Source of the DNA: Candidatus Parcubacteria bacterium
GTDB lineage: Bacteria > Patescibacteriota > Saccharimonadia > UBA4664 > JBIOIQ01
Direction of reading: 5' to 3'
Assembly: GCA_963718875.1 (NCBI GenBank)
Contig: OY970378.1
Location: 260,396-324,395 of the forward strand
Length of the DNA stretch: 64,000 bases
Positions 1 to 64,000 of the stretch are shown in pieces. How positions within the stretch are numbered: position 1 is the stretch's first letter; the number at the start of each line of letters is the position of its first letter. Made by a program: the position numbers and the translations under genes. Under the pieces are notes generated by a model. That model ran no database searches, was not told the DNA's origin, and saw only the letters and a program-made list of their open reading frames with translations.

Positions 1-2
1 GA

Positions 3-161
3 GCGCGTGCAGAGGTTGTGTATGAAGCAGATAGGAACCGTTTGATTGAGCAAGTTTCGTCCGTTGCTGGACCAGGCGATGTGGTGCTTTGTATGTCGGT
101 TAACGGATATGATCAAGTCGCCCAAGAGTTGGCAGCTAAAATAACGCTTAAACAAAGTTAA
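3..161 (+). CDS. C-terminal fragment of a gene entering from upstream (GDVVLCMS motif, possibly Mur-ligase-like C-terminus)
   Basis: Open frame 3 from window edge to TAA at 159-161; ...AGPGDVVLCMSVNGYDQVAQELAAKITLKQS. Confidence 0.3.
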   Translation, partial: ARAEVVYEADRNRLIEQVSSVAGPGDVVLCMSVNGYDQVAQELAAKITLKQS

Positions 162-223
162 AAATAGCTTTTCCTTTAGGTATTACTGATGATACGATAC
201 GCTTGTAAGTTAAGGCTTAAAGA

Positions 224-1021
224 ATGGTAAACGAAGAGCTTTTGCACCAATTATTTGAACTTTCGATTGATGTTATGTATAGCGTGTCGATACCTGACGG
301 TTTAATTTTGGCGTTATCACCAGCTTTTACCGGACTTACTGGTTGGCCAGCTGAGGATTGGATTGGCCGGGCTTTCATGGATTTAATTCACCCCGATGAT
401 CGTAAATTGGCTATGGAGGCTTTCAAGATGAGGGCCAATGGTAAAGAGCCGGGACCGACTAGTCTGAAAATACTGACAAGGAATAAGGGAGATCTTATAG
501 CTGAGTTTACTAGCGCTTTAGTCAAGATTGAAGGACGGCCAACATCGATAATTGGGATTGCTCGAAACGTTACAGAACGAAAAATGATTGAGGATGAGTT
601 GGGGCGACGTAGTCGTCAAGTCCTACATATTCTTGAAAGTATTACCGATGGCGTTTATTTGCTGGATAATGAATGGCGGTATGTTATGCTCAACGATACG
701 GCTGAGGAGTTAACCGGAAAGTCGAGCTCCGAGTTGATAGGCAAAGTGTTTTGGGAAGTACGGTCTCCCGAGACAGTTAAGGCGTTATCGCAAAAGTTCC
801 GAGAGGCTAAGGAAACTAGTAAGGTAGTGGTTTTTGAAGAAGCTGATTTAAGTGCGCGCAAATGGTATGAAATTCGCGCCTATCCTCACGTTGATGGGTT
901 GGCAGTTTATTTTACTGACATTTCATTACGCAAGCGCACTGAGGAGCAGTTAAAAAAGCACAGCGAAGGCGTGGAAAAGATTTTAGGAGACATTTTGGGG
1001 ATACAGGAGAAGTGGAGCTAG
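224..1021 (+). CDS. PAS-domain signalling protein (two PAS-like segments)
   Basis: PAS S-box-like motifs (ELLHQLFELSIDVMYSV..., ITDGVYLLDNEWRYVMLND...). Confidence 0.65.
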   Translation: MVNEELLHQLFELSIDVMYSVSIPDGLILALSPAFTGLTGWPAEDWIGRAFMDLIHPDDRKLAMEAFKMRANGKEPGPTSLKILTRNKGDLIAEFTSALVKIEGRPTSIIGIARNVTERKMIEDELGRRSRQVLHILESITDGVYLLDNEWRYVMLNDTAEELTGKSSSELIGKVFWEVRSPETVKALSQKFREAKETSKVVVFEEADLSARKWYEIRAYPHVDGLAVYFTDISLRKRTEEQLKKHSEGVEKILGDILGIQEKWS

Positions 1022-1077
1022 GTCGGGTCGCGCGTGGCAATTTGCTTATTGAGCTTGGTAGTGCATAATTAACAAAA

Positions 1078-1251
1078 TGAAACCCAAAATCGTTATCCTG
1101 AGTTGTGGTGGAACTATGGCCATGAAGTCCAATGGACATGGAGCTCTAGTCCCGGCTAAGACAGTTGATGAGTTAGTGGCGTTTTTGCCTCAAATTAGAG
1201 ATAGGGCTAATATCCACAGGGAAGATGGTATTGAGCTGGAAAATAGATGAT
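1078..1251 (+). pseudogene. L-asparaginase family N-terminal fragment (57 codons then stop)
   Basis: MKPKIVILSCGGTMAMKSNG resembles the asparaginase N-terminal TGGTIA signature; frame stops after 57 aa; below ORF-track cutoff. Confidence 0.3.
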
Positions 1252-1337
1252 TTAAAAACACTGACTAAATTAGCTTGGGAACGCGACCTTAGATAAGATA
1301 TTATAAGGTTTGATAAAATGGTCGCTTATGGTTATGA

Positions 1338-2546
1338 TTGTATCTGATGAATAACCAAGAGAACTCAGTCAAAAAAATTGTGATTGTTGGCGGTGGATTT
1401 GGTGGAGTCAGGCTGGCAAAGCTACTCTACAAACGGCCTGAACTGCAAATAACTCTTATAAGTGACCAAGATTATTTTGCTTATTATCCGCAGTTGTATC
1501 ATGCGGCTACAGGTGGATCGCGGTCAGAGGCCGCGATTCCTTTATCAGAACTATTTTCTGATACGTCAGTAAGGGTAGTTATCGACAAACTAGAAAAGGT
1601 TAACCCAACACGACATGATATCAGTACGGTTTCTGGCCAGACTTTTGCCTATGACTATCTTGTTCTGGCGCTAGGTAACGTTACCAATTACTTCGGTATA
1701 AGTGGCATGGAGGAGTATTCATACAACATTAAGACTATTGCCGGAGCGGATAAGTTTAAACGGCATTTACATCAAGAACTTATGGATGAGCATCGACTTG
1801 ATGCGAACTATGTAATTGTAGGGGCGGGCCCCACCGGGGTTGAGCTGTCGTCGGTTTTGGGTGAATATTTACGTAAGATTAGCGTGTACCACAAAGTTTC
1901 TACGCTTAATCTTAAGGTGGACTTAGTGGAGGCTGCGCCTCGAGTATTGCCAAGATCGCCTGAAGAGGTCAGTACTAAAATTTCAGACCGATTGGGGAGG
2001 TTGGGAGTAACAGTTATGACAGGTGTCACTGTAGAAGGTGAAACAGCTACAAAACTAAAATTAAAAGGGAAGGATTTAGTTACTGAAACAGTAGTCTGGA
2101 CAGCGGGAGTCGCAAATAATCCCTTCTATAAATTGCATCCGGAAATATTCAGCTTATCCAAGAATGGTCGCGTTGCCGTAGATGAACATCTTATGGCTGT
2201 TGATGACGTTTATGTTATAGGTGACAATGCCGACACACAATATAGCGGGATGGCTCAAACTGCCATTGCCGATGCTAATTACCTGGCAAGAGACATTGTG
2301 AGCCAGATTAAGCAGGGTCAGCGCAAACCGTATAAGCCAGCCAAGCCGATTAGCGTTATCCCTGTGGGCAAGGGATGGGCGGTAGTTGAGTGGGGCAATT
2401 TAAAAATCTATGGCAGGTTGGGGTGGTGGCTAAGACGACTGGCGGATTTAATAGCCTATCACGATATTGAAAGTTGGCCAAAAGCTGTTCGGGTGTGGCT
2501 TAAAGAACCGCTTGTTTATCATGACTGCCCGGTCTGTAAAGACTAA
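1338..2546 (+). CDS. ndh: Type II NADH dehydrogenase (NDH-2) / FAD-dependent pyridine nucleotide-disulfide oxidoreductase
   Basis: KKIVIVGGGFGGV Rossmann motif, second dinucleotide motif VIVGAGPTGVE, 402 aa. Confidence 0.75.
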   Translation: MYLMNNQENSVKKIVIVGGGFGGVRLAKLLYKRPELQITLISDQDYFAYYPQLYHAATGGSRSEAAIPLSELFSDTSVRVVIDKLEKVNPTRHDISTVSGQTFAYDYLVLALGNVTNYFGISGMEEYSYNIKTIAGADKFKRHLHQELMDEHRLDANYVIVGAGPTGVELSSVLGEYLRKISVYHKVSTLNLKVDLVEAAPRVLPRSPEEVSTKISDRLGRLGVTVMTGVTVEGETATKLKLKGKDLVTETVVWTAGVANNPFYKLHPEIFSLSKNGRVAVDEHLMAVDDVYVIGDNADTQYSGMAQTAIADANYLARDIVSQIKQGQRKPYKPAKPISVIPVGKGWAVVEWGNLKIYGRLGWWLRRLADLIAYHDIESWPKAVRVWLKEPLVYHDCPVCKD

Positions 2547-3316
2547 GAAGTAGCCGTTCGTTTAACTTGATCTACAACTTTCGCCACTTCGGCGGGTGTA
2601 ACATCTTCAAAGTGTTTGTTCCCGAGGTCAAGTAGGGGTACCCAAATCCGCTTAGCTTGTTTGTGGGTAAGGGTCGCATATTTGACCAGGATAACCATGA
2701 GCAAAGTAAAGCCAGTGCATAATATTGCTAGGAGCAGGCGAAAGAACAGTACATTGCCGTAGTCAGTTTGGAGCACAAAGAACAAGGTAACGCTAAATAA
2801 TACCAACAACACCAGCCACTCATGGCTATAGAGCTTGCTTTGGTAAAGGTTATTGAGTTCATCGCGATTTTCTTGGGTTTTACTAACTTGGTTGTAGATA
2901 TTATTCATAACCGGGTCGTCTTTGTAGTCTGCTTGCTTGGTAAAACGCAATAACTCATCATAATAGGGGTTATCAGCCTGGATGCTAGAATCGCCTGCGA
3001 TACTTTCTATATAGGCTTTGAGCTTAACTTTTAATTCGTGCCGGACGTTGGCAGGCAGTAAATGAGATTGGGCTAAAACATCGAGAATCATCATGGTTTC
3101 TTTACGGACTGTCTTAGCTAGTGAATCAACTCTGGCTTTTTGGCCATTCAAAATCGGGCTAAAATAAAAACCAAACAAAAATGTATTAACCGAAAATAAA
3201 GCGAGCTGCCCGGGAGTTAGCTGGATATGGTTAATGTACGTAAGTACTACTACGAACAAAACAAACAGGCTTGGGTACAAATAGGATAGGCGAATATTAA
3301 GTATGTTTTGAAGCAT
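2543..3316 (-). CDS. Membrane protein, unknown function (N- and C-terminal TM segments around a soluble core)
   Basis: Hydrophobic termini; 4-bp overlap with ndh stop. Confidence 0.45.
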   Translation of the reverse strand: MLQNILNIRLSYLYPSLFVLFVVVLTYINHIQLTPGQLALFSVNTFLFGFYFSPILNGQKARVDSLAKTVRKETMMILDVLAQSHLLPANVRHELKVKLKAYIESIAGDSSIQADNPYYDELLRFTKQADYKDDPVMNNIYNQVSKTQENRDELNNLYQSKLYSHEWLVLLVLFSVTLFFVLQTDYGNVLFFRLLLAILCTGFTLLMVILVKYATLTHKQAKRIWVPLLDLGNKHFEDVTPAEVAKVVDQVKRTATS

Positions 3317-3445
3317 GCAATGATTATATCATCTCGGCATAAGCACTTTAAATAATAATCTTTACTCGAAAATCAAAATTGTAAAAGCCATCTTAAGCGT
3401 TCTCTCAGATGGGGGGGTTAATGTAGTGCTCATTAAGGGGTAATT

Positions 3446-3931
3446 TTGCAAATGAAAAAAATATCTGTAGCCACAATTGTTCCAATTATAGCCATGGCGG
3501 TGGCTGGAGCTGGCGTATATGGTGTTAGTCGGGCGGTCGCCGACTCCAATGCTAATAAATCGACTATTGTGCAAGAAATTGCTGATACTTTTAAGCTTGA
3601 TAAGGCAAAAGTACAGGCAGTGTTTGATAAGCACAAAAACGAAGTCAGGGTGGATCACCAGGCTCGATATGAGGAGCGTTTGAATCAGGCTGTGAGTGAC
3701 AAGAAGTTGACCAGTGCTCAAAAAAAGGCAATTTTGGCTGAGCATAAAAAATTGCAGAGCCAAATGGAAGCAGCCCGTACAAGCGGTACTAATAAACGAG
3801 AAAATATGGAGAAAATTCGCTCAGAAGCCACTGATTGGGCCAAACAGAACGATATTGATGTTAAATGGCTGATGTTTGGTGGGGAGCGAATTCATGGTAA
3901 AGGGGTAAATACTGAAAATTTTTCTAAATAG
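3446..3931 (+). CDS. Secreted Lys-rich protein, unknown function
   Basis: N-terminal signal-peptide-like MKKISVATIVPIIAMAVAGAG; preferred over antisense ORF 3362..3763. Confidence 0.45.
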   Translation: MQMKKISVATIVPIIAMAVAGAGVYGVSRAVADSNANKSTIVQEIADTFKLDKAKVQAVFDKHKNEVRVDHQARYEERLNQAVSDKKLTSAQKKAILAEHKKLQSQMEAARTSGTNKRENMEKIRSEATDWAKQNDIDVKWLMFGGERIHGKGVNTENFSK

Positions 3932-4920
3932 TCGGCAATGTATCTAGTGATATATACAAGTCGCCCCCGCAAGGACGGCTTGTCCCTGGCGGGGGTTAAT
4001 TTTGGAGACGGAGTAGTGGAACTTGCGGAGTCTGGCAGTACTACCCAGAAGTTGCTGACTGGTCTTGGTCCGGACGACGGAATGTTGCGCAGCTCTCCGT
4101 CTACGACCATTTGAGTGGATCCGCCTCCATCTAGGTTGGCGGCGTCAGTGGCACCCAGTCTTAACATCAGGCTTGCTGCTTCATTGAGGCTCATACCGCT
4201 GCTCGCGCGTCCTTTGTCGACTGTGACGAAGATGATTTCTCCGGTTTGGGCGTTCCATCCCATCAAAGTTCGGGCTTGTCTGGATTCAGTGAAGATGGTG
4301 TGCTCTGAAATGGAGGTTTGTATGCCGTCTCGGAGTAGGCGGTAACTGGCCCCTAGGCTTTGAAAAGTCCCAGGTGGGATTTCTCCGTTTTCGCCGTAAC
4401 TAGGGCGGTTTGCTTTGTCGAGTGACACTTGGCTGTGATTGGTGACGGTGGGTCGGATGGGTTGGCCATCTGTAACAATTCCGCCAATCGGTATGCCGTT
4501 GTATAGGTGGATGTCCCCGTTGACCACTAGGAGCGCGTTTAGAGATTTGGCGATGTCGCTCGGCAGGGCCATGAAATGACCCTTGGAATCACGAGGAGCC
4601 AATATGGCCTTGATCTCTACTGCGGCATCTATAGGGATACGGGCGACGTTTATGACGTTCGCGGGATTCGTTTCGGTGATGGTTTGGTATGTCATGCTTG
4701 CTGGTAGCAAGGGAGCGACAGCGCGAGTAGTTGAGGTAGTTGGACTGATTGCGGAAGCCTCTGGCTCACCTATTCTGGATGAAGAGCCGAGAATTATTAT
4801 CAGGCATGCGACAAATGCCAGTCTGCGCATGACCCTCCTCTCTAGATTGTGATGTGCGCCGGTTTGGCTAATATTAGCATAAAGCCACGTAAGCATAAGG
4901 GCAACAATAAAAACACCCAT
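3892..4920 (-). CDS. Phosphodiester glycosidase family protein (NAGPA/DUF2233-like), secreted; GC-rich versus neighbours
   Basis: Motifs LVVNGDIHLYNG...GWNAQTGEIIFVTVDKG...ANLDGGGSTQMVVDG; signal peptide; GC-rich 3' hairpin at 3950-3990. Confidence 0.6.
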   Translation of the reverse strand: MGVFIVALMLTWLYANISQTGAHHNLERRVMRRLAFVACLIIILGSSSRIGEPEASAISPTTSTTRAVAPLLPASMTYQTITETNPANVINVARIPIDAAVEIKAILAPRDSKGHFMALPSDIAKSLNALLVVNGDIHLYNGIPIGGIVTDGQPIRPTVTNHSQVSLDKANRPSYGENGEIPPGTFQSLGASYRLLRDGIQTSISEHTIFTESRQARTLMGWNAQTGEIIFVTVDKGRASSGMSLNEAASLMLRLGATDAANLDGGGSTQMVVDGELRNIPSSGPRPVSNFWVVLPDSASSTTPSPKLTPARDKPSLRGRLVYITRYIADYLEKFSVFTPLP

Positions 4921-4955
4921 AGAATGGGTGTTTTTATTGTATGGGGTGGGGCGTT

Positions 4956-5681
4956 TTAAAACTTTTCTGGGTATTGTTTGACTATGGCGCTTGCCAGCGT
5001 ACTCATGAGGCTTTGAATATGCTTGGCTGCGGCTGCCTGGTCGGTGACTTCAAGGGTATAGTTTCCGGCTACGTGGTCGTCAATGACTTTGGCAGTCATG
5101 GCTACGTGGTCGCCAAAAGCTGACTCTAGAGTGGCTAGGGGCAGGTTGGGGTTAGCACCAGCAAGTAAAGCCGAGATGGGCTTGGTGTAGTTGGTAGCAA
5201 TATCGTTTAACGCAGCGGTTTTGTCGGCTTCTTTTTTGGCTTTGGCTGCCGTGGCGTAGTTTCCCAAAGCGTTTAAGTGGACATTCCAGATTTTTTGAAA
5301 CTCATCTTGAGTGGCTTGGCCGTAAACACTACCTATAGCAGCAGAAATCTCTGTTCCGTTAGCGGTAAGGGCTGCTTTTAGAACTGCAGCATCAGCTTTG
5401 CCGTCAAGGGCGGAATTGATTGCTTGGTTGGTTAAGTTCATATGGGTTGTTCCTAGAGCTACAAGAGTGGCACGGAGATCGGCAGATTTGGTAGTAGTGT
5501 CGGGGGTAGGTGCTGAGGGTGCCGGGGTGGAGGTGACGGTAGGCTCGGTTTGAGCTATGAGTTTGGCGGCGCCAAATCCTAGGGCTACTCCGATTACTCC
5601 TACAACTATTACAACGACAGTTCGTCCTCCTTTGGACGTATTTTGATCTACGTTATTGTCCATTTTATAACCACCTTTCAA
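4956..5681 (-). CDS. Membrane-anchored Ala/Thr/Pro-rich protein, unknown function
   Basis: N-terminal TM then TPAPSAPTPDTTT linker and Ala-rich domain. Confidence 0.45.
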   Translation of the reverse strand: MKGGYKMDNNVDQNTSKGGRTVVVIVVGVIGVALGFGAAKLIAQTEPTVTSTPAPSAPTPDTTTKSADLRATLVALGTTHMNLTNQAINSALDGKADAAVLKAALTANGTEISAAIGSVYGQATQDEFQKIWNVHLNALGNYATAAKAKKEADKTAALNDIATNYTKPISALLAGANPNLPLATLESAFGDHVAMTAKVIDDHVAGNYTLEVTDQAAAAKHIQSLMSTLASAIVKQYPEKF

Positions 5682-5875
5682 TTATGCATCATTTTAGCAT
5701 AAGAGCTTTATTTAAAACGATGCTTTCATTAGTTCACCTCAATTCATTACAGTCTATATCGCTGGGGACGTCAATATGCATGTCCATGTCTAGAGTCTAC
5801 TCGGCTTAAATAAGGGGTTTTAAAATAAAAAAACTTCGCTAAAAATTAGCGAAGCGAGAGTTAATAAGTTGAGGG

Positions 5876-5911
5876 CCGGGACGGCGACAGCAGATGCTGT
5901 CGCCGTCCCGG
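5876..5911. terminator. Perfect GC hairpin (CGGGACGGCGACAGC-AGAT-GCTGTCGCCGTCCCG) at 3' end of GC-rich island
   Basis: 15-bp perfect inverted repeat read directly. Confidence 0.55.
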
Positions 5912-5946
5912 AAGGGGGCGATGAAGGGACGTTGGGTGGAAGTCCG

Positions 5947-6258
5947 CTAGACGGACAGGAGGTTGCGGAGGGTGGCCCGGCTCATGTCTCCGATGGGGAT
6001 GCCGCCGAAAACCTGAGAGATCTCCCGGATGGTGATCAAGTAGACCTTCTCGTCGGTGCGGACCGAGAGCCCGATCCAGCTGGGCGTGCCGCGGCTGACG
6101 CAGCCGTCCATCACCTTGCTGTTGCGGATTGATGTGATCATGAGGTTCGTGATGACCTCCCGGGTGTCCGGGTCGTTGCTGTAGGCTCTCAACGTGTCGT
6201 CGTCCATGCTGACGACGAAGACCATGGGAGGGTTGGATTTGTCGGATATTGCCATGAC
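5947..6258 (-). CDS. Hypothetical protein on a GC-rich island (MAISDKSNPPMVFVV...)
   Basis: ORF in a visibly GC-rich segment 5.87-6.33 kb flanked by AT-rich DNA; start choice uncertain. Confidence 0.35.
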   Translation of the reverse strand, partial: VMAISDKSNPPMVFVVSMDDDTLRAYSNDPDTREVITNLMITSIRNSKVMDGCVSRGTPSWIGLSVRTDEKVYLITIREISQVFGGIPIGDMSRATLRNLLSV

Positions 6259-6420
6259 TGACTCCTTCTCTATGGGTCTAGGCGAGACTTCATCGCTGTG
6301 AATGATCAGCTTCTCGGATGAGTTATAGCCCACCCAAGAAAATCATTTTTTCATACTAACATATTAATTACTCTAAGTCAACTCTTTTTATCTGAACCGC
6401 TCTCATTCCCTCGCTCAAGC

Positions 6421-6480
6421 CTGTCATCCTGAAGAGAAAGGCCCCGCCTTGGCGGGGACATTTCTACCGTTCAGGATCTC
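6421..6480 (+). repeat. Hairpin repeat TGTCATCCTGAAGAGAAAG...TTCAGGATCTCT, copy 1 (left flank of polymerase module)
   Basis: ATCCTGAA / TTCAGGAT inverted arms enclosing a second GC hairpin; direct repeat with 8236-8290. Confidence 0.6.
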
Positions 6481-6682
6481 TCATCTAGATTAAGAGGCCC
6501 TGAAACAAGTTCAGGGTGACAATTTTGGAGGTCTTGGAGGCAAAGTGAGGGTGGCTCAGTCTTTTTATCACAAATTCAGGTTTAGTGACAAAGTCGTACT
6601 TCTCGTGGGGAAAGAAGTCTGACTTGTCTTGTGTTCGGTAATTGTTCGGTATATAATGAATACTCAAATCAAGAGGAGCGTG

Positions 6683-6946
6683 ATGCACGAAGCAGTTAAT
6701 GAACCGGTTGATGTTGTGGCTTCGTTTGTGCGCGGTCCCAAAAAAACCGTTAAGGTGCGCCCTCACATGCTGAAGTGGCAGGGCAAGCGGTACAAAGTTG
6801 ATACGTTTGGGTTGTACCATCCGGAGCGACGAGGGGCACAGTTATTCCATATATTTAGTTTTTCTTGTGGCTCGACGGCTTTTCGGGTGGAGCTAGATCC
6901 AGATACGTTGGGCTGGACTTTAACTCAAGTTTTTTACGGAGGTTAA
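6683..6946 (+). CDS. Small protein translationally coupled to the Y-family polymerase (possible YolD/UmuD-like accessory)
   Basis: RBS AGAGGAG before ATG 6683; its stop TAA 6944-6946 sits inside the RBS GGAGG of the polymerase gene. Confidence 0.4.
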   Translation: MHEAVNEPVDVVASFVRGPKKTVKVRPHMLKWQGKRYKVDTFGLYHPERRGAQLFHIFSFSCGSTAFRVELDPDTLGWTLTQVFYGG

Positions 6947-6951
6947 GGCAT

Positions 6952-8229
6952 ATGGAGCTAGATCATAACTCGGCACCGCCGGAAGTGATGCACATTGACC
7001 TAAACGGGGCTTTTGCAATGACCGAACAGCAGGCCAACCCCTTGATTCGCCATCGCCCGGTGGGCGTGACCAATAGGCTCAATGATTGGGCTATTTGCAT
7101 TACCACCTCTTATGAAGCTAAGCGCTTAGGTATTGTACTCGGGACGCGGATGCGAGAGGCCCGGCAAGTAGCGCCTAATTTTGTCATGGTTGAAAGCGAC
7201 GCAGCTAAATATTCGTACATCCATCAGCAACTGAAGAGTATTTTTGAAAGTTACTCCCCAGTGGTGTTCATGAAGTCGGTAGATGAAGGCATAATTGATT
7301 TTCGGGGAATGCAACCGATTCTCAAAGGGCGTACGCTGGCTGATATTGGGCTGGAAATCAAGCAACGGGTGCGGGATGAGGTGGGAGATTATATGACGGT
7401 CAATGTGGGTATTGCTCAAAACCGCTGGCTGGCCAAGCTAGCGGCTGGGTTTATGAAGCCGGATGGGTTATATCAAATTGATGCCAGTAATGCCGATGCA
7501 GTATACGGTATGTTGGATTTGTGTGAACTGCCTTATATTAAGCGTCGGAATGCATTACGTTTGGCTGGGGCCGGGATTTATAGCACACTGGATTTTTATC
7601 ATGCTCCTGAAGTTGTCCTAACCAAGCAGGTTTTTAAGAGCATTAATGGGCATCATTGGTACCTCAAGCTGCGCGGATATGAAACCGAGGTAGAGTTTGG
7701 TATTAAAACGGTGGGGCGTAATTATGTCTTGGAGCACCGCACGGCGGATCCAGTTGAGCTAGCCCAATTGTTTTATAAAGCGGCGGTTAAAATTAGTCGG
7801 CGACTACGTAAAAACCGACTGGCGGCTCGAGGATTGATGCTTTATTTGGGTTATGCGCAGGATCAAGGTAGTCATCGGGCGTGGGGAAATAGTACCGGCG
7901 CTGGTGGGTGGAGTATGCGCAAAATGTACAAAGTGGCGGCGACCAGGGCCGATCAAATTTACGCTAGAGCTTTGGAGCTGTATCAGATGAGCGGTGGGGG
8001 TGAGGTAGTGACAAGCTTGGTGATGACAACTTATGCTTTAGAGCTAGCTCAAACCAACCAAATGGGGTTGTTTTATGGTGAGGCGGAGAGGCGGGACCGT
8101 TTGGAAGTAGCAATTAATGCTGTTAACGACCGCTATGGGGAGCTAACGGTGGCTGCGGCGGCTGTAGCGGCTTCTAAAAACCCGATGAAGGATAAGATTC
8201 CCTTTGGCACCATCCGATATTTCGATTAG
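6952..8229 (+). CDS. Y-family DNA polymerase (DinB/UmuC-like translesion polymerase)
   Basis: IDLNGAFAMTEQ...RPVGV, VNVGIAQNRWLAKLAAGFMKPDGLY and HhH-like ELPYIKRRNALRLAGAGIYS match conserved DinB/UmuC blocks. Confidence 0.75.
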   Translation: MELDHNSAPPEVMHIDLNGAFAMTEQQANPLIRHRPVGVTNRLNDWAICITTSYEAKRLGIVLGTRMREARQVAPNFVMVESDAAKYSYIHQQLKSIFESYSPVVFMKSVDEGIIDFRGMQPILKGRTLADIGLEIKQRVRDEVGDYMTVNVGIAQNRWLAKLAAGFMKPDGLYQIDASNADAVYGMLDLCELPYIKRRNALRLAGAGIYSTLDFYHAPEVVLTKQVFKSINGHHWYLKLRGYETEVEFGIKTVGRNYVLEHRTADPVELAQLFYKAAVKISRRLRKNRLAARGLMLYLGYAQDQGSHRAWGNSTGAGGWSMRKMYKVAATRADQIYARALELYQMSGGGEVVTSLVMTTYALELAQTNQMGLFYGEAERRDRLEVAINAVNDRYGELTVAAAAVAASKNPMKDKIPFGTIRYFD

Positions 8230-8235
8230 CCGCTC

Positions 8236-8290
8236 TTTGTCATCCTGAAGAGAAAGCGAGGTACGAGCGCTTCTACTATTCAGGATCTCT
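8236..8290 (+). repeat. Hairpin repeat TGTCATCCTGAAGAGAAAG...TTCAGGATCTCT, copy 2 (right flank of polymerase module)
   Basis: Direct repeat of 6421-6480. Confidence 0.6.
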
Positions 8291-8389
8291 TAACTGCTAT
8301 CAACCGAACCAAGCGAATACATTTATTATTCAACTTATGCTTAGAATGATGAAAAACAACCATTCCATTGGTAACTTACTAGGTTTCTA

Positions 8390-8953
8390 TTGGTCGATCT
8401 TTTTGAGCTACTCTGTCATAATACCGGCATGTTTATAAATCAATTTGATAGCATTGCAGGTAGTTACGTAACCCGCTGGCCAGTTTGGTTACATCCAATA
8501 ATGATGGCGGCAACGATTGTAGGTTTGCCTGTGGTGGTGGTGGGTGTGGCACTAGCAGGAACAATAGTAGCCTGGAAACATGCTCAGTCCAAAATAGCCC
8601 TGGCTTTACTGGTTGGCGTGGCGGGATTAGGCGTTAATACGATTTTGAAGTATGGCATACATCGGATAAGGCCAGATACGCCATTCGCGTTGGCAATGAA
8701 GATTAAAAGTTATAGCTTTCCTAGTGGCCACGCTTTTGGTTCGGTGGCTGTATATGGACTATTGGCGTATTTGGCCTTAAGGTATTTGCCTAGTCCTTGG
8801 AACGGGCTCATCATGATGGCTTTGGTAGGCTTAATAACGATAATTGGCCTGTCCCGAGTTTATTTGGGGGCGCATTATCCTACGGACGTGTTGGGTGGAT
8901 GGATGCTGGGTCTAATAACATTGGCGCTAATCATTAACTTCATTAAGCCATAA
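8390..8953 (+). CDS. PAP2-family membrane phosphatase
   Basis: PSGHAFGS and RVYLGAHYPTDVLGG PAP2 motifs. Confidence 0.7.
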   Translation: MVDLFELLCHNTGMFINQFDSIAGSYVTRWPVWLHPIMMAATIVGLPVVVVGVALAGTIVAWKHAQSKIALALLVGVAGLGVNTILKYGIHRIRPDTPFALAMKIKSYSFPSGHAFGSVAVYGLLAYLALRYLPSPWNGLIMMALVGLITIIGLSRVYLGAHYPTDVLGGWMLGLITLALIINFIKP

Positions 8954-9816
8954 TGGCCAAGATATACGTCGTTTATAACCGTAATTCGGGTTCGAGCGAT
9001 CAGTTAGATGAACTTAAGCGAGCTTGCGACAAAAACAAATTGGAAGCGGAATTTATTTCGATCAAAGGCTTAGATGGCAGACTATCTGAAGCTAAGTCAA
9101 AGGGGCTAAAAACGATTGTGGCTGCCGGAGGGGATGGGACGGTGAGTGCGGTTGCCGCTCAAGTGGTGGGCACCATGTTCAATATGGGCGTGGTGCCGGT
9201 CGGTACGCTCAATCATTTTGCCAAAGATCTGAAAATACCGCTCGATATAAACCAGGCATTTAAGGTGATTGTTGCAGGAAAAACGACAAAAGTTGATACA
9301 GCTAGGGTTAATGGGCAACTTTTTATTAATAATTCTAGTATTGGAGTTTATCCTTTGGCTGTGCGATCGCGCGACAAGCTAGAATCAAAGATTGGAAAAT
9401 GGCCGGCGGCCTTGGTGGGGAGTGTTAAAGCTTTTTCAAAACTGAATTTATACCAAATCAGCCTCAACGTTGACGGAACGGTTAGCCAGCGTACTATCCC
9501 TTTTGCTTTTGTGGGGAATAACTCTTATAACGCTAACGAATTTGGTTTTACTAATCGCAAAACTTTAAACAAAGGTCAGTTGTGTTTGTACTTAGTTAGG
9601 GCAACGTCGAAGCGCAAAGTTGTACCGCTGGCGTTTAAAGCTTTTGGGGGCAAGGTTGATGACGAAGCCGCCTTTGAGCAGCATTTATGCAAAACAGTTG
9701 TTTTGGACAGCGACATGAAACAGATTGATATCGCTCTGGACGGAGAAGTAAAGCGCTTGTTATTTCCGCTAAAATACGAAATTGTACCTCAAAGTTTGAA
9801 CGTATTGGTTGCTTGA
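8953..9816 (+). CDS. DAGK-catalytic-domain lipid kinase (YegS/BmrU family)
   Basis: VYNRNSG...GGDGTVSAVA...NNSSIGVYP. Confidence 0.65.
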   Translation: MAKIYVVYNRNSGSSDQLDELKRACDKNKLEAEFISIKGLDGRLSEAKSKGLKTIVAAGGDGTVSAVAAQVVGTMFNMGVVPVGTLNHFAKDLKIPLDINQAFKVIVAGKTTKVDTARVNGQLFINNSSIGVYPLAVRSRDKLESKIGKWPAALVGSVKAFSKLNLYQISLNVDGTVSQRTIPFAFVGNNSYNANEFGFTNRKTLNKGQLCLYLVRATSKRKVVPLAFKAFGGKVDDEAAFEQHLCKTVVLDSDMKQIDIALDGEVKRLLFPLKYEIVPQSLNVLVA

Positions 9817-9989
9817 TACGACATGAGCCAGCCCATTATTCTTAATTCATGATTTGCGAGGAGTGTTAGCATGACCATGAACAGCACTTATAAATGTGTG
9901 CGGATAGCAAGCAGGCAAAATCGGTTGATTGTCTAATGCATCCTTTTTGCTAGCCGCGGCATGATCGGGGTACTAAAGGGAGATTGAAT

Positions 9990-10595
9990 ATGGCAAAAAT
10001 GATGTTGGGTGCATTTGAACATGTAGGTGACGCGGACTTGGCTTTGACGGAGCTTGAGGCTTTGGGTTATAAACCCTCTCAGTTGTCGGTTATTAGTAGC
10101 AAGAAAGAGTTTAGTAGTGCGCACGGAGAAGAGACACACAGTGCGGCGAGCGGAGCTAAAGAGGGAGCAGCTACGGGGGGTGTAATTGGGGGCATAGCGG
10201 GCCTTTTGGCTGGAGTTGGGGTAATACCTGCGCTGGCCGGGCTGTTCTTTGCAGGTCCAATTGTCGCTGCGCTGGGCATAGCTGGCGTGGTTGGCAGTAC
10301 AGTAGCAGGTGCAGCTACAGGAGCCGTAGCAGGGGGTTTAATTGGAGCGCTTGTAAAAGCTGGTGTTCCTAAAGAAACGGCCGAATATTACGATCGAGTC
10401 GTGACTGAGGGGGGTGTGTTATTGGGGGTATCTGCAGACACGATGGATACAGACGTGCAGTCGGTGTTTGAAAAACATAACGCGCGCAGTATCCAGGCTA
10501 TGGACATAGCCGAATCGGATAGGTCGGAGATTGAGAGTCAACCTGTTCGCCGAGCGGAACCTGCCTTTGGGGAGCGGCTAGACGACGACGTTTAA
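9990..10595 (+). CDS. Glycine-zipper stress-response protein (YflT/DUF1269-like)
   Basis: Gly/Ala-rich repeated GxxxG segment; RBS AAGGGAG before ATG 9990. Confidence 0.45.
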   Translation: MAKMMLGAFEHVGDADLALTELEALGYKPSQLSVISSKKEFSSAHGEETHSAASGAKEGAATGGVIGGIAGLLAGVGVIPALAGLFFAGPIVAALGIAGVVGSTVAGAATGAVAGGLIGALVKAGVPKETAEYYDRVVTEGGVLLGVSADTMDTDVQSVFEKHNARSIQAMDIAESDRSEIESQPVRRAEPAFGERLDDDV

Positions 10596-10609
10596 CAAAG
10601 TTTAGTGCA

Positions 10610-10643
10610 TTAAAAAAACGAGGCTTTACGGCCTCGTTTTTTT
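10610..10643. terminator. Bidirectional rho-independent terminator AAAAAAACGAGGCTTTACGGCCTCGTTTTTTT
   Basis: Hairpin flanked by A-run and T-run. Confidence 0.65.
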
Positions 10644-10738
10644 AATTGAATCAAATTGACAGTTGTAATGTACTGCTGTATATCTAAACCACGAGTACCT
10701 ACAAGTCAAAGGAGAGCCTAACCGATAACAACCTGATA

Positions 10739-11368
10739 TTGGGTTATGAGATGTGCAGTGCTTGTGGATGGAAAAACATCTTCCAAGCTGACAATAGGGA
10801 GCTGCGTCCACTGCTCATTTCTAGCTTGAAGTGGGGTAGTTACATTTGCCCCGCTTGTCACACTGATCAAGCAACCTCACGCATGGTTCTGTCTAGTCCA
10901 GTGCCTTACAGTGCGTTGTTCGATGACGAACAGGAGGGAGTGATGACTGTCTTAGAAACATCGGGTGATAAGATGACCCGAATGACCGTTTGCCAGCATC
11001 TACGGGCCTTGGCCCACTGGTTGGCTCCTTGGGATGAGGAAACGGGGGGACTTATCGCCGTCATTAACGTATTTTACCTCGGCATTCTCTTGATAGCTCT
11101 AGCGTTCAGAAATTGGGGGCTGGTAGAGGCTATGGGGGGTCTCTTCTGGTTATGTGCCCAGTTCTACCTGATACTTTTCTGCCTGCCATTCGCGGGTTTG
11201 ATCGCCATTGGGCGGATCTTGAACGGCAAGGCAGTCTGGGGGAATTTGAGGCTGGCCTGGCGCGAAGCTGGGGAAGAGGCCCTGTTCTCCAACCTCAGGC
11301 GAGAACTTGCTCGCAGGCGCTATGAACGGCGCAGTGAGGCATGCATGAGGAGGCACATTGACCAATGA
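10739..11368 (+). CDS. Zn-ribbon (CxxC..CxxC) membrane protein, GC-shifted
   Basis: CSACGW...CPACHTD then hydrophobic segments; hairpin terminator 11396-11440. Confidence 0.4.
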   Translation: MGYEMCSACGWKNIFQADNRELRPLLISSLKWGSYICPACHTDQATSRMVLSSPVPYSALFDDEQEGVMTVLETSGDKMTRMTVCQHLRALAHWLAPWDEETGGLIAVINVFYLGILLIALAFRNWGLVEAMGGLFWLCAQFYLILFCLPFAGLIAIGRILNGKAVWGNLRLAWREAGEEALFSNLRRELARRRYERRSEACMRRHIDQ

Positions 11369-11644
11369 ACGGAGATGAAGGTGCCTATTAAACCCCGATG
11401 AACGCGACGACAGCAGTCCCGTTTATCGGGGTCGTCGTTTGTTATTGGAACTTTATGATGGGTTTGCCAACGTAGAGCAGAGCATGAATTAGGATGAATG
11501 ATTGTCAAACGGGCACTGTTCCAAATATGGTGGGGATTTAGCTTGGGTTTTTGACCAGGTGTACATGATTTGGTTGTTCTAGATCTGTAAAATTCTAATC
11601 TGGTGCGGTAAGGCAATACGGTAAGTTAGCTTGTAAGTTCCCAT

Positions 11645-12214
11645 ATGAGACCAATTAAGGAGTTGCCCATGTTCAGTACGAGCAGAAGTACCCCGTGGAA
11701 GGCCTTCACGGCTTTCCTGATCAAGGCCAAGCTGTTCTTCTACGGAGCGGCTTGCGCCATCACTATCACCGGGTCGATCCAGAAGATGCGTACCCGTACG
11801 AGCCCCGCGAGCTCGATGCAGGTGCATGCTGAGATGCTGCGGAAGTCGTGGCTGACCCTCGTCCAGACCGAGAAGATCCCGCCGAGCAGTTTGATCTATC
11901 GCACGGCGATTTCAGCCCTGAACGCCATCGACGGGCTCGTAGCGGCGATCCCGCAACGGACGTACGACGAGGCACCATTCGCCTCGATCTCGACCCTCGA
12001 TGCCAGTCGATCCGGGCATGGCGACATCATGGTGATCGACACGACTGATCAGGCGCTGAACCTCCTCTACGAGGTGGCCGATCGACTGCCGGAGGATCAG
12101 CGCCAGACCTTCCGAGGGAGCCTGAACGCACTCGCCGAGAGCCTGCACGCAGTCAATGCGGCGTCTTCAGCCGGTGTCCACGACAGCGACCGGGTACCTG
12201 CAGCCGTCACGTAG
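11645..12214 (+). CDS. Hypothetical protein on a GC-rich segment
   Basis: GC-rich ORF; its antisense ORFs judged spurious; followed by hairpin CTGCCCCGCGC...GCGGGGCAG at 12226-12262. Confidence 0.4.
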   Translation: MRPIKELPMFSTSRSTPWKAFTAFLIKAKLFFYGAACAITITGSIQKMRTRTSPASSMQVHAEMLRKSWLTLVQTEKIPPSSLIYRTAISALNAIDGLVAAIPQRTYDEAPFASISTLDASRSGHGDIMVIDTTDQALNLLYEVADRLPEDQRQTFRGSLNALAESLHAVNAASSAGVHDSDRVPAAVT

Positions 12215-12369
12215 ATCCACCCTCTGCACCAAACCTCTGCCCCGCGCTTCGATTCAAGGAGTGCGGGGCAGTTCCCTTTTGTTACCCAATTATTATTGTG
12301 CTTATGCTTAAGTGGGTGTATGTTGAAACTAGCCAACAGGAGTTCCTACAAGTTCCGAAAGGGGGTGCC

Positions 12370-12849
12370 ATGAGCACCACAAGCATAGCAGACGTGATTT
12401 GCTCTGGATGTGGTTTCCCGAACGGTGTTTTCGATAACAACACCGTGATTGATCGCACCGTTGACCGGCCGGAGCTTGAGCACCTTCATGTGACATGCGA
12501 TTGGTGTTGCAGGTGCATACCGGTTTGGACCAACAAGCGACTGCTGTCATTAGCCGAAGAGCTCCATTTTCGTGCGGTGACGTGGTTCTTTCTTCGCCGC
12601 TGGGTACAGGAGGGCTACGAATCATTGCAGTGGGTGCATAGGCTAGGTCCAGACCAGGAAGAGGCTATTGCGGCTTCTCGGGAGGAATTGAGCCTATGCG
12701 AATCGACCCAATGGGCTTTGGACAGAATGAGAGGTGGAGAGGATTACAAGGGTTGTGATCTCCCTCCAGTTTGGGCTTGTGACTGTGGCAGTTCAGCCGG
12801 CTGTCAACCCCAACTGATCGCTGTTGGCCGCGCGCCCCTCGAGGTTTGA
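12370..12849 (+). CDS. Cys-rich Zn-ribbon protein
   Basis: CSGCGFPNG...CDWCCRC; start chosen at MSTTSIADV. Confidence 0.35.
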   Translation: MSTTSIADVICSGCGFPNGVFDNNTVIDRTVDRPELEHLHVTCDWCCRCIPVWTNKRLLSLAEELHFRAVTWFFLRRWVQEGYESLQWVHRLGPDQEEAIAASREELSLCESTQWALDRMRGGEDYKGCDLPPVWACDCGSSAGCQPQLIAVGRAPLEV

Positions 12850-12962
12850 GGGGCGCAAGCCTTTTAGAGGCAATTTTTTATGCAACTAACCAGCAACCAA
12901 CTGTATAATCAAAAGCGATTTATAATGATCCAAGTGACCTCTTGGCATATATGGATGACTGG

Positions 12963-14150
12963 CTAGAGTGATTTGACGGTCAGTTTTGATAGGATCCGGC
13001 GGCCTAGCAATAAGTAGAGTAGGGCTACAATTGTTATGATAATTCCGAACGTTCTAAATGCCACGATATTACCAGCGCGCTGGGCGATTAGGCCATATAG
13101 GAAGTAGGTCGCAACGGCTGTAATTTCTAACGCAAATCCGCTGACGGAGCTAATGGTAGCTCTTAAGCCGCCAGTAATTGTATGCTGGAGCCTTGCTTCG
13201 AAAACTACGCCCAACAACGTTATCAAAAATGTATAGGTTACCACCAAAGCAATAGTCCCCATATTTCCTATAAGCCCAACGCCGGTGAGGGCAAGCCCAG
13301 ATAGCGCTAACAGCTTCATAATGGCCATGGTAGAAAGTTTTGCAAAACGATGAGCGATTAAGCTTGCAAGGGCGGCGATCGCAACCGTGGCGGCAACCGC
13401 TAAAGATATAACGGGAAGATTAAAGCCGGTGTTCTCCATGAGCAACGGGACGTATTCCTCAAGCGAGCCGTAAACTCCCCCTATAAATCCACCCAGCAAA
13501 ATAATAGCTAACAGGGCCTTATTGCGGATAGATTGACTAATGCCGCTTTTGAGCATAGAAAAATAACGTTTATCGGCAACTTGCTCGAAGCGAGCAGTTT
13601 CTGGAAGACTATAAATAAGTAGGGCGGATGCCAATGCGACTCCAACGCTTGCACCAAAAACAAAGCCATAACTTAGCATTATGGCAACGCTTGCCAGGAC
13701 GGTGGCTGCAAGATCACCAATTAATGACCAACTGCGGGCTTGGCCAATGACTTTTGTGTATTGATTTTGTTGGTCGGCCGTTCGAAGTTCGTCATAAACC
13801 AGCGCCTCAAAAGTGCCATCTTCAAGCGTTCCTCCAATGCCCCACAGTATAAAGCCTAGCGCAAATCCGCCATATGTGGGTAGTATAGCCCAGGATACGA
13901 AACCAGCGCCTTTTAACAACTGGCCTATACTCAAAAGTGTTTTTCTAGAATACCTATCGGCTAATACGCCCGTAGGAATATTAATGACAAGGTCAGTGAC
14001 GGACCAAAGTATTAATAATGATGAAATTTGTAAGGCGTCTAGGCCGTTACCTGCCATAAAAATGCTGTAAAAAGGGTATATCAGGATAAAGTCGTCCAAA
14101 AAACGATAGGCGTAGATTTTGCGTAAAGTGTTTTTAAGGCTTACTGGCAT
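12963..14150 (-). CDS. MFS transporter
   Basis: About 12 TM, 395 aa, MFS-like loop motifs. Confidence 0.65.
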   Translation of the reverse strand: MPVSLKNTLRKIYAYRFLDDFILIYPFYSIFMAGNGLDALQISSLLILWSVTDLVINIPTGVLADRYSRKTLLSIGQLLKGAGFVSWAILPTYGGFALGFILWGIGGTLEDGTFEALVYDELRTADQQNQYTKVIGQARSWSLIGDLAATVLASVAIMLSYGFVFGASVGVALASALLIYSLPETARFEQVADKRYFSMLKSGISQSIRNKALLAIILLGGFIGGVYGSLEEYVPLLMENTGFNLPVISLAVAATVAIAALASLIAHRFAKLSTMAIMKLLALSGLALTGVGLIGNMGTIALVVTYTFLITLLGVVFEARLQHTITGGLRATISSVSGFALEITAVATYFLYGLIAQRAGNIVAFRTFGIIITIVALLYLLLGRRILSKLTVKSL

Positions 14151-14208
14151 GGGATAACTATAACAAACTATGAGTTAGACGGGCACTAGGTGTGTTAATG
14201 TAGCAGTA

Positions 14209-15114
14209 ATGGCAAGCAAACTTGATTACACCAGCATAAATCTGCTTTTCAACCCGGTAAGTACCGGTGATGCGGTAGGGCGTGCTGAAAAATTGTACAA
14301 GCAGCTAAAGGGGGTTATTAACAATATTCCGATCCGGCGCGTGGAGACAAAATATGCAGGACATGATGAAAAGTTAGCCTATAAGCTAGCGTGTGAAACC
14401 CGCAGGCCTTTAATTGTTTCGGTGAGTGGTGATGGTGGTTTTAATAATGTTATTAATGGTGCGGTTCGATCTGCAGATGTTAATAACACCATGCCAATTT
14501 GTGCTGTTCACGGGGCTGGGAATGCTAACGACAATCGGCGGACGCTGAAAGAGCTGCCGATGTTTGAAGCCATCATGTCTCAAAACAGTCGGGATGTTGA
14601 TTTGTTGCGCATAGAATTCACCTTAAAATCGGGTAAAACAGTGGCGCGGTATGCCCATTCTTATGCTGGACTGGGATTAACTCCGGAAGTTGCTGTGGAG
14701 TTGAACAAACAGGCGTTGACGCCATGGCGAGAACTTTTGCTGACAATTCAAACTTTTGCGGCATTTGAGCCATTTGTTATTGAGTTGCCGGATGGGAGTA
14801 AGCCAGAGTATGATAGCTTGCTGTTTGGCAATATTGATCAAATGGCCAAAGTTGTGACCTTGAGTAAGAATAGTACTCCCGATGATGGGAAGTTTGAGCT
14901 GATTGCAACGCCTCATGTCAGCAAGGTGCGCTTATTGGGCGTAGCGGCAAAAGCCGCCGTTGTAGGGTTTGATAAACAAACGAGCATTAATGAATTCGAA
15001 TTTAAGGTGGTTAAAGCATTGCCGATGCAGCTGGACGGTGAGGTGGTGCGGCTTAAGGCCGGTAATAATGTTCGTGTTGCGATATCTCCTCGTAAATTAA
15101 GGATGCTTGTATAG
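14209..15114 (+). CDS. Second DAGK-catalytic-domain lipid kinase
   Basis: VSVSGDGGFNNVINGAV glycine-rich kinase motif. Confidence 0.6.
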   Translation: MASKLDYTSINLLFNPVSTGDAVGRAEKLYKQLKGVINNIPIRRVETKYAGHDEKLAYKLACETRRPLIVSVSGDGGFNNVINGAVRSADVNNTMPICAVHGAGNANDNRRTLKELPMFEAIMSQNSRDVDLLRIEFTLKSGKTVARYAHSYAGLGLTPEVAVELNKQALTPWRELLLTIQTFAAFEPFVIELPDGSKPEYDSLLFGNIDQMAKVVTLSKNSTPDDGKFELIATPHVSKVRLLGVAAKAAVVGFDKQTSINEFEFKVVKALPMQLDGEVVRLKAGNNVRVAISPRKLRMLV

Positions 15115-15702
15115 GTCTTTGCTGGGGTTGGTTATGGTAAATGTCACGACTATTATCCAGACATGGAAGCCAATTGCAGGTAAGGCTTCGCCAATAGGAG
15201 CTATGCCTTTGGTAAATGAAAATACGGCTATCCCAAGTACAAATGCGCAAACTTCTAGCCTTAACAAATTTCCATAAACTTTTGCTCGTGGGGCACGTCG
15301 TTGGGAAGCATAAAACTGCTGTATTACGAATGGGAGCGAAAATGCTAGTGCGTAAGCAGCTAGGGTGTGGGTGAATTTATAGTTTCCGCCATAAGGAATA
15401 ATGGCGGCGATGGCTTGGCCGATTTGACCAAAAACAAGAAAATAAATGAACAGATTACTGATTCTGAGGGTATTTCTCAAATAAAAACCGAAACAGGTAA
15501 AGAGTATGGCGCTTGTTAATAAACTGGTCGTAAAGAGTAGTGAGGTTCTGGGGTTGATACCCAGATAACTTATGGGGCGGGGGTCGATAAGCCGGAGGCC
15601 AGCTTGGTTCATGCCGAAGGCGATGCCCAACCAGATTACTGCTACACCCGCAAGGCCGGTATATTTTTGAAGTTTTCGCAAATTTTTGTTGATTGAGTTC
15701 AT
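15097..15702 (-). CDS. Integral membrane protein, unknown function
   Basis: Start trimmed to MNSINKNL to avoid a 130-bp divergent overlap with the HAD gene. Confidence 0.4.
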   Translation of the reverse strand: MNSINKNLRKLQKYTGLAGVAVIWLGIAFGMNQAGLRLIDPRPISYLGINPRTSLLFTTSLLTSAILFTCFGFYLRNTLRISNLFIYFLVFGQIGQAIAAIIPYGGNYKFTHTLAAYALAFSLPFVIQQFYASQRRAPRAKVYGNLLRLEVCAFVLGIAVFSFTKGIAPIGEALPAIGFHVWIIVVTFTITNPSKDLYKHP

Positions 15703-15738
15703 ACTTATCTCAAGCATAGCATCTGCTATAGTAAATTC

Positions 15739-16881
15739 ATGCCAGAACGTTTTGAGCTGAATCCTGAGCCAGCCTTGAGAGGCGTTGAAACTAGCCCCGA
15801 CCAAGAGTTTTGGCAAGGGACTGCAATTAGTGAAAAAATTGCTCGACAGAGAGAGCGTGGATACGCACAAATTCGAGCGTTAATTACCGACCGTGATGGC
15901 ACACATTCGATGTGGGGTTATGGTTTTCGAGGAAGACCAGAGGAATTGGCGGAATATGATGAGGCTACTGCAAAGTTAAACGCTTACATTAAAGAAAGAG
16001 ACATACTGCTCATTATGAATACAGGTGGCAGCATTGAAATGATGGAATCGGCGTTAGCTGATGGTAGCGTTCCGGCAGATGCCGCCATTTCAGCCAGTGG
16101 GAGTGAATTTCACATAGTAAAAGATGGCCACTATGTGCTGTGGCCAGAGTATCAAACATATATTGAAAACGTAGTAGGGTTTAAGCGAGAAAATGTTTAC
16201 CCTGTATGTGCCGATTTTCTTGCACGAGTCGAGTCAGATGTATCTGATCCTGCAGCTCCGGTTGCGGATGTGGGTTTAGTATTTCAACCTCGAGACAGTC
16301 AAGAAAATGTTTTAAACTGGAGCTTGTATAATAACTCTCCATCGGAAAGTAGCGAGCCGCCAGAGTTTGAGGCTCCACAAAAAAATAAAATTTCATTTTA
16401 TTGCACTGGGGGCCCAGATGCTGCAGCCTGGGCTACTCGTGAGCTACAGAGAGCATTAACCGATCGCGGCATGGGTCATTTTAAGGTGGTGTTAACGGCT
16501 GACTCATACGAAGAAGGCCGTTTTTTAATTGACGTTATACCGCTTGGTAAACAAGAAGCAGCTGACATTGTTATAAACCTTTTGTCGAAGCAGTTTGGAC
16601 CTGTATTAGCGGCAGTGGCTGGTGATGCCCAGAATGATGCCGAAGTTATATTGAATAGTGGTACGGCGGCAATTGCCGTAGGCAACAGGGTGCCTGATTT
16701 AGAGCAAATTATTCAAGACCAGCCAACTACTCGTGAAACCAGGAATTTTAAAATTGTAGAGAATGAGCAAGGCGTGAAACGCTTAATTTATAAAGGGGAT
16801 AGCTCACAAACGGTAGGGGCGTCCTTGCTAAGAGGTATCCGTGCTCTGGAACGGGCGGATAGATTAATCAAAAACCGATGA
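15739..16881 (+). CDS. HAD-superfamily (IIB-like) hydrolase
   Basis: Motif I ITDRDGT near N-terminus; C-terminal AGDAQNDAEV. Confidence 0.5.
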   Translation: MPERFELNPEPALRGVETSPDQEFWQGTAISEKIARQRERGYAQIRALITDRDGTHSMWGYGFRGRPEELAEYDEATAKLNAYIKERDILLIMNTGGSIEMMESALADGSVPADAAISASGSEFHIVKDGHYVLWPEYQTYIENVVGFKRENVYPVCADFLARVESDVSDPAAPVADVGLVFQPRDSQENVLNWSLYNNSPSESSEPPEFEAPQKNKISFYCTGGPDAAAWATRELQRALTDRGMGHFKVVLTADSYEEGRFLIDVIPLGKQEAADIVINLLSKQFGPVLAAVAGDAQNDAEVILNSGTAAIAVGNRVPDLEQIIQDQPTTRETRNFKIVENEQGVKRLIYKGDSSQTVGASLLRGIRALERADRLIKNR

Positions 16882-17505
16882 GCGGTGTTTTAGCACATAC
16901 GCCCCAAAAGCAATCATCCAAATAGTTTGTGGATAGGCTGTTAGTCGTTCCATGCCGCCAACACCGAGCCCTAGATAGTTCTCGGTAATAAGTAGCATTA
17001 GTGCAGCTAATCCAATGACGCCGGAAAGCAGTGTATATAAGCGCCAGTTTTTGGGTAGCGACGTGAATGTATGCCCAAGCACTATCATGCCAAGGTTACC
17101 AAAAACAAATGGTAGCGCGGCTCCAATAATGTGAAGTGTGGAAATGGTGTTTTCAGGGTATAGACCCACTAGTAAGGTACCTAACCCGGCTAGTAATAGA
17201 CACGTAAAGCCAATAATTTTACCTGTACCAGGTTTAGATTGCCAATTCATTAGTAGGGTACCCAAAATCATGGTAATGCCAAGTGTAGCGAAGGATAAAT
17301 TCATGAGGTTGTGCCCGGGTGAGCAAATAATGTTTTTCAAACAAGTGCCCGAGCTTGTGTTGCCCAATGCGCTAATGGTGTTTTGACTTAGACTATACGT
17401 GGTGGTCCACATAGAGGCGACAATAACTTGGATAATAAAATACTGGATGCTGGAAATCCACAATAAAGCGCCAATTTGACTAGAGTGGTAGCGAGCTAAT
17501 GCCAT
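16864..17505 (-). CDS. Integral membrane protein, unknown function
   Basis: Multiple TM segments. Confidence 0.4.
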   Translation of the reverse strand: MALARYHSSQIGALLWISSIQYFIIQVIVASMWTTTYSLSQNTISALGNTSSGTCLKNIICSPGHNLMNLSFATLGITMILGTLLMNWQSKPGTGKIIGFTCLLLAGLGTLLVGLYPENTISTLHIIGAALPFVFGNLGMIVLGHTFTSLPKNWRLYTLLSGVIGLAALMLLITENYLGLGVGGMERLTAYPQTIWMIAFGAYVLKHRSSVFD

Positions 17506-17605
17506 GAGCTTACGTTAGCACAAAAACGTAAGCAATAGCTGCGGTAATTACGCATGATAAAACTCATGGTTACTTTAGCGGGCTTAGTTGTGCTATAAAT
17601 AACAC

Positions 17606-18121
17606 ATGAACCAACTAGCTGAACGGCACAAAGAAAAGCTAAGGCATAAGAAGCGCGTAATTCAAAGTTATCGGGCAAAAGCTGATGCTAGGCGGACGCC
17701 GGCTGATAAGGTAGCAGACTTTTTAACAGTTCGATTGGGTTCCGTAGTATTTTTATTTTTGAACGTCGTTTGGTTTTTGGTTTGGATAACCATTAACACA
17801 GGCCTCGTAAGCGGAATTAAGCCGTTTGACCCTTTTCCGTTTGGGCTACTTACCATGACGGTTTCGCTGGAGGCGATTTTTTTAGCTATTATTGTTTTGA
17901 TTTCACAAAATCGGGCTGCCAAGGTGGCTGAAATTCGTGAAGAGATTGATTTGCAGATAACCACCATTAGTGAAAGCGAAGTAACCCAAGCCATTTATAT
18001 GCTGACTATACTGCTCAACAAAAATGGTATAGACATTGAAAACGATCCAAAACTCGCGGATATGTTGAAGCCTTTAAAAAGTGAAGAGCTAGAAAAGACC
18101 ATTGAAGAACAAATAAGTTAA
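17606..18121 (+). CDS. DUF1003-family membrane protein
   Basis: Basic N-terminus, two TM, C-terminal coiled region typical of DUF1003. Confidence 0.55.
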   Translation: MNQLAERHKEKLRHKKRVIQSYRAKADARRTPADKVADFLTVRLGSVVFLFLNVVWFLVWITINTGLVSGIKPFDPFPFGLLTMTVSLEAIFLAIIVLISQNRAAKVAEIREEIDLQITTISESEVTQAIYMLTILLNKNGIDIENDPKLADMLKPLKSEELEKTIEEQIS

Positions 18122-18401
18122 AGGGTGTGCTCTTTTAGACCACTGTTGATCGATTGAGTATCATTGGTAGGTATGACTCGAACATTTTGAAAAGCTAGAG
18201 CTGTAAGGCTATTTTTGCTGTCCTCGAGACTGGCTTTTAAGGTGACCATAAGGTAAATAGTTTGACTTTTGGCCGTCTGCTCAGCCGACGTTGCGACCTG
18301 TTAAAAAATAGGGTTCTAGCGCATTTGAAGGTGGTTTCAAAGCCTTATAAAAAGTGAAGTCTCGTTGGGCTGTGAGATCAACCACTACCTCGTCCAGGTG
18401 T

Positions 18402-19142
18402 CTAAGTGATCTTGTTAAGGCGAAGTAAGCGTACCACTTCTGAAACTAAAGGTTCTCTGGCGCTTTTTGAAAAGTCGTGATCGGCATTCTTGATAGAGCT
18501 GTATGGGATGCTTTTTATAGGAGCTTGCTTTCCTAGCACGTTGTCTGCGTCTGCTAAAACCACATTAACTTGGTTACTTTTAGATAATTCAAGGTACAGT
18601 TCCTCGGGCTTTGTGGCTTTAAAATCACACCAGTAGTCGGGTCCGACTGTGGTGATAGAACCATCAGAGCGCTGCAAGATAGATTCACCGTCTATTTTCA
18701 AAACTGATCCAGGTCGTGACCATCCCGGAGTGGATGCAAATTTGACAGCGGCTGGAGAGGTGATTGGAGGAGCAAGTAGAATAACTTGACTGCTGGTTGG
18801 ACTAGTTTTAGCCACGACGATACAGCCTTGAGAGTGACCTATATATACGAGCTTGGTGATGCCGAAATTTTGCCGGACGTAGTCAACAACCTTGTTTAAC
18901 CGGTTCGCTTGAGCTGAAAACGGGAGGGCTGCCGTCACATCGTCTGTAATTACTGAAAAATCTCCTCTTACCGATAATGTTGAACTACAAATTTGGTTCT
19001 CAATGGCGGTAAACAACCCGCGCGAGTCTCGTTTTACGCCAAATCCATGTACGAATATAATGCCCGTGGTTGCATTGTTACTACCAGTTATCTCGACGTC
19101 AAAAGGCTGATTATCTCCTAGTGTTACAATTTTCGTTGTCAT
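18402..19142 (-). CDS. Alpha/beta hydrolase (esterase/lipase-like)
   Basis: IFVHGFG...IGHSQGCIVV nucleophile elbow. Confidence 0.6.
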   Translation of the reverse strand: MTTKIVTLGDNQPFDVEITGSNNATTGIIFVHGFGVKRDSRGLFTAIENQICSSTLSVRGDFSVITDDVTAALPFSAQANRLNKVVDYVRQNFGITKLVYIGHSQGCIVVAKTSPTSSQVILLAPPITSPAAVKFASTPGWSRPGSVLKIDGESILQRSDGSITTVGPDYWCDFKATKPEELYLELSKSNQVNVVLADADNVLGKQAPIKSIPYSSIKNADHDFSKSAREPLVSEVVRLLRLNKIT

Positions 19143-19198
19143 ACAAACATGATGAGTTAATTTATAGGGTTCTGCAAACTACTCAAGGATTTATGAAC

Positions 19199-19250
19199 GA
19201 AAAAGGCCCACGGGGTTGGACCGAAATGGTCTTTTCCGTGGGCTGTTAGC
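19199..19250. repeat. Module D hairpin/terminator AAAGGCCCACGGGGTTGGACCGAAATGGTCTTTTCCGTGGGCTGTT (copy 1 of 2)
   Basis: Near-identical copy at 41285-41337; both sit at the 3' end of GC-rich minus-strand genes. Confidence 0.65.
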
Positions 19251-19266
19251 CCATCTGATCGATGGG

Positions 19267-19719
19267 CTAGATGGGCTCCTGGTGGCGCTGAAGGGCGCCG
19301 GCCCACTCCTGCGGTTGGGGTTGGGTGTTGTCGTGGGACCAACTGTCCTGGGCGTGGATGGCCATGATGGCGAGGATGCTGATCACGAGGCCGGTGTTGA
19401 AGGCCACGAAGTTGGGGAGGACGAAGCGGGAGCCGAAGATAGACGAGATGAGCGGAACGAAGGTGAATCCGATCCCGATACCGATGCCCCCGTACTCGGC
19501 GAGCTCACCGGTGAAGTCCTTGATGCCCTGCGAGACGAAGACGGCCGCTACGCCGAAGGCGATGCCGATGGTGGCAAGCAGCCAGGTGGAGGCCACCAAT
19601 GAGAAGTACTGCCACGGTTTGCCGGTGTGGCCGACGTTGGAGCTAAGCACCACCACGAGGGCGAGTATGACGAGCGACAGGCCGGTCATGCAGACGGCGC
19701 GGATTTGCCTGATGGTCAA
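19267..19719 (-). CDS. Membrane protein on a GC-rich island
   Basis: GC-rich ORF with 4 TM; followed by module D. Confidence 0.4.
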   Translation of the reverse strand: MTIRQIRAVCMTGLSLVILALVVVLSSNVGHTGKPWQYFSLVASTWLLATIGIAFGVAAVFVSQGIKDFTGELAEYGGIGIGIGFTFVPLISSIFGSRFVLPNFVAFNTGLVISILAIMAIHAQDSWSHDNTQPQPQEWAGALQRHQEPI

Positions 19720-19876
19720 GGAGACCTCCTGAAGAACATTCTCTGGTTTGGGTTAGGGCCAGAGAGATACCCTATACTTCTTATAGTATCATAGAAATGC
19801 GTTTAAGTCAAGCGTAGTTGCCGTAATTGGTTTTCTTTTGCGGCAGGTTTTTTTGGTTGCTGTTATAATTTTGGGC

Positions 19877-20422
19877 ATGAGTGAAATTCCGGAAGACCCA
19901 GAGCGGAGACTTAGAATTGAAAGGAAATTAGCAGAGATAAGCTCTACGCCTGTAAGTGCAAAGTGGTCACAAGACTACGGAGATAAAGTTGATTTAACGC
20001 TGCCGTATCGGTGTAGCTTTTCAGGTGTTATTTCTGAAGCAAGCCAATCTAAAATGACAGGCGTATATTTAACTGTTCCTGAGGAACTCCGGGGTAACCA
20101 GATAGGAGAAAGGCTGACGCGGGCGCTCGCGGTGGTGGCTATTCAGTGCGGTTTGCCAATATTGAGGGCAGATTTGGAGTCACATTATGCATTGAATAGT
20201 TGGCGGAGGGCTTTTGGAGACGAGCGTCTAAGTTTTTATCATGATAACTCCAGCGAGCATACGGGACTTCTCCCTATGTCGGCGGATGAAGCTGTGCAGT
20301 CGTTGGAGCGAGCTTATTTGCTGGAGTCAGGGAATGAGGAGGGGGATATTAGCATAGATGTAGAGGTTGATTTAACCGGTTTGGATGTGTCTGAGTGGGA
20401 AATACCCCTAACGGTTAGTTAA
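19877..20422 (+). CDS. Hypothetical protein
   Basis: ORF only. Confidence 0.35.
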   Translation: MSEIPEDPERRLRIERKLAEISSTPVSAKWSQDYGDKVDLTLPYRCSFSGVISEASQSKMTGVYLTVPEELRGNQIGERLTRALAVVAIQCGLPILRADLESHYALNSWRRAFGDERLSFYHDNSSEHTGLLPMSADEAVQSLERAYLLESGNEEGDISIDVEVDLTGLDVSEWEIPLTVS

Positions 20423-20436
20423 GTGATGCTGGTTGC

Positions 20437-20949
20437 TTATATAAGTAGCATAATCAAGGCCATTACGCCCATTCCAACATTTTCAACTAGGCTGACTGTA
20501 CTGAGTGGTAGCTTGATTACATTGCCAAGGCAGGCGCAGTGGATGCCTGTCCGCTTGATAATTTCTTGAGCTACGCCTATTGAGCTGACGGACATTATTA
20601 TTAGCGTAACAATATCTCTAAGTGCCGGAGCGAGGTCAAAAAGGTACAGTATCGCTAAGCAGAGCTCAATAAAGGGGTAGGCTTGGCCATAAGCCTTGAT
20701 TCGCTTGGCGACTATGTCATATCCGGCAAACATTTGGGTAAACATGTTGTAGCCAATGAGTTTAAAGATGGCAAAAACTAAAAAGAAGACGCCCATAAAC
20801 CAGCGCAACCAACCGCTTAGTGTGTTTGGGCCATAAATACTAACGAGTAACCAGGTGGCTAGGGTGATTCCAGCTAGGATTAAGAGAAATTTGATGATTT
20901 CCCTTGGCGAGTGCTCGCTTTCAGCCATGTTTTGGTGGGTGTGATCCAT
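20437..20949 (-). CDS. Membrane protein with CxC motif, unknown function
   Basis: Hydrophobic; GIHCACLG. Confidence 0.4.
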   Translation of the reverse strand: MDHTHQNMAESEHSPREIIKFLLILAGITLATWLLVSIYGPNTLSGWLRWFMGVFFLVFAIFKLIGYNMFTQMFAGYDIVAKRIKAYGQAYPFIELCLAILYLFDLAPALRDIVTLIIMSVSSIGVAQEIIKRTGIHCACLGNVIKLPLSTVSLVENVGMGVMALIMLLI

Positions 20950-20994
20950 ATTTATATGTTATCAGAATCGTCAACATGGCTTGATAGCACTAGG

Positions 20995-21045
20995 TCGCCA
21001 CAAGGGCAGCTGTTGTGCTGTCGCCGTGGCGGCTCATTGAAGGTT
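20995..21045. repeat. Module F hairpin GCCACAAGGGCAGCTGTTGTGCTGTCGCCGTGGCGGCTCATTG (copy 1 of 2)
   Basis: Identical about 45 bp at 26290-26340; both at the left edge of GC-rich islands. Confidence 0.65.
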
Positions 21046-21486
21046 TGGTATTCGCGGCGGACCGCACAGTTGGTTGATCAGCGACCGGTAGTGAGGAGCA
21101 TGGAGCTGCGGTCTGCTGTGGCATCCAAAACAGCTTCTGTAATTTGCTCGAGTGTGGCAGGAAAAGGCGGAGGAGGGCCGTGGCCGTCGATTGCTTCCTG
21201 TGGCTCGAGTGGGGCGTAGTTGAATCATCGGTATTTGACTGTTGCCAAACCTGACGGCTCTAGCTACCCACCAGATGTCCGGCTGCTCAAAGAGCTGAAC
21301 CCGTACATTGGCTCCGGTTGGTATTTGGTGTGTGTCGCGATGGGGCGCTTGCGTTCTGACTTGAATGCCGAGACTGCCATCAGCCAGATGCAGGCAGACA
21401 TCGAACCAGCACACAGTTTCAGCTGGCTCTTCAAGCAGACGGCCAGCCATGGTTGAGCTACTGAAGAACTTTTGGTAATCCGGCAT
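21034..21486 (-). CDS. Hypothetical protein on a GC-rich island (start MPDYQKFF, RBS AAAGGAG)
   Basis: 3' end runs through module F, so the C-terminus is doubtful. Confidence 0.3.
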   Translation of the reverse strand: MPDYQKFFSSSTMAGRLLEEPAETVCWFDVCLHLADGSLGIQVRTQAPHRDTHQIPTGANVRVQLFEQPDIWWVARAVRFGNSQIPMIQLRPTRATGSNRRPRPSSAFSCHTRANYRSCFGCHSRPQLHAPHYRSLINQLCGPPRIPNLQ

Positions 21487-21527
21487 ACGAATACGCTCCT
21501 TTGGGACAGACCAAAACACTTACGAGG

Positions 21528-21600
21528 TCTAGTATATTTTGCTACAAACTTGAGCTCAATTCAAGCATGAGCAATTTAGTTGTTCATTTTCCGACAAAAC
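21528..21600. promoter_or_regulatory. Module B (bidirectional promoter module GTATATTTTGCTACAAA...CAAGCATGAGCAATTTAGTTGTTCA), solo copy
   Basis: Same sequence as 27316-27372 and 39300-39335. Confidence 0.5.
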
Positions 21601-21757
21601 TTTTGAAGCTTAAAAAATATAAGATTAATGCTTGAAGCGAAAATCATAGTCGCAAGTATTCTCTTAACCCATACCATTCCGTTTTTTGGAGCAAGGCTAG
21701 CGCTGATATAGCCGCCAATTATTGAACCTAACGATAGGTTGAAGGCTGATAGGTGGG

Positions 21758-22708
21758 TTAACTAACAATTTTCAAATGATTATTTATAACTAAATCAGCT
21801 AAAGCCTTGATAAATAAGAGGTCAACATTGGGGAGCTCTATTCGATGGTAGCCGATGTTTGCGTTGCTGGCTTGTTCCGCCGCTGCGATGTCGAGGTCAT
21901 ACAGCACCTCGAGATGATCGGACAAAAATTGGATTGGTACAACTAATACAGCTGGAACCTCTTGCGCGCTAAGTGTGTTTAAAACATCTTGTAGATCTGG
22001 CTTTAGCCATTCTTCCGGTGTGTGACCAGCACTTTGATATGCCGCCACCCAGTCGTCGTCATCAAGGCCAGCCTTCCTAACAATAGCCGCAATGGTTTGC
22101 CGTAACTGTTGCAAATACCCCGGATCACGTTTTACTACACTCTTGGGTAAACTGTGGGTGCTAAAGATTATGGGAACTGGCCCCGCGTAACGAGCTGCCA
22201 GTTCTGCTCGAGATGAGACTAATCGCTCAGATAGCAGTTGGATAAATTTTGGCTGATTTGGCCAAGGTCCAATTACCTGGTAATCCTTGATTCCGGCCTC
22301 GGCCGCCGCATGGGCTAAAGCTTGTTCGTAGCCGCTCATTATGATGCTCGAATACTGCGGAGACAGTAATAAGCCAATAACTTTTGTACAGCCGGCTTGG
22401 GCTAAGTTGATTACGGCATTATCGATATAAGGGGCAGAGTGCAGCATGCCGGCTTTAACAATGTAGGCATTTTGCCCGCATCGCTTTTTTAGCTCAAGTT
22501 CAAGGGCGTGGGCCTGTGCTGTAGTTATCTCAACGAGAGGTGATGATCTGATAAGGTCAAACCGCCGCTTGAATTCGTTGATTACACTTGCAGGAGGCGT
22601 AATGCGATAAACGTGGGTCAAAAAATCAGGCACATCACGGGCGGTGGTGGCCGAGCCGTAGGTCATCATTACCACCCCAATCGGGCTAGACTCAGTGGGT
22701 GTGGACAT
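21758..22708 (-). CDS. hemH: Ferrochelatase (probably coproporphyrin ferrochelatase)
   Basis: Ferrochelatase blocks (MMTYGS..., FSTHSLP, QSAGHTPEEWLKP, SDHLEVLYDLD). Confidence 0.85.
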   Translation of the reverse strand: MSTPTESSPIGVVMMTYGSATTARDVPDFLTHVYRITPPASVINEFKRRFDLIRSSPLVEITTAQAHALELELKKRCGQNAYIVKAGMLHSAPYIDNAVINLAQAGCTKVIGLLLSPQYSSIIMSGYEQALAHAAAEAGIKDYQVIGPWPNQPKFIQLLSERLVSSRAELAARYAGPVPIIFSTHSLPKSVVKRDPGYLQQLRQTIAAIVRKAGLDDDDWVAAYQSAGHTPEEWLKPDLQDVLNTLSAQEVPAVLVVPIQFLSDHLEVLYDLDIAAAEQASNANIGYHRIELPNVDLLFIKALADLVINNHLKIVS

Positions 22709-23717
22709 AGTCGACGAGTCGTTTTAGCATCTCAGGTTCAGCCTGCTTGTAAACGCCATGGCCCAGATTAAAAATGTAGCCGTTGCGGGAGCTGAGCGAG
22801 GCGAGTATTTGATCAGTCTTAGCCGTGATTGTGGCGAAACTGCTTGTAAGTACGGCTGGATCCAGATTGCCTTGGATAGCTTTAGTACCTGCAAATAATT
22901 TTTGGGCCGCATCAATATCTACGCGCCAATCAAGGCCTACTACTTCACAGTCAACAGATGCAAAGTCGTTCAGAATTGACCCGGTGTCGGTACCAAAAAT
23001 AATCCGCGGCACCTTACATCTGGCCAGCGCGTCCATGATCCGGCGGTTATATGGTAAGACATTTTCCCGAAAATCGGCTCCCGATAAGCAGCCCACCCAA
23101 CTGTCGAATAATTGGAGAGCTTGTGCTCCGGCTTTGACTTGTTCCTCGAGGTAAAAAATTATACTGGAAGTGAGCTTTTCCATAAGTTGGCTCCATAGTT
23201 TTGGCTGGTTGTACATAAATTGCTTGGTCGCAAACCAGTCTCTGGTAGGTTTACCTTCAATCAGATAGCTAGCTAGGGTAAACGGCGCCCCTGAAAAGCC
23301 AATCAATGGGACGGTTAGCTCGCGCCTCACTAGCTTGATAGTCTGCGTTAGGTAATCAATTTCGCTGGAGCCAAAATTTTGCATAGCCTCAATATCTCTT
23401 TTATTCCGTATCGGATGGTTAATTATCGGGCCGACCAAATCCACAATCTTCACATCAACGCCCATGGCAATCGGCACCAGCATTATATCGGCAAACAAAA
23501 TGGCAGCATCTACCCCTAAATAATCGACCGGCTGCATAGTGATCTGGGCAGCTAGCTCCGGAGTTTGGGTTAGGGTTAGCATCTCGTATTTCTCGCGCAA
23601 CTTGCGATATTCGGGCATGTAACGTCCCGCCTGGCGCATAAACCAAACTGGCGTATAATCGGTCGATTCCCGGCGGCACGCCCGCAAAAAAGTATCGTTA
23701 AATGTGGCTACAGGCAT
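22692..23717 (-). CDS. hemE: Uroporphyrinogen decarboxylase
   Basis: TDYTPVWFMRQAGRYMPEYR N-terminal signature. Confidence 0.85.
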   Translation of the reverse strand: MPVATFNDTFLRACRRESTDYTPVWFMRQAGRYMPEYRKLREKYEMLTLTQTPELAAQITMQPVDYLGVDAAILFADIMLVPIAMGVDVKIVDLVGPIINHPIRNKRDIEAMQNFGSSEIDYLTQTIKLVRRELTVPLIGFSGAPFTLASYLIEGKPTRDWFATKQFMYNQPKLWSQLMEKLTSSIIFYLEEQVKAGAQALQLFDSWVGCLSGADFRENVLPYNRRIMDALARCKVPRIIFGTDTGSILNDFASVDCEVVGLDWRVDIDAAQKLFAGTKAIQGNLDPAVLTSSFATITAKTDQILASLSSRNGYIFNLGHGVYKQAEPEMLKRLVDYVHTH

Positions 23718-24376
23718 TCGAGCAACTCGACGATTGGCTTATAGATGCAGGTAAATGTGGGCTGGTCATTCTCGGTATAGCGTCGCACCTCAGTTGAGCG
23801 TAGAGCTATCACCAAATCCTGGAACTCTTCTAAGCTTGGCGCCTCATATGAAACGATAAATTCTTGGTCATCCACTCCATAGCTATAAAGTAAACACTGT
23901 CGAACGGTAGGATGCTTTATGCCAACCATAATGTGGGCTTTCATCAGGGCGGCCCGGGTCTCGAAACTAAGAAAGTACCAATCAATAGTTTTGGTAAATG
24001 GGTAAATTATAAGATACGACAGCGGTTGGCCAGGCTTAATAACTTGTTCGGGTGCCTGGGGGGTGCGGCTGTATTGCGACTGACGGATCATGCCAAACAT
24101 AGTTCGGTTGAGTTTAAGCCACTGACCCAGTTTAGTTTTCCATAAACTCTTGAGCAGCGCTTGAACAGCTTCGGGTTGGTCGCTACGGCACCAAAACACC
24201 AGATCACTATCCGGTTTAAAGCCGCGCGAGAGATAGGCGGTTACGCTAATGCTTTTTTGACCCTGGAACCATTTAACAAAGTCGGCTTTTATCACGATTT
24301 GTTCTTTATCTGGCAAACCATAAAATTTCGGCTTAAGTTTAAAGAACAGATAGTGGTGGTAAGGTTGCTTTTCCAT
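23708..24376 (-). CDS. hemQ: Coproheme decarboxylase / chlorite-dismutase-family HemQ
   Basis: Cld-family fold motifs; position between hemE and hemD. Confidence 0.7.
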   Translation of the reverse strand: MEKQPYHHYLFFKLKPKFYGLPDKEQIVIKADFVKWFQGQKSISVTAYLSRGFKPDSDLVFWCRSDQPEAVQALLKSLWKTKLGQWLKLNRTMFGMIRQSQYSRTPQAPEQVIKPGQPLSYLIIYPFTKTIDWYFLSFETRAALMKAHIMVGIKHPTVRQCLLYSYGVDDQEFIVSYEAPSLEEFQDLVIALRSTEVRRYTENDQPTFTCIYKPIVELLECL

Positions 24377-24392
24377 ACTTATTTATACTAGC

Positions 24393-24578
24393 AGAATTAA
24401 TTCAGATTAGACCTCTTTCCAAACCCCCTCAAAAAATCCGAAAACCCGTTTTAGTTGCAATATAGTGGCTTTCTTACGACAAGAGATAGCCATAGTGCTA
24501 CCTTGAGAAGTAAAAAGCCGATAGATTGCCCTATAAACGAGTTTGCAAAGACGGGAGGGTTTGGAAAGAGGTCTAATA
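24393..24578. repeat. About 185-bp element with roughly 25-bp terminal inverted repeats (AGACCTCTTTCCAAACCC / GGGTTTGGAAAGAGGTCT) between hemQ and hemD
   Basis: Inverted repeat read directly; intergenic within the operon; its 3' arm overlaps the hemD stop. Confidence 0.55.
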
Positions 24579-25325
24579 GTTCAGCTGGTCTATCAGCCCT
24601 ATTATGTCAGGTTTGGCTGCAGTGCGGATATGGTTAAATCCAGCGGTTGAAAGTTGACTAGCTATGTGCGGTCCAATCGCTATTACGGGTAGGCTTTGAG
24701 CATGTCCGATGCTTTTATCTTGTTGCAAGCGAAGCTTAAATCCGGCCAAGGCGGAAGGACTGGCAAAGACGATGGCGCCGATTCCGCCGGTATTTAGTAG
24801 CTGGTTAAAACCTAGGTCGGGCGCGGTTATGAGCTTAGTTTTATACACTGCCACGCCGGTTAATTTAGCTGAGCGGGCTAACAGGTTCTGGATTGGTTCT
24901 TTTGGAGCAATATCGGCATGCAGCCAGAGTACTTTTTGGTTTGCGACATCAGGAAGTTCACGGGCTAGCGTCATACTATCGGCCTGGGAGGGGACAAATG
25001 AGACTGCTAGACCAAGCGCCCTAACATGGGTAGCGGTTTGGTTGCCAACAACGGCAATTTTTATTTCATTCATAATACTAATATCAATTTTGAGCTCATC
25101 TAGAAGATTTTTGAGCTGTTTAACCCCGGTCGAACTGGTAAGAATTAACCAGTCGTACGCGCTGATTCGTTCTATTAATGTACGGAGATGGGGGGTAGTC
25201 TCCATTGGGATCATCTGGATACAGGGTAATTCGTAGGGAATGTACCCTTGATCTGCTAATGTAGACGCCCACAATTTATTACCTTCTTGGTCGCGGGTGA
25301 GAACAATGAATTGACCAGTTTTCAT
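24573..25325 (-). CDS. hemD: Uroporphyrinogen-III synthase
   Basis: HemD-like 250-aa protein in heme operon. Confidence 0.65.
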   Translation of the reverse strand: MKTGQFIVLTRDQEGNKLWASTLADQGYIPYELPCIQMIPMETTPHLRTLIERISAYDWLILTSSTGVKQLKNLLDELKIDISIMNEIKIAVVGNQTATHVRALGLAVSFVPSQADSMTLARELPDVANQKVLWLHADIAPKEPIQNLLARSAKLTGVAVYKTKLITAPDLGFNQLLNTGGIGAIVFASPSALAGFKLRLQQDKSIGHAQSLPVIAIGPHIASQLSTAGFNHIRTAAKPDIIGLIDQLNY

Positions 25326-26257
25326 CCTGTCTCAGTCATGATATCGAGCTGCAAGCTAAAATCGCATTTTTTAAGTATTTTGCGCGCCAAATTTTTGGCC
25401 AGATCTAGAGATTGGCTTGTTGAGCCCGCTATTGAGTCTTTAAGTATGATCTTGCCGTCGCCAGAGGCGATCATGCCATACAGTTGTATACTTGTTCCCG
25501 TAATTTTGCCGTAACAGCCAATGGGTAATTTGCAGCCGCCGCCAATGGTTAATGAAAACTGGCGCTCGGCCATGACGGCTTGGTTGGTTTGTTGGTCCTG
25601 AATGTCATTAAGATATTTGGCCAGCTGCGAGTCATCACGGCGGATTTCGACCGCCAGTGCACCTTGCCCAACGGCGGGAACATATTTGAGAGGGTCAAAA
25701 AATTCAGTGACCTCACTTATTCTACCCAGCCGGGCAATTCCGGCCGCGGCAATAACGATAGCGTCGTAATTTTCCTCGCGGAGTTTGCGAAGTCGGGTGT
25801 CAACGTTACCGCGAATGCTTTTAACAACCAAATCAGGTCTACTTGCCAACACCTGGACCTGTCGCCGTCGGCTGTCGGTGCCTATAACTGAGCCTGGTGA
25901 CAGTTGTGCCAGCGTTTTGCCATCGGCTGATATCAGGACATCGCGTGGATCATCGCGCTTCAAAGCTGAGGTTAGCAGCAGGCGCTCATTAATTTCTATC
26001 GGCATATCTTTTAGGCTGTGTACGGCCAAATCGATTTGTTTTTCCAGCAAGGCATTTTCAATCTCGGCCGTAAACCAGGCCTTACCTACAACTCGCTCGG
26101 GAATAGGGCCAGGAAAGGTGTCACCGGCAGTTTTTATAATTACAATTTCAATGTTGAGCTCAGGATGGAGCTTGGTAAGTGATTGGGCAATGAGGTTTGT
26201 TTGTATCTGAGCAAGGTTGCTGCCACGGGTCCCAATTCTAATAGTTTGCGCAGTCAT
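25322..26257 (-). CDS. hemC: Hydroxymethylbilane synthase (porphobilinogen deaminase)
   Basis: IRIGTRGSNLAQIQT...; cofactor-binding C-terminal domain. Confidence 0.85.
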   Translation of the reverse strand: MTAQTIRIGTRGSNLAQIQTNLIAQSLTKLHPELNIEIVIIKTAGDTFPGPIPERVVGKAWFTAEIENALLEKQIDLAVHSLKDMPIEINERLLLTSALKRDDPRDVLISADGKTLAQLSPGSVIGTDSRRRQVQVLASRPDLVVKSIRGNVDTRLRKLREENYDAIVIAAAGIARLGRISEVTEFFDPLKYVPAVGQGALAVEIRRDDSQLAKYLNDIQDQQTNQAVMAERQFSLTIGGGCKLPIGCYGKITGTSIQLYGMIASGDGKIILKDSIAGSTSQSLDLAKNLARKILKKCDFSLQLDIMTETG

Positions 26258-26289
26258 GTTGCTATCGTAGCATTTAGCCCCATAAATGC

Positions 26290-26340
26290 ACTAGGCCGCC
26301 ACAAGGGCAGCTGTTGTGCTGTCGCCGTGGCGGCTCATTG
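26290..26340. repeat. Module F hairpin, copy 2
   Basis: Identical to 20995-21045. Confidence 0.65.
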
Positions 26341-26369
26341 GGAGGTTGGGATTCGGTTTGGCCCGCAGA

Positions 26370-26790
26370 GTTGGTTGATTCGAGCTTGAGCTTGAGGATC
26401 TGGGAGTCTTGCTTCGGCTTCAACCACTTCTTGCTGATTGTGGTGGGATAGCCAGCCCTGCTGAACTCGTGCTAGCTGCGCTAGCTTCGCGTCCCTGAAC
26501 GGTGGGTTCATCATTGCTACTCCTCTCGTGTGCTTAGCGCCCGGTGGCTTCGTGGGTGATGTCGTCCTCGCCCTTGATGACATTGATCACGATGGCCAGG
26601 AGAAATAGCCCCACAAACCTTGGAACCAGAATGCTTCTGATGACGCTCGCTCCGTCTTCACGGTTAAAGATGTATCCATGTATAGGAAGCCGAGTACGAC
26701 TACCGACGCGAGCCCGACAGAAGCAATTACAAAGATGTTCTCTAGCATTGAAACTCCTGGGATCGAAGGGATGCCTAAATGGTAATCCAA
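26370..26790 (-). other. GC-rich island with two small minus-strand ORFs, each with a good RBS: about 52-aa TM peptide (start about 26745) and about 47-aa protein (start 26511, MMNPPFRDAKLAQLARVQQGW...)
   Basis: RBS GAGGAG before ATG 26511; RBS AGGAG before ATG about 26745; GC-rich. Confidence 0.3.
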
Positions 26791-26825
26791 GTCGAGGTTA
26801 ATCGCTAGTATTAATTAGCTTTTTA

Positions 26826-26860
26826 TAAAGTGAAAACCCCGCTGGATGCGAGGCTCACCA
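26826..26860. repeat. Module G (ATAAAGTGAAAACCCCGCTGGNTGCGAGGCTCAC), copy 1 of 2
   Basis: Copy at 38403-38437. Confidence 0.5.
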
Positions 26861-26902
26861 TTACAGTGATGCTCGCCCCCAGCGGGGCAGTTGGTAGGAC
26901 GC

Positions 26903-27277
26903 CTATGAGGTAGCGGAGATGTAGTTGAGGATGACCAGGATGGTGACTTCAAAAGCTTCGAAGTACTTCTCCAGGGCTACCTGCATTTCAAGTCGCAGCT
27001 TCTCTAGCAGTCCCGGCGTCAACTCGAAGCCCCAGGTCGTGACGGTGGTGACGATGTCGATGGGTATCGAGCCGCTGACCGCGATGGAGTCTGTCTTGAC
27101 GTTCTTGCCGACGACGAGGGGCTTGTCGAGAATGGGGCTGTAGAGGTTTGCCAGCACCCCTTCAAACCATCTTGTGTAGGCTTGCAGCTGGCGATCAGCT
27201 ACCCAGCTCGCGTTGTGGTTGATCGTAACTATGGCATCTCTGCCACTGTCACTAATGATGTGGCTTATACGAGGCAT
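26903..27277 (-). CDS. Hypothetical cassette protein (124 aa); its 3' 150 bp is duplicated at 37213-37365
   Basis: ORF preceded by module B; duplicated 3' end. Confidence 0.4.
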   Translation of the reverse strand: MPRISHIISDSGRDAIVTINHNASWVADRQLQAYTRWFEGVLANLYSPILDKPLVVGKNVKTDSIAVSGSIPIDIVTTVTTWGFELTPGLLEKLRLEMQVALEKYFEAFEVTILVILNYISATS

Positions 27278-27315
27278 GCCGCCTACTTTCGGGTGGAGGA
27301 CGGAAACAAGATCCG

Positions 27316-27420
27316 GTATATTTTGCTACAAAAGTAAGCTCAATGCAAGCATGAGCAATTTAGTTGTTCAGTAACATAACCGAGATATGTTTGACAAAAT
27401 GTGTGTATTGTGATAAAATG
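27316..27420. promoter_or_regulatory. Module B with sigma70-like promoter TTGACA(27391)-17 bp-TAAAAT(27414) and leader hairpin CTGACGAAAGTCAG
   Basis: -35/-10 hexamers read directly; drives 27546..27965 (+); minus-strand 26903..27277 starts on the other side. Confidence 0.55.
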
Positions 27421-27545
27421 AAGCCATTCTGACGAAAGTCAGCGCTCCTTATGTGCAGTTGGATCTTTCGTGTTTGTTGGTGCCTAATTGGTTTCACTAG
27501 GTGAAGCTGGCTATGCATCAGCAATCGACAACGAAAGGAAAGCTC

Positions 27546-27965
27546 ATGTCCGTAGCAACTGACCGCAAGAGTGCCCGCCAGATGGAGTTCAAGTCGCATG
27601 GCGTGGACCAGCTTCTGGCTGCTCTGAACCTGTTCTTCGGTGAGGGAGCCAGGGAGGTCTACTGGTGCGTCGACGACAAGGGCTACCACCTAGCTCACAG
27701 GTACGAAGGCAGATCGTTCATCCCTCGGGGGGCATGGGTATCTAACACGCCCATATCCGCTCATCTTCCTGCCATTGCCTTCGACATCATCAGGTGGCTC
27801 GACAGCCTTGGCTTCGACAAGAAGCGTGAGATCTGTGGTTCTTGGCCGACAGAAGCCGCCTACACCCGTGATCCGGGTCTGGACTTGGTCGGCTTCCGCA
27901 TCACCAGCGACCGTTCGCTGGATGGAGAGAACTACATGCTCACCATCGTGCCTGCGTGGGTGTAG
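27546..27965 (+). CDS. Hypothetical GC-rich cassette protein
   Basis: RBS AAAGGAAAG before ATG 27546; followed by module E. Confidence 0.45.
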   Translation: MSVATDRKSARQMEFKSHGVDQLLAALNLFFGEGAREVYWCVDDKGYHLAHRYEGRSFIPRGAWVSNTPISAHLPAIAFDIIRWLDSLGFDKKREICGSWPTEAAYTRDPGLDLVGFRITSDRSLDGENYMLTIVPAWV

Positions 27966-27997
27966 GGCGATCGCAATCCTCAAAGCCCTGTAACTAA

Positions 27998-28073
27998 GCC
28001 TCGCCGTTCACCTTAGGGTGGGCGGCGAGGCCGATTCCCAAGTTAATTTATATAAGTTGGTTTAGGAATCGAT
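27998..28073. repeat. Module E hairpin (AGCCTCGCCGTTCACCT-nnnn-GGTGGGCGGCGGGGCCGATTCCCAAG) plus tail (i), copy 1 of 5
   Basis: Copies at 43066, 47508, 48467, 49074; stems conserved, 4-nt loop differs in each copy. Confidence 0.65.
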
Positions 28074-28118
28074 AATGACTTTAGAACGAGCTCCTGAAAT
28101 GACATCCTTGATCGAAAC

Positions 28119-28628
28119 TCAACCACAGAATGACCCTTTGTAGGGAAAGCCGCCAATCTTTTCCTTCATACGAATACTTGCGGCTAAAGAAAAGTTAAGT
28201 TCATTGGTATAAGTAGTAATCTGTATATCCCAATCATTCTTTTTAATGGTGTAGCTGGCTGGATTAGGCCCAGGTGTAGATTTAATAACTCTTAAATTAG
28301 CTTTGGTGGCAGCGGACTTAAGTTCCTTAGCTTGCTTAGGTGAAATTTCTTTCGTATCGTGCCTTAAAGAATATCCTTCGAACGCATCCGTGGGACCACA
28401 ATCCGCACTTAAGTACCAATTATCTAGCTTTCCTATGCCGACAGTTATTAAAAGGCTATCAATTTCAATTATCTGTTTATTCGGGTCAGTGGTAGTGACT
28501 TTATCCTTATGTGGAGGCCCTGATATGTACCAAAGAGTAATACAAATAGCTATGATGCCAGTTAATACTAAAAGTATCTCGATAAGGCTAAAGCCCTTGT
28601 TGAATGTTGGCGCGAGCCTAACTTTCAT
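28119..28628 (-). CDS. Type IV pilin/pseudopilin-like protein
   Basis: Prepilin leader MKVRLAPTFNKG|FSLIEILLVL with Glu at +5. Confidence 0.6.
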   Translation of the reverse strand: MKVRLAPTFNKGFSLIEILLVLTGIIAICITLWYISGPPHKDKVTTTDPNKQIIEIDSLLITVGIGKLDNWYLSADCGPTDAFEGYSLRHDTKEISPKQAKELKSAATKANLRVIKSTPGPNPASYTIKKNDWDIQITTYTNELNFSLAASIRMKEKIGGFPYKGSFCG

Positions 28629-28783
28629 ATGTGTTGGATCATAACATAAATAAGCAGAGGTCTATTGAGCAGGCTAGAGTTCGCTTTTAGAGTGCACATT
28701 ACCAAATATAAACAAACAAGAATTATCTGATTTTGTTAGTTATAATACTTTATTATGTATTTTTGCAGGTATAAGCTTAAGCA

Positions 28784-29500
28784 ATGCTTGAGATACTGAA
28801 TGACATTCCTAGGCCTAATAAGCAGTTGCTCGACACAATTCGTGATATCAACATCCATGAGCATGTCTGTTTGCTTTATCGCGATAATGACGAAGGCTTG
28901 ATAACTGCCGGCGCGTTTATTCAGGCTGGATTCGGACAAAATGACCAGTGTGTGTATATAGCCGACGATAACTCTTTAACAGTAGTAATGGAGGCGCTTT
29001 CTAAGCGGGGTATCCATACTGAAACTACCCTGAAAACCCAACAACTCATATTTAGCTCCAAACAGGAAACATATCTTAAAGATGGATACTTTGATCCCGA
29101 CCGAGCCATAGCCTTCTTTGCTCAAGCGGCTCGTGACGCACAATCAAATAGCTTCCGGGCTATTCGTGGATGCGCCGAAATGACCTGGCAGCTCGGCGGA
29201 GAGCCAGGTACAGAACGACTTTTAGAATACGAGTCAAAGATGAATAAAGATTTATTTCCTAAAAATAGTGCGCTTGGGGTTTGCCAATATAATCTTAGTC
29301 GCTTTTCTCCGTCGATTATTCGCGAAGTTATCTATACCCATCCTGTGGTTATAATTGGGGGTTTAGTTTGTGTGAATCTTTATTACAAACCCCCTGAGAT
29401 TTATCGTCCAAACTTGTTCAACGGCAACGCTGAATTAGATGTAAGGCGCATGATCAAAGAAATTTTTGCATTTGCAAAAATTAGGTATGACTTGGTCTAG
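28784..29500 (+). CDS. MEDS-domain protein
   Basis: HVCLLYRDNDE...AIRGCAEMTW pattern typical of MEDS sensory domains. Confidence 0.5.
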   Translation: MLEILNDIPRPNKQLLDTIRDINIHEHVCLLYRDNDEGLITAGAFIQAGFGQNDQCVYIADDNSLTVVMEALSKRGIHTETTLKTQQLIFSSKQETYLKDGYFDPDRAIAFFAQAARDAQSNSFRAIRGCAEMTWQLGGEPGTERLLEYESKMNKDLFPKNSALGVCQYNLSRFSPSIIREVIYTHPVVIIGGLVCVNLYYKPPEIYRPNLFNGNAELDVRRMIKEIFAFAKIRYDLV

Positions 29501-29523
29501 TAGTCAGTGATATATTGGCGTGG

Positions 29524-30252
29524 TTACCTGCTTCGCCTAGTCGGACCTTCCTCAAGAATGCCCTGCAGGATGTTGGTTATTCGCTGGTTAGCATCGCGCA
29601 GTTCGGCCGTTCTGGCCTGAACCTTCTTCTCCAAGCTACTGCGGGCATCCTCTAGCTGCTGGATTGATCTGCGGTTGTGATTGGCTAGAATGGTGGTAAA
29701 TATGACCGCTATCAGCACTGGCCAGGTGTGCGCAAAGAGCGACAGGTCATTACGGCCATACTGGTAGACCCAGAACGGCGCAACGTAGTTTAGGATGCCG
29801 TGGTGGAGACCCACCAGCACCAGCATCAACCAGCCTAGTCGCCAGTCGGAGTAGATTAGCACCAGGGTGATCATGGCAAAGAAAAGAAAGTGCATTTCTA
29901 TGGCCCCACCGGCAATGAAGACCATTAGGTATGCGTAGATAGTAAGCGTTGAGGTAACCAGTAAGCGCCAGTAGTAATGGTTCTTGATCTTCCCGCGCGC
30001 CAGTGTGACCAGACAGGTGCTGAATAGCCCAAGTGCCAATGCGCCTAAGGCCTCGGCCGGGCTCATTATTCGCCAAGACAGAGGCGATGGATATTGGTTG
30101 GCAATCTTGGCTACCGCGGTCAGGAAAGCAAATAAGGCCAGGCTGCCAAAGCTCCACCAGTGAATCGTAACTATAAACTTATCCGCCCAAGGATAGTTCA
30201 TCTCCGTGGCATAATCTAGGTTGATATCTGATTTTATTTCTATCCACTTCAT
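29524..30252 (-). CDS. Membrane sensor fragment (MASE-type TM domain plus coiled coil) ending at the start of a PAS-like segment; paralog of 32141..33277
   Basis: C-terminus ...RTAELRDANQRITNILQGILEEGPTRRSR* parallels ...EANSRMTNILSGILNDKADTTPRSS* of 32141 ORF. Confidence 0.45.
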   Translation of the reverse strand: MKWIEIKSDINLDYATEMNYPWADKFIVTIHWWSFGSLALFAFLTAVAKIANQYPSPLSWRIMSPAEALGALALGLFSTCLVTLARGKIKNHYYWRLLVTSTLTIYAYLMVFIAGGAIEMHFLFFAMITLVLIYSDWRLGWLMLVLVGLHHGILNYVAPFWVYQYGRNDLSLFAHTWPVLIAVIFTTILANHNRRSIQQLEDARSSLEKKVQARTAELRDANQRITNILQGILEEGPTRRSR

Positions 30253-30710
30253 TGGATGATGATGGTTCCATGCGCTGACGGGTTGATATGATCGTGAAAG
30301 CCAAAACTGCCCTTCGTTTTAATCATAATCCTTGCGCTCCGGCCGGGCAATATGCTGAGAACAAACTTGCCGGAGGACACCTCACGATTGCCGGTATGCA
30401 CGGGGTGAGGATCGGCCCCAATCTCCACTTCTTTGTTTGTTTGATTGACCCAAGTAACGCTTTCTCCTGCCGTAAGACGTGTGCAGAGTGGCGTAACCTT
30501 GCCGGATTGGAATATTATTCTGGGCTCCTCATTGTGAGCGCTGGCGATACCGGGGGCACAACCGGATTTGGGCACGCGGTTGATCAGCCAAAAGGCTCCC
30601 AGCCAAAGGGCAACCACTGCAGGTAGAAAGAGCCAACTTCTTTGTTTTTGCGGTTTCTTGTTCACTCCATAAACATAACATATTGCCCTGGGTGGCCAAA
30701 ACAAGACCAA
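30249..30710 (-). CDS. Cupredoxin-like domain protein (putative copper-binding)
   Basis: FGFHDHINPSAHG and VHTG His clusters; start uncertain. Confidence 0.35.
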   Translation of the reverse strand: MVLFWPPRAICYVYGVNKKPQKQRSWLFLPAVVALWLGAFWLINRVPKSGCAPGIASAHNEEPRIIFQSGKVTPLCTRLTAGESVTWVNQTNKEVEIGADPHPVHTGNREVSSGKFVLSILPGRSARIMIKTKGSFGFHDHINPSAHGTIIIQ

Positions 30711-30848
30711 TAAGGTATAAGAAAATCAGCATAAAAAACCCGACTACGGTAGGACTGAAAGCACTGTTCAGAAAGCTCCTGCTCGCTTCTTAGACGGGCA
30801 AGTTCTCCTGGGAGATTACAAAAAGAGATTTTTACGTGTTTGATAAGG

Positions 30849-30871
30849 TGGTTCGGACGAACGGTTTATAC
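30849..30871 (+). repeat. Degenerate A-repeat remnant (GGTTCGGACGAACGGTTTATACC) at the distal end of the array
   Basis: Matches right half of A (TTCGAACGGTTTTAGCC). Confidence 0.4.
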
Positions 30872-31043
30872 CTTAAAATCTTCATTTCTAAGTTGTGATT
30901 GACGAAGAATGGATCGAAAAGTTCCCAGCGGAATTTCTTTCTTGCCGGCTGGAATGATAACAGTAAGATTGGCTTTGCGATATTTGGCATGACTACCTTT
31001 GGAAAACAAAAATAAAGCCCTTGGCTTCTAAGACTTTGATCAT
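30865..31043 (-). pseudogene. hicA: hicA-like toxin gene with frameshift in a T-run (N-term MIKVLEAKGFIFVFQR* in one frame, ...KGSHAKYRKANLTVIIPAGKKEIPLGTFRSILRQSQL in the next)
   Basis: Both halves resemble HicA (KGSH...GTxRSILKQ) but lie in different frames around TTTATTTTTGTTTTCC. Confidence 0.5.
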
Positions 31044-31062
31044 GTGTCGAGACGAATAAAGT

Positions 31063-31281
31063 TTAGGCACTCTGGAGGGTGAGAGTTTTAAAATGAGGAG
31101 CATCTATTACCGAAATATCTGGAGAAAAAGTATTTTCAAAATATAGCTCAAGGGCCTCTTTAAAGCTGTCTAAAGCTTGTTGCTCAGTATCGCCAAAGCT
31201 TGATACGTCAACATTAAGACACTGGGCAACGTAATATTTGCCATCTTTATAAACAACATTTTGTAATTCTAGTTGAGCCAT
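31063..31281 (-). CDS. hicB: HicB-like antitoxin (UPF0150/RNase-H-like fold)
   Basis: MAQLELQNVVYKDGKYYVAQCLNVDVSSFGDTEQQALDSFKEALELYFEN. Confidence 0.5.
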   Translation of the reverse strand: MAQLELQNVVYKDGKYYVAQCLNVDVSSFGDTEQQALDSFKEALELYFENTFSPDISVIDAPHFKTLTLQSA

Positions 31282-31318
31282 GTTGAACCCATTATACATG
31301 ATAATAATCATTGATATA

Positions 31319-31360
31319 GGTGGGCTGATTAACGATTTTCGAACGGTTTTAGCCTCGTAA
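31319..31360 (+). repeat. A repeat (pseudo-tRNA-Asp 3' end) copy
   Basis: GGTGGGCTGATTAACGATTTTCGAACGGTTTTAGCCTCGTAAAGC. Confidence 0.7.
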
Positions 31361-31418
31361 AGCAAAGCGCCCTCCATACTGGCAGGGCGCCGAGCGTGGA
31401 GGGCGATGGTGGCTGGGG

Positions 31419-31724
31419 CTACCGATGTAACTCAAAGTCCGTGCCTTTCAGAAGGCTTTCCGCCGCCGAGAAGCAATGGGGAGCATTCCTCACAGGTTGA
31501 CCCGCGAGAACACTCGCCAACGCCTGAGCCGTCATCTGCAGGGCTCCTTGCAAGCTGTGAAGAGGCTGTACCGGCATCACTTCGAACTTCTCGCTGAGGG
31601 GATTGTGGCATTGCCCTTGCTCTGACGCGTTGGGAGCGGGGCAGGTGAGCAGGTCTTCCTCGTCGACCGAGATGAGACCGTGGGTGGTGCACTCCCTGAC
31701 CGGCCAACACCTATCAGCGTCCAT
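31419..31724 (-). CDS. Cassette protein of the WPVREC-THGLISVDE paralog family (copy 1)
   Basis: N-terminus RCWPVRECTTHGLISVDEEDLLTCPAP matches 44849..45226 (RSWPVRECNTHGLISVDEQDQTTCPAP). Confidence 0.5.
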   Translation of the reverse strand: MDADRCWPVRECTTHGLISVDEEDLLTCPAPNASEQGQCHNPLSEKFEVMPVQPLHSLQGALQMTAQALASVLAGQPVRNAPHCFSAAESLLKGTDFELHR

Positions 31725-31726
31725 TA

Positions 31727-31968
31727 TCAGCAGCCCAGATTTGCACGGTTGATGCGTCTGAGGCTGCTACGAAGCGCTTCCTCAGTATAGACCTCGGGTC
31801 CGACGAGACGATCGTCATGGCGGAACTCGATGACGTAGTCTTCGTCACCCTCGTCGCGGTTGATGGCTCCGATCTCCTTTGCAAAGGCGATCACGGCATC
31901 TGGCTCTTCTGGGCCCTCAATGACTACGCAGGGGCAGTCGTATTGGGCTGCGTAACCTTCGTGCATGA
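31727..31968 (-). CDS. Small acidic Cys-containing protein upstream of and abutting 31419..31724
   Basis: Start MHEGYAAQYDCPCVV...; stop 3 bp before the next start. Confidence 0.35.
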
Positions 31969-32067
31969 TTCTCCCTTTTGAGGTTGAGGAGTACGGCTGA
32001 AGCAGTTTGGGATAATGAATATTAGCATAAATTTGATCCGAAGTCAATTAAAATTGAACGTAGCAAA

Positions 32068-32096
32068 CAAAAAGAGACCCTACAAGGTCTCTTTAA
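32068..32096. terminator. Module C hairpin (AAAAAGAGACCCTACAAGGTCTCTTT) abutting an A repeat
   Basis: Analogous hairpins at 33298, 40487, 42128, 43290, 45350, always followed by TAAGCATAAG..TAT then GGCGGGAGC. Confidence 0.55.
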
Positions 32097-32108
32097 GCAT
32101 AAGCATAT

Positions 32109-32137
32109 TGGCGGGAGCTGATTAATGATTTTCGAAC
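32109..32137 (+). repeat. A repeat copy (left half only)
   Basis: TGGCGGGAGCTGATTAATGATTTTCGAAC. Confidence 0.7.
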
Positions 32138-32140
32138 TCG

Positions 32141-33277
32141 CTAGAGCCGATCAGAATCAGAGCTTCTAGGGGTTGTGTCGGCCTTATCATTGAGGATACC
32201 AGATAGGATGTTTGTCATTCGGCTATTGGCTTCTTTTAATTGGACCTCTAGGCCTTTTCTTTGTTCTACTTCTTCGAGCACGATGGCTTGGCTTTGTTCT
32301 AATTCGATAGTCCTTGCCTTTAAGGTTTGTTCAGCGCTCCTGCGCTCTGACTCGGTAGCCGCTAAAATGAGAGATGTTGTATAAACCGTAAAAATAAAGA
32401 GATGCAAGAAAATTAAGTTTTGATCAGTCGATTGCCCTATCGAAAAAGGCCCCAATTTATTAACGGTTCCCCAAACCGCCGACATGGATATAAGCAATGT
32501 GGCCGTGACCACCCCGATTTGCTCAAACTTTAGGGCTACCCAGATGAGTAACGGAAAGATGATATAAGGAGCTTCAGTTAAACCGCTGCGTTGCGACTGA
32601 GAAAAAACTAATACGCTTGTGGCCAGAATTAGGGTCAGTAGCAAGCCAAATTGTCTTAATTGCTTGAATGAAAAATGGATTTGGTGGATGCCGCTGTAGA
32701 CCAGTATGAGTGGAGCAAAAATTAGAGCTCCCATGGCATCACCAACCCACCAAACAGCCCAATTTGCCGTAAAAGTCGACCAGGTTACAAGTTTGCCCAA
32801 GGCTAAACTTAGGGTGCCAATGGTGGCACCTACGAGGGGACTAATGAGGGCTGCAACTACAATAAAGACCAATACGTTTTGCAAACCGGATAGTTTTTGG
32901 CTTATCTTGGTCCGGCGTAATAGGTAGGCGCCGGTTAGCGCTTCGAGCGTGTTACCGATGCCAATACCTAATGCCACTGCCACTGGTTCGTGAGTCAAGA
33001 TATTAGCAACAAAGGCTCCCGCTAGGATACTAGGCCAATATTTAAAACCAAGCAAAAATAAGGCGGCAATGGCGATACCGGTGGGAGGCCAGACTGCCGT
33101 TATTTGTTTGGTAGTAAAGGCTAGTGATAAGCCCAATTTGGCTGAGATTACATAGATAAGCACCAACAAAACGGCTTTCATCAAATAGCGGGAATTTAAG
33201 TTGGGAATATGGCTTCTCAAATTACTTAACCGACTAGCCATTTTATACCTGTTAATTAAATAGTTTGCTAATATCAT
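32141..33277 (-). CDS. MASE1-type membrane sensor fragment, low-GC, truncated at an A repeat just where a PAS domain would begin
   Basis: About 8 TM then coiled coil ending ...TNILSGILNDKADTTPRSSDSDRL*; stop 3 bp from A copy. Confidence 0.45.
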   Translation of the reverse strand: MILANYLINRYKMASRLSNLRSHIPNLNSRYLMKAVLLVLIYVISAKLGLSLAFTTKQITAVWPPTGIAIAALFLLGFKYWPSILAGAFVANILTHEPVAVALGIGIGNTLEALTGAYLLRRTKISQKLSGLQNVLVFIVVAALISPLVGATIGTLSLALGKLVTWSTFTANWAVWWVGDAMGALIFAPLILVYSGIHQIHFSFKQLRQFGLLLTLILATSVLVFSQSQRSGLTEAPYIIFPLLIWVALKFEQIGVVTATLLISMSAVWGTVNKLGPFSIGQSTDQNLIFLHLFIFTVYTTSLILAATESERRSAEQTLKARTIELEQSQAIVLEEVEQRKGLEVQLKEANSRMTNILSGILNDKADTTPRSSDSDRL

Positions 33278-33400
33278 ACTATGCGGCTGTGTTCGACACC
33301 AAAAGAGGCTTCGTAAAGCCTCAGTAGTAGATAACCAGAGCATAAGTATATTTATAAAAAAACAATCTTCAATGTGGCTGCTCGTTTCATTTAACGCGAT

Positions 33401-33437
33401 CTTATTAACGATTTTCGAACGGTTTTAGCTTCATAAA
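33401..33437 (+). repeat. A repeat copy (right two-thirds)
   Basis: CTTATTAACGATTTTCGAACGGTTTTAGCTTCATAAA. Confidence 0.7.
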
Positions 33438-33506
33438 AAGCACTCGGCCACCCAGAGAGCAGCTTTGTGCAGATACTGAGTGGCCATTTTTATTGCAGCC
33501 TTGTAA

Positions 33507-34100
33507 CTAGGATGTCTGATCGAGGAACCTTATTATTGCCCGACGGTAAAACAACATCACAGTGACGATGCTTTGCGAGTGGTTGATTCCGGCCACACGA
33601 TGCACCTTTGCGCCTGCAAGCCGCATGGTGGAAAGCGGCACAAAGTCACGCCAAGGCTCCATGATAAGGGTTCGATTGAGCTGATGATCTGTTAGGAGCC
33701 GTTGGGATTGCTCACAGGCTACGGCTGACTCCTGGAATGCCTCGCTTGATCCTACAGACTTAGCAAATTTTGGTGGTGGGTCACTCATTAGTCGGAGGGC
33801 CCCACAGACGCTTACAACACCTACGAGCTGTGGGCGAGCAGCATAGGCATTAATGATGAGACTTGCACCAGCGCTGATGCCAATAAGGGCTACTGGATCG
33901 CCAGTTGCAAGTAATTCATCGATCACGGCCAGGAGCTTGGCTAATTTAGGCGAATACTTATTACCGTCGCGCCAGCCAACAGCCAAAGGGTAAAGCTGAA
34001 CATCCTTTGTGTTCCATACCTTTGTGAGCAAGGCAGGAAAGTTGAATTTGCCGTCATCGAGTCCAAATACAAGGACAATCCGAAGCTTTCGATTAGACAT
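33507..34100 (-). CDS. Alpha/beta-hydrolase-fold protein (GISAG nucleophile elbow)
   Basis: LIGISAGASLIINAYA. Confidence 0.45.
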   Translation of the reverse strand: MSNRKLRIVLVFGLDDGKFNFPALLTKVWNTKDVQLYPLAVGWRDGNKYSPKLAKLLAVIDELLATGDPVALIGISAGASLIINAYAARPQLVGVVSVCGALRLMSDPPPKFAKSVGSSEAFQESAVACEQSQRLLTDHQLNRTLIMEPWRDFVPLSTMRLAGAKVHRVAGINHSQSIVTVMLFYRRAIIRFLDQTS

Positions 34101-34126
34101 GAATGGATTATAACAAAAAAGCTTCA

Positions 34127-34148
34127 GAAGGGTTCGGCCTCATAAAGC
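34127..34148 (+). repeat. Partial A repeat (right tail GAAGGGTTCGGCCTCATAAAGC) followed by shared hairpin GAGCCGCCCAGCAGGCGGTCTTGCGCTGCTGAACGGCT
   Basis: Same tail plus hairpin at 37365-37420. Confidence 0.55.
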
Positions 34149-34252
34149 ACAAGAGCCGCCCAGCAGGCGGTCTTGCGCTGCTGAACGGCTGTAAAACTGA
34201 GGAACGATCGCTGGTGACTTGCGTGGATCTCCAACTCGGAGCTGGAGCCGTC

Positions 34253-34552
34253 TCAGCTGCCTCGACGGCCAGTCTCGATGTCCAAGCCAGCCTGCTCTCG
34301 GGCTCTTCTGACGTGACCCGAGTACGGCGGCACTTCCTCGACACTCGAGATAACCCCGGCTTCCAGCAGAACACTGGTTACCCAGCAGCCGTGGCAAACC
34401 TCCTTGCAGGCAAGATTATCGTTGTGGAGGCCGTGTTTCAGCCCACTGTGGGCCGTAGCCATGAGAACTCTCATGGCATGCTTGACAGAGGTGGGACTTG
34501 CGGTTTGCAGCATCTGCTCGAGTTCTTGTTGCCTGGTGACAGCGGTAATCAT
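34253..34552 (-). CDS. Hypothetical 99-aa cassette protein (RBS AAGGAG)
   Basis: GC-rich; ...HGLHNDNLACKEVCHGCW. Confidence 0.4.
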   Translation of the reverse strand: MITAVTRQQELEQMLQTASPTSVKHAMRVLMATAHSGLKHGLHNDNLACKEVCHGCWVTSVLLEAGVISSVEEVPPYSGHVRRAREQAGLDIETGRRGS

Positions 34553-34595
34553 GCTCGTACTCCTTTGCTAGGCGAACGGAACGAGTGGCAATATT

Positions 34596-34763
34596 TACGA
34601 CGGTGATGCAAAGAGCGCTTAGAGAAAGCTTGTCATTTCCGCGTACTCGAGAGCATGAACTTGGTGGGGGCAGGTTTCGCAGAGGGGCAACCCACAGGTT
34701 GTGGGTGAAGTGCCTTCGAACCGGCACTTCTTAACTGCAGGCTTCCCGCAGGTACAGCGTTTG
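34596..34763 (-). CDS. 55-aa Cys-rich Zn-ribbon protein (METNKRCTCGKPAVKKCRFEGTSPTTCGLPLCETCPHQVHALEYAEMTSFL)
   Basis: Translated by hand; RBS GAGGAG 6 nt before ATG; below ORF-track size cutoff. Confidence 0.4.
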
Positions 34764-34880
34764 TTTGTTTCCATAAGTCTCCTCGTGTGCTCGACGTGGT
34801 GAGTGAAGCTTGGTTTATTTATACTCCAGATAAGTCATTATTCAAGCACGAGCGTATTGGTAAAATCTGCTTGCCGATTA

Positions 34881-34920
34881 GCTAATTAACGATTTTCGAA
34901 CTTTGATTCTATGGCGGGCC
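34881..34920 (+). repeat. Rearranged A repeat (GCTAATTAACGATTTTCGAAC then TATGGCGGGCC) followed by module H
   Basis: Module H GGAGGAGCAGGTTAGAACTCATTTT also at 44700-44745. Confidence 0.5.
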
Positions 34921-34963
34921 GTTCCGTCAACTGACGGAGGAGCAGGTTAGAACTCATTTTCTG

Positions 34964-35527
34964 TTAAGCGCTCTGGGCAAGTAGAACAACAAAGAATATG
35001 CCCAGTACATTTAAAAGATACGATACAGCCAAAAAATGGGTGTTATTCATTTTAGAAGCACCTATTAGGCTTACGCCTAGCTCGTCTGGTAGTGGAGAGG
35101 CGATGATTAAGGCTCCTGACAACGGAAGTAGCCAGGCAAAGTAGGGTGTTTTAAAAAGTCGCTTCAGTTTTGGAGTGCCAACTTTTGCCAGGTAGGGCTT
35201 AAGCTCTTTTGTTACCTTGTCTCGGATGAATCTAAAAATAATGTAATCGCCCAGCATTGATCCTATACCAGCTACAATAGCGATTTCGAGTGGGTTGAGA
35301 TGTTTGGCAAGTTCAAACAGGACGTATCCAGCTGGGAGCACGGTATAGGTGGAAACAAAGAGAAAGCCTGCAACAAGTGCTCCGATGTATCCAAGAGAAC
35401 CAAGTCCTTGGATGAGTCCGGCTACTTCAGATGTTTTTGCTAGGAAATAAAAAACAATCATGCCTAGTAGAAGTAGGAATGTGTTTTTAAAACCCCATCC
35501 TCTCCATTTACCTAAAAGCATATCCAT
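34964..35527 (-). CDS. DedA/VTT-family membrane protein
   Basis: TVP38/DedA-like topology and G-rich re-entrant motif (GIGSMLGDYIIFRF). Confidence 0.5.
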   Translation of the reverse strand: MDMLLGKWRGWGFKNTFLLLLGMIVFYFLAKTSEVAGLIQGLGSLGYIGALVAGFLFVSTYTVLPAGYVLFELAKHLNPLEIAIVAGIGSMLGDYIIFRFIRDKVTKELKPYLAKVGTPKLKRLFKTPYFAWLLPLSGALIIASPLPDELGVSLIGASKMNNTHFLAVSYLLNVLGIFFVVLLAQSA

Positions 35528-35680
35528 AATTAAAGTTTACCATGATACAAAAAAGCATAGTAAAGGCTTAATAATTGCTGATGGGTTGTAACTGCCTAAA
35601 AATTGTTAAGCCAGGAAGTCTTTGAACGCTACAGTCGCATAAGCGTCTTTTGTGCTACCTTATTAGCATGAGTGTATTAG

Positions 35681-37201
35681 GTGATTAATGTAAGCAGCAT
35701 AGAAAAAGCTTTTTGGGAGCTGAACGCAGATGATGGTACGGGTTTGCGTACAAGTACAGGCTTGTTTTATAACCATACTGTTTTTGCTCGTGATGTGGCT
35801 ATGATTGCACGATGGATTTTACCCTTGGGTAAAAATTATCAGCAAGTGAGCAGGGAAGTAATTCTGACTTTGTGTTGGCACCAAGGAGTGGAAACCAATC
35901 CTCGGGCTGAAGAGCAGCCAGGACGAATCCATAATGAGTACCGAAAGTTTTCTGCTTGGCAGGCTCCTATGGGAGTAAAAACAATTGGTCGGTTGGTGTC
36001 ATTGCTGTGGGGCGGGAATTTGCATGAGTATACCAGCTATATTGCTGTGGATACGACGCCGTTGTTTGTTCAATTGGTTTGCGCCTATGCGACGCAAGTT
36101 GATCGAGGCATTTTGGACGAAGTGGCGGTACGACACGACGGTCGCGAGGTGAGGGTAGGGCAGTGCTTGAAAGAAGCAATAGACTGGATAGTACATCATC
36201 GCCAGGGTTATGGCCTAATCGCAAACGCCCGCAGTAACCCATTGAGCTTGTATTATGAGGTTTGGAAGGATTCTCATACAGCTCTAATTCACAATAATGG
36301 CCGCTTAGCCTCATTGTCTCGTCCGGTGGCATACTTAGATACACAATTATTGGCAGTTGATGCGCTGCGTGCAGCTGCCGGTTTGCTAGCAGCTGAAAAT
36401 TTAGAATCTAGTCAGTCTTGGCTCAAAATTGCCGATGAGCTGGTGGAGGTAACATTGGAGCGTTTTTGGGAACCAGGGGAGCAGCGGTTTTACGCGGCCT
36501 TGGACCATGATCGGCAGGGTAAATGGAGGCCAGTTATGGCTGAGGGCTCTAACTCAGGATGGTTGCTCGACAGTACTTTTTTTGACAATCTAGAGGGTAA
36601 ACCGTATATGGAAGCGATTGTCAGGCAATTGTTGGGACCGGACTTTTTGACTCCAGCAGGAATCAGGGCGAGGGCAGTTGGTTCAGATAAATGGATTAAG
36701 GCAGCTGATTATCACGGTTCGCACACGGTATGGCCGGTGGATAATTATGTCTTTGCAAGGGGTTTGCGCCGTCAGGGACTACCGCAACTAGCTGAAGTCG
36801 TGGAGCAACGTTTATTACGAGCTGTAGAGAAAGCGGGGGCTTTCTATGAGTACTTTTTGGTTGCTTCAGATGGTCGGGTTGTGTACGAGCCTCATCGTGT
36901 GGTTAAGGAGCGCTATCAGTCACGTTATCGTCGTTTGCCCCGGATGCCTGTGCAGATACTCCCGGAGCGTCAGCTAGCTTGGACAATTTCGGCTTGTTTG
37001 CTCATACAAAAAGGGAGTACGCAAGCTGCTCCCTCTAATACATGGGCGCAGGCGTTGCAGGAGAAGCTGGTGCCACATTTGCTTGAAGTGGAGACAGAAA
37101 ATGATGAAGTTCCGTTTGTTCCAGCCCTCTACCGAGGTGCCGGACGCATAACTCAGATAGCGATCGAGCAATGGGTGCGCGAATATATTTTTCGACGCTA
37201 A
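35681..37201 (+). CDS. (alpha/alpha)6-barrel glycoside hydrolase, amylo-alpha-1,6-glucosidase (GDE_C)/GH63-like
   Basis: 506 aa; blocks (WLLDSTFFDNLEG, TPAGIRARAVGSDKW, TVWPVDNYVFARGLRR) resemble the GDE_C family. Confidence 0.45.
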   Translation: MINVSSIEKAFWELNADDGTGLRTSTGLFYNHTVFARDVAMIARWILPLGKNYQQVSREVILTLCWHQGVETNPRAEEQPGRIHNEYRKFSAWQAPMGVKTIGRLVSLLWGGNLHEYTSYIAVDTTPLFVQLVCAYATQVDRGILDEVAVRHDGREVRVGQCLKEAIDWIVHHRQGYGLIANARSNPLSLYYEVWKDSHTALIHNNGRLASLSRPVAYLDTQLLAVDALRAAAGLLAAENLESSQSWLKIADELVEVTLERFWEPGEQRFYAALDHDRQGKWRPVMAEGSNSGWLLDSTFFDNLEGKPYMEAIVRQLLGPDFLTPAGIRARAVGSDKWIKAADYHGSHTVWPVDNYVFARGLRRQGLPQLAEVVEQRLLRAVEKAGAFYEYFLVASDGRVVYEPHRVVKERYQSRYRRLPRMPVQILPERQLAWTISACLLIQKGSTQAAPSNTWAQALQEKLVPHLLEVETENDEVPFVPALYRGAGRITQIAIEQWVREYIFRR

Positions 37202-37212
37202 TATTTTGCAAC

Positions 37213-37365
37213 CACGGGCAGTTGGTAGGACGCCTATGAGGTAGCGGAGATGTATTTGAGGATGACCAGGATGGTGACTTCGAAAGCTTCGAAGTACTTC
37301 TCCAGGGCTAACTGCATTTCAAGCCGCAGCTTCTCCAGCAGTCCCGGCGTCAACTCGAAGCCCCA
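37213..37365 (+). repeat. Orphan duplicate of the 3' 150 bp of cassette gene 26903..27277, about 90% identical
   Basis: Alignable base by base with 26880-27030. Confidence 0.6.
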
Positions 37366-37418
37366 CCTCATAAAAGCACAAGAGCCGCCCAGCAGGCGGT
37401 CTTGCGCTGCTGAACGGC

Positions 37419-37922
37419 TTATAGATCAGATGGGCAGCCGTGGACGGCCAAGCTCTTGTTCTTGTAGCGGGGGTCGTCGGTGACTTCGATCGCTTCTCCG
37501 AAGAGCTCCACCGGGAACACATATGCCTCCGCTTCGGCCCTAAGGGCTACTTCATCTTCGGGAGGCCCAACCCATTCGGCTTCGACCATCTGCAGGCCCC
37601 AGAGAGGACCATAAAAAATATCCCATTCTAGGGTGGGTGGCCCTGGGATGGAGACTCTCAAGCGATTCTTTTGGATCATGTTCGAGGTCGAGAGGACAAG
37701 TTGGTTGAAGACCCACTCGGGAATTTCCACTTCCCATTCGGAGCGGCTGATGGTCCCGTCACCTTTGACAGTCAGGAAGAACTTTCCGCCCTTGGTTCGA
37801 ATGCGAAGCTCTCCCGGCTCCATGATGATGTAGCCCTGAACAATCTCCTCGCTTCGTAGGCCCGATAGTGTTGCCGGCTTACGGAGAACCCACTTGCGTT
37901 CAATTTCGATCTGGTCAGACAC
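37419..37922 (-). CDS. CYTH-domain protein (class IV adenylyl cyclase / triphosphatase fold)
   Basis: VSDQIEIERKWVL...EIVQGYI...LTVKGDG..SRSEWEVEI; GTG start with RBS AAGGAG. Confidence 0.55.
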   Translation of the reverse strand: MSDQIEIERKWVLRKPATLSGLRSEEIVQGYIIMEPGELRIRTKGGKFFLTVKGDGTISRSEWEVEIPEWVFNQLVLSTSNMIQKNRLRVSIPGPPTLEWDIFYGPLWGLQMVEAEWVGPPEDEVALRAEAEAYVFPVELFGEAIEVTDDPRYKNKSLAVHGCPSDL

Positions 37923-37990
37923 GACTTCTCCTTGATAGGGGGAGTTCTTATATTGTGCTATTAGGGAGCGGAAAAGCAAGCATGAGCAAT

Positions 37991-38347
37991 TTATTTGCTC
38001 AATAAGCCTACTCGACCTAAATCGCTTTCGGGTAAGCCAAGTACCACAAAGACTTCGTGGATAGTTGGGATCACACTACACTGATCGTCGCGTACGGGTG
38101 GGTAGAGCCAGCCTGAATTCCAGCAGCTTGGTTTCTGATCGCCTGTGGGGGTACAGACGGCTACCAGGTATTCAGCGGTGCTCTCAGTTTTTCTACATAT
38201 TCCTGATCGGTTAAGATAGGGGGCCCTGTGTATGGATAGAGACGGTAACCCGTACGACCTGTTCCTGCTACGGCTGGTCTGTGGATGAGGCGGTAAATAC
38301 CACGTAAAAATCCAAATATCATGTCGGCCTCTCTGTAGGGGTGACAT
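37991..38347 (-). CDS. Hypothetical GC-rich cassette protein
   Basis: ORF only. Confidence 0.3.
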   Translation of the reverse strand: MSPLQRGRHDIWIFTWYLPPHPQTSRSRNRSYGLPSLSIHRAPYLNRSGICRKTESTAEYLVAVCTPTGDQKPSCWNSGWLYPPVRDDQCSVIPTIHEVFVVLGLPESDLGRVGLLSK

Positions 38348-38402
38348 AGGCGGTGTTTTAATAAGATATATCTAAACTGCTATGAGCACAAGAATTCTGC
38401 AT

Positions 38403-38437
38403 TATAAAGTGAAAACCCCGCTGGTTGCGAGGCTCAC
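38403..38437. repeat. Module G, copy 2
   Basis: Matches 26826-26860. Confidence 0.5.
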
Positions 38438-38497
38438 TTTGCGGGTGATTCTTGCTTTTGCGGGGTGTTTGTGACGGTCTGACCGTCGTGTTGCGAA

Positions 38498-38935
38498 CTA
38501 CGTCGGGTCGATTCTGGCCTTTGCGTATCTACGGCCGTACTCCTCGGCGCCACTCAGGACTTCGGCGATGTGGGGGTCTTTATCCGACAGCCTTTCCAGA
38601 TGGAGCTTCACGGTGTCTCGTGCGTTGGTCTGATTGACGAACCATTCCACGCACCTCACCCGCGCCTTGTCGCTGTCGGCGGTGATGATATCGCCCTCAC
38701 GAGGTGGGATGGGGAAGCCGTTGACTGGGTAGGGGTCATCCGTCAGACGAGGATCCTGCCCGATAAGCGGCAACAACCACAAGCATGGGTACCTGCTGCC
38801 GCCCTCCACGATCCATTCCACCTGCGCCACGATGTAGGTGAACTCGGCGATGTGGAAGATGTCACCCCTAGAGGGAACTGCATCCATCTCACGGGTACCG
38901 GCACTATATCCGGTTGTGGTATCAACTCTCATCGG
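38498..38935 (-). CDS. Hypothetical cassette protein (start MRVDTTTGY), overlapping operon with 38922..39260
   Basis: GC-rich; 14-bp overlap with upstream ORF. Confidence 0.35.
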   Translation of the reverse strand, partial: PMRVDTTTGYSAGTREMDAVPSRGDIFHIAEFTYIVAQVEWIVEGGSRYPCLWLLPLIGQDPRLTDDPYPVNGFPIPPREGDIITADSDKARVRCVEWFVNQTNARDTVKLHLERLSDKDPHIAEVLSGAEEYGRRYAKARIDPT

Positions 38936-39260
38936 AGGCTCCTGTCTCGGCTTTCTTCTGCCATGCAGAGAGGGCGCAAGCGAGAAGGTAGTCTGCAAGG
39001 ACGGCAGCCATTGGGGTGCTCGTTTGAGGAATTTCCACGGGTACTCCGGCTTTGTTGTCTGCTTCGACTAACTCACGGATGAGATCCCACCGCTCGTCGT
39101 CGGTCAAAAAACGAAGAGCCAGAATTGCAGGTCCGTTGTCGGGATCGGGGTGACTGTGGCCACGGGCTTTGATCTCTTGGGCTTTGGCCATCAAGGCTTC
39201 GAGGTGTTGTCCCATTATATTCAAACCTCTGTCTCCACCGGATGAGAGCGCACCGGTCAA
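38922..39260 (-). CDS. Hypothetical cassette protein
   Basis: GC-rich. Confidence 0.35.
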   Translation of the reverse strand: MTGALSSGGDRGLNIMGQHLEALMAKAQEIKARGHSHPDPDNGPAILALRFLTDDERWDLIRELVEADNKAGVPVEIPQTSTPMAAVLADYLLACALSAWQKKAETGASDES

Positions 39261-39299
39261 CGCATTCAGAACGAATTGACAACTATACTATTTAATCCT

Positions 39300-39420
39300 G
39301 CTTAATGCAAGCACGAGCAATTTAGTTGTTCAATAATATAACCGAGAAAGTATTTACAAAGCAAGAAAATGCAAGCAGGGAAGTTTACGTGTCCTAATTC
39401 AATGGCAGCTTCAGCGAGCT
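39300..39420. promoter_or_regulatory. Module B copy upstream of parB-like gene
   Basis: CAAGCACGAGCAATTTAGTTGTTCAATAATATAACCGAGAAAGTATTTACAAAGC. Confidence 0.5.
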
Positions 39421-39652
39421 CAATGCTGCGGTGGAAGCTGTATGGGTGATAGCACTTTTTGTATTGTTTGATTATTGGTACACTGTGCGTGAGATCAAGG
39501 TGTTTCCAATTTTGCTCATGCTTATGTAATATAGAAATATCCTTTGTACGCTTCAAATAAGTACCAACTTCGCCTTGGCAGATTGGGCATTAATTGTTAA
39601 CGCTCAGCCTGCCGAGAGTCCGGACCGTCCGGACACGCGGAGGAGGATTGAT

Positions 39653-40390
39653 ATGACTGGACTTCGCGTAGTAAAGGATGACGCGCAGGTCAAGCCTGGT
39701 ACTGAGTTCTTTGAGCTGCCACTGGACCTATTGGTCATTGGCGATGACTTCAGGCTAGACGAGGATCTTGAGAGTCTGCAAGCGTTGGCTGAATCAATTG
39801 CGGAACTGGGAGTGTTACAACCGTTACTGGTGCGGGCGAAGGGGGAGGTTTGGGAAGTGGTGGCTGGTCGTCGTCGTCTGGCGGCATCCCGCATGGCCAA
39901 CCTGGAAACCGTGCCGTGTATTGTGGTCAATTCCACTGCAGATCGACCGCTTGATGCTACTTTGGCGGAGAACTTGCATCGCCGCAACTTGTCTCCGATT
40001 GAAGAAGCTCTGGCGTATGCTCGCTTAAGAGATGGAGACGGATTGAACCAGAGACAGATTGCGGATCGCGTGCGCCGCTCCCAGTCACATGTGTCAATGC
40101 ACCTGCGTCTTTTGGATCTATCCGCTGAGGTACAAACCGCGGTCCATCAAGGCAAGCTTTCTTACGTTACGGCCCTTAGGGGACGTAATCGGCCCGGTGG
40201 GCGGGAAGGGGGAGCGGACATCAAGCCGCTTTACGGTGATGAAGGAGCCCTGGCTTCTCATTGGCGTCGCCGTCACGATAGACTGATGACGGCTCTCACG
40301 GTTCTGCTCAGGGCACATCCCGCGAACGTTGCGGAATATCGCCAAATGATTGAGCGGGTAAGAAAGCTGGACGCAAAGCCGCTAGCCTAG
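39653..40390 (+). CDS. ParB/Srx-fold N-terminal-domain protein with HTH (ParB-like nuclease/DNA-binding protein), stand-alone
   Basis: LQPLLVRAKGEVWEVVAGRRRLAASRMANLETVPCIVV...QRQIADRVRRSQSHVSMHLRLL; RBS GGAGGAGG; no parA nearby. Confidence 0.55.
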   Translation: MTGLRVVKDDAQVKPGTEFFELPLDLLVIGDDFRLDEDLESLQALAESIAELGVLQPLLVRAKGEVWEVVAGRRRLAASRMANLETVPCIVVNSTADRPLDATLAENLHRRNLSPIEEALAYARLRDGDGLNQRQIADRVRRSQSHVSMHLRLLDLSAEVQTAVHQGKLSYVTALRGRNRPGGREGGADIKPLYGDEGALASHWRRRHDRLMTALTVLLRAHPANVAEYRQMIERVRKLDAKPLA

Positions 40391-40516
40391 GCGGTATCTA
40401 TGGGTTACGGGGCGGGAAGACCATCTGGTTTTCCCGCTACCGGGCCCTTTTTTAGTTTGCCATGAAGTTATTAATCTATTTCAAAAAGCCCTCACATAAG
40501 GGTGAGGCATTTGCAT

Positions 40517-40562
40517 TGGCGGGAGCTGATTAACGATTTTCGAACGGTTTTAAACTCATAAA
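40517..40562 (+). repeat. A repeat copy (full length)
   Basis: TGGCGGGAGCTGATTAACGATTTTCGAACGGTTTTAAACTCATAAA. Confidence 0.75.
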
Positions 40563-40613
40563 CGCGTTGCGCCCCCAAGCTGAGCAGGGACGCGCGGCGT
40601 GAGGGCGGCGATA

Positions 40614-41195
40614 CTAGAAGCGACTAGGTTTCTTTCGCTTGGCGAAGCGAGGGAAGAACCGGGGGGTTGTAGCTTTATATTTCCTGTACGCATTTCCGAA
40701 GCGCTTTTCCAAGATCTTTTCCTCTTGAGGGACGCGCAAGAAGAATAGGAGAAAAGGGATTGAGTTTCCAAGGGTAGCAACCCAATTGGCGGATACGATG
40801 CCGAACCCGAGGGCAATTATGCCGTACCCGACGTATATCGGATTACGCACGAAATGATACGGCCCATGTGTAACTAGTTGGTGCTTTTTGTTCAGCCCTA
40901 CGCCGCCAACAAAGTTTTTGCCTATGGCTCTCCTACTGTAAATAACAAGCTGGAGCCCGCCGCAAAAGAACAATGCTGCTACAAATCGCCAGGCTGTTCC
41001 ATGCACGGGGAGGTTGGCAAACTCTAACCAGGTTGGATAGAGGTAAAAGATGGTTGTAGTGACGCAGGCGATGCAGATGGAGCATCCGATAATCAGTTCG
41101 CGGAATGGTACTCCTTGCGGCCTTCTGTGTAGTCTATGCGCTATAACAAGGAAGATTGCAAGCTCAAAAGCAGGCAAAGCATAGTGTGCGAACAC
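40614..41195 (-). CDS. Isoprenylcysteine carboxyl / phospholipid methyltransferase family membrane protein
   Basis: HQLVTHGPYHFVRNPIYVGY...EEKILEKRFGNAY matches the C-terminal SAM-binding region of ICMT/PEMT. Confidence 0.55.
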   Translation of the reverse strand: MFAHYALPAFELAIFLVIAHRLHRRPQGVPFRELIIGCSICIACVTTTIFYLYPTWLEFANLPVHGTAWRFVAALFFCGGLQLVIYSRRAIGKNFVGGVGLNKKHQLVTHGPYHFVRNPIYVGYGIIALGFGIVSANWVATLGNSIPFLLFFLRVPQEEKILEKRFGNAYRKYKATTPRFFPRFAKRKKPSRF

Positions 41196-41284
41196 AGCGA
41201 CTCCAGTATGGTCGAGGGATAACTTATTATATCATAAATGTGATTTTAGAACGAAAGTAGCGATGATTACTCGGTTTAATAACG

Positions 41285-41337
41285 AAAAAGGCCCACGGGG
41301 TTGGACCGAAATGGTCTCTTCCGTGGGCTGTTGCCCA
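41285..41337. repeat. Module D hairpin/terminator, copy 2
   Basis: Matches 19199-19250. Confidence 0.65.
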
Positions 41338-42027
41338 TTATGAGGAGGGCGGGATCTCTTTGTATAGCTCCCAACGCTGGTGCCGCTTGCCAGACAACGT
41401 GAGTCCGGATCGGCCGAGAGCTTCACGAATTGCTTCGAAGCGGTCGAGAGCTTTCTGAACAACTCGCTCAGTTCGACCGTACCCAGCAAGCATCAGCCTG
41501 CAAACGGTGAACTCATCAAGTTCCGTCAGTGCTTCGACCGTGGTGATCCCAGCGTCGAGGATCAGTTGGAGCGCGACCTGTGCGTCATGCGATCCGGCCA
41601 GACTAAGACCCTGCAGTGCGTGAGCGCGGGGATGAGGGGAAATCAGCAGCGGTGCTTCCATGCGATTGAGGTTTTCGAAGTAACTGTTGGCCCATGTTAT
41701 CGCTCGACGTCCAATCTCCTCCAGGAAGTCGTCAATAAGGTGGGTCATTGCTCCGCATGAATTGCAGTATCCGGTCCTTCTCTGGCTCCGCGGGTTAACG
41801 GCGATGTCGGACTGCTCGACTGGCGAGCCGGGGCTGGCGGGCTCGAAGTAGGTGCCTTTGAGTTGTCCCACGATGTATGCACCGAGGGTGACACGACTTC
41901 CTCTAGATCCGCTGGGGCATCCAGCATGGCAGGTGACCTGCGGGGATGCGTAGACAAGTCCTTCGCCGTCGGGCTGGTCGCTTTGACGGGAGAAGTGAAC
42001 GTGAAGGAGTCTCTGTCGACGACTCAT
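41338..42027 (-). CDS. Hypothetical cassette protein with C-terminal helix-hairpin-helix-like segment
   Basis: GC-rich; RBS GGAAAGGTGG; LILDAGITTVEALTE...LAGYGRTERVVQKALD. Confidence 0.35.
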   Translation of the reverse strand: MSRRQRLLHVHFSRQSDQPDGEGLVYASPQVTCHAGCPSGSRGSRVTLGAYIVGQLKGTYFEPASPGSPVEQSDIAVNPRSQRRTGYCNSCGAMTHLIDDFLEEIGRRAITWANSYFENLNRMEAPLLISPHPRAHALQGLSLAGSHDAQVALQLILDAGITTVEALTELDEFTVCRLMLAGYGRTERVVQKALDRFEAIREALGRSGLTLSGKRHQRWELYKEIPPSS

Positions 42028-42175
42028 GATGTTACCACCTTTCCAAGTGGTTGGGGGAACGCTTCAAGTATCCAAGAAGCTTTATTAACTATAACATACT
42101 TCAGCAATAAAAACAAGTTATCACAAAAAGAAACAAAAAGAGACTCCGAAAAGTCTCATTTAAGCATAAGTACTA

Positions 42176-42208
42176 TGGCGGGAGCTTATTAACGATTTTC
42201 GAACGGTT
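42176..42208 (+). repeat. A repeat copy fused directly to module B
   Basis: TGGCGGGAGCTTATTAACGATTTTCGAACGGTT then ...AACCGAGATAAGTTTGACA. Confidence 0.75.
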
Positions 42209-42214
42209 ACGGCT

Positions 42215-42300
42215 CAAGCTTAACCGAGATAAGTTTGACATAACGTAAGAATTATGATAAGATGAAGCGATTCTGACGAAAGTCAGCGCTCCTCTCCTGC
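42215..42300. promoter_or_regulatory. Module B promoter TTGACA(42235)-17 bp-TAAGAT(42258) plus leader hairpin CTGACGAAAGTCAG
   Basis: About 85% identical to 27380-27450. Confidence 0.55.
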
Positions 42301-42339
42301 GAGTTGGAATTGGCATTTAGGTAAGTAGGCAAAAAGTAG

Positions 42340-43023
42340 TTGCTTGAATGCCAAGTCCAAATACAGGAGGTATCCGAAATGACAAAGACAATGACCGGCC
42401 CCCAGACCCTCGACGCATTGATTCAGAACTGGTTCATGCTGAGCGATGCCCATTTCATCTCCGTCCTTGGTGACGGCGAGCAGGCACATGAGCTTCTTGA
42501 AGCACTCGACTGCATCGATGAGTCCATCCGCGCCTGCATTGCTCGCGATATCAGACTTGTGCTTGACAACGAGCTGCTCCTCACCAATGAGCGTGTTTGG
42601 CGGTTGCTCTACCACGGAGAAAAGTTAGTAGACGCCATGCTCATGCAGGACTCAGTCCCACGCTTGGCATGGAGTTATGCGCTCAAGTATGTACCTCGAC
42701 GACGCATCCAGGTAGCCGACAGATTGATCGCTGACGGTCAATCCCGGATGCTTCACATAATCGCCCGGATGGTTCCGGAGCGGGCGCGGCTAGCGTGGGA
42801 GATGCTCTGGGGAGGGCCGAGCAATCCTTCCCTGAACACGATCTTGTCGATCGCTAAGGCAAACCCCATGTTCCGTGCCGAAGTCGCCCAGATGCTGCTC
42901 GAGGGTTACCCAAGGGACCGAATTAGTGCCAAATCCATGGCGTGGGTCAGGCGCTACGGCGAGCCTGCTCAACGTTTGGAGGCAGAAGCTCAGCTCGAGC
43001 GTCTGAAGGCTGACCCTCGCTAA
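42340..43023 (+). CDS. Hypothetical 227-aa cassette protein
   Basis: GC-rich; followed by module E. Confidence 0.4.
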   Translation: MLECQVQIQEVSEMTKTMTGPQTLDALIQNWFMLSDAHFISVLGDGEQAHELLEALDCIDESIRACIARDIRLVLDNELLLTNERVWRLLYHGEKLVDAMLMQDSVPRLAWSYALKYVPRRRIQVADRLIADGQSRMLHIIARMVPERARLAWEMLWGGPSNPSLNTILSIAKANPMFRAEVAQMLLEGYPRDRISAKSMAWVRRYGEPAQRLEAEAQLERLKADPR

Positions 43024-43065
43024 CCGTTCCTCTGAACCGCGCCGCTGGTCGTTCCCAACCTGCAC

Positions 43066-43338
43066 AGCCTCGCCGTTCACCTCCATGGTGGGCGGCGGGG
43101 CCGATTCCCAAGTCAATTTATGTAAGTTGGTTTAGGAATCGAAAAAAGCTGGGCTCGACCCTTCGATAAACTCAGGGTAAACCGGATACGGGCTTGACTA
43201 CGTCAACCCTGGCTGCCCGATCGGTCACAGTGCTCCCTCGGGCTAGTCGAACCGGCAGAAGATCGCCGATTCGAATATTCGCTAGCGCTCATCAAGAAAA
43301 GCCGACAACCACAAGGGTCATCGGCTTTTCTTGGCGGG
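43066..43338 (+). repeat. Composite block: module E hairpin, tail (i), about 190-bp segment carrying an inverted partial tRNA-Asp copy (GAACCGGCAGAAGATCGCCGATTCGAA) and hairpin GAAAAGCCGACAACCACAAGGGTCATCGGCTTTTC, ending in TTGGCGGG. Duplicate of 49074-49324
   Basis: Alignable throughout with the block abutting the real tRNA-Asp; 24-bp indel at 43160-43183. Confidence 0.7.
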
Positions 43339-43377
43339 AGCTTATTAACGATTTTCGAACGGTTTTAGCCTCATAAA
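43332..43377 (+). repeat. A repeat copy (full length), occupying the position the tRNA-Asp 3' end occupies in the 49.3-kb copy of the block
   Basis: TGGCGGGAGCTTATTAACGATTTTCGAACGGTTTTAGCCTCATAAA. Confidence 0.8.
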
Positions 43378-43427
43378 TGACGAAAGCTCCCAAACAGGCG
43401 AACTTTCGTTGGCTGCTTGAGAGCTGA

Positions 43428-43913
43428 TCAAACCCTTGAATGGGCGTTCCAGACGGGAGTGCGTACTTCAGAACTCTCTACCTGGAATGCTTCCATCAAG
43501 GCCAGGATATTGCGTCCCCATTGAGTAGTGCGGTCCAGCTCCTCCAAGTACTGCGAAGCTTTGCGGGTGCCAGCATTGACCTCGGCGGTGAGTTTTGCAT
43601 GAGTCGCGAGAATGTCCTGGATGATCAGCTGGATGGCTTCCTTCTGCGACATGTCGCAGGCTTCAGCGAGACGTTGGCACATGTCGAGAAAATCCTCGAA
43701 GGGCGCATCCATGCTTCTCACGACCGTCCCATCGTCTGGTATGTAGGACTCATTGCTGTCACGCGTGGCGCCAGCAGCCAGGTTCCAGGTAATGGCAGCG
43801 AGGTTCTTTGGATTTACGCCATCGCTGCGGATCCCTAGCGGATGCCAAAAACCCCGCAAGTCAAACTGTGTCATGACGATGGCACGGTCGATATTGGGCC
43901 TGAAAAAGGGCAT
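43428..43913 (-). CDS. Hypothetical cassette protein (start MPFFRPNIDRAIV, RBS GGAGG)
   Basis: GC-rich. Confidence 0.4.
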   Translation of the reverse strand: MPFFRPNIDRAIVMTQFDLRGFWHPLGIRSDGVNPKNLAAITWNLAAGATRDSNESYIPDDGTVVRSMDAPFEDFLDMCQRLAEACDMSQKEAIQLIIQDILATHAKLTAEVNAGTRKASQYLEELDRTTQWGRNILALMEAFQVESSEVRTPVWNAHSRV

Positions 43914-44180
43914 AGTATTGCCTCCAAGGTAGGTACGAGTAGGGCTTGGATCTATGCGGCACATAATATCATAAAATAAACAAAATGGCAATAATTTTAA
44001 CCTGAGCCACCAGCACAGAGGATGGCTTTCTATATCTCGTTCACTTTGAGATAAGCAAACAAATAGCTTAAGTAAGCAATAATAAAAGTTAACTTTTTAT
44101 AGGGTTGTTGCTACTGGAAATTCACAAGTCACCTCTTTAACGCTATGATTCAATTACGTCTTGCGATCTAGGAGGTCGTC

Positions 44181-44600
44181 ATGAAGTCCCTACTGTTTAA
44201 TCAATGTCCAAAGCCGGATGTAAACGGCCGGGTTCCGCTAGGTGGCGAGAGACTTGCCCAAATCGATAGCTACACAGTCAAGATCGATACGGCTTCTGGC
44301 TGGTGGGTGTTGGGTTGCATCGCCTTCACTCTGGTGTGCGCTGCTCTTGCCGCCCTTTTATCTCCAATTAGCGGAGACCTTCGCTGGATGTTCTTAATCG
44401 GTGGGGTCATCTTGGGGATGGGCGCATGTTGCGGTCTCTTCGCTGCTGTAGTGGCAGCAGACTATCGTGAGCATGTCAGAAAAGGCGGCCGGGTAGAATA
44501 TATGTCTCATCCATACCCCCATTTGCTCACCTGCGTGGGGCTAGGACGAGATACCAAAGACCCTTACGGCAGGAGGTGGCCAGGGCCGAAATCGGCCTGA
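44181..44600 (+). CDS. Small membrane protein (cassette, divergent from 43428..43913)
   Basis: RBS AGGAGG; two TM. Confidence 0.4.
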   Translation: MKSLLFNQCPKPDVNGRVPLGGERLAQIDSYTVKIDTASGWWVLGCIAFTLVCAALAALLSPISGDLRWMFLIGGVILGMGACCGLFAAVVAADYREHVRKGGRVEYMSHPYPHLLTCVGLGRDTKDPYGRRWPGPKSA

Positions 44601-44848
44601 GATGATGTTAAAAAGCCTGGACGGGGTGGAGGGCTAAGTGCCTCCTGTCCAGGTTAGCGGCCGGGAGAAATTCCGGCCTTTTGTATTGCTGGCGCGTTAC
44701 GTCAACATGGAGGACCAGGTTAGAACTTATTTTATGGTTATTTGAGCATATAAAAGGTGAAACCCCGCCAGAATCAGCGAGGCCACCTTGGAAGATGGTA
44801 CTGATCTTGACGGGGCTGTGGCTTGTAAGTGCTCCCGGTCTGGCTGCT

Positions 44849-45226
44849 CTAGTTCGGATTAAAGATGCGCTTGATGAGCCCGACTGCCCAGAAGGGTGGG
44901 CTTAGCAGAAGACTCAGCCAGATCAATCCCTCCCACCAGACCATCTTTACATCTTCTTCGTAATCGTAAACCAGCTCGGTGAGTACGCCCATGCCGACGA
45001 GCCAGCCGCAGATGAAGAGCAGAAAGGCGAAGATGGCGATTCCATCTCCGGTGCTCAGGTTCTGCTTTCCCGATGGGGAAAAGACTTCGAACCTCTTGCT
45101 CAGTTTCATTCCGCACATGCCGCTGCCTGAGCTGGATGGGGCAGGACATGTGGTTTGGTCTTGTTCGTCGACGGATATGAGTCCGTGGGTGTTGCACTCG
45201 CGAACCGGCCAGCTACGTACTTGCAT
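44849..45226 (-). CDS. WPVREC-THGLISVDE paralog family (copy 2) with C-terminal TM extension
   Basis: Shared N-terminal 35 aa with 31419..31724; promoter TTGACT-16 bp-TATTAT about 60 bp upstream. Confidence 0.5.
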   Translation of the reverse strand: MQVRSWPVRECNTHGLISVDEQDQTTCPAPSSSGSGMCGMKLSKRFEVFSPSGKQNLSTGDGIAIFAFLLFICGWLVGMGVLTELVYDYEEDVKMVWWEGLIWLSLLLSPPFWAVGLIKRIFNPN

Positions 45227-45377
45227 TTGGATTCTCCCGTAGTAGGGCAGAGCGCTTAGATGCGCTTCGCTTGATGACTTGCAGAGATTACGTATGATAA
45301 TAGCATTTTTTTATAAAAAGTCAATCGAAATTAAATAAACAAACAAAAAAGAGGCTTCGTAAAGCCTCAATAATTGC

Positions 45378-45406
45378 ATGGCGGGAGCTTATTGATGATT
45401 TTCGAA
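45378..45406 (+). repeat. A repeat copy (left half)
   Basis: TGGCGGGAGCTTATTGATGATTTTCGAAC. Confidence 0.7.
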
Positions 45407-45497
45407 CTACAGCTGCATTATAAAATGACGATGCCCCCAAAGATGCCTTGCGGCGTCCGAGGGGGCAGTTCGTCAGTCGAGCGAAGGAGCGGCCTTA

Positions 45498-45794
45498 TCA
45501 AGAGGCAATGACGGTGTAGTGGATGCGATGCCAGAGGCCTGTTTTGTAGGGCAGGATGCCCGCATCGTTCAGGTAGAGGCGCTCGGGGGAGCCGGGGTGA
45601 CCAACTTCTCTGACCATGACGAACGGCGCTTCTTCGGTTTCTACGCCGCTGACGATTTCGAACTTCATGCCGCCGTGGAATCGCGTGTCATGTCGTCGGA
45701 TGATGGTTCCTGGTGTGAGGAGGTAGAGATCGTCGGGCCCGAGAGCACCGGGGTGTTGCGGTCGGACGTCGGTAAGATCGGGGTCGGCTCTCAT
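45498..45794 (-). CDS. Hypothetical 98-aa cassette protein
   Basis: GC-rich. Confidence 0.35.
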   Translation of the reverse strand: MRADPDLTDVRPQHPGALGPDDLYLLTPGTIIRRHDTRFHGGMKFEIVSGVETEEAPFVMVREVGHPGSPERLYLNDAGILPYKTGLWHRIHYTVIAS

Positions 45795-45928
45795 CGTTGA
45801 CTTTTATTCGGCTGACGGATGTACTGATGCATTTTCGCACCATTAATGTTGATTATAGCATAAGCATGATAATAAGTCAATAATCTTGATTACATAACAA
45901 AAATAGGCAAGACCTTAATAAGTATTAT

Positions 45929-45980
45929 TGCGGGAGCCTGTTTGCCGACAGGCAGGCTAATTAACGATTTTCGAACCGTT
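45929..45980 (+). repeat. A repeat copy interrupted by a 20-bp hairpin insert (GCGGGAGC-CTGTTTGCCGACAGGCAGG-CTAATTAACGATTTTCGAACCGTT)
   Basis: Read directly. Confidence 0.65.
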
Positions 45981-46041
45981 TACTCGGTTTAATAACGGAA
46001 AGAGCCCCCAGGCAGAGGGATTTCCGTATTGCTTGAGGGCT

Positions 46042-46278
46042 TCAATTGGAAGGTCGCTTGATGCGCCGTACGAATTCATCGACATCGTCTTGATGTATAC
46101 GTGTCGCATGGTGGTTGCCGTCATCGATCTTGAATCGCAAGCCCCTCCCTAGGGCTGGCCTACCCGCTATGCCTTCGATGAAATAGCTGACATACTGCGT
46201 CTGCCGACCAACTAGATCTGATACCACCATCAGTGGCACATAGCCATCGGCGTCCGGTGAGTTATCGAAGATGGGCAT
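46042..46278 (-). CDS. Hypothetical 78-aa cassette protein
   Basis: ORF only. Confidence 0.3.
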   Translation of the reverse strand: MPIFDNSPDADGYVPLMVVSDLVGRQTQYVSYFIEGIAGRPALGRGLRFKIDDGNHHATRIHQDDVDEFVRRIKRPSN

Positions 46279-46290
46279 CTTTGGCCAGAT

Positions 46291-46605
46291 TCAATTAGTT
46301 TTCTCGGCTGCAGTCTCGATGTTGACTTTGGCTTCCATGACAGCGACTTGCCCCATGTACTTGGGGATCATTGCGATGGCAGCCTTTCCGGCACGTGCTT
46401 TGGCAGCCTCTTCCGTCTCAGCCGAGAGACTGAAGTCAAACCTGACCTCACAGAAGACGTTTGGGTCTGGTTCGATGAAGATTTCCAAACCCCAGAAGTC
46501 GTAATCATGGAGCAGGGTTTGACGGATTTCGGCCTCGTGTTGAGGAAGCAGGGTTGTAGCCGGACCTACCAAGGACAGGGTGACGTGGGCTTTCCAGTCT
46601 TGCAT
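46291..46605 (-). CDS. Hypothetical 104-aa cassette protein (start MQDWKAHV, RBS AAGGAG)
   Basis: GC-rich. Confidence 0.35.
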   Translation of the reverse strand: MQDWKAHVTLSLVGPATTLLPQHEAEIRQTLLHDYDFWGLEIFIEPDPNVFCEVRFDFSLSAETEEAAKARAGKAAIAMIPKYMGQVAVMEAKVNIETAAEKTN

Positions 46606-46639
46606 TGCGACTCCTTTTGTCGGGGGTTCCACCGGATGA

Positions 46640-46762
46640 AAGCGCACCGGTCCACGCATTCAGAACGAATTGATAACTATGCTACTAAAATACGCTTATT
46701 GCAACCATAAGCGGCAAAGCTTATCGAGAAAGTATTGACAAAGCATAAGTATTGTGCTAGTA
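46640..46762. promoter_or_regulatory. Module B copy with promoter TTGACA(46734)-17 bp-TAGTAT(46757)
   Basis: Shares CAACGCATTCAGAACGAATTGA(C/T)AACTAT with 39252-39280. Confidence 0.55.
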
Positions 46763-46886
46763 TTGTTGGATTCAATCGTTAAGGTTGAAATGTTCCTTAC
46801 AACTTCCTTTCTTGGTGTTTGTCGACTTGGTCACTAACAGCTTTAGCTGCTAGATCGACAGACATCTCAACGAAAGGAAAACTGTC

Positions 46887-47495
46887 ATGACACTGGCCGT
46901 CCAGATCTTCATCCACTCCAACCCCTTTGTCGGGATCATTTCCGACGTGGCATTCAACCGCATCGTTTCACGAGCGGTTTACGCAAGGGCCGAGGACATC
47001 CAGAAGCGCTACATGGCGGGCGAATACCCCCGCGATTCCTTCAGCTTCACCATACTCGACCCCACAGCTCCGGCCTCAACACCGAGCGAGGACGCCATCA
47101 TGGTGCTTGCCCTCATCGGGCCAGAGGGAGCAGACTTCGCTCCCAACGGCCTTGCCAAGGCAATCGAACACCGGGACTCGGGTACGGAGTGTGGTGTGCT
47201 GGTGTACACCCAGAAGCACCGGCTGCCCAGTGGAAGCTTCCGCTACGGGTTCTCCGTCTGCCTCGACGGCACCTACGTCGGCGGCAGTGGCGAAACCGAA
47301 CTTCAGGACCGCTACCAGTGCACCCTTCTCGCCGCGGATTTCAACCTCCGCATCGACACGACCATCAAGGAGTGGGAAGAGGTTCACGGCCCCGGTCGCT
47401 GGTTCAGCGAAGACAACAAGCCGGGCAGACGCATCACAGACGCGCTTGTATCGGTCATGTCAAGCCACCCCATGAGCCGTCCTGGCACGTCATGA
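46887..47495 (+). CDS. Hypothetical 202-aa cassette protein
   Basis: GC-rich; antisense ORFs rejected. Confidence 0.4.
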   Translation: MTLAVQIFIHSNPFVGIISDVAFNRIVSRAVYARAEDIQKRYMAGEYPRDSFSFTILDPTAPASTPSEDAIMVLALIGPEGADFAPNGLAKAIEHRDSGTECGVLVYTQKHRLPSGSFRYGFSVCLDGTYVGGSGETELQDRYQCTLLAADFNLRIDTTIKEWEEVHGPGRWFSEDNKPGRRITDALVSVMSSHPMSRPGTS

Positions 47496-47507
47496 CGTAA
47501 GCAGCAC

Positions 47508-47630
47508 AGCCTCGCCGTTCACCCTAGGGTGGGCGGCGGGGCCGATTCCCAAGCCCGTTAACGCAAGTTAATTGGCTTAGTAGTCGAAAGACTGATTTAC
47601 ATTCCCACAACCGCTCTGAAAGGAGCAACC
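47508..47630 (+). repeat. Module E hairpin plus promoter/leader module (ii) (...TTAACGCAAGTTAATTGGCTTAGTAGTCGAAAGACTGATTTACATTCCCACAACCGCTCTGAAAGGAG) running into the next start codon
   Basis: Near-identical copy at 48467-48590; related copy at 59640-59736. Confidence 0.65.
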
Positions 47631-47996
47631 ATGCTGAATTCTGTCGCCCGAGCCTCCCAGGCACTGGCAATCTGGCGCATCGCCGAAACCGGAGTCACCA
47701 ATGAGACGGACAACCGGGCCGATCTGAAAGGAGCGGTAGTACAAGCCCATCAGCAGTTCTTGCAGGCGGCCTACGACGTCGCCTTTGAACTGGTCCCCTT
47801 GCTTCTGAAGCACGGGGAAGTAGTCGCCAAGACTACAGTTCGCTACTCGGCTACTCCGGCCAACGGCGGCTTCGTACTGCAGGCGATGTCCGAAGACGAT
47901 CCCGGCATGCCGCTGAATCCCAACTCGCACGTCGAGCGGATACTCCAGCTCATGGTCGACCTGACGGAGCTGCTCGAGATCCTAGGGGTAGAGTAA
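47631..47996 (+). CDS. Hypothetical 121-aa cassette protein
   Basis: Stop overlaps start of next ORF (ATGA-type coupling). Confidence 0.4.
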   Translation: MLNSVARASQALAIWRIAETGVTNETDNRADLKGAVVQAHQQFLQAAYDVAFELVPLLLKHGEVVAKTTVRYSATPANGGFVLQAMSEDDPGMPLNPNSHVERILQLMVDLTELLEILGVE

Positions 47997-48454
47997 TGGA
48001 GTGCCCCAATTGTGGAGAGTCTGGACAGCCCGGTCATCACTGGTTGGCTGGGCAAGGATACGTCTGCTTCAACAAAGATGGGGGAGACGACGTTCCTCCT
48101 CCTGATATCCAGCTCTCGAAAGGAGCGGTAATGCCAGACACCGATGAGGTCCGTGTTTCGGATCTCCACCAGAGCTGTACTTTCAACGTCATCTACCATC
48201 CCACGAGCAACAGTCCGCTCTGTAACAAGCCCGCTACGTCGTTGGTGATGGTGACCGACGCTCCGCGCGTAAGCCAGCCGCCCAAGTGGCGGTGCGACGA
48301 GCACGAGGGCATGGTCAGCAGAGACGAGCGAGGAGAAGTTGTCACAGCCATGCCGCGTGAGCTGGCGGATTCGTTGACAGATCGCAGGCTTGGCAAGCCT
48401 GGCAACCCCATCCGGGCTTGGCTCGACATGCCGCCCCACGATGAGCCGTACTGA
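47996..48454 (+). CDS. Zn-ribbon (CPNCGESG...) cassette protein
   Basis: N-terminal CxxC plus downstream Cys/His. Confidence 0.4.
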   Translation: MECPNCGESGQPGHHWLAGQGYVCFNKDGGDDVPPPDIQLSKGAVMPDTDEVRVSDLHQSCTFNVIYHPTSNSPLCNKPATSLVMVTDAPRVSQPPKWRCDEHEGMVSRDERGEVVTAMPRELADSLTDRRLGKPGNPIRAWLDMPPHDEPY

Positions 48455-48466
48455 TCGCTTGTAGCA

Positions 48467-48590
48467 AGCCTCGCCGTTCACCTTCTGGGTGGGCGGCGGG
48501 GCCGATTCCCAAGTCTGTTAACGCAAGTTAATTGGCTTAGTAGTCGAAAGACTGATTTACATTCCCACAACCGCTCTCGAAAGGAGCATC
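48467..48590 (+). repeat. Module E plus promoter/leader module (ii), copy
   Basis: As 47508-47630. Confidence 0.65.
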
Positions 48591-49070
48591 ATGCGAACTC
48601 TGTCAAGTTTGGAGTACAGCGAAGCCAGGCTGCTTCTCGAGTACATCGTCGATCAAGCTGGAGATGCCAAGGTTGCAATCTGCGTAGTGGACGCAACCGG
48701 CAAGCTTTTGGCTGCGGCTTCAATCAACGGCGCCGCCTCTCACTACATGACCTTCGCCCTGGCCAAAGCCATCACCGGTCTTCACGAAGAGGATGACACG
48801 GCTGGTTTCCGCCACGATCAGCCTGACCACAGCAGTTGGGTCCCGAAGGAAGAAGGCCAAGGCTGGTCCGAGGGGGAACTAATTCTTGCCGCGCAGCTCA
48901 GCCCAGGCTTCTGCGGCTGGGCAGGGGGCTCAGTCGTAATAGATCCTTCCGAAGAGCTTCACATCTGTGGCTCCATCGGTGTCAGCGGTTTGATGGAGTT
49001 GGAGGATCAAGAGTTGGCGGACAAGCTGCCTGCCCGATTGGTAGCTTTGATACTTACATCGCTATCGCAG
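48591..49070 (+). CDS. GlcG/HbpS-like DUF336 protein (putative heme/cofactor-binding); listed ORF continues to 49232 by reading through module E, so the true 3' end is uncertain
   Basis: A..DAKVAICVVDATGKLLAAASINGAA...FALAKAITG pattern typical of DUF336. Confidence 0.5.
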
Positions 49071-49073
49071 CAT

Positions 49074-49324
49074 AGCCTCGCCGTTCACCTCCGGGTGGGC
49101 GGCGGGGCCGATTCCCAAGTTAGTTATAAAGTTAACTGGTTTAGGAATCGAAAAAAGCTGGGCTCGACTGGATACGGGCTTGACTACGTCAACCCTGGCT
49201 GCCCGATCGGTCGCAGTGTTCCCTCGGGCTAGTCGAACCGGCAGAAGATCGCCGGTTCGAACATTCGCTAGCGCTCATTAAGAAAAGCCGACAACCACAA
49301 GGGTCATCGGCTTTTCTTGGCGGG
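49074..49324 (+). repeat. tRNA-proximal copy of the composite block (E hairpin, tail (i), 190-bp segment with inverted partial tRNA copy, hairpin) ending in the tRNA-Asp 3' end
   Basis: Duplicate of 43066-43338. Confidence 0.7.
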
Positions 49325-49394
49325 CTCGACCGGATTCGAACCGGCGATCTTCTCCGTGACAGGGAGACATGTTGGGCCTCTACACCACGAGCCC
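49318..49394 (-). tRNA. tRNA-Asp (anticodon GTC), GC-rich
   Basis: Cloverleaf read by hand: acceptor GGGCTCG, anticodon arm TCTCC-CTGTCAC-GGAGA, T-arm GCCGG-TTCGAAT-CCGGT, CCA encoded. Confidence 0.8.
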
Positions 49395-49665
49395 TTGTCG
49401 CTTGTAATCTCGAGCGCGCTTCGGCGGCGACCTTTCCGCCTCGCCTCGCCGTACGTTTCGAGTACGGCTTGTTACGATGCTCAAGGTCTTCTTGAATCGC
49501 ATCTCTATATTCTAAGCTTCCGTTGTACAAAATGCCGCGGACGTGCCAGCAAATTAACTGCTCAATCTTAGCAGAGTCGGCAGGGTAGTTCAACTTAGCC
49601 TAGAGTGGTAATGTTTGTTAGTGGTATAATAAAACACAATAATTGTAGAAAGAGCGTAATACACA

Positions 49666-49974
49666 ATGGCAAATCAGGGTTCAAAGCAGAGTTTAGATGG
49701 TATTGTCCGGACTAAGCCAGCAAATCAAGGGGTCGTAAGGGCTAAGCCAGTGGAGCCTATCGCGCCGCCACCGCCTAAACCTCCCAGATTACAGCCAAGG
49801 CCGGTAGTGGCCGAACCACCTCAGCCCGTTCTAGCGGAGTCGTCTCGGCCAGCAGAGGAGGAAGTGGTTAAAAAAAGCCGATTTCGTAAAATCATTAAAA
49901 CTGTAGTGGTTTTGTTGGTGCTAGCGACTTTTGGATTTGGAATTTGGTGGGTGTATTTGTCATATTTTGCATAA
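49666..49974 (+). CDS. Small Pro-rich protein with C-terminal TM anchor
   Basis: ORF with plausible RBS-less ATG; low-GC. Confidence 0.35.
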   Translation: MANQGSKQSLDGIVRTKPANQGVVRAKPVEPIAPPPPKPPRLQPRPVVAEPPQPVLAESSRPAEEEVVKKSRFRKIIKTVVVLLVLATFGFGIWWVYLSYFA

Positions 49975-50254
49975 CCAAAACTGACATAATTAACATGAGC
50001 ATTGTTTGTAGGAAGATCTAATGTTTTGAGGTTTAACCTGAGTGATACTAAACATGTATTAACGAGGGGTAAAATGGTGAGCAATTCACGAGGGAGCAAA
50101 GTAAAATCAAGAAATCAAAAGCTTGAAGGCGATGTGTTTTGGATGAACCTAGAGGAGGCCAAGCAGGCTATTGCCGACAAGTACGAATACTTGGGTGACA
50201 GATATGAAGTTAAAACGCCCAAAAAGCCTATTTAAGACTATCAAAATAACAAAA

Positions 50255-50287
50255 AAGACCGGGCTTAGCTCCTGGTCTTTTTTTGTT
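50255..50287. terminator. Rho-independent terminator AAAAAAGACCGGGCTTAGCTCCTGGTCTTTTTTTG
   Basis: Hairpin plus T-run. Confidence 0.6.
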
Positions 50288-50297
50288 GAATAAATCC

Positions 50298-50373
50298 TGG
50301 AGCCACCTATCGGATTTGAACCGATGACCTTTGCTTTACGAAAGCACTGCTCTACCAACTGAGCTAAGGTGGC
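50298..50373 (-). tRNA. tRNA-Thr (anticodon CGT)
   Basis: Acceptor GCCACCT/AGGTGGC, D-arm GCTCAGTTGGTAGAGC, anticodon loop TTCGTAA, T-arm ATCGG-TTCAAAT-CCGAT, CCA encoded. Confidence 0.75.
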
Positions 50374-50630
50374 TCGTCGAAAACGCATTTCAGACTACAT
50401 AATGTGCCCAAAGCATATTATTCCGCCTTGCACGCGTTTCCTCCTCTAAACAAGTCAAACGGCCGGGCGGCCTGATTTGACTTGTTTTTGGACGCATTAC
50501 TAGAATTTACGAAGAGAAGGCTATATTAGCATATCAAGCTCATGTAAGTAACGCCACAAAGAGAAGCGCCCCTCGAAAGTCCCGGCAAGAGGATTTTCGA
50601 GGGGCGAGGGGACGGGTTGGGCGGTGCTTG

Positions 50631-50984
50631 TCAGCCGCGGGGGCAGTTGGGTGTGTTGGCGGGGCTATTGCTCCAATTCCGGTAGTCGGGACTGGCCGGT
50701 TGGCCGGCAGCGGCCAGGGCGCGGTTGATGGCGGCCTGGACCAGAGCGTAGAAGCGGAGGCTGGCTTCGAACGCAGGCTGGTTGGTGCCCTCGAGGTTGC
50801 AGGTGCTTGCCACGATGGTTTGCTCGAGAGAGTAGGCCCCGGCAAACCCGGACGGGGCCACGATGGGGGCGGGAGGACCGCCATTGGGATCGCCACCAGC
50901 CCAGGCGGGCGTGCCCAGCGAGAGGACGGCAGTGACAGTGATGGCTGTGGCGGCGATGAAACCGCGGATCAGAGAACGCCTCAT
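50631..50984 (-). CDS. Small secreted protein on a GC-rich island
   Basis: Signal peptide MRRSLIRGFIAATAITVTAVLSLGTPAWA; GC-rich; hairpin CCCCTCGAAA...TTTCGAGGGG at 3' end. Confidence 0.45.
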   Translation of the reverse strand: MRRSLIRGFIAATAITVTAVLSLGTPAWAGGDPNGGPPAPIVAPSGFAGAYSLEQTIVASTCNLEGTNQPAFEASLRFYALVQAAINRALAAAGQPASPDYRNWSNSPANTPNCPRG

Positions 50985-51194
50985 GGAAGGTACCTTTCGG
51001 TCGGCGTCACATTGTTGTGACGTTTGTTATACCCAGCAGGTTACCAAAAGTTTCAATAATTATCTAAGTTGAGCGTAAAACCTATCAGGTTGTGGTGCGG
51101 AAGTAAGTAAAAAACTTAGAGACTCGTCTCCTGGAGGCAGGCTTGTTCGACGGAAATATTTAACCACAACTGGTATTATTAAGTTTGAAACTTT

Positions 51195-51749
51195 TTGGCT
51201 GGACATGGATATAAAGGGTGTATGGACGAACTAGAGACTATAAAACGCGTTAAGGGTGGGGACGATGCAAGCTACGCTGAGCTTATTGAAGCCTACCAGC
51301 GCGGGCTGATTCGTTACTGCTATACCATAACTAAGGATATTGATGTGGCCGAAGACATAGCTCAGGAGGCATTCATAAAAGCCTACGAACAGATAGAAAA
51401 GTATGATCCTAAGTACAAGTTTTCAACTTGGTTATACAAAATTGCTCATAATGGGGCTCTCAAAAGCTTGCGCAAGGCTCCAGTCCTGCCATTCGATGAA
51501 GAGGTAGAGATCCCGTTTGAAGACCAAACGCAGGATAAAATTGATATTGAGGTCAGAGAGTCAACGGTTCGGGAAGCTGTCTCCTCTTTGCCCCAGCATT
51601 ATCAGATGGCCGTTAATTTGCACTACTGGGAGGACAAAGATTATACGGAAATAGCTGAAATTATGAGTGTGCCCGCTACAACCATTAAGACCTGGCTGTA
51701 TCGGGCAAGGTTGGCTGTAAAGGAGAAGTGCTATGAGCTCGCTCGATAA
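51195..51749 (+). CDS. ECF-type sigma-70 family RNA polymerase sigma factor
   Basis: Region 2 (YLIRYCY.., DIAQEAFIKAY) and region 4 HTH (TEIAEIMSVPATTIKTWLYRAR). Confidence 0.75.
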   Translation: MAGHGYKGCMDELETIKRVKGGDDASYAELIEAYQRGLIRYCYTITKDIDVAEDIAQEAFIKAYEQIEKYDPKYKFSTWLYKIAHNGALKSLRKAPVLPFDEEVEIPFEDQTQDKIDIEVRESTVREAVSSLPQHYQMAVNLHYWEDKDYTEIAEIMSVPATTIKTWLYRARLAVKEKCYELAR

Positions 51750-53166
51750 GATGTTAAGTAAATCTGCTCCAGATAGCTTGCGCCAAACGTCGCTGGTAAA
51801 CCCGGTTATGGCAAAAATCAAACAGCGCAAAGCTCGGGCCAAATTAGTAAATCGTGCTTTAGTGGGTTGTCTGGTAATCGGACTACTGGCATTGCTGGCT
51901 GCGCTCATAAAAGGCAACACTTTTGACGTAGTCAATTTAGCTGTACACAAAGTTAGTTCATTACAAGCTCATCCTGGCCTTTATGCTCGGGCTTTACTCG
52001 AGACTTTGCCGTGGCCATTGATAGGTACGGTTGCCGGAATTGCATTGTTGGCACGCATTATGCAGCGGAACAAAGTTGCCATTACTCGTCATGCAACGGC
52101 TGCCATGAGCGTCGCTGCCGGAGCCATGCTAGTAACCGCCAGCGCCTCGGCAGCCACCATTGTGACGACCGACAGTCAACCTGGTCCGGTACAACAGCAG
52201 TTGGAGCGCACGGTCAACGGAATTGGTAAGCAACAGGTTACCATTAACGGCCACACTTACGATTTTAGTCCTGGTTTGACCGATGAGCAGATTCTCGGTC
52301 AGGTAGAAATGGCCGAGTTTGCTCGGCTTAATAAAGAGCTCAATGTGGCTACAGGTGGATCAGATGGCGGAACTTTAGGGTGTATGTGCAAAGTAACGGC
52401 TATATCACCGACATCAATCAGTTTTGGCCCATACATTGATACTCCTGGAACGCTGCCGTTTAATCCCGATACCTATACTCTTACGGGCCAAACTATCTAT
52501 CTGGTCGGCGCAACCAAGGTACCTAAATATGAGCTTTTGGTAGGGGATTTGGTGGTGGTTGCTCCAAATGTGGACCTGAAGACAGCAGCTTATGTGGCAA
52601 AGCTCGACCTGTCCTACGATGCATATTTCTATGCCGGTGGTTTTTCCACGGTGGCGGCGGCACATCGCAGCGATGGTAAGTGTTACAACAATGAGGCGGA
52701 TAAATGCCCCAATATTCCGGCTGTTCAAGAGTTATTTAACACGGCTCAGTATGACATTCTGCCTGATGACGCAGTTGTAAGAGAGGTGTTTGGGCAGATG
52801 ATTAGCTTTGATGCTGATAATGTAAAGGTTAAAACTAGCTCGGGAGCAGTGTGGACGTTTAGCGCCGGCGATTCCATCACTGCTCATAATCAGGCTGGTT
52901 ACACTTCCATCTACTCGAACAAACCAAACCGTGATTTTCAGATTAAACCAGGAGATTATTTGAGAATTGAGTTTTGGCAGCATAAAAAAGATTTGGCCAA
53001 ACGGGAGGTTATTAGCCAGGCTTTTAAAGGTACGAATGGTGAGGCGCGCGAGTTAGCTTTGCAGGGTAAGCTAGATCTGCATCCAGAGACATACATACGC
53101 GCGGTGCAAGTAGCTCTACAGAAGCCCTGGAACTATGAAGGTATCCCGCTTAAATTTAAGCCCTAA
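51733..53166 (+). CDS. Membrane-anchored protein downstream of and overlapping ECF sigma (candidate anti-sigma factor with large extracytoplasmic domain)
   Basis: 17-bp overlap with sigma gene; single TM about residue 45. Confidence 0.4.
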   Translation: MSSLDKMLSKSAPDSLRQTSLVNPVMAKIKQRKARAKLVNRALVGCLVIGLLALLAALIKGNTFDVVNLAVHKVSSLQAHPGLYARALLETLPWPLIGTVAGIALLARIMQRNKVAITRHATAAMSVAAGAMLVTASASAATIVTTDSQPGPVQQQLERTVNGIGKQQVTINGHTYDFSPGLTDEQILGQVEMAEFARLNKELNVATGGSDGGTLGCMCKVTAISPTSISFGPYIDTPGTLPFNPDTYTLTGQTIYLVGATKVPKYELLVGDLVVVAPNVDLKTAAYVAKLDLSYDAYFYAGGFSTVAAAHRSDGKCYNNEADKCPNIPAVQELFNTAQYDILPDDAVVREVFGQMISFDADNVKVKTSSGAVWTFSAGDSITAHNQAGYTSIYSNKPNRDFQIKPGDYLRIEFWQHKKDLAKREVISQAFKGTNGEARELALQGKLDLHPETYIRAVQVALQKPWNYEGIPLKFKP

Positions 53167-53178
53167 TATAAGGAGAAT

Positions 53179-53940
53179 ATGATGAAAAAAAGATTCAAAT
53201 CTCAACATGGAAGTTTGTTAATCGAGGTCGCATTAGCGCTGATAGTTTTAGGAGCAATTGGAGGAGCCATTTACACTTCCCAGCAAGCTAAAAGGAGCCA
53301 AGTAGCGGTAAAATCGTCCACAACTGAGTCTGAATCCTCGGCTGCAACTGAATATAAGGGGTGGAAAAGCTATACGTCACGCGATGAAGGCCTAACGTTT
53401 AAATATCCGTCTGATTGGCGGATAGAAGTAACTAGCGATGGGCTCTACGATAAGGCAATCTTAACTAGCCCCAATGGTATGGCTCTGCGCTACATGGCGG
53501 ATGTTTCCGGGCTTGGCGGTGGGTGCATGTCGCCCGAATGTCCAGATGTAGCAACTTATAAGCTGGAAAAGATAGCCGATACAAATTCTCCTACAGACTT
53601 ATATTATGTTGAAGGCAGCATTAAGAGTAATGCTAACGGAGATAAACTTAAAAACTTGTATGTACCTCGTATGGGTATCATAAGCAAAACCGAGGGGACT
53701 GAATTGCCAAAAATCGGAGAAGAGCTTGATAGATACCCTTACTATATTTTTGCGCAGAAAAGGAAAAAGCCCACAGGCGAGTTTAAAAGTAACCTGTTTG
53801 GATTGTTTTTCGAAATATATCCTACTCAAGAATCAGATGCGTTGAAGTGGGGATTTGATTCCAAGGCCAAAGTTCAACAGTTCCTCAACTCCAAAGACGC
53901 ACAGACAGCCAAATTAATTTTTAAATCGACCAAGTACTAA
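53179..53940 (+). CDS. Type IV pilin-like protein (prepilin-type leader G|SLLIEV)
   Basis: MMKKRFKSQHG|SLLIEVALALIVL with Glu +5. Confidence 0.5.
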   Translation: MMKKRFKSQHGSLLIEVALALIVLGAIGGAIYTSQQAKRSQVAVKSSTTESESSAATEYKGWKSYTSRDEGLTFKYPSDWRIEVTSDGLYDKAILTSPNGMALRYMADVSGLGGGCMSPECPDVATYKLEKIADTNSPTDLYYVEGSIKSNANGDKLKNLYVPRMGIISKTEGTELPKIGEELDRYPYYIFAQKRKKPTGEFKSNLFGLFFEIYPTQESDALKWGFDSKAKVQQFLNSKDAQTAKLIFKSTKY

Positions 53941-54016
53941 GTGACTGATTCGCAACCGGCGTTACTTCAATAGCATCACTATGACAAGAGAACAGTCCCA
54001 GGTAATTTGAGGCTGT

Positions 54017-54041
54017 TTTCTTGGAGCGAGTGACGGGAATG
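54017..54041 (+). repeat. 25-bp duplicate of the tRNA-Gly 3' end (TTTTCTTGGAGCGAGTGACGGGAAT), an att-like direct repeat
   Basis: Identical to 54183-54207 inside and abutting the tRNA. Confidence 0.65.
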
Positions 54042-54187
54042 TGTCTGGCGCCACCTCCCTGTGGTGCTCGGTATGATCTCAAGCAAGCTTGGCTCAACCT
54101 GCGCTCCTCGTCCATCGGACCTAAAGGTCCGCTTCCCGCACCCAGCTTAGCAAGAAAATACCCCGAGACTAGCTCAGGGTATTTTCT

Positions 54188-54263
54188 TGGAGCGAGTGAC
54201 GGGAATCGAACCCGTGACTCGACCTTGGGAAGGTCGCATTTTACCCCTAAACTACACTCGCGC
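54188..54263 (-). tRNA. tRNA-Gly (anticodon CCC)
   Basis: Acceptor GCGCGAG, D-loop TAGTTTAGGGGTA, anticodon arm CGACC-TTCCCAA-GGTCG, T-arm ACGGG-TTCGATT-CCCGT, CCA. Confidence 0.75.
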
Positions 54264-54334
54264 GCGCGATTGCTATCATACTGCACCATACTGGTTCGCA
54301 GCAATGGTTAAGGCCAGCTTTTACTGGTATAATC

Positions 54335-54742
54335 GTGCTTATGAATCGGCTTAGTCCCGGATCGATAAAAACTCAGTTGAGCGCTACCATGAACGAAATT
54401 CGCGGGTTGCGCTTTTTTCAAGATCATCTATCTTTGGCGTTGTTGTTACCTGCAATTGGGTTTAATATAACGGCTTTTATTGTGATGTTGGTACGAGTAC
54501 ACCCCACAAACTTTTTGGTACCCATACATTACTCTAATCTGGGTGGTTTTGATCAGCTGGGGCCATGGTATGCACCTTACCGCATAGCAGTATTTGGCCT
54601 AGTGGTTACTGTTTCAAATTCGGTATTAGCAGCGTACAGTTTTAGCCGTAGTCGGATTGTCAGCTTTTATTTATTAATCGGAGCATTTGTAGTGTCTTTG
54701 TTTTGTTTAATTATCGGCACTGCATTTGCGGTAGTAGTTTAG
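54335..54742 (+). CDS. Small membrane protein
   Basis: 3-4 TM. Confidence 0.4.
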   Translation: MLMNRLSPGSIKTQLSATMNEIRGLRFFQDHLSLALLLPAIGFNITAFIVMLVRVHPTNFLVPIHYSNLGGFDQLGPWYAPYRIAVFGLVVTVSNSVLAAYSFSRSRIVSFYLLIGAFVVSLFCLIIGTAFAVVV

Positions 54743-54750
54743 GCGCTACC

Positions 54751-56439
54751 ATGGAAACATCTATTAAGCTGCATTTTGTAGATAGGCCATCAGTGGTGAG
54801 ATTTTTAGAAATTTTCCCGGGTTTGGTGTCGTGGCTTTTTTTATTGACACCGATTCTTTTGAGTTTGACACACCCGGTAATAGTAGCCTATTTCATCATT
54901 GCCTTTGACCTGTTTTGGCTTACTAAGTCATTGCGTTTAAGTTTTTACCTGGTGAGGGGTTACCGCAGATTGCATAAAAACCAAAAGGTAGACTGGGAAT
55001 CTAAGCTTCAAATATTGGAACATCTAGATCAAGCTTTGCTTGATACGGAAGCTAAGATTGATAAATTAGTACAAAAGTATCCCTCTATTATTAAAAGATG
55101 GTTTCGATCACCAAAAGCGGCTTTAAAGCGACCTCACTATCAGGCTTTGGTGCTTGAACTAAAAGATTTACAAGACTTATTAGATAGGCGAACAACGATT
55201 ATTAATCCCAAGGATTTGATAAACGTTGTAATAATTGCAACATATAATGAGAGTTTAAAAATTCTTCAACCTACAATTGAAGCAGTATTAAACACAAACT
55301 ACAGTAGCAAGCAGATCTGGCTGGTAATTGCATATGAGCAAAGGGGTGGTGATGAGATTGCCAAGAATGCTCATAAGTTAGTTGGGCAGTATAGTCAGCA
55401 GTTTGGTAAAGCTATGGCTATCGAACATCCTGATAATGTAGCAGGAGAATTTAAGGGAAAAGGGGCCAATATAACTTATGCTGGTAGGGAAGTGGCTAAA
55501 ATTGTTTTTGAACAAAAAATTGATCCGGAAAACGTTATTGTAACCACGCTCGATTCCGATAACCGTCCAGGTAGGGATTACTTTGCTAGTTTAAGTTATA
55601 TTTACGCTACCAATGTTAATCGAATCCGCAAATCATACCAACCGATTGCCATGTTTCTTAACAATATTTGGGATGCTCCGGCTCCTATGAGGGTTATTGC
55701 TACCGGAAATTCTTTTTGGAACATTGTGGAGTCGGTGCGGCCTCATCGCTTGCGTAATTTTGCGGCTCAGTCGCAAGGTCTGCAAACTTTACTTGATACA
55801 GATTTTTGGAGTGTTACGAGCATAGTTGAAGATGGCCACCAGTATTGGAGGACCTATTTTACCTATGATGGCGATCACCAAGTGGTGCCTTTGCCGACTC
55901 CGGTATATCAAGATGCAGTGCTGGCTGACGGTTATTTAAGAACCTTCAAGGTCCAGTATTTGCAGTTGCGCAGATGGGCTTCGGGTGTAACCGACTTTCC
56001 TTATGTGGTTCGGAATTCGATTAAAAATAACCGGATTCCGTGGTCTGACAAGCTGCTGCAAATTGGCCGCTTATTTGAAGGTCATTTTAGCTGGGCTACA
56101 GCGCCGCTTATTATTACATTCGTGGCCTGGTTGCCATTGTTTTTAAACCGGGGCTTTTCGGAATCGGTCTTGGCTCATGAACTGCCTATTATTGCTGGGT
56201 GGATTATGACGATTGCCTTGATTGGATTGTTTGTAACTATTTGGATAAGTATTATCTCGCTACCCCCCAAACCGGTTCGTTATCGCAGGACGAGGGCATT
56301 GGGGATGCTGGCTCAGTGGTTGTTGATGCCAGTAACAACCATTATTTTTAGTGCCACGGCAGCTTTAGACGCTCAGACTAGGATGATGATAGGGAAGTCG
56401 CTAGCGTTTGAGGTAACGGAAAAGGCTACTAAGGAATGA
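54751..56439 (+). CDS. Processive family-2 glycosyltransferase (cellulose/chitin/PNAG-synthase-like) with TM domains
   Basis: IIATYNE, LDSDN (DxD), QLRRW (QxxRW). Confidence 0.65.
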   Translation: METSIKLHFVDRPSVVRFLEIFPGLVSWLFLLTPILLSLTHPVIVAYFIIAFDLFWLTKSLRLSFYLVRGYRRLHKNQKVDWESKLQILEHLDQALLDTEAKIDKLVQKYPSIIKRWFRSPKAALKRPHYQALVLELKDLQDLLDRRTTIINPKDLINVVIIATYNESLKILQPTIEAVLNTNYSSKQIWLVIAYEQRGGDEIAKNAHKLVGQYSQQFGKAMAIEHPDNVAGEFKGKGANITYAGREVAKIVFEQKIDPENVIVTTLDSDNRPGRDYFASLSYIYATNVNRIRKSYQPIAMFLNNIWDAPAPMRVIATGNSFWNIVESVRPHRLRNFAAQSQGLQTLLDTDFWSVTSIVEDGHQYWRTYFTYDGDHQVVPLPTPVYQDAVLADGYLRTFKVQYLQLRRWASGVTDFPYVVRNSIKNNRIPWSDKLLQIGRLFEGHFSWATAPLIITFVAWLPLFLNRGFSESVLAHELPIIAGWIMTIALIGLFVTIWISIISLPPKPVRYRRTRALGMLAQWLLMPVTTIIFSATAALDAQTRMMIGKSLAFEVTEKATKE

Positions 56440-56458
56440 TTGGTGTTGGGCTAATATC

Positions 56459-57514
56459 GTGACGTATCTAGTTGCTTTTCTATTAGCAGCGGCATTGAGC
56501 GGGCTTATAACACCATTTGTCAGGCGTTACGCTATACGCAAAAACATTATGGCTCGTCCAAGTGCGCGTAAAATTCATACTAGCCCGGTGCCTTACTTGG
56601 GGGGAGCAGCAATTTTTGTAGGCTTTGTGATCCCTGCTCTTATAATGTTACCTTTGCACCGGCGCTTCGTGGCTTTGATTTTGGGCATTGCCATACTGGT
56701 AGTTTTAGGTATAGCCGATGACATTCGGCCGATAAGGCCTTTGTATAAGCTAGTATGGCAAGTAGTGGCAGCCTTGGTCGTGCTGGCGGGGGGGATTGGG
56801 ATTGTTCAAATCAACAACCCGTTTGGCGGTGTTATAAACTTGTCGGAATGGCGATACGCTGTTGATTGGAACGGATTTCATTTTCATATTGCGCCGCTGG
56901 CTAATTTTTTAAGCATTTTGTGGATGGTGGGCTTAGTAAATGCTATGAATTTTTTAGACGGTCTCGATGGATTAGCGTGTGGCGTTTCGGCCATTGCGGG
57001 GCTGACGATGTTTTTACTTTCAATTGGTCCCAAGGTTAATCAACCCCAGGTAGCTTTACTAGCTATAATCATGACTGGTGCAGCTATTGGTTTTTTGCCG
57101 TTTAATTTTTACCCTGCAAAAATTTTTATGGGTGACGGAGGCGCGTATTTCTTGGGGTTAACATTGGCGCTGCTTTCCATCTATTCTGGCGGTAAGCTAG
57201 CTACGGCGGCCTTGGTATTGGGTTTTACAATTTATGATGCAGTTTGGGCCGTAGTGAGAAGGCTATACCACAAAACCTCGCCTTTTAAGCCCGACAAGGG
57301 ACACTTGCATCATCTTTTGCTTGAGGCTGGGTTTTCTCAACGTCGAGCGGTGATGACGCTTTATGCCCTGGCTTTGCTGTTTGGTATGGTGGCGGTATAC
57401 TCTGGCAGTTTTGTAAAGTTAGTTAGTTTGGTAGTGCTGTTCATAATTTTGACAACAGCAACGGCCTTTTTGACAACGCTGTCGTGGCGTAAGAGTAAAA
57501 AACTGTCTAGCTGA
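56459..57514 (+). CDS. Undecaprenyl-phosphate N-acetylhexosamine-1-phosphate transferase (WecA/TagO, MraY-like GT4)
   Basis: Polyprenyl-phosphate HexNAc-1-P transferase topology and DDxxD-like MNFLDGLDG. Confidence 0.65.
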   Translation: MTYLVAFLLAAALSGLITPFVRRYAIRKNIMARPSARKIHTSPVPYLGGAAIFVGFVIPALIMLPLHRRFVALILGIAILVVLGIADDIRPIRPLYKLVWQVVAALVVLAGGIGIVQINNPFGGVINLSEWRYAVDWNGFHFHIAPLANFLSILWMVGLVNAMNFLDGLDGLACGVSAIAGLTMFLLSIGPKVNQPQVALLAIIMTGAAIGFLPFNFYPAKIFMGDGGAYFLGLTLALLSIYSGGKLATAALVLGFTIYDAVWAVVRRLYHKTSPFKPDKGHLHHLLLEAGFSQRRAVMTLYALALLFGMVAVYSGSFVKLVSLVVLFIILTTATAFLTTLSWRKSKKLSS

Positions 57515-57590
57515 ATCGATGTTATTCAAAAGTTGAATTTGAATTGTTGCTGCAGCCTTGCTATAATGCAACAACAAGTAAGAGGGCACT

Positions 57591-57929
57591 ATGAGTAGGA
57601 AACAGTTACAAGAACTCATCAAAAACTTACAAGAGTTTTATAAGTGCCCATCTTGTGAGACCCATTATCATTTTGACGACATAAAAGTGTTGGGTCAGAT
57701 AGATCAGTATTGTTTTGTTCAGCTAGGGTGTCACGAATGCTCAATGCCGGTGCTTGCTACAGTTTCACTGGGCGCAAAACCGGGTCGTAGGCGTGGATCT
57801 GATCTCAAGGCTAATGAGGGTGCAAAATTCGCGAGCAAAGGCTCGATTACAGCTGATGAAATTGCCGGATTCCATCGTTTCCTTTCGGAAATGCGTGGAA
57901 GCTTTGGGAAAATCAGCCGTAGCAAATAA
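57591..57929 (+). CDS. Zn-ribbon protein, unknown function
   Basis: CPSCETH...CHEC. Confidence 0.35.
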   Translation: MSRKQLQELIKNLQEFYKCPSCETHYHFDDIKVLGQIDQYCFVQLGCHECSMPVLATVSLGAKPGRRRGSDLKANEGAKFASKGSITADEIAGFHRFLSEMRGSFGKISRSK

Positions 57930-57975
57930 ACTAAACACTCTTACTAAACTTATAAAAAGGGCTTATAGCTAAAAA

Positions 57976-58659
57976 ATGGATAAAATTATGTTAGCTGCGA
58001 CCACACGCAGCGAATTGGGCAAACAAGTTAAAAAACTCCGAGTAACCGGTAAGGTTCCAGCTATTGTCTATGGTCATGGATCTACGCCAGAACCAATTAC
58101 GCTCGATAGTCAGGTAGTGGAAAAAGTTTATTCCCATGCTGGCAGTAATAAGATTGTAGAGCTTAAAGTTAGCGATGCAAAGGCCCAAAATGTATTGTTT
58201 TATGATGTGCAACACGACAGTCGAACTGGTGCCATAACCCATGCCGACCTATATCGAGTAAGAATGGATGAGAAAATTCGAACCGAGGTGCCTTTGCACT
58301 ACGTGGGTGAATCAACAGCGGTCTATCAGCTAGAAGGTACCTTATTGAAAAATCTAGAAACCATTGAGATTGAGGCCTTGCCGGCTGATTTGCCTGAGTC
58401 TATTGAAGTTGATATCTCGATTTTGGACGATTTTGAGAAAACTATTCACGTTCGAGATCTTATAATCCCATCTGGAGTTACACTTTTAACTGAAGAAGAA
58501 GAGCTTGTTGCCAAGGTTGAGGAGCCTCGCAGCGAAGAAGAATTGGCCGAGCTTGATGCTGAAGTTGTGGAAGAGCTACCTGAAGGCGCCGTTGAAGATA
58601 CTGAGGTGATTGTTGAGGAAAATGAGGGTGGTAAGGACAAGCAAGACAAAGGCGAGTAA
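57976..58659 (+). CDS. rplY: 50S ribosomal protein L25 / general stress protein Ctc
   Basis: L25/Ctc N-terminal beta-barrel plus acidic C-terminal tail. Confidence 0.7.
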   Translation: MDKIMLAATTRSELGKQVKKLRVTGKVPAIVYGHGSTPEPITLDSQVVEKVYSHAGSNKIVELKVSDAKAQNVLFYDVQHDSRTGAITHADLYRVRMDEKIRTEVPLHYVGESTAVYQLEGTLLKNLETIEIEALPADLPESIEVDISILDDFEKTIHVRDLIIPSGVTLLTEEEELVAKVEEPRSEEELAELDAEVVEELPEGAVEDTEVIVEENEGGKDKQDKGE

Positions 58660-58860
58660 GCACGTATCTCGTACTTTACGCATTACGTTGTCGAAGTCTC
58701 CAGTCCTTACTCGCCGTAGTATTGTCTACGCCTCATTCCGGGCTTCATCTTCTTCTAGTACTGCATTAAGGTACGAGATACTCTAGCCTTTAGCGCATCA
58801 CTGATTTGATCCAGTAAAAAAGCAGCCAAGTTGGCTGCTTTTTTGATCTTCGGAATACCA

Positions 58861-58893
58861 AAACTTGTCATCCTGAATGTATTTCAGGATCCA
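58861..58893 (+). repeat. Third, short copy of the TGTCATCCTGAA...TTCAGGAT hairpin repeat, downstream of rplY
   Basis: CTTGTCATCCTGAATGTATTTCAGGATCC. Confidence 0.5.
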
Positions 58894-59020
58894 CTACATA
58901 GGTTTGGAGTTATGGCCTCAGCCTGTCCGATCTGAGTGTAATCTAAAGGCAGAAGGTCTCTCGTAGCTTCAAAGTTGGCCTTCGACTACGCTCAGGCAAT
59001 AAGATTTTGACGCACAGCCG

Positions 59021-59467
59021 CTAACTGTACTTTTTAAGCTCCCGCTTTATCTCGGCGTTTGAGCTTAGTGAGGCGTGGGAGCTAAGGAAGCGCAAGAAAG
59101 CCGGCATGTGGTAGTGCTTAAGAGTGTAGAGAATAATACTTGTGACCTCAGCTTTGGATACTACTGTTTTTTGTAGATCTAGAATTTTAGCCTCAATAGT
59201 GTCTGTAACGGCCTCGACAGTGTCGGGGTCTGCTTGGTTGTGCTCAAAGCTAGCATAAATATCACTAAACAAGCGAGAACGGTTGTAGGGTCGTATGAGC
59301 CCGCTGGAGCCGCTTATGCTTAAAAACCCTAAATCTACCTGTTCGTAAGTAGTAAAGCTCTTAGAACAGCTCTGACAGCGTCTACGACGCCATATTTGGC
59401 TACCAAAGCGCGTGGCGCGGGAGTTAAAGACCTGGCTATTGCTTTCACGGCAAAAAGGACATTTCAT
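59021..59467 (-). CDS. nrdR: Transcriptional repressor NrdR
   Basis: MKCPFCRESNSQVFNSRATRFGSQIWRRRRCQSCSKSFTTYE Zn-ribbon plus ATP-cone. Confidence 0.8.
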   Translation of the reverse strand: MKCPFCRESNSQVFNSRATRFGSQIWRRRRCQSCSKSFTTYEQVDLGFLSISGSSGLIRPYNRSRLFSDIYASFEHNQADPDTVEAVTDTIEAKILDLQKTVVSKAEVTSIILYTLKHYHMPAFLRFLSSHASLSSNAEIKRELKKYS

Positions 59468-59639
59468 GACAACATGTTGTCATATGACTATTAAAAAGTC
59501 GAGTGGAAAACTTTAGTGAAAATGGGGATAAAGGGGATGACATCGAGTAATTATTGATTTTAAGGTCGTTCGATACTATAATAAGCCGACGCCTTGGCTG
59601 CAAGTCGAGGGGAACCAAATCGTCACAGATCAGCCCAGC

Positions 59640-59736
59640 CCTGTACCGATGTATTGGTACAGGACCGATTCCTAAAGTTGGCTTAGTAACCGAAATGTCC
59701 GATTTACAACTCAACTCTCTCGAAAGGAGAGCAGCA
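59640..59736 (+). promoter_or_regulatory. Hairpin (CCTGTACCGATGTATTGGTACAGG) plus promoter/leader module (ii) variant
   Basis: Alignable with 47540-47630 (GGCTTAGTA..CGAAA...GATTTACA....CTCTCGAAAGGAG). Confidence 0.5.
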
Positions 59737-60057
59737 ATGGATCTAGCTGTGAGATTGGGACTCGGAGTGGCCGTAACGCTTTGTGTTCTGACTTTCATCG
59801 TGAGCGTTGCAAAAATTTTCCTGGCGGACGACCCGGTGGGCGCAGACGCTGCTTTGTCAAAGGCATGCGGAAGCCTGGGGTTGAGTTTGATCTTTACCTC
59901 GGGGATCATGCTTAAGATTCATCAGTATTACTGGATGCTGATTCTGCTTGCCCTAGCCGGACTTGCTCATGGTGCATGGTGGTGTATTCGTAGGCAGCGC
60001 ATCAGGATGGGCGAAGCAACCCCGCTGCGAGAATGGTTTCGTCGCCCGACACTTTGA
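59737..60057 (+). CDS. Small GC-rich membrane protein
   Basis: RBS AAAGGAGAG; 2-3 TM. Confidence 0.4.
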   Translation: MDLAVRLGLGVAVTLCVLTFIVSVAKIFLADDPVGADAALSKACGSLGLSLIFTSGIMLKIHQYYWMLILLALAGLAHGAWWCIRRQRIRMGEATPLREWFRRPTL

Positions 60058-60104
60058 TACTGGCTTGATTGAAAACCTACGATCTCTTTCGAAAGGAGAG
60101 TATC

Positions 60105-60503
60105 TTGATTCCGAGCAGAGATGCTGTTGATGGCTTCATGATAGCCACGTCGTTGTTAGTGCCGTTTGTTACCTGCTTGGGGCTGGGCCTGTCCCGTCGC
60201 TTCCGGTTCGGGTTTCGGGTGGCGAGCGTAGCTGTGTTTCAGCTTGGTTGCGTTGGTGTCATTCTGTGGCTACTGACCCGGTTTGGTTGGAGTCAGACTT
60301 GGGAGGCCGCAAGACATGTCCGCCAGGTAAACGTGGTTGGGGGGTGGGTCTTGAACATATTGTTCTATATATGCCTGGCCTCACCCTTACTCTCGCTGGG
60401 TTTCTTGTGGGACTGTTTCCGGTACTCTCGAGGTCTCGCCGTTGCTCCTTTTGGCTTGAGGATTTACGTTGTCAAGCCAATCTATCGTAAAGGAGTGGTC
60501 TAG
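60105..60503 (+). CDS. Small GC-rich membrane protein; same leader as previous gene
   Basis: Leader CTCTTTCGAAAGGAGAG then TTG start; 3-4 TM. Confidence 0.35.
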   Translation: MIPSRDAVDGFMIATSLLVPFVTCLGLGLSRRFRFGFRVASVAVFQLGCVGVILWLLTRFGWSQTWEAARHVRQVNVVGGWVLNILFYICLASPLLSLGFLWDCFRYSRGLAVAPFGLRIYVVKPIYRKGVV

Positions 60504-60608
60504 CGTGGCAGAATGATCGAGAGTGCGCTTAGAATCGGCCTATGTCGGCTAACTAGTCCCCGTAAAATACCTTGCATTAGTGCGGGGTCCCTACGGGGAC
60601 TTCGTACT

Positions 60609-61058
60609 TTAGGACCGCGCTGCCACTAATTCATCGCTGGCCTTTGCTTGATCTTTGGACTTGGTAAGCTCCTGCTTGGCCTTGAGGTACTTTATCAATC
60701 CCCAGCTTTGCTTAATGAGTAGGGTGTAGTCATTAATGATTTCTGTTATTTGCTCGCGACTAGCAGTCTGGTGGTTTTCGAGCAGGCGAATGGTTTCTTC
60801 GGCAGCGATCCTAGCGGCGTGAAGGCATTCTAGCTTAATTACATAGCTATATCGACGATGTGTTTCGGCAATATAGTGGGCTACGGCAGCACTGGATCGG
60901 CGTAAATCATTGCCTAGGGGATAAAACTGTTCGGCCGGAATACTTTTAGCCAAATCATAAACTTGGTCTTCAAGTGACCTTGCCAACTGGTAGATCCTTA
61001 GGTGCTCTATTGAAGTATTTGTTTTGTTTGGGTTTGTTGTAGTATCTGATTGACTCAT
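60609..61058 (-). CDS. Four-helix-bundle protein (23S rRNA intervening-sequence protein family, TIGR02436-like)
   Basis: LRIYQLARSLEDQVYDLAKSIPAEQFYPLGNDLRRSSAAVAHYIAETHRR matches family consensus. Confidence 0.55.
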   Translation of the reverse strand: MSQSDTTTNPNKTNTSIEHLRIYQLARSLEDQVYDLAKSIPAEQFYPLGNDLRRSSAAVAHYIAETHRRYSYVIKLECLHAARIAAEETIRLLENHQTASREQITEIINDYTLLIKQSWGLIKYLKAKQELTKSKDQAKASDELVAARS

Positions 61059-61704
61059 AGTCCAATCTCCTCATTAGTTAACCCCTCCCTAAATCAGGAT
61101 AACCGAACAAATACCGAACTGTCAAGACATGAAAATGCCCGCTTTTTTCTTTCTGGATTCCCTACCCGGAGTGCCAAGCTAGGCAATGGTTGGACTTGGC
61201 TTCCGATAGGGAATGACGGATGGGGGGTTAGTGAATAAGGTGCGCGGGTGAATTAAATTGTCTAGCTAGCTAGGAGTCTCGTTTGGAGGTAATGGGTTTT
61301 GCAAGTCTTCTGTAAGTTTATGAACATTTTCTTGGCTTAAGCCAACACCCACATCTGTTTCTAAAGAGTCGAAATCAAGCGTTTCATGTTTGTTGTGGGT
61401 TAGTTCAATATCTTCATAAAAACTGTCGTGGTCAAAATTGTACTTGTATTGTTTTTCCACCATACGCTCAAAGCTTCCCTATCGTAAAAAACCTTGTTAC
61501 AAAGTCACAAATAATTTAGTCAGGGGGTATTGTATCTGGATGCTATAGATACAACAACCGCTCATGCTCACAAAAAAAAGCACTTAAAACGTACAACTAT
61601 TTGGAACATTGAGGAATACGTTCATGATTAGGCTCAATATTGAGTGGCAAAAGAATAATTGACTATTAAGCCAAAATAAGCTACTCTGATATGTAATTGC
61701 GAGG

Positions 61705-64000
61705 GTGAGAAGGAATTTTAACCTCATTCTTAGGCGTTTCAAAACATTCAAAATATTGAGTTTACTCGTTGTTGCGAGTGTTTTTTTATTTAACAACGAA
61801 ACGCGAGCTGCTGATAGGGGTTGGATAAAAACTGCCTTTTCCGGATCTTCCGTTAGTTTTGTTGGGGTTAACCCCTATCAGCAGGCAGAAGTGCTTGTGG
61901 TTGTAGATGGTAGCGCCCAATTAACCCTGGATGGAGGTATATTGTGGCGCCCAACACCAATTCCTTCCATGATTACGTCACTAGCGTTCGACCCAGTACA
62001 CCCAGATGTTATGTATGCAGGTACTCAAAGAGGAGTTTATAGAAGTACTGATCTGGGTATTAGCTGGCAGCTATTCGGGAGTTTGCAGTCTCAGGTGCTA
62101 CTTGTATCGAGTATTGCTATCAATAACGATGCTATTTTTACAACGGAATATGCTGGAACAGGTAGTGGATATCAAGAGATGTTTAAATTTGATCGTAATG
62201 GACATACGACACAATTGACATTCCCTGGTGTATTACCGCAGACGCTAACATCTGATTCAAGTACAGGAAATGTATATGTTGGAACAGTAGGTTCGCTGTA
62301 TCGTACGAAAGACAGCGGTGTTAGCTGGCAAAATGTCGCTAACGTGGGGTCGATAGGGGCTTTTACAAATAAAATTGTGGCTCAAAACGGGCAAATATGG
62401 CAAACCTCGCCAAGTGGAGTATATAAATCGGATAATTCTGGCATCTCGTGGATTAGATTGGGAGGATATCCTGAGATCGAAGAATTTTATCCAGGGCTGA
62501 ACAGTCATACTCGCGGCTTGGCTAATAATGGGGTAAATGCTTTCTTTGGTTTAAAGGAAACTTTTTCTAAAATTCATGAGGTTTACCAGCTTGGTGGAGG
62601 AGCACCTAATAGTTTAAGTTTCCCTGACTTTCCAAATGATATCGCTGCGGGCAATGAGCAGCTTTGGGTAGCAGGAGATACTGGACTTTGGCGTATCGGG
62701 GGAATAGTAAAGAATCAAGCTCAAATCAAGCGTCCGTTGGTTGTTGTACCAGGGACTTTGGGAAGCTGGAGTGTGTTAGGGAAATGGAAGCTAGATCCAA
62801 TTACTGGGACCTACAATAACCTAATGAAGGCATTAGAAGAGAAAGGTTATATAAAAGGCGTAACGCTGTTTGATTTTCCCTACAATTGGCGTGCGGATAA
62901 TAATGACTCGGCGCATTTGTTGGCCGAAAAAATAGCCGGTATTAAGTTGTCATGTCAATGTGAGGGCGTAGATGTAATAGGCCACTCTCAAGGTGGTCTG
63001 GTTGCTAGGGCTTACATTCAAAGCAATTATTATCTTAATGACGTTGCAAACTTGATTCAGCTTGGAACGCCCAATGCTGGCTCAGTTGAGGATTATTCGA
63101 TATGGGAAGCGGGGGTGAGTAGCGATCGGGACAAGTACATACGTTTAATGATGAAGCTTTTTAACATCGAATCAGTAGAGAACGGGTTCCTAAATTTAAC
63201 TACTTATATAAGAGCTAGAGTACCATCTGTAAATCAGCTCTTGCCTACGTTCAGTTATATAAAAGGTAGAGAGTACCCTGATGGTTATCCTCTCAATTCC
63301 TTTCTCGATACACTGAATGCTCCTGCTAATGTAGCTTTATTAAGAACTCGAACGAACTTATACATAGTTGGCTCTAAAAGTAAGATAACTCTTGAAGAAA
63401 TCGAAGTTGGTAGTAAGGGGGAAGGTGGTAATTGGCCTCACGGAAAAATAGTAAAAAAGATATATGGCGAAGGAGATGATACTGTTCCTTTCAAAAGCCT
63501 TGCTGCATTGTCCTCGCCAAGCTTACTAGACGACGAGGATCATGGTGGGCTAGCAAAACATCCCAATCAGATATGGATCCAGCATCTACTCGGGGATGAA
63601 GTGAAAAAATCATCTTATACTAATGATCCTAACAGGCTCATGCTCGTTTATGTGCAATCACCAGTACGAATTTCAATAACTGATCCAAATGGCCAACAAT
63701 TAAATGATGATGTTAGCCAAATAGAAGGGGCGTTCTACACTGGCTCAAATGAAATTGTGCAGTTTGCAACAATACCTCAACCGACAACTGGTCGTTACCA
63801 AATCAAGCTCACTGGTAAGTCTAGTGGTAAATACACAATTGGTGTGGCTATTTTTGACGATGAGAAAGGAGATATAGATGTACAGCAGGGTGGAGAAACG
63901 ACTTCAAGTCAAACTAACGAATATGATTTTATACTAGAAAAAAATACTTTAGAAGAACGTTCATCGCTGCCCAAGACTAATACTAGATTAGTGATGGAAA
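61705..64000 (+). CDS. Large secreted multidomain protein (partial; continues past window end): BNR/sialidase-type repeats, then PGAP1/lipase-like alpha/beta hydrolase (GHSQGG), then PPC-like beta-domain
   Basis: Hand-translated frame 1 open from 61690 to window end; SxDxGxSW repeats at least 4 times; VIGHSQGGLVARAY; signal-peptide-like ILSLLVVASVFLF; absent from ORF track (no stop in window); start codon uncertain (GTG 61705 or TTG 61756). Confidence 0.5.
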   Translation, partial: MRRNFNLILRRFKTFKILSLLVVASVFLFNNETRAADRGWIKTAFSGSSVSFVGVNPYQQAEVLVVVDGSAQLTLDGGILWRPTPIPSMITSLAFDPVHPDVMYAGTQRGVYRSTDLGISWQLFGSLQSQVLLVSSIAINNDAIFTTEYAGTGSGYQEMFKFDRNGHTTQLTFPGVLPQTLTSDSSTGNVYVGTVGSLYRTKDSGVSWQNVANVGSIGAFTNKIVAQNGQIWQTSPSGVYKSDNSGISWIRLGGYPEIEEFYPGLNSHTRGLANNGVNAFFGLKETFSKIHEVYQLGGGAPNSLSFPDFPNDIAAGNEQLWVAGDTGLWRIGGIVKNQAQIKRPLVVVPGTLGSWSVLGKWKLDPITGTYNNLMKALEEKGYIKGVTLFDFPYNWRADNNDSAHLLAEKIAGIKLSCQCEGVDVIGHSQGGLVARAYIQSNYYLNDVANLIQLGTPNAGSVEDYSIWEAGVSSDRDKYIRLMMKLFNIESVENGFLNLTTYIRARVPSVNQLLPTFSYIKGREYPDGYPLNSFLDTLNAPANVALLRTRTNLYIVGSKSKITLEEIEVGSKGEGGNWPHGKIVKKIYGEGDDTVPFKSLAALSSPSLLDDEDHGGLAKHPNQIWIQHLLGDEVKKSSYTNDPNRLMLVYVQSPVRISITDPNGQQLNDDVSQIEGAFYTGSNEIVQFATIPQPTTGRYQIKLTGKSSGKYTIGVAIFDDEKGDIDVQQGGETTSSQTNEYDFILEKNTLEERSSLPKTNTRLVME

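Follow-up and report, generated by a model that had tools for sequence, protein, structure and literature searches.

Tycheposon islands of Prochlorococcus contain partial tRNAs scattered inside them and keep fragmented integrases, and the elements themselves are far rarer than the islands (10.1101/2020.12.28.424599). CIMEs of the ICESt1/ICESt3 family of Streptococcus thermophilus have kept their att sites and lost their integration genes; they form tandem arrangements at the target gene's 3' end and require the integrase of another element (PMC5704250). With the precedents of tycheposons (10.1101/2020.12.28.424599) and CIMEs (PMC5704250), a tRNA island without an integrase is not unusual in itself. 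The window analyzed here, a 64-kb stretch of the ~1.19-Mb chromosome of a soil bacterium from Saccharimonadia (candidate phyla radiation, CPR), contains an island of ~30 kb that adjoins tRNA-Asp and is composed of ~20 small gene cassettes, each flanked by an attachment-site-like sequence, A. The island resembles the tRNA-anchored accretion islands formed by tycheposons and CIMEs, but with integron-like cassette sizes.

Like tycheposon islands (Hackl et al., 10.1101/2020.12.28.424599), the island is located next to a tRNA gene of a streamlined genome and contains scattered att remnants, with older inserts that would have been pushed inwards by successive integrations; most tycheposon islands likewise contain no active element. 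Unlike in tycheposon islands, the repeats are formed by a 24–31-nt non-tRNA arm and not by partial tRNAs, the units are much smaller (0.47–4.5 kb), neither an integrase nor its fragment is present, and the host belongs to the CPR and not to cyanobacteria. As in CIMEs, tandem units without integration genes are located at the 3' end of the target gene. However, CIMEs, which derive from ICEs or IMEs by decay, are several kb long and usually number one or two at a given site, whereas the island has ~20 cassette-sized junctions and no visible helper element. The small, mostly single-gene units ending in a recombination site, and the toxin-antitoxin cargo, are similar to those of integron arrays and CALINs (clusters of attC sites lacking integron integrase), in which an array is also possible without an adjacent integrase, and a recombinase may act in trans on units too small to encode one. 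Unlike in integrons, there is no attC structure, IntI, attI, or Pc promoter, the array is anchored at the 3' end of a tRNA, and the cassettes, which occur in both orientations, have their own promoters and terminators. IMEX elements and Xer/dif modules, too, are integrated DNA without its own recombinase; they can stack in tandem and are moved by host recombinases. Unlike in those systems, no dif-like site was recognized here, and the monotonic climb of the cumulative GC skew across the window indicates a locus away from the replication terminus.

The island is anchored at tRNA-Asp, next to which lies one of two copies of a module, M:

49318..49394, minus strand: tRNA-Asp(GTC), identified by ARAGORN and Rfam
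49157..49317, plus strand: M module copy 2, which abuts the real tRNA-Asp
43148..43331, plus strand: M module copy 1, which ends at TGGCGGG
49666-49974, plus strand: ORF of a 102-aa proline-rich membrane protein on the far side of the tRNA
50298-50373, minus strand: tRNA-Thr on the far side of the tRNA

The A site has the sequence TGGCGGG/AGCTnATTAACGATTTTCGAAC and is present in ten co-oriented copies and about ten decayed remnants. The first seven nucleotides of A are the last seven of tRNA-Asp, and five copies open with TGGCGGG, identical to 49318-49324. We infer that the 3'-terminal CCCGCCA of the tRNA (TGGCGGG on the plus strand) is the attB core. The rest of A is a conserved arm of 24–31 nt unrelated to the tRNA, and only 7 nt are common to both. 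The 17-mer core of A occurs nine times in the window, as compared to 0.16 occurrences expected by chance, and is exact in seven of the nine copies, the flanks of which are wholly different. A looser core occurs ten times between 21765 and 45964, always on the plus strand and nowhere else in the window:

21749..21780, plus strand: diverged A site ATAGGTGGGTTAACTAACAATTTTCAAATGA, overlapping the hemH stop codon; leftmost recognizable core
31318..31361, plus strand: A site, first 7 nt diverged (AGGTGGG)
32109..32142, plus strand: A site with intact TGGCGGGAGCT, minus-strand terminator hairpin 32071-32094 just beyond
33394..33437, plus strand: A site, 5' part diverged
34860..34906, plus strand: A site variant with an insert of ~19 nt between TATTGG and AGCTAATTAAC
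40517..40562, plus strand: A site with intact TGGCGGGAGCT, terminator hairpin 40490-40507 before the site
42176..42209, plus strand: A site with intact TGGCGGGAGCT, terminator hairpin 42140-42157 before the site
43332..43377, plus strand: A site with intact TGGCGGGAGCT, M module copy directly before
45379..45420, plus strand: A site TGGCGGGAGCTTATTGATGATTTTCGAAC, terminator hairpin 45351-45368 before the site
45932..45995, plus strand: A site variant TTGCGGGAGC-CTGTTTGCCGACAGGCAG-GCTAATTAACGATTTTCGAAC with an 18-nt insert

Cargo genes are present on both strands and all A copies have the same orientation; therefore, the orientation of A follows the tRNA and not transcription. Minus-strand terminator hairpins are positioned directly after the CCCGCCA of A sites, which mimics the layout of the tRNA and its terminator. 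Copy 1 of the M module consists of a degenerate tRNA-Asp 3' end GCTGGGCTCGACC, ~150 nt with an inverted fragment of the tRNA T-arm, and a terminator hairpin; within copy 2, the 19 nt at 49245-49263 repeat tRNA positions 49335-49353 exactly, in inverted orientation. The DNA directly downstream of the tRNA has a duplicate with ~96% identity at 43040-43338; this copy stops exactly at TGGCGGG, after which the A arm takes the place of the tRNA. The M-TGGCGGG-A junction at 43332 is an attP-like arrangement between tandem units.

Decayed A sequences and associated hairpin modules extend the array:

19182..19258, plus strand: A-adjacent hairpin module without the core; leftmost trace of the island
26273..26286, plus strand: A remnant TTTAGCCCCATAAA, 16 nt from the hemC start codon
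26804..26829, plus strand: A remnant, ~17–19 nt of the conserved core missing relative to the intact site of soil contig L083
30847..30878, plus strand: partial A site, right half only
34120..34190, plus strand: A remnant (right half) and a 47-nt hairpin module
37366..37419, plus strand: A remnant CCTCATAAA and hairpin module, fused with a truncated copy of the cassette gene at 26903-27277
41238..41343, plus strand: degenerate A site GATTTTAGAAC... and hairpin module

The 47-nt module of 34120..34190 is repeated exactly at 37373-37419 and also follows an A site in locus L051, and the module of 41238..41343 is 88% identical to 19190-19258. A hairpin designated B and a promoter-like 33-mer are further intergenic modules repeated in the island. 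The array thus spans ~19.2–49.3 kb. The earlier note placed its left boundary at 30849, which corresponds to the partial site at 30847..30878, and its extent at 30849-49400; the diverged A site at 21749-21780 and the A-adjacent hairpin modules out to 19.18 kb are incompatible with this start. The GC content of individual units varies from 0.37 to 0.56, as compared to 0.45–0.47 in the flanks.

A sites are located downstream of tRNA-Asp, in the same orientation and 0.45–3.4 kb away, in three CPR metagenome-assembled genomes (L036, L033, and L051, the last with two copies), the cargo of which differs in each. In tblastx comparisons, the window is similar to these loci only at the tRNA, the repeats, and the adjoining hairpin modules, and no protein, including ParB, is common to the window and any of them. 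The ~0.45-kb stretch with small ORFs in L033 and the ~0.7-kb unit in L036, both between the A site and the tRNA, occupy the slot expected for the newest insert. Contig L083 contains two cassettes of the window with 92–93% identity in a different order, and homology to one common cassette ends at the A site. L036, L033, and L051 contain true copies, 14–19 nt in length, of the 3' end of tRNA-Asp, and tRNA-Asp is thus an integration hotspot in the lineage. The claim of the earlier note that the array grew by site-specific insertion agrees with the terminal 7 nt common with tRNA-Asp, the co-orientation of A copies, the geometry conserved in four genomes, and the unit-wise variation in GC content.

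The window contains no tyrosine, serine, or DDE recombinase, as the earlier note stated, and this result held in Pfam, six-frame Pfam, and controlled profile searches. Among the non-overlapping ORFs of the window with 60 aa or more, none matched the Phage_integrase, Resolvase, rve/DDE, or HUH families of Pfam. A six-frame stop-to-stop Pfam scan (at least 45 aa) of 30.7–49.4 kb added only a HicA toxin, and ParB alone among the island proteins matched PHROGs. Six-frame phmmer and jackhmmer searches with manually entered sequences of XerD, Cre, lambda Int, gamma-delta resolvase, and Hin provided no match in the whole window at E<=10; as a positive control, the same five queries detected five tyrosine and two serine recombinases in unrelated loci. 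Neither Pfam nor six-frame searches detected a recombinase fragment or integrase pseudogene in the window. A profile search of the other A-bearing loci, a small set of four loci with 24 kb in total, also identified no recombinase. The ends of the array are ~19 kb and ~14.6 kb from the edges of the window, and neither flank contains a recombinase. Therefore, the criterion of the earlier note for an ordinary, if unusual, integron or integrative-element site, a canonical integrase just outside the window and next to the array, is largely moot. The segment 49.4–50.3 kb contains only the 102-aa ORF and tRNA-Thr, as previously described, and no recombinase.

Two genes of the array had been described as its only DNA-processing genes:

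39653..40390, plus strand: ParB/Spo0J-family protein with ParB_N, HTH_ParB, and KorB domains and a GxRR motif
41338..42027, minus strand: orphan ORF of 229 aa

The first had been read as a stand-alone ParB/Srx nuclease fold and proposed as a candidate mobilizing enzyme. Its domain composition is that of a canonical ParB/Spo0J (TIGR00180, 122.6 bits relative to a cutoff of 58), and it matches the Spo0J/ParB/Noc CTP-dependent DNA clamps (PDB 1vz0, E=2.7e-26). It is not supported as the mobilizing enzyme, since it is an ordinary partition protein that occurs once in the window and is absent from the A loci compared by tblastx; it is cargo, neither a nuclease nor a recombinase. The second had been called a helix-hairpin-helix protein, an assignment for which the searches gave no support: the ORF has no match in Pfam, NCBIfam, or PDB, its AlphaFold2 model has a pLDDT of 37.7, and it has three weak matches besides itself among 1.8 billion representatives.

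Based on the arrangement of the repeats, a mechanism of island growth can be proposed. We estimate a probability of roughly 0.55 that a recombinase supplied in trans built the island by inserting small circular DNAs, one after another and site-specifically, at the 3' end of tRNA-Asp. The incoming circle would carry a three-part attP composed of a P' arm, the 7-bp core TGGCGGG, and a P arm. The P' arm may be as small as a terminator hairpin or as large as a B+M module of ~270 nt, and the conserved sequence of A, AGCTnATTAACGATTTTCGAAC(GGTTTTAGCCTCATAAA), would serve as the P arm. Exchange of strands inside the 7 bp common with the end of tRNA-Asp would restore the tRNA, now followed by a new terminator, and leave the core with the A arm on the opposite end of the insert, beside the former neighbor of the tRNA. 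Repeated rounds would push older units leftwards, resulting in co-oriented A junctions that later decay by small deletions. The recombinase is probably of the tyrosine type; the overlap region of tyrosine recombinases resembles the 7-bp identity segment. Since the window contains no recombinase and units of 0.47–0.8 kb are too small to encode one, the enzyme probably acts in trans, encoded either at another place in the chromosome or by a helper element. Among the options of the earlier note (an integrase outside the window, action in trans, or an unconventional enzyme such as ParB), location elsewhere in the genome or action in trans fits best with the small units and lack of a pseudogene, whereas ParB as the enzyme is not supported. 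The A sites do not decay steadily with increasing distance from the tRNA: the copy at 32109 is intact, and that at 45950 contains an insert. Therefore, simple growth with the newest unit beside the tRNA is incomplete, and integration at internal A sites or rearrangement is also needed. Against the proposed integration in trans, a recombinase linked to an A site was observed nowhere, and thus the central actor is unseen, as are an excised circle, an empty site, and a population variant. The 7 bp common with the tRNA is also shorter than most tRNA att repeats.

The junctions may instead have been left by larger integrase-bearing elements (prophage, ICE/IME, or tycheposon-like) that later lost their integrases and most cargo, or by composite blocks acquired at once, resulting in a fossil island that is immobile today and needs no enzyme in trans. 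We consider this unlikely. The core deletions at 26.8, 34.1, 37.4, and 41.3 kb and truncated gene copies are consistent with it, tycheposon islands show the same pattern with scattered partial tRNAs (10.1101/2020.12.28.424599), and decay to CIMEs has been documented (PMC5704250). However, ~20 junctions contain no integrase fragment in six frames, whereas tycheposon islands keep fragmented integrases; the small units of L033 and L036 sit in the newest, tRNA-proximal slot; and the 17-mer remained exact in most copies although their flanks differ completely. Quite improbable is capture by host XerC/D-type recombinases, with A mimicking their site as in IMEX or dif modules. It would explain why a dedicated recombinase gene is missing from a minimal genome. 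Acinetobacter plasmids contain arrays of modules that lack a recombinase and are bordered by Xer sites, and tandem arrays of IMEX elements are known at dif. Nevertheless, A, as judged by eye, contains no 11-6-11 dif-like imperfect palindrome, the GC skew places the locus away from the replication terminus, and the site is bound to a tRNA 3' end in four genomes.

We also assign little probability to A being a protein-binding or transcript-end module (a silencer or ParB/KorB-type operator, or a tRNA-like 3'-end signal) that spread with duplicated intergenic DNA by homologous recombination. The co-orientation of A irrespective of gene strand argues against such a role, although the core shows strong conservation and no obvious internal symmetry, always lies beside hairpins and terminators, and shares its repetition with the B hairpin and 33-mer. 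RNA structure provides no support (fold z-scores from -1.4 to +0.8, no consensus pairs in RNAalifold, no Rfam matches), no parS-like site was found, and such a role would explain neither the exact match with the tRNA terminus nor why A adjoins the tRNA in four genomes. Many ORFs of the array have no detectable family, which would suit an unconventional array-encoded enzyme, either the ParB-like protein or an orphan ORF. We regard this as very improbable because the former is a textbook Spo0J/ParB present once, tblastx detected no protein common to the window and L036, L051, or L033, and the three weak relatives of the 229-aa orphan are not the pattern of a lineage-wide enzyme. A chromosomal integron or CALIN is hardly credible. 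CALINs comprise cassettes without a nearby integrase, and the 0.5–3-kb cassette-sized units, sites at gene ends, toxin-antitoxin cargo, and lack of a nearby integrase match this description. However, A has neither the R''-L''/L'-R' imperfect palindrome nor the GTTRRRY core and no fold support, the window contains no IntI, the cargo lies on both strands and has promoters and terminators of its own, and the array is anchored on a tRNA gene.

The cargo includes a toxin-antitoxin unit and a metabolic operon:

21758..26257, minus strand: haem biosynthesis operon (ferrochelatase, UROD, ChdC-like, HemD, HemC), assigned by Pfam
30832-30990, minus strand: HicA toxin, from the six-frame Pfam scan
31063-31377, minus strand: probable HicB-like antitoxin

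HicA and the probable antitoxin (30832..31377, minus strand) form a single unit of 0.47 kb. The haem operon lies between an A site (left) and an A remnant (right), and is probably also array cargo.

The window encodes no recombinase, as an earlier note made from the sequence had reported. A Pfam scan of all non-overlapping ORFs of at least 60 aa in the whole window identified no recombinase or transposase family, and a six-frame stop-to-stop scan (at least 45 aa) of 30.7-49.4 kb identified no recombinase and added only the HicA toxin at 30832-30990. PHROGs matched the island proteins to ParB-like families only. A six-frame search of the whole window with XerD, Cre, lambda Int, gamma-delta resolvase and Hin returned nothing at E<=10. 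The queries were iterated into profiles with integrases of unrelated loci, and the search serves as a supporting control, not as the main test. The same search found five tyrosine and two serine recombinases in unrelated loci, which provides a positive control, and none in L033, L036 and L051 (loci with the same repeat from other genomes of the candidate phyla radiation, CPR), in L083 (a soil contig sharing cassettes with the window), or in L084 and L085 (contigs of the closest ECF-sigma relatives). No integrase gene or remnant of one was found in or beside the island within the 64 kb. The ends of the island are located approximately 19 kb and 14.6 kb from the window edges, with no recombinase in the flanks. 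Therefore, an integrase adjacent to the array, which the earlier note had considered, is excluded and not merely unseen.

Features of the window (coordinates, strand, description)
21758-26257, minus strand, haem operon encoding ferrochelatase, UROD, a ChdC/chlorite-dismutase-like protein, HemD and HemC, with an A site on one side and an A remnant on the other
30832-31377, minus strand, HicA toxin and probable HicB-like antitoxin, a complete 0.47-kb unit
39653-40390, plus strand, ParB protein matching PF02195, PF17762 and PF08535 (ParB_N, HTH_ParB, KorB)
41338-42027, minus strand, orphan ORF, called a helix-hairpin-helix protein in the earlier note
49318-49394, minus strand, tRNA-Asp(GTC)
50298-50373, minus strand, tRNA-Thr
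54188-54261, minus strand, tRNA-Gly

The island abuts the tRNA-Asp gene, beginning at the 3' terminus of the tRNA, and its cassettes are bounded by a conserved repeat, the A site. The site has the form TGGCGGG followed by AGCTnATTAACGATTTTCGAAC and frequently then by GGTTTTAGCCTCATAAA; five copies start with TGGCGGGAGCT. Its 17-nt core occurs nine times, against 0.16 expected from shuffled sequences. A looser core, A[CT][GA]ATTTTC[GA]AA, searched for on both strands of the whole window, occurs ten times between 21765 and 45964, always on the plus strand, and is absent from the rest of the window on either strand. A profile built from the copies gave no further significant match in the window. 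The heptamer TGGCGGG is the exact complement of the terminal 7 nt of tRNA-Asp, CCCGCCA (49318-49324), and these 7 nt are all that the A sites at the unit boundaries share with the 3' segment of the tRNA. The A copies have one orientation, whereas the cargo genes are on both strands; the orientation of A therefore follows the tRNA and not transcription. Read on the tRNA-sense strand, all intact A sites end with ...AGCTCCCGCCA and are directly followed by a terminator-like hairpin. The A site and hairpin thus copy the arrangement of the real tRNA-Asp and its terminator.

The approximately 280 nt directly downstream of tRNA-Asp (49040-49324) are duplicated at 43040-43338 with about 96% identity, and the copy stops at TGGCGGG, where the A arm takes the place of the tRNA. 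This is exactly what two tandem inserts with related ends would leave. Longer copies of the tRNA-Asp 3' end are degenerate (13-17 nt) in the M modules of the window and true (14-19 nt) in L036, L033 and L051. The M module is a segment of about 140-180 nt, present twice in the window, twice in L051, and also in L036 and L033. Its first 18-19 nt copy the 3' end of tRNA-Asp, in degenerate form in the window, and its last part is a terminator hairpin, after which comes TGGCGGG. M also holds an exact 19-nt inverted copy of part of the tRNA T-arm. The inverted T-arm copy and the true tRNA-end repeats of L036, L033 and L051 jointly identify tRNA-Asp as an integration hotspot in the lineage.

The earlier note placed the array at 30849-49400. 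The array itself stands, and its left boundary has to be moved. An A site of diverged sequence, ATAGGTGGGTTAACTAACAATTTTCAAATGA (21749-21780), overlaps with the hemH stop codon, and remnants of A consisting of the right half or the hairpin module only are located at 19.19, 20.99, 26.27, 26.81, 30.85, 34.13, 37.37, 38.40 and 41.25 kb. Relative to the intact site in L083, the 26.81-kb remnant has lost approximately 17-19 nt including the conserved core. Therefore, the island starts at about 19.2 kb and reaches the tRNA at its right end (49.3 kb). It contains about 20 junctions, and its units range from 0.47 to 4.5 kb, with a GC content per unit of 0.37-0.56 compared to 0.45-0.47 in the flanks; the lowest value is that of the HicA/HicB-like unit (0.37). 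Promoter-like and terminator-like sites lie inside the units, and genes are on both strands. Since an A site and an A remnant flank the haem operon, it looks like cargo that was acquired horizontally. Haem biosynthesis is unexpected in Saccharimonadia. Short-read contigs from the same sample match segments of the window and break at the island repeats, which argues against mis-assembly. Those window proteins that were looked up in a protein collection are all on a single 1,189,924-bp contig, and the island of about 30 kb makes up approximately 2.5% of the chromosome.

Several smaller repeats are scattered through the island. A 47-nt perfect direct repeat (34144-34190 and 37373-37419) corresponds to a hairpin module found after an A site in L051. 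The copy at 37373-37419 has become fused to 37216-37365, a truncated paralogue with 97% identity to the cassette gene at 26903-27277, which indicates deletion and rearrangement inside the island. The B repeat is present on the plus strand at 28000-28075, 43066-43145, 47507-47586, 48467-48546 and 49073-49150. It consists of a 15-bp hairpin, AGCCTCGCCGTTCACC...GGTGGGCGGCGGGGC, and a second hairpin, and its G-U pairs work on the plus strand only. B closes every plus-strand gene of the tRNA-proximal part, is followed by the M module in two places, and could be a terminator, a stabiliser or part of a long attP arm. A promoter-like module of 33-45 nt, AATGCAAGCATGAGCAATTTAGTTGTTCA (plus strand; 21554-21600, 27339-27381, 37971-38012 and 39301-39343), is found ahead of four minus-strand genes of the island that are unrelated to one another. 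A second promoter or 5'UTR module, TTGACA...GATAAAATGAAGCnATTCTGACGAAAGTCAGC, precedes different plus-strand ORFs at 27377-27449 and 42221-42293. Three pairs of island ORFs (31419-31724 and 44849-45226; 38922-39260 and 46291-46659; 21034-21519 and 26335-26583) have in common only the N- or C-terminal 20-40 or so residues and adjoining non-coding DNA, an example being the N-terminal motif WPVRECxTHGLISVDE. This partial likeness suggests modular exchange of cassette ends.

The A site is also present in other genomes. A scan of 185,579 species genomes with the 17-mer core, followed by profile scoring of the matches, gave mostly chance single matches, and only three loci were real. These come from CPR metagenome-assembled genomes: a Candidatus Saccharimonadia (L036), an uncultured bacterium with a 466-kb contig (L033), and a genome labelled Parcubacteria (L051). 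In each of them the A site, present twice in L051, lies 0.45-3.4 kb downstream of the genome's own tRNA-Asp in the same orientation. The DNA between the site and the tRNA is an approximately 0.45-kb stretch with small ORFs in L033 and a unit of about 0.7 kb in L036. A tblastx comparison of the window with the three loci found no common cargo, and only the tRNA, the repeats and the adjoining hairpin modules match. The metagenome scan retrieved a single contig, L083, in which two cassettes of the window have homologous counterparts (92% identity to 26815-27291, 93% to 38497-38620). The two are adjacent in L083 and 11 kb apart in the window, and the homology to the cassette at 26.9 kb ends at the A site. 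Related genomes thus carry different cargo at the same site, as expected of a tRNA island. Two scans of viral contigs gave AT-rich chance matches only, and none of the genome, metagenome and viral scans for the A site found a "master" element with an integrase. Database matches are limited to two each for a 102-aa flank protein (one being the protein itself) and a 124-aa cassette protein. ECF-sigma homologues bear the names Saccharimonadales, Saccharibacteria and Saccharimonas. The contigs of the closest ones, L084 and L085, stop just before the island, and the more distant ones are not syntenic.

Based on these sequences, a mechanism of island growth can be proposed. The attP site on a circular DNA would consist of a P' arm (a terminator or a B and M module), the core TGGCGGG and the A arm. 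The circle would recombine with the 3' end of tRNA-Asp, restoring the tRNA and giving it a new terminator, while the core and A arm would be left at the distal boundary of the insert. Repeated rounds would produce a stack, in which later deletions would erode the old sites. A shared core of 7 bp fits the overlap region of tyrosine recombinases. Serial insertion at the tRNA-Asp 3' end by a recombinase acting in trans is the reading we prefer, with a probability of roughly 0.55. A trans-acting enzyme is favored because units as small as 0.47 kb cannot accommodate the gene of such an enzyme and no integrase remnants are present. The interpretation in the earlier note is supported in part: site-specific insertion and a recombinase located elsewhere, one of its options, are retained as the best reading, and its suggestion of the ParB-like protein as the enzyme is not supported.

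The island may instead be a fossil of decayed autonomous elements, which we consider possible and clearly less probable. In Prochlorococcus, each further integration at the same tRNA displaces earlier elements deeper into the island. Pieces of tRNAs and of integrase genes stay behind, and active elements are far less common than the islands themselves (10.1101/2020.12.28.424599). In streptococci, cis-mobilizable elements (CIMEs), which are decayed but retain att sites, undergo accretion with incoming elements and depend on the integrases that these bring (PMC5704250). The island follows the same logic. Att-like flanks and a lack of integration and transfer genes are seen here; a CIME proper would have functional attL and attR sites and be mobilised by the integrase of a related element. 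The lack of an integrase alone is already known from tRNA islands. However, the island differs from tRNA-anchored accretion in four respects: its units have the size of cassettes, its junctions are numerous, its conserved arm is non-tRNA sequence with just 7 nt in common with the tRNA, and every trace of an integrase is missing. In unit size, junction number, conserved arm and the absence of an integrase it resembles an integron array, but it lacks attC structure and IntI, and its genes are on both strands with their own signals. That it is an integron is hardly credible. No IntI-type recombinase was found (no Phage_integrase match in ORFs or six frames), so that only the CALIN form, a cluster of attC sites without an integron integrase, would fit. 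attC sites are imperfect palindromes with R''/L''-L'/R' boxes and a GTTRRRY core, which fold as single strands. For the A sites, RNAalifold predicted no consensus pairs and no matching inverse-core box was seen by eye. The cassettes are neither promoterless nor co-oriented for reading from a Pc promoter, having their own promoter-like and terminator-like sites. The attC reading was ruled out on structure and gene orientation. Searches of the literature found no description of such arrays in Saccharibacteria or Patescibacteria.

Capture by a Xer-type system is improbable, since the symmetry of a 28-bp dif-like site (XerC arm, 6-bp spacer, XerD arm) was not seen by eye in the A consensus and, according to GC skew, the locus does not coincide with the replication terminus. 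A role of the A site other than recombination is improbable to a similar degree. As RNA, the site has no Rfam match and no RNAalifold consensus pairs, the fold z-scores of single copies range from -1.4 to +0.8, and a closing stem, GGGAGCU/AGCUCCC, is present in only two or three copies. RNA readings of A as a tRNA-like minihelix or a small RNA were ruled out on the lack of an Rfam match, consensus structure and significant folding energy. It is very improbable that the enzyme is hidden among the array ORFs. The product of the orphan ORF 41338-42027 has no Pfam, NCBIfam or PDB relative, its single-sequence AlphaFold2 model is unusable (pLDDT 37.7), and the helix-hairpin-helix label could not be confirmed. 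Besides itself, it has three weak matches among 1.8 billion representatives, and it is not similar to the alpha-CTD/Lsr2-like protein of L051.

The ParB gene, which the earlier note named as a candidate mobilising enzyme, encodes a canonical ParB. Its product scores 122.6 bits against TIGR00180 (cutoff 58.45) and matches Thermus Spo0J (PDB 1vz0) with E=2.7e-26, with the arginine-rich CTP-binding motif AGrRR aligned. The N-terminal CTP-binding domain, GxxRxxA motif and HTH domain that characterize ParB/Spo0J are all present. As a canonical partition-type ParB, it was ruled out as the recombinase. No ParA partner was found among the island ORFs, and no canonical parS at up to three mismatches near parB. 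The gene is single-copy in the window, and tblastx detected no ParB-like gene in the other A-bearing loci. The most fitting reading is that ParB is cargo or a remainder from a plasmid-like element.

Little is understood of how genes are gained by Saccharimonadia and the other CPR bacteria, which depend on hosts and whose genomes measure about 1 Mb. In the window, about 30 kb of foreign cassettes, apparently including a haem-biosynthesis operon, are stacked at one tRNA. If the units were captured singly by a trans-acting recombinase, the island would represent a gene-capture device, a functional parallel of integrons built on a tRNA attachment site, and the conserved A site would serve directly as a probe to search metagenomes for arrays of this kind and for the recombinase behind them. 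Should it prove to be no more than a fossil of accretion, the island would be an ordinary instance of a known process, if an unusually dense one. The dense, cassette-sized, lineage-conserved array of A sites is what is new relative to known tRNA islands, and it is worth following up. We speculate, as a rather doubtful extension, that Saccharimonadia own a tRNA-anchored, integron-like system of gene capture. A recombinase with its gene remote from the array, perhaps a member of a non-canonical family or a housekeeping enzyme put to new use, would recognize the conserved 24-nt arm of each cassette and insert self-contained mini-cassettes with their own promoter and terminator, from the 0.47-kb toxin-antitoxin pair to the 4.5-kb haem operon, at the last 7 nt of tRNA-Asp, providing a dedicated and still-active route to metabolic genes.

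Other features were noted in the window and in other genomes. A 25-nt copy of the tRNA-Gly 3' end is located 166 nt downstream of the gene (54016-54040 and 54182-54206). The DNA between the two copies begins with GTGTCTGGCGCCACCTCC, comparable to GTGGCTTGCGCCACCTCC of the M module beside tRNA-Asp in L036 and L033, which suggests that miniature inserts at T-loops of tRNA genes form a family. The stretch 10700-12900, outside the island, has a high GC content (0.52-0.54), four or five ORFs without a Pfam match and no A or B repeats, and may be a separate foreign insert. The tRNA-Asp island of L051 encodes a 308-aa protein (4856-5782, minus strand) with Lsr2 dimerisation, sigma-70 region 4 and RNA polymerase alpha-CTD-like domains, possibly a regulator of the xenogeneic-silencer type. 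L085 is the nearest relative for which a longer contig exists. Downstream of its sigma/anti-sigma pair, the segment 3494-9382 is packed with PIN/RHH and PIN/MazE toxin-antitoxin pairs and forms a second cassette-like cluster in the lineage.

Follow-up and report, generated by a model that had tools for sequence, protein, structure and literature searches.

The locus and the duplicated block beside tRNA-Asp

The 64-kb stretch of DNA analysed here (the window) comes from a Saccharimonadia-like bacterium with a tiny genome of about 1.2 Mb (1.19 Mb). It contains an array of gene cassettes punctuated by a short repeat, A (31317..49317 as a whole), with possible older remnants back to about 21750. 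The right-hand anchor of this island is tRNA-Asp(GTC), an intact gene with an encoded CCA end on the minus strand (49318..49394; ARAGORN, Rfam tRNA score 62.1 bits).

The region adjoining the tRNA gene (49070..49324, plus strand; blastn, alignment and folding) is found a second time at 43062..43338 (plus strand; blastn and alignment), where it is followed by A instead of the tRNA. The duplication of about 250 bp of tRNA context at 43 kb, reported in the initial annotation, is real (blastn E-value 3e-90); the aligned copies show 240 matches, 10 mismatches (96.0%) and 32 gap columns, mostly due to one 23-nt indel. The 60 nt flanking the copies on either side are unrelated, so the repeat stands alone, and a larger segmental duplication, which had been envisaged as another origin of the repeat, is ruled out.

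Both copies have their parts in the same order. The copy at 49 kb has, in this order, an E hairpin (49075-49108), a tail, a degenerate direct partial copy of the tRNA-Asp 3' end (GCTGGGCTCGACTGGATA, 49157-49174, with GGGCTCGACTGGAT at 49160-49173), an arm, an inverted pseudo tRNA 3' half (49233-49279), and a terminator hairpin (49280-49317) directly before TGGCGGG. The direct partial copy at the start of each block had been overlooked at first reading. The corresponding parts at 43 kb are the E hairpin (43067-43101), the partial tRNA copy (43148-43188; split match at 43151-43188), interrupted by a 23-nt insertion (43160-43182) that is also found in the related locus L051, the inverted pseudo half (43247-43293) and the terminator (43294-43331), followed by TGGCGGG (43332-43338). 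The partial tRNA-Asp copy previously noticed on the opposite strand of the block is genuine: the 19-mer AGAAGATCGCCGGTTCGAA at 49243-49261 (plus strand) is identical to 49335-49353 (minus strand), the inverted repeat around it spans 113 nt at 74% (49243-49353), and the region 49236-49360 folds into one hairpin (-74 kcal/mol, z=-10.4). The 43-kb copy has one mismatch.

The heptamer TGGCGGG (49318..49324, plus strand) is the complement of the final 7 nt of the tRNA (CCC, the discriminator G and CCA), and it also starts A at 32109, 40517, 42176, 43332 and 45379. The identity of the block copies ends exactly after it (43332-43338 and 49318-49324, respectively), with the 49-kb copy continuing into the tRNA body and the 43-kb copy into the body of A. 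Pairwise alignment thus upholds the earlier observation that one copy runs into A exactly where the other runs into the tRNA, and TGGCGGG, then proposed as a point of divergence and candidate crossover, is a genuine junction, through which the copies are 96% identical and past which they are unrelated.

The A sites and the cassettes between them

A is a real repeat family, with nine solid copies in the window, all on the plus strand, between 31317 and 45981 (nhmmer E-values 1e-16 to 7e-6), and ten core matches versus 1.3 expected. The site is a structureless motif of 22-30 nt, (TGGCGGGA)GCTNATTAAYGATTTTCGAAC. The nhmmer copies comprise A31k (31317..31361), with its left part degenerated to GGTGGGCT; A32k (32109..32137), which touches the stop codon of the MASE1 gene; A33k (33391..33438), with TTAACGCGAT in place of the TGGCGGG part; A34k (34880..34901), reduced to the core, with the TGGCGGG part replaced; A40k (40517..40562); A42k (42176..42204), located between divergent genes and 30/30 identical to A of the related loci L033 and L036; A43k (43332..43377, E-value 1e-16), composed of the core TGGCGGGAGCTTATTAACGATTTTCGAAC (to 43360) and the right flank GGTTTTAGCCTCATAAA; A45.4k (45379..45407, TGGCGGGAGCTTATTGATGATTTTCGAAC), in which the likeness stops right after TTCGAAC; and A45.9k (45929..45981), the closest to the tRNA, in which the left part TTGCGGGAGCC and a 20-nt hairpin insertion precede the core. 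TGGCGGG is gone from the 31k, 33k and 34k copies, far from the tRNA, and is kept in four of the five copies nearest to it, the nearest one, A45.9k, being degenerate. Eight of the nine copies are located 3' of a co-oriented gene (A42k is the sole window copy that does not lie 3' of a minus-strand gene), and the cassettes carry genes on both strands, with their own promoters.

One left-flank family of A (32k, 42k and 45.4k) is joined to three different right flanks, and the right-flank family R1 is paired with several left flanks; flanks therefore reassort at A. A G/T variant within A tracks the right flank, not the left. We also considered A as a REP/BIME or MITE element and rejected this identification: A lacks dyad symmetry, is restricted within the window to 31-46 kb, and in the relatives is found beside tRNA-Asp only.

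The 5.7-kb segment between the two block copies (43339..49069) begins with the body of A43k and contains about 10 small ORFs, two more A sites and a plus-strand run of high-GC (58-60%) genes with an E hairpin after each gene. The GC content is 58-60% at 47-49 kb versus 40-45% in the flanks, one cassette gene has homologues in ordinary large-genome bacterial contexts, and the order of cassettes in the related loci L083 and L089 is unlike that in the window; on these grounds the cargo of the island looks foreign in origin. Pfam scans of about 60 ORFs across the 64-kb window revealed no tyrosine, serine, DDE or HUH recombinase, nor was any recombinase found by Pfam in the 9 ORFs of the relatives' loci (L033 and L051), and no IntI-type tyrosine recombinase was found next to the array. 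This bears on the att-like architecture ascribed to the block at first reading, of which one part holds, in that the block resembles an att scar and has homologous units in three other genomes, and the integrase/attP part is not supported, as no integrase was found in the window or in the relatives' loci.

A sites and tRNA-Asp in related genomes

A 17-mer scan over 185,579 species genomes, the matches of which were then tested against the whole A profile, yielded 82 matches, and just three of them cover the full profile (L033, L036 and L051; E-value <=3e-10). In these three loci A lies 0.46-3.3 kb from the tRNA-Asp 3' end, in the same orientation, and in L089 it lies 98 nt from the tRNA end; thus, in four other genomes or contigs the distance is 0.1-3.3 kb and the orientation is the same. 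The linkage of A to tRNA-Asp in every genome where A was found is real, and we infer a chance level of roughly 0.2-0.3% per lineage. The tRNA-Asp gene of the window is about 93% identical to those of L033 and L036, and little else aligns. Since A retains 28-30 of 30 identical nucleotides among the window, L033, L036 and L051 while little else aligns, and since it has no fold, it behaves as a sequence-specific DNA site.

Alignment revealed a conserved unit, present six times in four genomes, which consists of a partial tRNA 3' end, an arm, a CG(N)TTCGAA hairpin, a terminator and TGGCGGG. Direct partial tRNA copies of 19 nt are found in L036 (3612-3630) and L033 (33-51), and L051 has one of 18 nt at about 6160-6177 and a second one, from near 5957, which is interrupted by a 25-nt insertion. 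The unit is followed by the tRNA (window 49 kb and L051b, a unit of L051), by a partial tRNA (L051a, another unit of L051) or by A (window 43 kb, L033 and L036), which supports the positional equivalence of A and the tRNA 3' end, both of which occupy the same slot.

Comparison of L033 and L036 shows a precise cassette replacement between two related genomes, in which the exchanged segment reaches exactly from the A core to the tRNA end: the loci are 87% identical up to the final base of the A core and 74% identical from the first base of the tRNA's TGGCGGG onward, and between these points the cassettes, of 457 nt and 696 nt, are unrelated. That of L033 is a YafQ/ParE-type toxin pair.

How the island may have grown

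We tentatively favour, at a little short of an even chance, a tRNA-Asp-anchored cassette island with serial insertion at CCCGCCA, in which A is the cassette-side junction site. What is shown directly are the junctions, the conserved unit, the linkage of A with tRNA-Asp and the cassette replacement between relatives; the direct partial tRNA copies, the reassortment of flanks at A, the conservation of A, the loss of TGGCGGG in copies far from the tRNA and the foreign look of the cargo also speak for this reading. Insertions would occur one after another at the extreme 3' terminus of the tRNA-Asp gene, which reads CCCGCCA on the tRNA strand and TGGCGGG on the plus strand, and would leave two kinds of junction scars. 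The first would be the partial tRNA 3'-end copies (identity TGGCGGGCYCGACCGGAT, with the break in the T loop), embedded in the conserved unit of roughly 150-250 bp that ends with a terminator; the second would be the A site, which would move with the cassettes and be placed where the tRNA end would otherwise be. We infer that a recombinase acting in trans and encoded elsewhere in the 1.19-Mb genome would join a circular, A-bearing cassette to the tRNA end or to an A already in place, with the exchange in or beside the TGGCGGG that the partners share. Each insertion would leave the tRNA intact, bring a terminator from the incoming cassette and displace the older A inwards. The 279-bp duplicated block could then be the signature of one insertion, in which the 5.7-kb segment 43339-49069 arrived with its own block beside a resident block. 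We saw neither a circular form nor an empty site or a population variant. The sequence next to TGGCGGG is AGCTTATTAACG in A versus CTCGACCGGATT in the tRNA, with a variable terminator on the other side; thus, the two do not share an inverted half-site pair for a conventional tyrosine recombinase. The absence of dyad symmetry in A, and of any recombinase among the ORFs scanned, also counts against this reading.

The promoter module and the terminators are likewise conserved across genomes and located at homology breakpoints, so plain homologous recombination could yield much of the mosaic. A possible, if rather unlikely, alternative is that portable, short non-coding modules, namely A, E, the promoter module, the terminators and the tRNA-flank unit, are shuffled by RecA-type recombination, e.g. 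following natural transformation. A would then be conserved for another sequence-specific reason, such as a role as regulatory site or protein-binding insulator, and TGGCGGG would mark no more than the place where an A-bearing segment happens to cease being homologous to the tRNA flank. Apart from A, several non-coding modules are indeed conserved across genomes while the ORFs between them differ (for example, L051 2970-3054 corresponds to window 31324-31406 and L051 3954-4005 to window 37370-37419, and a promoter module is common to the window, L051 and L089), some breakpoints fall at promoter modules (the L089 homology stops at window 39332, not at A), no recombinase was found nearby, and a repeat of 279 bp offers sufficient length for homologous integration of the Campbell type. 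However, such shuffling leaves unexplained the confinement of A to the tRNA-Asp flank in every genome, its exact tRNA-end slot after the conserved unit, and the six A copies with unrelated left flanks that are all joined at TGGCGGG; moreover, the core of 22-30 nt is short for efficient homologous exchange.

Read in the direction of the adjacent gene, the strongest terminator comes after A, hence A may be transcribed. It is improbable, in our opinion, that A acts at the RNA level as a 3'-end module. Such a module, transcribed with the end of the minus-strand cassette genes and just ahead of a canonical terminator, would mimic a tRNA 3' end plus terminator (…GCUCCCGCCA + hairpin) and could serve in processing, stability or tRNA-end mimicry. 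The position of eight of nine copies 3' of a co-oriented gene, the canonical hairpin-plus-U-tract terminators that directly follow A at 32k, 33k, 40k, 42k and 45.4k on the strand of the gene, and the CCCGCCA end common to A and the tRNA agree with such a role, but A has no conserved secondary structure (RNAalifold, 0 consensus pairs in 15 copies; single-copy folds with z from -1.6 to +1.1, no better than shuffles) and no matching Rfam family. Furthermore, the acceptor-like stem GGGRGC/GCUCCC belongs to the upstream gene's own hairpin and is missing in several copies, A42k lies between divergent genes without an upstream gene, and in L083, L089 and at window 26.8k the gene's own terminator comes before A. 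By the same folding results, and by Rfam (E<=5) and ARAGORN, which recognized nothing in A, the site has no recognizable tRNA fold; the T-arm-like pairing that the initial annotation had thought might be retained is absent.

A had been proposed to derive from the tRNA-Asp 3' end by divergence; what A and the tRNA share is limited to a pair of exact 7-mers, GTTCGAA and CCCGCCA. The shared TGGCGGG and T-loop sequences are thus confirmed as matches, but the overall similarity is marginal: unbiased local alignment is at chance level (p=0.13) and the nhmmer profile of A does not match the tRNA end even at E<=10, while the collinear-7-mer statistic gives p of about 0.008 and the post-hoc end-to-end alignment (31 vs 27 nt) is reached in 0 of 20000 shuffles (p<5e-5). 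Descent from the tRNA is therefore not demonstrable. That A is a true descendant of the tRNA-Asp 3' half, as an ancient att duplicate that was copied after it had drifted, is improbable despite the collinear 7-mers with similar spacing and the location of A where real partial tRNA copies lie, given that the 11-15 nt separating the 7-mers are unrelated and of unequal length, that A is invariant in genomes whose genuine partial tRNA copies still resemble the tRNA, and that the inverted pseudo half shows no significant similarity to A (p=0.58).

Among known systems, the cassette island that we favour resembles tRNA-anchored islands that grow by tandem accretion of integrative elements (att-flanked CIME-type remnants without an integrase, and tRNA-flanked islands of marine picocyanobacteria such as those with tycheposons, bioRxiv 10.1101/2020.12.28.424599), in which the tRNA is restored by every insertion, so that arrays can build up. 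Their features recur here: an intact tRNA at one edge (tRNA-Asp, 49318-49394), partial direct copies of the tRNA 3' end inside (in the window, L036, L033 and L051), and cargo of foreign composition that varies between strains (GC profile; L033 vs L036, and the window vs L083, L089 and L051). In contrast to them, neither an integrase nor a replication gene is found in the window (the relatives' ORFs likewise encode no integrase or recombinase), most internal junctions are the 22-30-nt A, with 7 nt in common with the tRNA, and each unit measures just 0.5-6 kb and often holds a single gene. A direct repeat marking the far (left) island boundary was not found within the window. Integrons and CALINs (integrase-less attC clusters) share with the island an array of small cassettes with a conserved site of fixed orientation (the adjacent gene is co-oriented at eight of nine A copies, although the cassettes have genes on both strands), an apparently single primary insertion point, and strain-dependent cassette order and content. 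Unlike in integrons, there is no IntI here, the cassettes have their own promoters and terminators and may contain genes of either orientation, and a tRNA 3' end takes the place of attI as the primary site; unlike attC, A is conserved in sequence and lacks the R''-L''...L'-R' imperfect palindrome (0 consensus pairs, ordinary z-scores). IMEX (which use host XerCD at dif) and the dif modules of Acinetobacter plasmids are also mobile segments without their own recombinase, which accumulate one behind the other at a single chromosomal site, with hybrid sites between them that resemble the target only in part, but here the target is the end of a tRNA gene and not dif, and inspection of A by eye recognized no XerC/XerD-type arms. 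Altogether, the patchwork of foreign gene cassettes beside the tRNA-Asp gene, set apart by remnant copies of the tRNA end and by the A site, has the look of a trace left by repeated insertions at this tRNA.

The duplicated block and its junction with tRNA-Asp

The tRNA-Asp(GTC) gene (49318-49394), like those for tRNA-Thr (50298-50373) and tRNA-Gly (54188-54261), lies on the minus strand and is supported by Rfam. The core-type genes on the right side of the window code for an ECF-type sigma factor, a family-4 glycosyltransferase, ribosomal protein L25 and NrdR; leftward from tRNA-Asp there extends a long run of small ORFs in mixed orientations, mostly without annotation. Pairwise alignment, self-BLAST and a scripted count concordantly reveal a block present in two copies, 43062-43338 (43k) and 49070-49324 (49k), counting 240 matches against 10 mismatches and 32 gap columns, most of which stem from one 23-nt indel. 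The duplication reported in the initial annotation is thus real, and it is not part of a larger segmental duplication, since the 60 nt before and the 60 nt after the two copies are unrelated. The copies diverge, as had been noted, exactly past TGGCGGG (the complement of the last 7 nt of the tRNA, CCCGCCA), one continuing into the tRNA body and the other into the body of the A repeat. The inverted tRNA fragment within the block was confirmed as well: the 19-mer at 49243-49261 is identical to the tRNA strand at 49335-49353, and the inverted repeat around it reaches 113 nt, with one mismatch in the 43k copy. The region 49236-49360 can be folded into one hairpin (-74 kcal/mol, z=-10.4), a palindrome spanning the junction whose arms are the inverted pseudo tRNA half and the real tRNA 3' half, with the terminator as the axis. 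A palindrome also spans the junction in L033, a locus from a relative (positions 111-184), with arms formed by the left end of A (AAGCTCCCGCCA…TGGCGGGAGCTT).

The initial annotation did not include a degenerate direct copy of the tRNA-Asp 3' end, which opens each block past the E hairpin and its tail. In the 49k block it is found at 49157-49174 (GCTGGGCTCGACTGGATA vs TGGCGGGCTCGACCGGATT in the tRNA), and in the 43k block it is split by the 23-nt indel. The same unit occurs in relatives. In L051 two tandem units precede tRNA-Asp (6305-6381): the left end of one reads TGGCGGGCTCGACCGGAT followed by AGCGGCT (~6160-6177), and the other, which starts near 5957, has the same sequence with a 25-nt insertion. 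In L036 and L033 a 19-nt copy of the tRNA end, (T/G)GGCGGGCCCGACCGGATT, precedes an arm, the hairpin CGAACCGC(G/T)GTTTCGAA and, last, a terminator. All six units can be placed in one alignment comprising a partial tRNA end, an arm, a T-arm-like hairpin, a terminator and TGGCGGG. The sequence downstream is the tRNA in two cases (window 49k and the second L051 unit, L051b), a second partial tRNA in one (L051a) and A in the remaining three (window 43k, L033 and L036); thus, A and the tRNA end are interchangeable in position. Within the window, no partial tRNA copy was found that would mark the left boundary of the island, and in a search for empty tRNA-Asp sites by way of a neighbouring core gene, the relatives' contigs ended at or before the tRNA cluster.

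The A repeat: linkage to tRNA-Asp and origin

The A family is genuine, with nine solid copies between 31317 and 45981, all on the plus strand, and none in the rest of the window. A scan with the 17-mer core of 185,579 genomes, one per species, yielded 82 matches, which by our estimate is about the number expected by chance, while the profile of the whole A repeat matched only L033, L036 and L051 (E<=3e-10; remaining matches E>=2e-4). A metagenome scan added one true relative, the short sequence L083. The distance from A to the tRNA-Asp 3' end is 457 nt in L033, 696 nt in L036, 2.4 and 3.3 kb for the two copies in L051, 98 nt in the 1.3-kb locus L089 of a close relative, and 3.3 to 18 kb in the window. 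At all these loci A is 3' of tRNA-Asp and in the same orientation. The A core is identical at 28-30 of 30 positions among the window, L033, L036 and L051, and tRNA-Asp is ~93% identical between the window and L033/L036; beyond these two elements nothing in L033 or L036 corresponds to the window, and in L051 the similarity is limited to short non-coding modules. A motif conserved like a tRNA gene and bound to one particular tRNA gene lacks an explanation even if it is not a recombination site.

The initial annotation interpreted A as a diverged copy of the tRNA-Asp 3' end. The two have in common only GTTCGAA and CCCGCCA. Local alignment of A with the tRNA was not distinguishable from shuffled sequences (p=0.13), tRNA-Thr and tRNA-Gly controls behaved similarly, a profile of seven A copies missed the tRNA end at E<=10 and with filters switched off, and neither ARAGORN nor Rfam (E<=5) detected a tRNA in any A copy. 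A tailored collinear-7-mer statistic gave p of about 0.008, and a post-hoc end-to-end alignment reached a score never attained by shuffles. Folds of single copies were not better than those of shuffles, and RNAalifold predicted 0 conserved pairs in 15 copies from six sources. Based on the chance-level alignment, the profile, Rfam and ARAGORN misses and the absence of a fold, homology between A and the tRNA cannot be demonstrated, and A retains no T-arm pairing. We also considered, and rejected, A as a tRNA-like minihelix; an acceptor-like stem (GGGRGC with GCUCCC) is present in 4-5 copies, its 5' strand is the upstream gene's own hairpin in variable position, and RNAalifold gives no pairs. Likewise, the inverted pseudo-half was rejected as a 'missing link' from the tRNA to A (tail alignments not significant, p=0.49 and 0.58).

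Exchange points and contents of the island

Collinearity of L033 and L036 persists through the final base of the A core (87%) and resumes with the first base of the tRNA's TGGCGGG (74%, 2.5 kb); the interval is filled by unrelated cassettes, the one in L033 consisting of a YafQ/ParE-type toxin and a small partner ORF. In the window, the 32k, 42k and 45.4k A copies share a left flank and differ in their right flanks, and the right flank GGTTTTAGCCTCATAAA is common to the 31k, 33k, 40k and 43k copies, which differ on the left; a G/T variant within A tracks the right flank. Six A copies are joined to their unrelated left flanks at TGGCGGG, and those distant from the tRNA have lost TGGCGGG and kept GCTNATTAAYGATTTTCGAAC. 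The order of cassette genes in L083 and L089 differs from that in the window. Right-end remnants of A (…GGCCTCATAAA) without the core occur at 34128-34146 and 37359-37372, one of them fused to a 150-nt piece (37216-37365) of the gene at 26885-27034 (97% identical), and we regard them as signs of deletions and rearrangements within the island. In L051, at the joint GAGTCGAATGGCGG to ACTAATTTAG (4741-4765), the left flank of a partial tRNA copy (5931-5965) meets an A copy's right flank (2986-3052), with the 22-nt A core missing; we have no explanation for this recombination scar.

Foreign-looking cassettes extend over at least 18 kb, possibly ~28 kb, at one flank of the tRNA, and carry genes for heme synthesis, sensors, ParB and, in relatives, toxin-antitoxin pairs. 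A coproporphyrin-type heme biosynthesis cluster, unusual for patescibacterial-type genomes, lies inside the island (21758-26257; the genome is roughly 1.2 Mb) and comprises porphobilinogen deaminase, uroporphyrinogen-III synthase, a chlorite-dismutase-like protein (HemQ type), uroporphyrinogen decarboxylase and ferrochelatase. The ParB-like gene (39575-40390; ParB N-terminal and HTH domains) is solitary, as Pfam scans of the other island ORFs identified no ParA-type partner. GC content is uneven, 58-60% at 47-49 kb and 40-45% in the flanks, and this contrast, seen in the plus-strand gene run 46887-49232, suggests, together with the homologues of its first gene, recent import from a high-GC donor. 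Homologues of its gene 46887-47495 (48-60% identity) reside in ordinary metabolic neighbourhoods on unrelated non-island contigs of other bacteria, one of them 4 Mb long; these contexts hint at a foreign origin and are useful solely in that respect. The domain of the HbpS-like ORF (48591-49232) stops at residue 144 and the first in-frame stop is at 49232; therefore, the reading frame continues across the E hairpin and the partial tRNA copy, so that either the gene is frameshifted or the extension is genuine.

The E module (27997-28031, 43067-43101, 47508-47542, 48468-48502 and 49075-49108) is a GC-rich 15-bp hairpin, perfect in plus-sense RNA only, owing to G.U pairs (-32 vs -22 kcal/mol). It is always directly 3' of plus-strand genes, without a U tract, and is more suggestive of an I-shaped terminator or stabiliser than of a site acting in DNA. 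A promoter/5'-UTR module of roughly 100 nt (39234-39336, 46628-46712, 21522-21590, 27306-27374 and 37973-38005; L051 3769-3852; L089) and two terminator modules (31362-31406; 34138-34190, repeated at 37366-37419) recur before and behind unrelated ORFs, and are 76-92% conserved in another genome. Conservation of these non-coding adaptors exceeds that of the genes on which they border.

A proposed insertion mechanism and a possible gene-capture platform

The sequence observation of the initial annotation is largely correct; of its interpretation, the junction and the att-like role find support, and descent of A from the tRNA cannot be demonstrated. We propose that A-bearing cassettes insert serially, in a Campbell-type manner, at the terminal CCCGCCA of the tRNA or at a resident A; the tRNA would be left intact, and the terminator following it would come from the incoming DNA. 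A segment once excised from a tRNA-adjacent position could enter beside a resident block, and such an entry is expected to leave a direct repeat like the 279-bp one on either side of 43339-49069. The 4% divergence of the block copies and an indel polymorphism common to L051 argue against a fresh duplication in situ. A further reading, possible if rather doubtful, is that the locus represents an integron-like gene-capture platform in Saccharimonadia, with the last 7 nt of tRNA-Asp as the primary site, the structureless 22-30-nt A as the cassette site, and an unlinked, possibly housekeeping recombinase; the junction palindromes, built from a tRNA or A half, the terminator and the inverted copy, might then serve to expose the site when DNA enters as a single strand. 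Neither ~60 ORFs scanned in the window nor the relatives' loci yielded a recombinase of any class. TGGCGGG is bordered by different bases in A and in the tRNA, and on its other side lies a variable terminator, hence a conventional inverted pair of binding sites is absent.

A serious rival is that homologous recombination between portable modules builds the mosaic, as the promoter and terminator modules are likewise conserved across genomes and likewise found at breakpoints. A may instead act in RNA, given the canonical terminators that follow it on the strand of the adjacent gene, but its lack of a fold and the position of the 42k copy between divergent genes argue against this. Identity of A with an integron attC, a REP/MITE family, a parS site for the island's ParB or a DNA-uptake sequence was rejected, as A has no symmetry and is confined to a single locus; a phage or plasmid attP origin was likewise rejected, because 43040-43400 matched none of the 50,697 phage and 72,556 plasmid records. 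Neither A nor E had a match in IMG/VR, and the same holds for the partial tRNA copy and the tRNA-Asp end; tRNA genes aside, A and the island elements matched no Rfam family.

In the way it works, the locus is closest to tRNA-anchored islands that grow by accretion of integrative elements, including integrase-less att-flanked remnants, and its cassette logic also resembles that of integrons and CALINs. With neither an integrase nor attC architecture, it does not fully qualify for either class, and literature searches turned up no account of an island like this in Saccharibacteria. Its unexplained core is the A site, conserved like a tRNA, together with the missing recombinase.

Patescibacteria have minimal genomes with few recognised mobile elements, and to our knowledge gene acquisition in them is poorly understood. 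If A is a recombination site, it provides a simple marker by which gene-capture loci of this phylum can be searched for, and points to a recombinase with tRNA-end specificity that leaves the tRNA intact. Such a platform, if real, could allow ultra-small epibionts to stockpile host-derived genes, for instance a full heme pathway.

Follow-up and report, generated by a model that had tools for sequence, protein, structure and literature searches.

The GC-rich DNA that follows the tRNA-Gly(CCC) gene in the window, the whole 64,000-nucleotide stretch analysed here, is occupied by an RtT-like element that lies outside Rfam family RF00391 as this family is currently defined. Sequence comparison indicates that the 141 bp between the two copies of a short direct repeat, together with the second copy, probably constitute one unit of a family of tRNA-linked non-coding RNAs that is distantly related to RtT RNA or at least closely equivalent to it in architecture. 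The original prediction had taken the locus for the attL/attR remnant of an integrative element, a reading that has to be abandoned: the supposed insert is a complete, conserved and structured unit found beside tRNAs of five amino-acid types, and its fold covaries. What survives of it is the notion of inserted DNA marked by the duplication of a tRNA end, the unit being present or cleanly absent among relatives; the inserted DNA is not the remainder of a larger integrative element.

The repeat and the anatomy of the locus

Two exact copies of the 25-mer TTTTCTTGGAGCGAGTGACGGGAAT, and no more, are present in the window as a direct repeat (54016-54040 and 54182-54206); 100 shuffled sequences contained no match to it at three or fewer mismatches. 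The exact 25-nt repeat was correctly announced, with its distal copy misplaced by one position (54016-54040, not 54017-54041) and with 137 bp given for a gap that measures 141 bp (166 bp from start to start). Of the 25 nucleotides that had been attributed to the end of tRNA-Gly only 19 belong to it, from A58 in the T-loop to the CCA, and the other six are 3′ flank; the repeat reads AUUCCCGUCACUCGCUCCA|AGAAAA in the tRNA sense. Beyond the 25-mer a weaker similarity continues for 31 further nucleotides (direct repeat D1, 56 nt at 77%); it stems from two homologous A/U-flanked hairpins (54151-54189 and 53985-54023), one behind each copy. The anatomy of the locus thus amounts to 1.34 copies of a 166-bp unit (Table 1).

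Hairpin 1 has 17-nt arms with 94% complementarity and a stem that includes an A-tract and a U-tract, and from its modelled structure it is possibly a terminator or a processing hairpin; a scan of the locus for terminators and promoters found nothing and left hairpin 1 unscored. The differences between hairpin 2 and hairpin 1 mostly preserve stem pairing, and hairpin 2 is situated 45 bp past the stop codon of a convergent gene for a 253-aa protein. The element itself begins 42 nt after tRNA-Gly on the same strand, with only 4 nt between hairpin 1 and its closing helix, and its tail is identical to the end of tRNA-Gly at 19 of 19 positions (25 of 25 with the flank). As had been predicted, the DNA between the repeats has a high GC content (0.55-0.60, where the adjacent coding DNA has 0.38-0.41 and the whole window 0.48) and is non-coding, showing no conserved reading frame. 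A small ORF in the insert was considered and rejected, since P3 varies in length by numbers not divisible by three and the window and locus L005 do not preserve a common frame. A 127-aa ORF (53921-54304, minus strand) that runs through the tRNA, both hairpins and the element is a mechanical artefact of the ORF list and not a gene.

Table 1. Features of the tRNA-Gly locus, in window coordinates
Feature	Coordinates	Strand	Basis or remark
tRNA-Gly(CCC), CCA encoded	54188..54261	-	ARAGORN; Rfam tRNA 66.6 bits
Repeat copy A: 19 nt of tRNA 3′ end (A58..CCA) and 6 nt of 3′ flank (AGAAAA)	54182..54206	-	
Hairpin 1, directly 3′ of tRNA-Gly	54151..54189	-	Inverted repeat I1; fold
RtT-like element, 125 nt, 5′ arm to CCA	54022..54146	-	CM R1 131.5 bits, R2 106.6 bits, full length; nhmmer E=2.6e-27
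5′ arm GGGUGCGGGAA, pairs with the tRNA-like 3′ end (closing stem)	54133..54143	-	MFE and centroid folds; helix 1
P1 hairpin CGGACC-UUUA-GGUCCG (family consensus GAACC...GGUUC)	54116..54131	-	Helix 2, 93.5% paired
Near-invariant block GGUCCGAUGGACGAGGAGCGCAG (P1 3′ strand, joiner, P2 5′ strand)	54099..54121	-	MAFFT alignment A2 columns; anchors
P3 variable hairpin	54071..54098	-	Helices 4 and 5
Near-invariant block CCGAGCACCACAGGGAG (P2 3′ strand GCACC plus joiner)	54055..54071	-	
P4 hairpin GUGGC-GCCA-GACAC	54041..54054	-	Helix 6
Repeat copy B	54016..54040	-	54022-54040, tRNA-like 3′ end of the element (AUUCCCGUCACUCGCUCCA); 54016-54021, start of hairpin 2
Hairpin 2, homologous to hairpin 1	53985..54023	-	Direct repeat D1; fold

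In the window the closing helix pairs GC-U-GGGUG-CGGGAA with UUCCCG-U-CACUC-GC over about 12-13 bp and is followed by U-CCA, an arrangement like that of the tRNA half made up of acceptor and T-stem, with a 93-nt domain in place of the T-loop. The helix encloses three hairpins (P1, P3 and P4), a short helix, P2, and a pair of joining strands that are rich in purines and almost invariant. The acceptor/T-arm stack is also mimicked, by about 12 bp with NCCA, in tmRNA, the 4.5S RNA precursor and the minihelix substrates of RNase P. The element differs from these in having neither a T-loop nor a tag reading frame, in that ARAGORN and Rfam find no tmRNA or SRP RNA in it, and in that its tail is copied from the neighbouring tRNA instead of being a conserved sequence of the RNA's own. 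Over the locus Rfam returned only the tRNA, at the gathering threshold and at E up to 10, with no SRP RNA, 6S RNA, tmRNA, RNase P RNA, ribozyme or T-box.

A family of tRNA-linked units and its fold

The 125-nt unit was found with nhmmer and covariance models in at least 16 Saccharibacteria or metagenome loci, of which L195 is on a Saccharibacteria contig. With the insert as query, nhmmer detected homologues in L005, L029, L030, L001, L011 and L012; a scan of metagenomes with a degenerate pattern, filtered with nhmmer, gave at least seven more loci (L122, L163, L102, L195, L198, L140 and L182), and a covariance model added L021, L042 and L014. Matches of the covariance model R2 in L187, L121 and L138 were discarded as false positives: they are coding, have no tRNA and come from loci preselected with the pattern.

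The tRNA-linked copies are placed just 3′ of the tRNA gene, after a hairpin. Their partners comprise five amino-acid types and six isoacceptors: tRNA-Gly (the window, L005, L030, L011 and L012), tRNA-Asp (L029, L163 and L014), tRNA-Tyr (L195), tRNA-Ser-TGA (L182), tRNA-Ser-GGA (L140) and tRNA-Arg-CCT (L042). Upstream of the units of L021, L122, L102 and L198 there is no tRNA. Nearly every tRNA-linked copy ends in the last 17-19 nt of its own upstream tRNA, from which the tail departs by 0-2 mismatches and, in the decayed copies of L014 and L140, by small indels. The core blocks GGUUCGGYGRACGAGRAGCGCAG and YCGAGCAYCRCAGGRAGG are almost invariant whereas the GT2 proteins of the hosts are only 43-61% identical, the range in which the GT2 protein flanking the element in the window (54703-56439) finds its best relatives, in genomes of Saccharibacteria (TM7) and other Patescibacteria.

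This distribution bears directly on two other explanations of the repeat. If the locus contained a degenerate second tRNA-Gly gene, or a functionless local duplication, the perfect copy of the tRNA tail would be accounted for, and P1 is faintly like the anticodon stem of tRNA-Gly (CGACC...GGUCG). Nevertheless, neither ARAGORN nor Rfam sees a tRNA in 54016-54187, the core also comes with Asp, Tyr, Ser and Arg tails, and it is strongly conserved across hosts with such divergent proteins; the cross-tRNA distribution refutes the duplicate, to which we give practically no credence. Only marginally better placed is the deletion remnant of a once larger tRNA-integrating island or prophage, which would explain direct repeats of the tRNA 3′ end with the appearance of attL and attR. 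One and the same conserved 105-nt core, found in at least 16 loci next to tRNAs of five amino-acid types, is not what separate deletions would produce, and no integrase fragments were present in the window ORFs tested. Moreover, relatives have the same small unit or nothing, never an island; the larger occupants expected between the repeats came down to one glycosyltransferase-like gene in L001. A scar is therefore very improbable and largely refuted.

The reading as a unit of an RNA family leads to the fold. In single-sequence predictions the 5′ arm repeatedly pairs with the tRNA-like tail and the three hairpins form. Taken by itself the element shows no unusual stability (z=-1.04), so that the case for the fold is a comparative one; with the flanking hairpins included, the stability is exceptional (z=-4.57). 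Whole-family MAFFT alignments misplace the 5′ arm and P1, and therefore the structural alignment was taken from a covariance model seeded on three sequences with a hand-drawn structure, to which 13 members were then aligned. In this alignment, which is fitted to the model, 87.6% of the cells are paired against 69.4% after shuffling (none of 500 shuffles was as high), and the control in which partners were slid by 1-3 columns gave 32-42%. Both sides have changed in 26 of the 34 pairs, a count that leans towards the model to which the 13-member alignment was fitted; the corresponding figures are 8 of 11 pairs for the closing stem (helix 1), 9 of 9 for P3 (helices 4 and 5) and 5 of 5 for P4 (helix 6). 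The MAFFT alignment, which was not fitted to the structure, contains R-Y covariation in P2 (AU:4, GC:3), and in it the closing pair of P3 alternates between G-C and A-U in step.

The pairing of arm and tail follows the individual copies. In L195 the 5′ arm GAGAGGGAU fits its own altered tail AUCCCUCUC and not that of the tRNA, and over the family the pairing energy of the 5′ arms averages -15.7 kcal/mol with their own tails and -11.3 kcal/mol with the tails of other tRNAs, G-rich arms being promiscuous. A subtype B (L030, L011, L012, L198 and L042) has a different register of P2, and a clear 5′ arm is mostly absent from it. Taken across the family, the comparison demonstrates that the predicted fold is maintained by compensatory changes. 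Two further relations were tried and rejected: a helix between the CCA end and the conserved joiner GGUGGA fits the Gly-linked copies and fails for Tyr and for E. coli, and derivation of the 5′ arm from the T-stem 5′ strand plus variable loop of the tRNA itself fits tRNA-Gly loosely and fails for tRNA-Tyr.

Relation to RtT RNA

RtT RNA corresponds to rttR, whose 178-bp units occur about three times after tyrT/tyrV in E. coli (Bosl & Kersten 1991, cited in PMC7542023). As PMC7542023 and bioRxiv 10.1101/2024.07.17.603846 present it, the RNA has since 1991 been one of enterobacteria only, of tRNA-Tyr only and of no established function. The former mentions that its copy number varies between Erwinia strains (PMC7542023), and the latter that the tyrT/rttR region is stress-responsive (bioRxiv 10.1101/2024.07.17.603846). 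A literature search for RtT-like or tRNA-linked repeats found nothing relevant.

The tyrT-tyrV-rttR locus of E. coli K-12 carries 3.14 RtT units in tandem, each ordered as a 5′ arm GGGGAAGGAU, GAGAA, a hairpin GAAGCUU..AAGGUUCGA, further hairpins and AAUCCUUCCCCCACCACCA, the latter being the last 19 nt of E. coli tRNA-Tyr. Searching in both directions gave signals of different quality. The Rfam model RF00391 scored 25.3 bits on the Tyr-linked unit of L195 (E=0.0084 in 400 nt), below its gathering threshold of 45 bits and partly owing to the tRNA-Tyr tail common to both; it gave no match to the window copy at E up to 10, and none to L163. A sequence-only HMM of the family (nhmmer) did not find E. 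coli RtT. The model R2, built from 13 members none of which is from E. coli, had as its top four matches in the 3-kb E. coli locus (L217) the four RtT units, full length and on the correct strand, at 13.8-16.8 bits (E 3.6e-4 to 2.8e-3), with the next match at 6 bits; these matches share their 3′ end coordinates with the RtT matches of Rfam. In 0.5 Mb of unselected relatives, all R2 matches at E<=1 were family members except for two weak ones (~17 bits), which are tRNA-linked units. A spacer between tyrU and glyT of E. coli, also inspected, is not RtT-like.

Both kinds of unit are placed directly 3′ of a tRNA gene on the same strand, measure about 123-130 nt from 5′ arm to CCA, and finish with the terminal 19 nt of the upstream tRNA, a stretch that begins at an identical T-loop position in the two cases. 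In both, the 5′ arm pairs with the tail as a closing structure that holds more hairpins inside, the arm is followed by GA(U)GAGAA and then by a GAACC...GGUUCG hairpin (the motif common to E. coli RtT and the family is GAUGAGAAC...GGUUCG), and partial tandem units have formed. The differences are also clear. The host of the window element is a relative of Saccharibacteria and not an enterobacterium, and the family has tRNA-Gly(CCC), Asp, Arg, Tyr and Ser as partners whereas RtT has only tRNA-Tyr. A hairpin separates tRNA and element in the family, and its members score below the Rfam threshold or give no match at all. For the central domain of the family (GGUUCGGYGRACGAGRAGCGCAG ... YCGAGCAYCRCAGGRAGG) E. 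coli RtT offers nothing that can be aligned: both models match up only the outer portions and leave the middle 52-58 nt out of the alignment. On balance we lean towards distant homology of the window element and RtT, the alternative being convergence on the same design.

The RtT design now appears in a very distant lineage of small genomes, Saccharibacteria, and beside tRNAs of at least five amino-acid types, and the Saccharibacteria family offers a comparative handle on what such RNAs do. For genome scans it follows that a short duplicated tRNA 3′ end is not necessarily the scar of an integration.

Turnover and a possible mechanism

The unit is present at 6 of 28 tRNA-Gly loci. In L013 tRNA-Gly is followed by tRNA-Thr after 1 nt, with no unit between them, and in L012, L030 and L011 the unit stands between the same two tRNAs, with the same junction to tRNA-Thr after the second repeat copy. 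The GT2 proteins of the loci L030 and L014 are 98% identical and the flanking DNA is 94-96% identical, yet the unit of L030 (5339-5461) is replaced in L014 (5275-5460) by 186 unrelated nucleotides without a copy of the tRNA tail; the swap has sharp boundaries, one immediately past the hairpin and the other on the first nucleotide of tRNA-Thr. So clean an exchange between near-identical flanks means that the turnover of the unit is rapid, and close relatives differ by its gain, loss or replacement.

The surroundings of these loci are themselves variable. In L001-L043 the genes for tRNA-Asp, tRNA-Thr(CGT) and tRNA-Gly(CCC) are found about 0.3-3 kb upstream of the GT2 gene, a neighbourhood that is kept, and the trio occurs in almost every possible order and orientation, with spacers from 1 nt to several kb; judged by gene order, this neighbourhood is a rearrangement hotspot. 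In the window the Thr and Gly tRNAs are 3.8 kb apart, with an ECF-type sigma factor and proteins of 477 and 253 aa encoded between them. In L016, just before tRNA-Thr and in the usual place of the 74-nt tRNA-Gly(CCC), ARAGORN calls a 74-nt tRNA with anticodon CCT (Arg) at 5283-5356, which may represent an anticodon change in a Gly-type tRNA body. In L001 a 326-aa gene on the opposite strand (4154-5432), with a weak match to glycosyltransferase-2, is enclosed by direct repeats of about 85 bp that consist of the post-tRNA hairpin and the first part of the element. The second of these repeats runs on into a complete copy of the element with a tail, AUUCGGCGGCACCCCACC, that has lost its match to tRNA-Gly.

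A mobile cassette at the DNA level has to be weighed against the RNA unit at this point. Such a cassette would consist of 166 bp bearing an attP site, would be moved by an integrase acting in trans and targeting the stretch from T-loop to CCA, and would use the conserved blocks as protein-binding sites. Its direct repeat from the T-loop past the CCA is like that of many tRNA att sites, the occupied and empty sites are clean, with a sharp swap between near-identical genomes, and two 12-nt direct-repeat-like blocks, CGAGGAGCGCAG and CGAGCACCACAG, flank P3 as candidate arm-type sites. As at tRNA-gene att sites, inserted DNA lies between direct repeats of the segment from T-loop to CCA, and some relatives have the site filled while others have it empty; unlike such att sites, the element brings no integrase and carries a single structured RNA as cargo, it has no inverted core site and a 5′ arm complementary to the tail, and one core occurs with many different tRNA tails.

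The remaining evidence also speaks against the cassette. No integrase or recombinase domain is present in the 27 window ORFs tested, and three scans of viral contigs gave only chance matches, none confirmed by nhmmer or covariance model. Beside copy B an inverted core-type site is absent, the upstream GCCAGACAC not being the complement of CCCGU on direct reading. The circle would be only about 166 bp, and a circle of this size is very small for recombinase synapsis. P1, P3, P4 and the closing stem vary and yet keep their pairing, which points to RNA and not to protein-binding DNA, and the 5′ arm co-varies with the tRNA tail, something a DNA att model does not predict. We consider the DNA cassette unlikely. 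A 21-nt match to a phage contig (L091) is inside a coding region (EHHREVA) and is due to chance.

For the RNA unit we propose the following sequence of events. The element would be transcribed by read-through from the tRNA-Gly promoter, because there is no room for a promoter of its own between hairpin 1 and the 5′ arm; a point against read-through is that hairpin 1 is terminator-like and would limit it. RNase P would then cut at the 5′ arm and the 3′-end enzymes would trim to the CCA, releasing an RNA of about 125 nt, since the closing helix mimics the minimal substrate of these tRNA maturation enzymes. The invariant junction of the released RNA would bind a partner. In this scheme the repeat would exist because the tRNA tail has a function within the element, and the tail would be held identical to that of the neighbouring tRNA by recombination or gene conversion within the short shared stretch. 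Exchange of this kind would also give rise to tandem arrays (3.14 units in E. coli, 1.34 here), and the identity that extends 6 nt past the CCA, while the hairpins have diverged, points to a recent event. How a 125-nt unit acquires the tail of its neighbour tRNA together with a matching 5′ arm is the question that this raises.

A wider proposal, which we regard as doubtful, is that RtT and the Saccharibacteria family belong, as separate branches, to a single widespread class of non-coding RNA genes that propagate themselves and live on tRNA genes. Members of such a class might borrow the tRNA tail for transcription, excision and a CCA end, and might spread through the shared tail by recombination or by an RNA-templated step; the invariant junction could then serve the spread or a cellular role, for example sensing or modulating the pool of uncharged tRNA.

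The original prediction, in seeing a second tRNA of the window used as a site, agrees with tRNA-Asp (49318-49394), which probably carries a related, decayed unit. Downstream of it, at 49150-49290 on the minus strand, an A/U-flanked hairpin is followed by about 130 nt with a GAACCGGC...GCCGGUUCGA hairpin, and at the end of the stretch AUCCAGUCGAGCCC repeats the tRNA-Asp tail in degenerate form and lacks the CCA. Its layout aligns with the Asp-linked units of L014, L029 and L163; the R2 score is 7 bits, which is not significant. The stretch overlaps the 3′ end of an ORF (48591-49232) whose HbpS-like domain ends at residue 144. From this layout 49150-49290 is probably a decayed second RtT-like unit.

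Elsewhere in the window, positions 21758-26257 hold a run of haem-biosynthesis genes (ferrochelatase, uroporphyrinogen decarboxylase, HemD and porphobilinogen deaminase). Because biosynthesis is very reduced in Saccharibacteria, this run may be unusual for a genome that has its nearest relatives among them.
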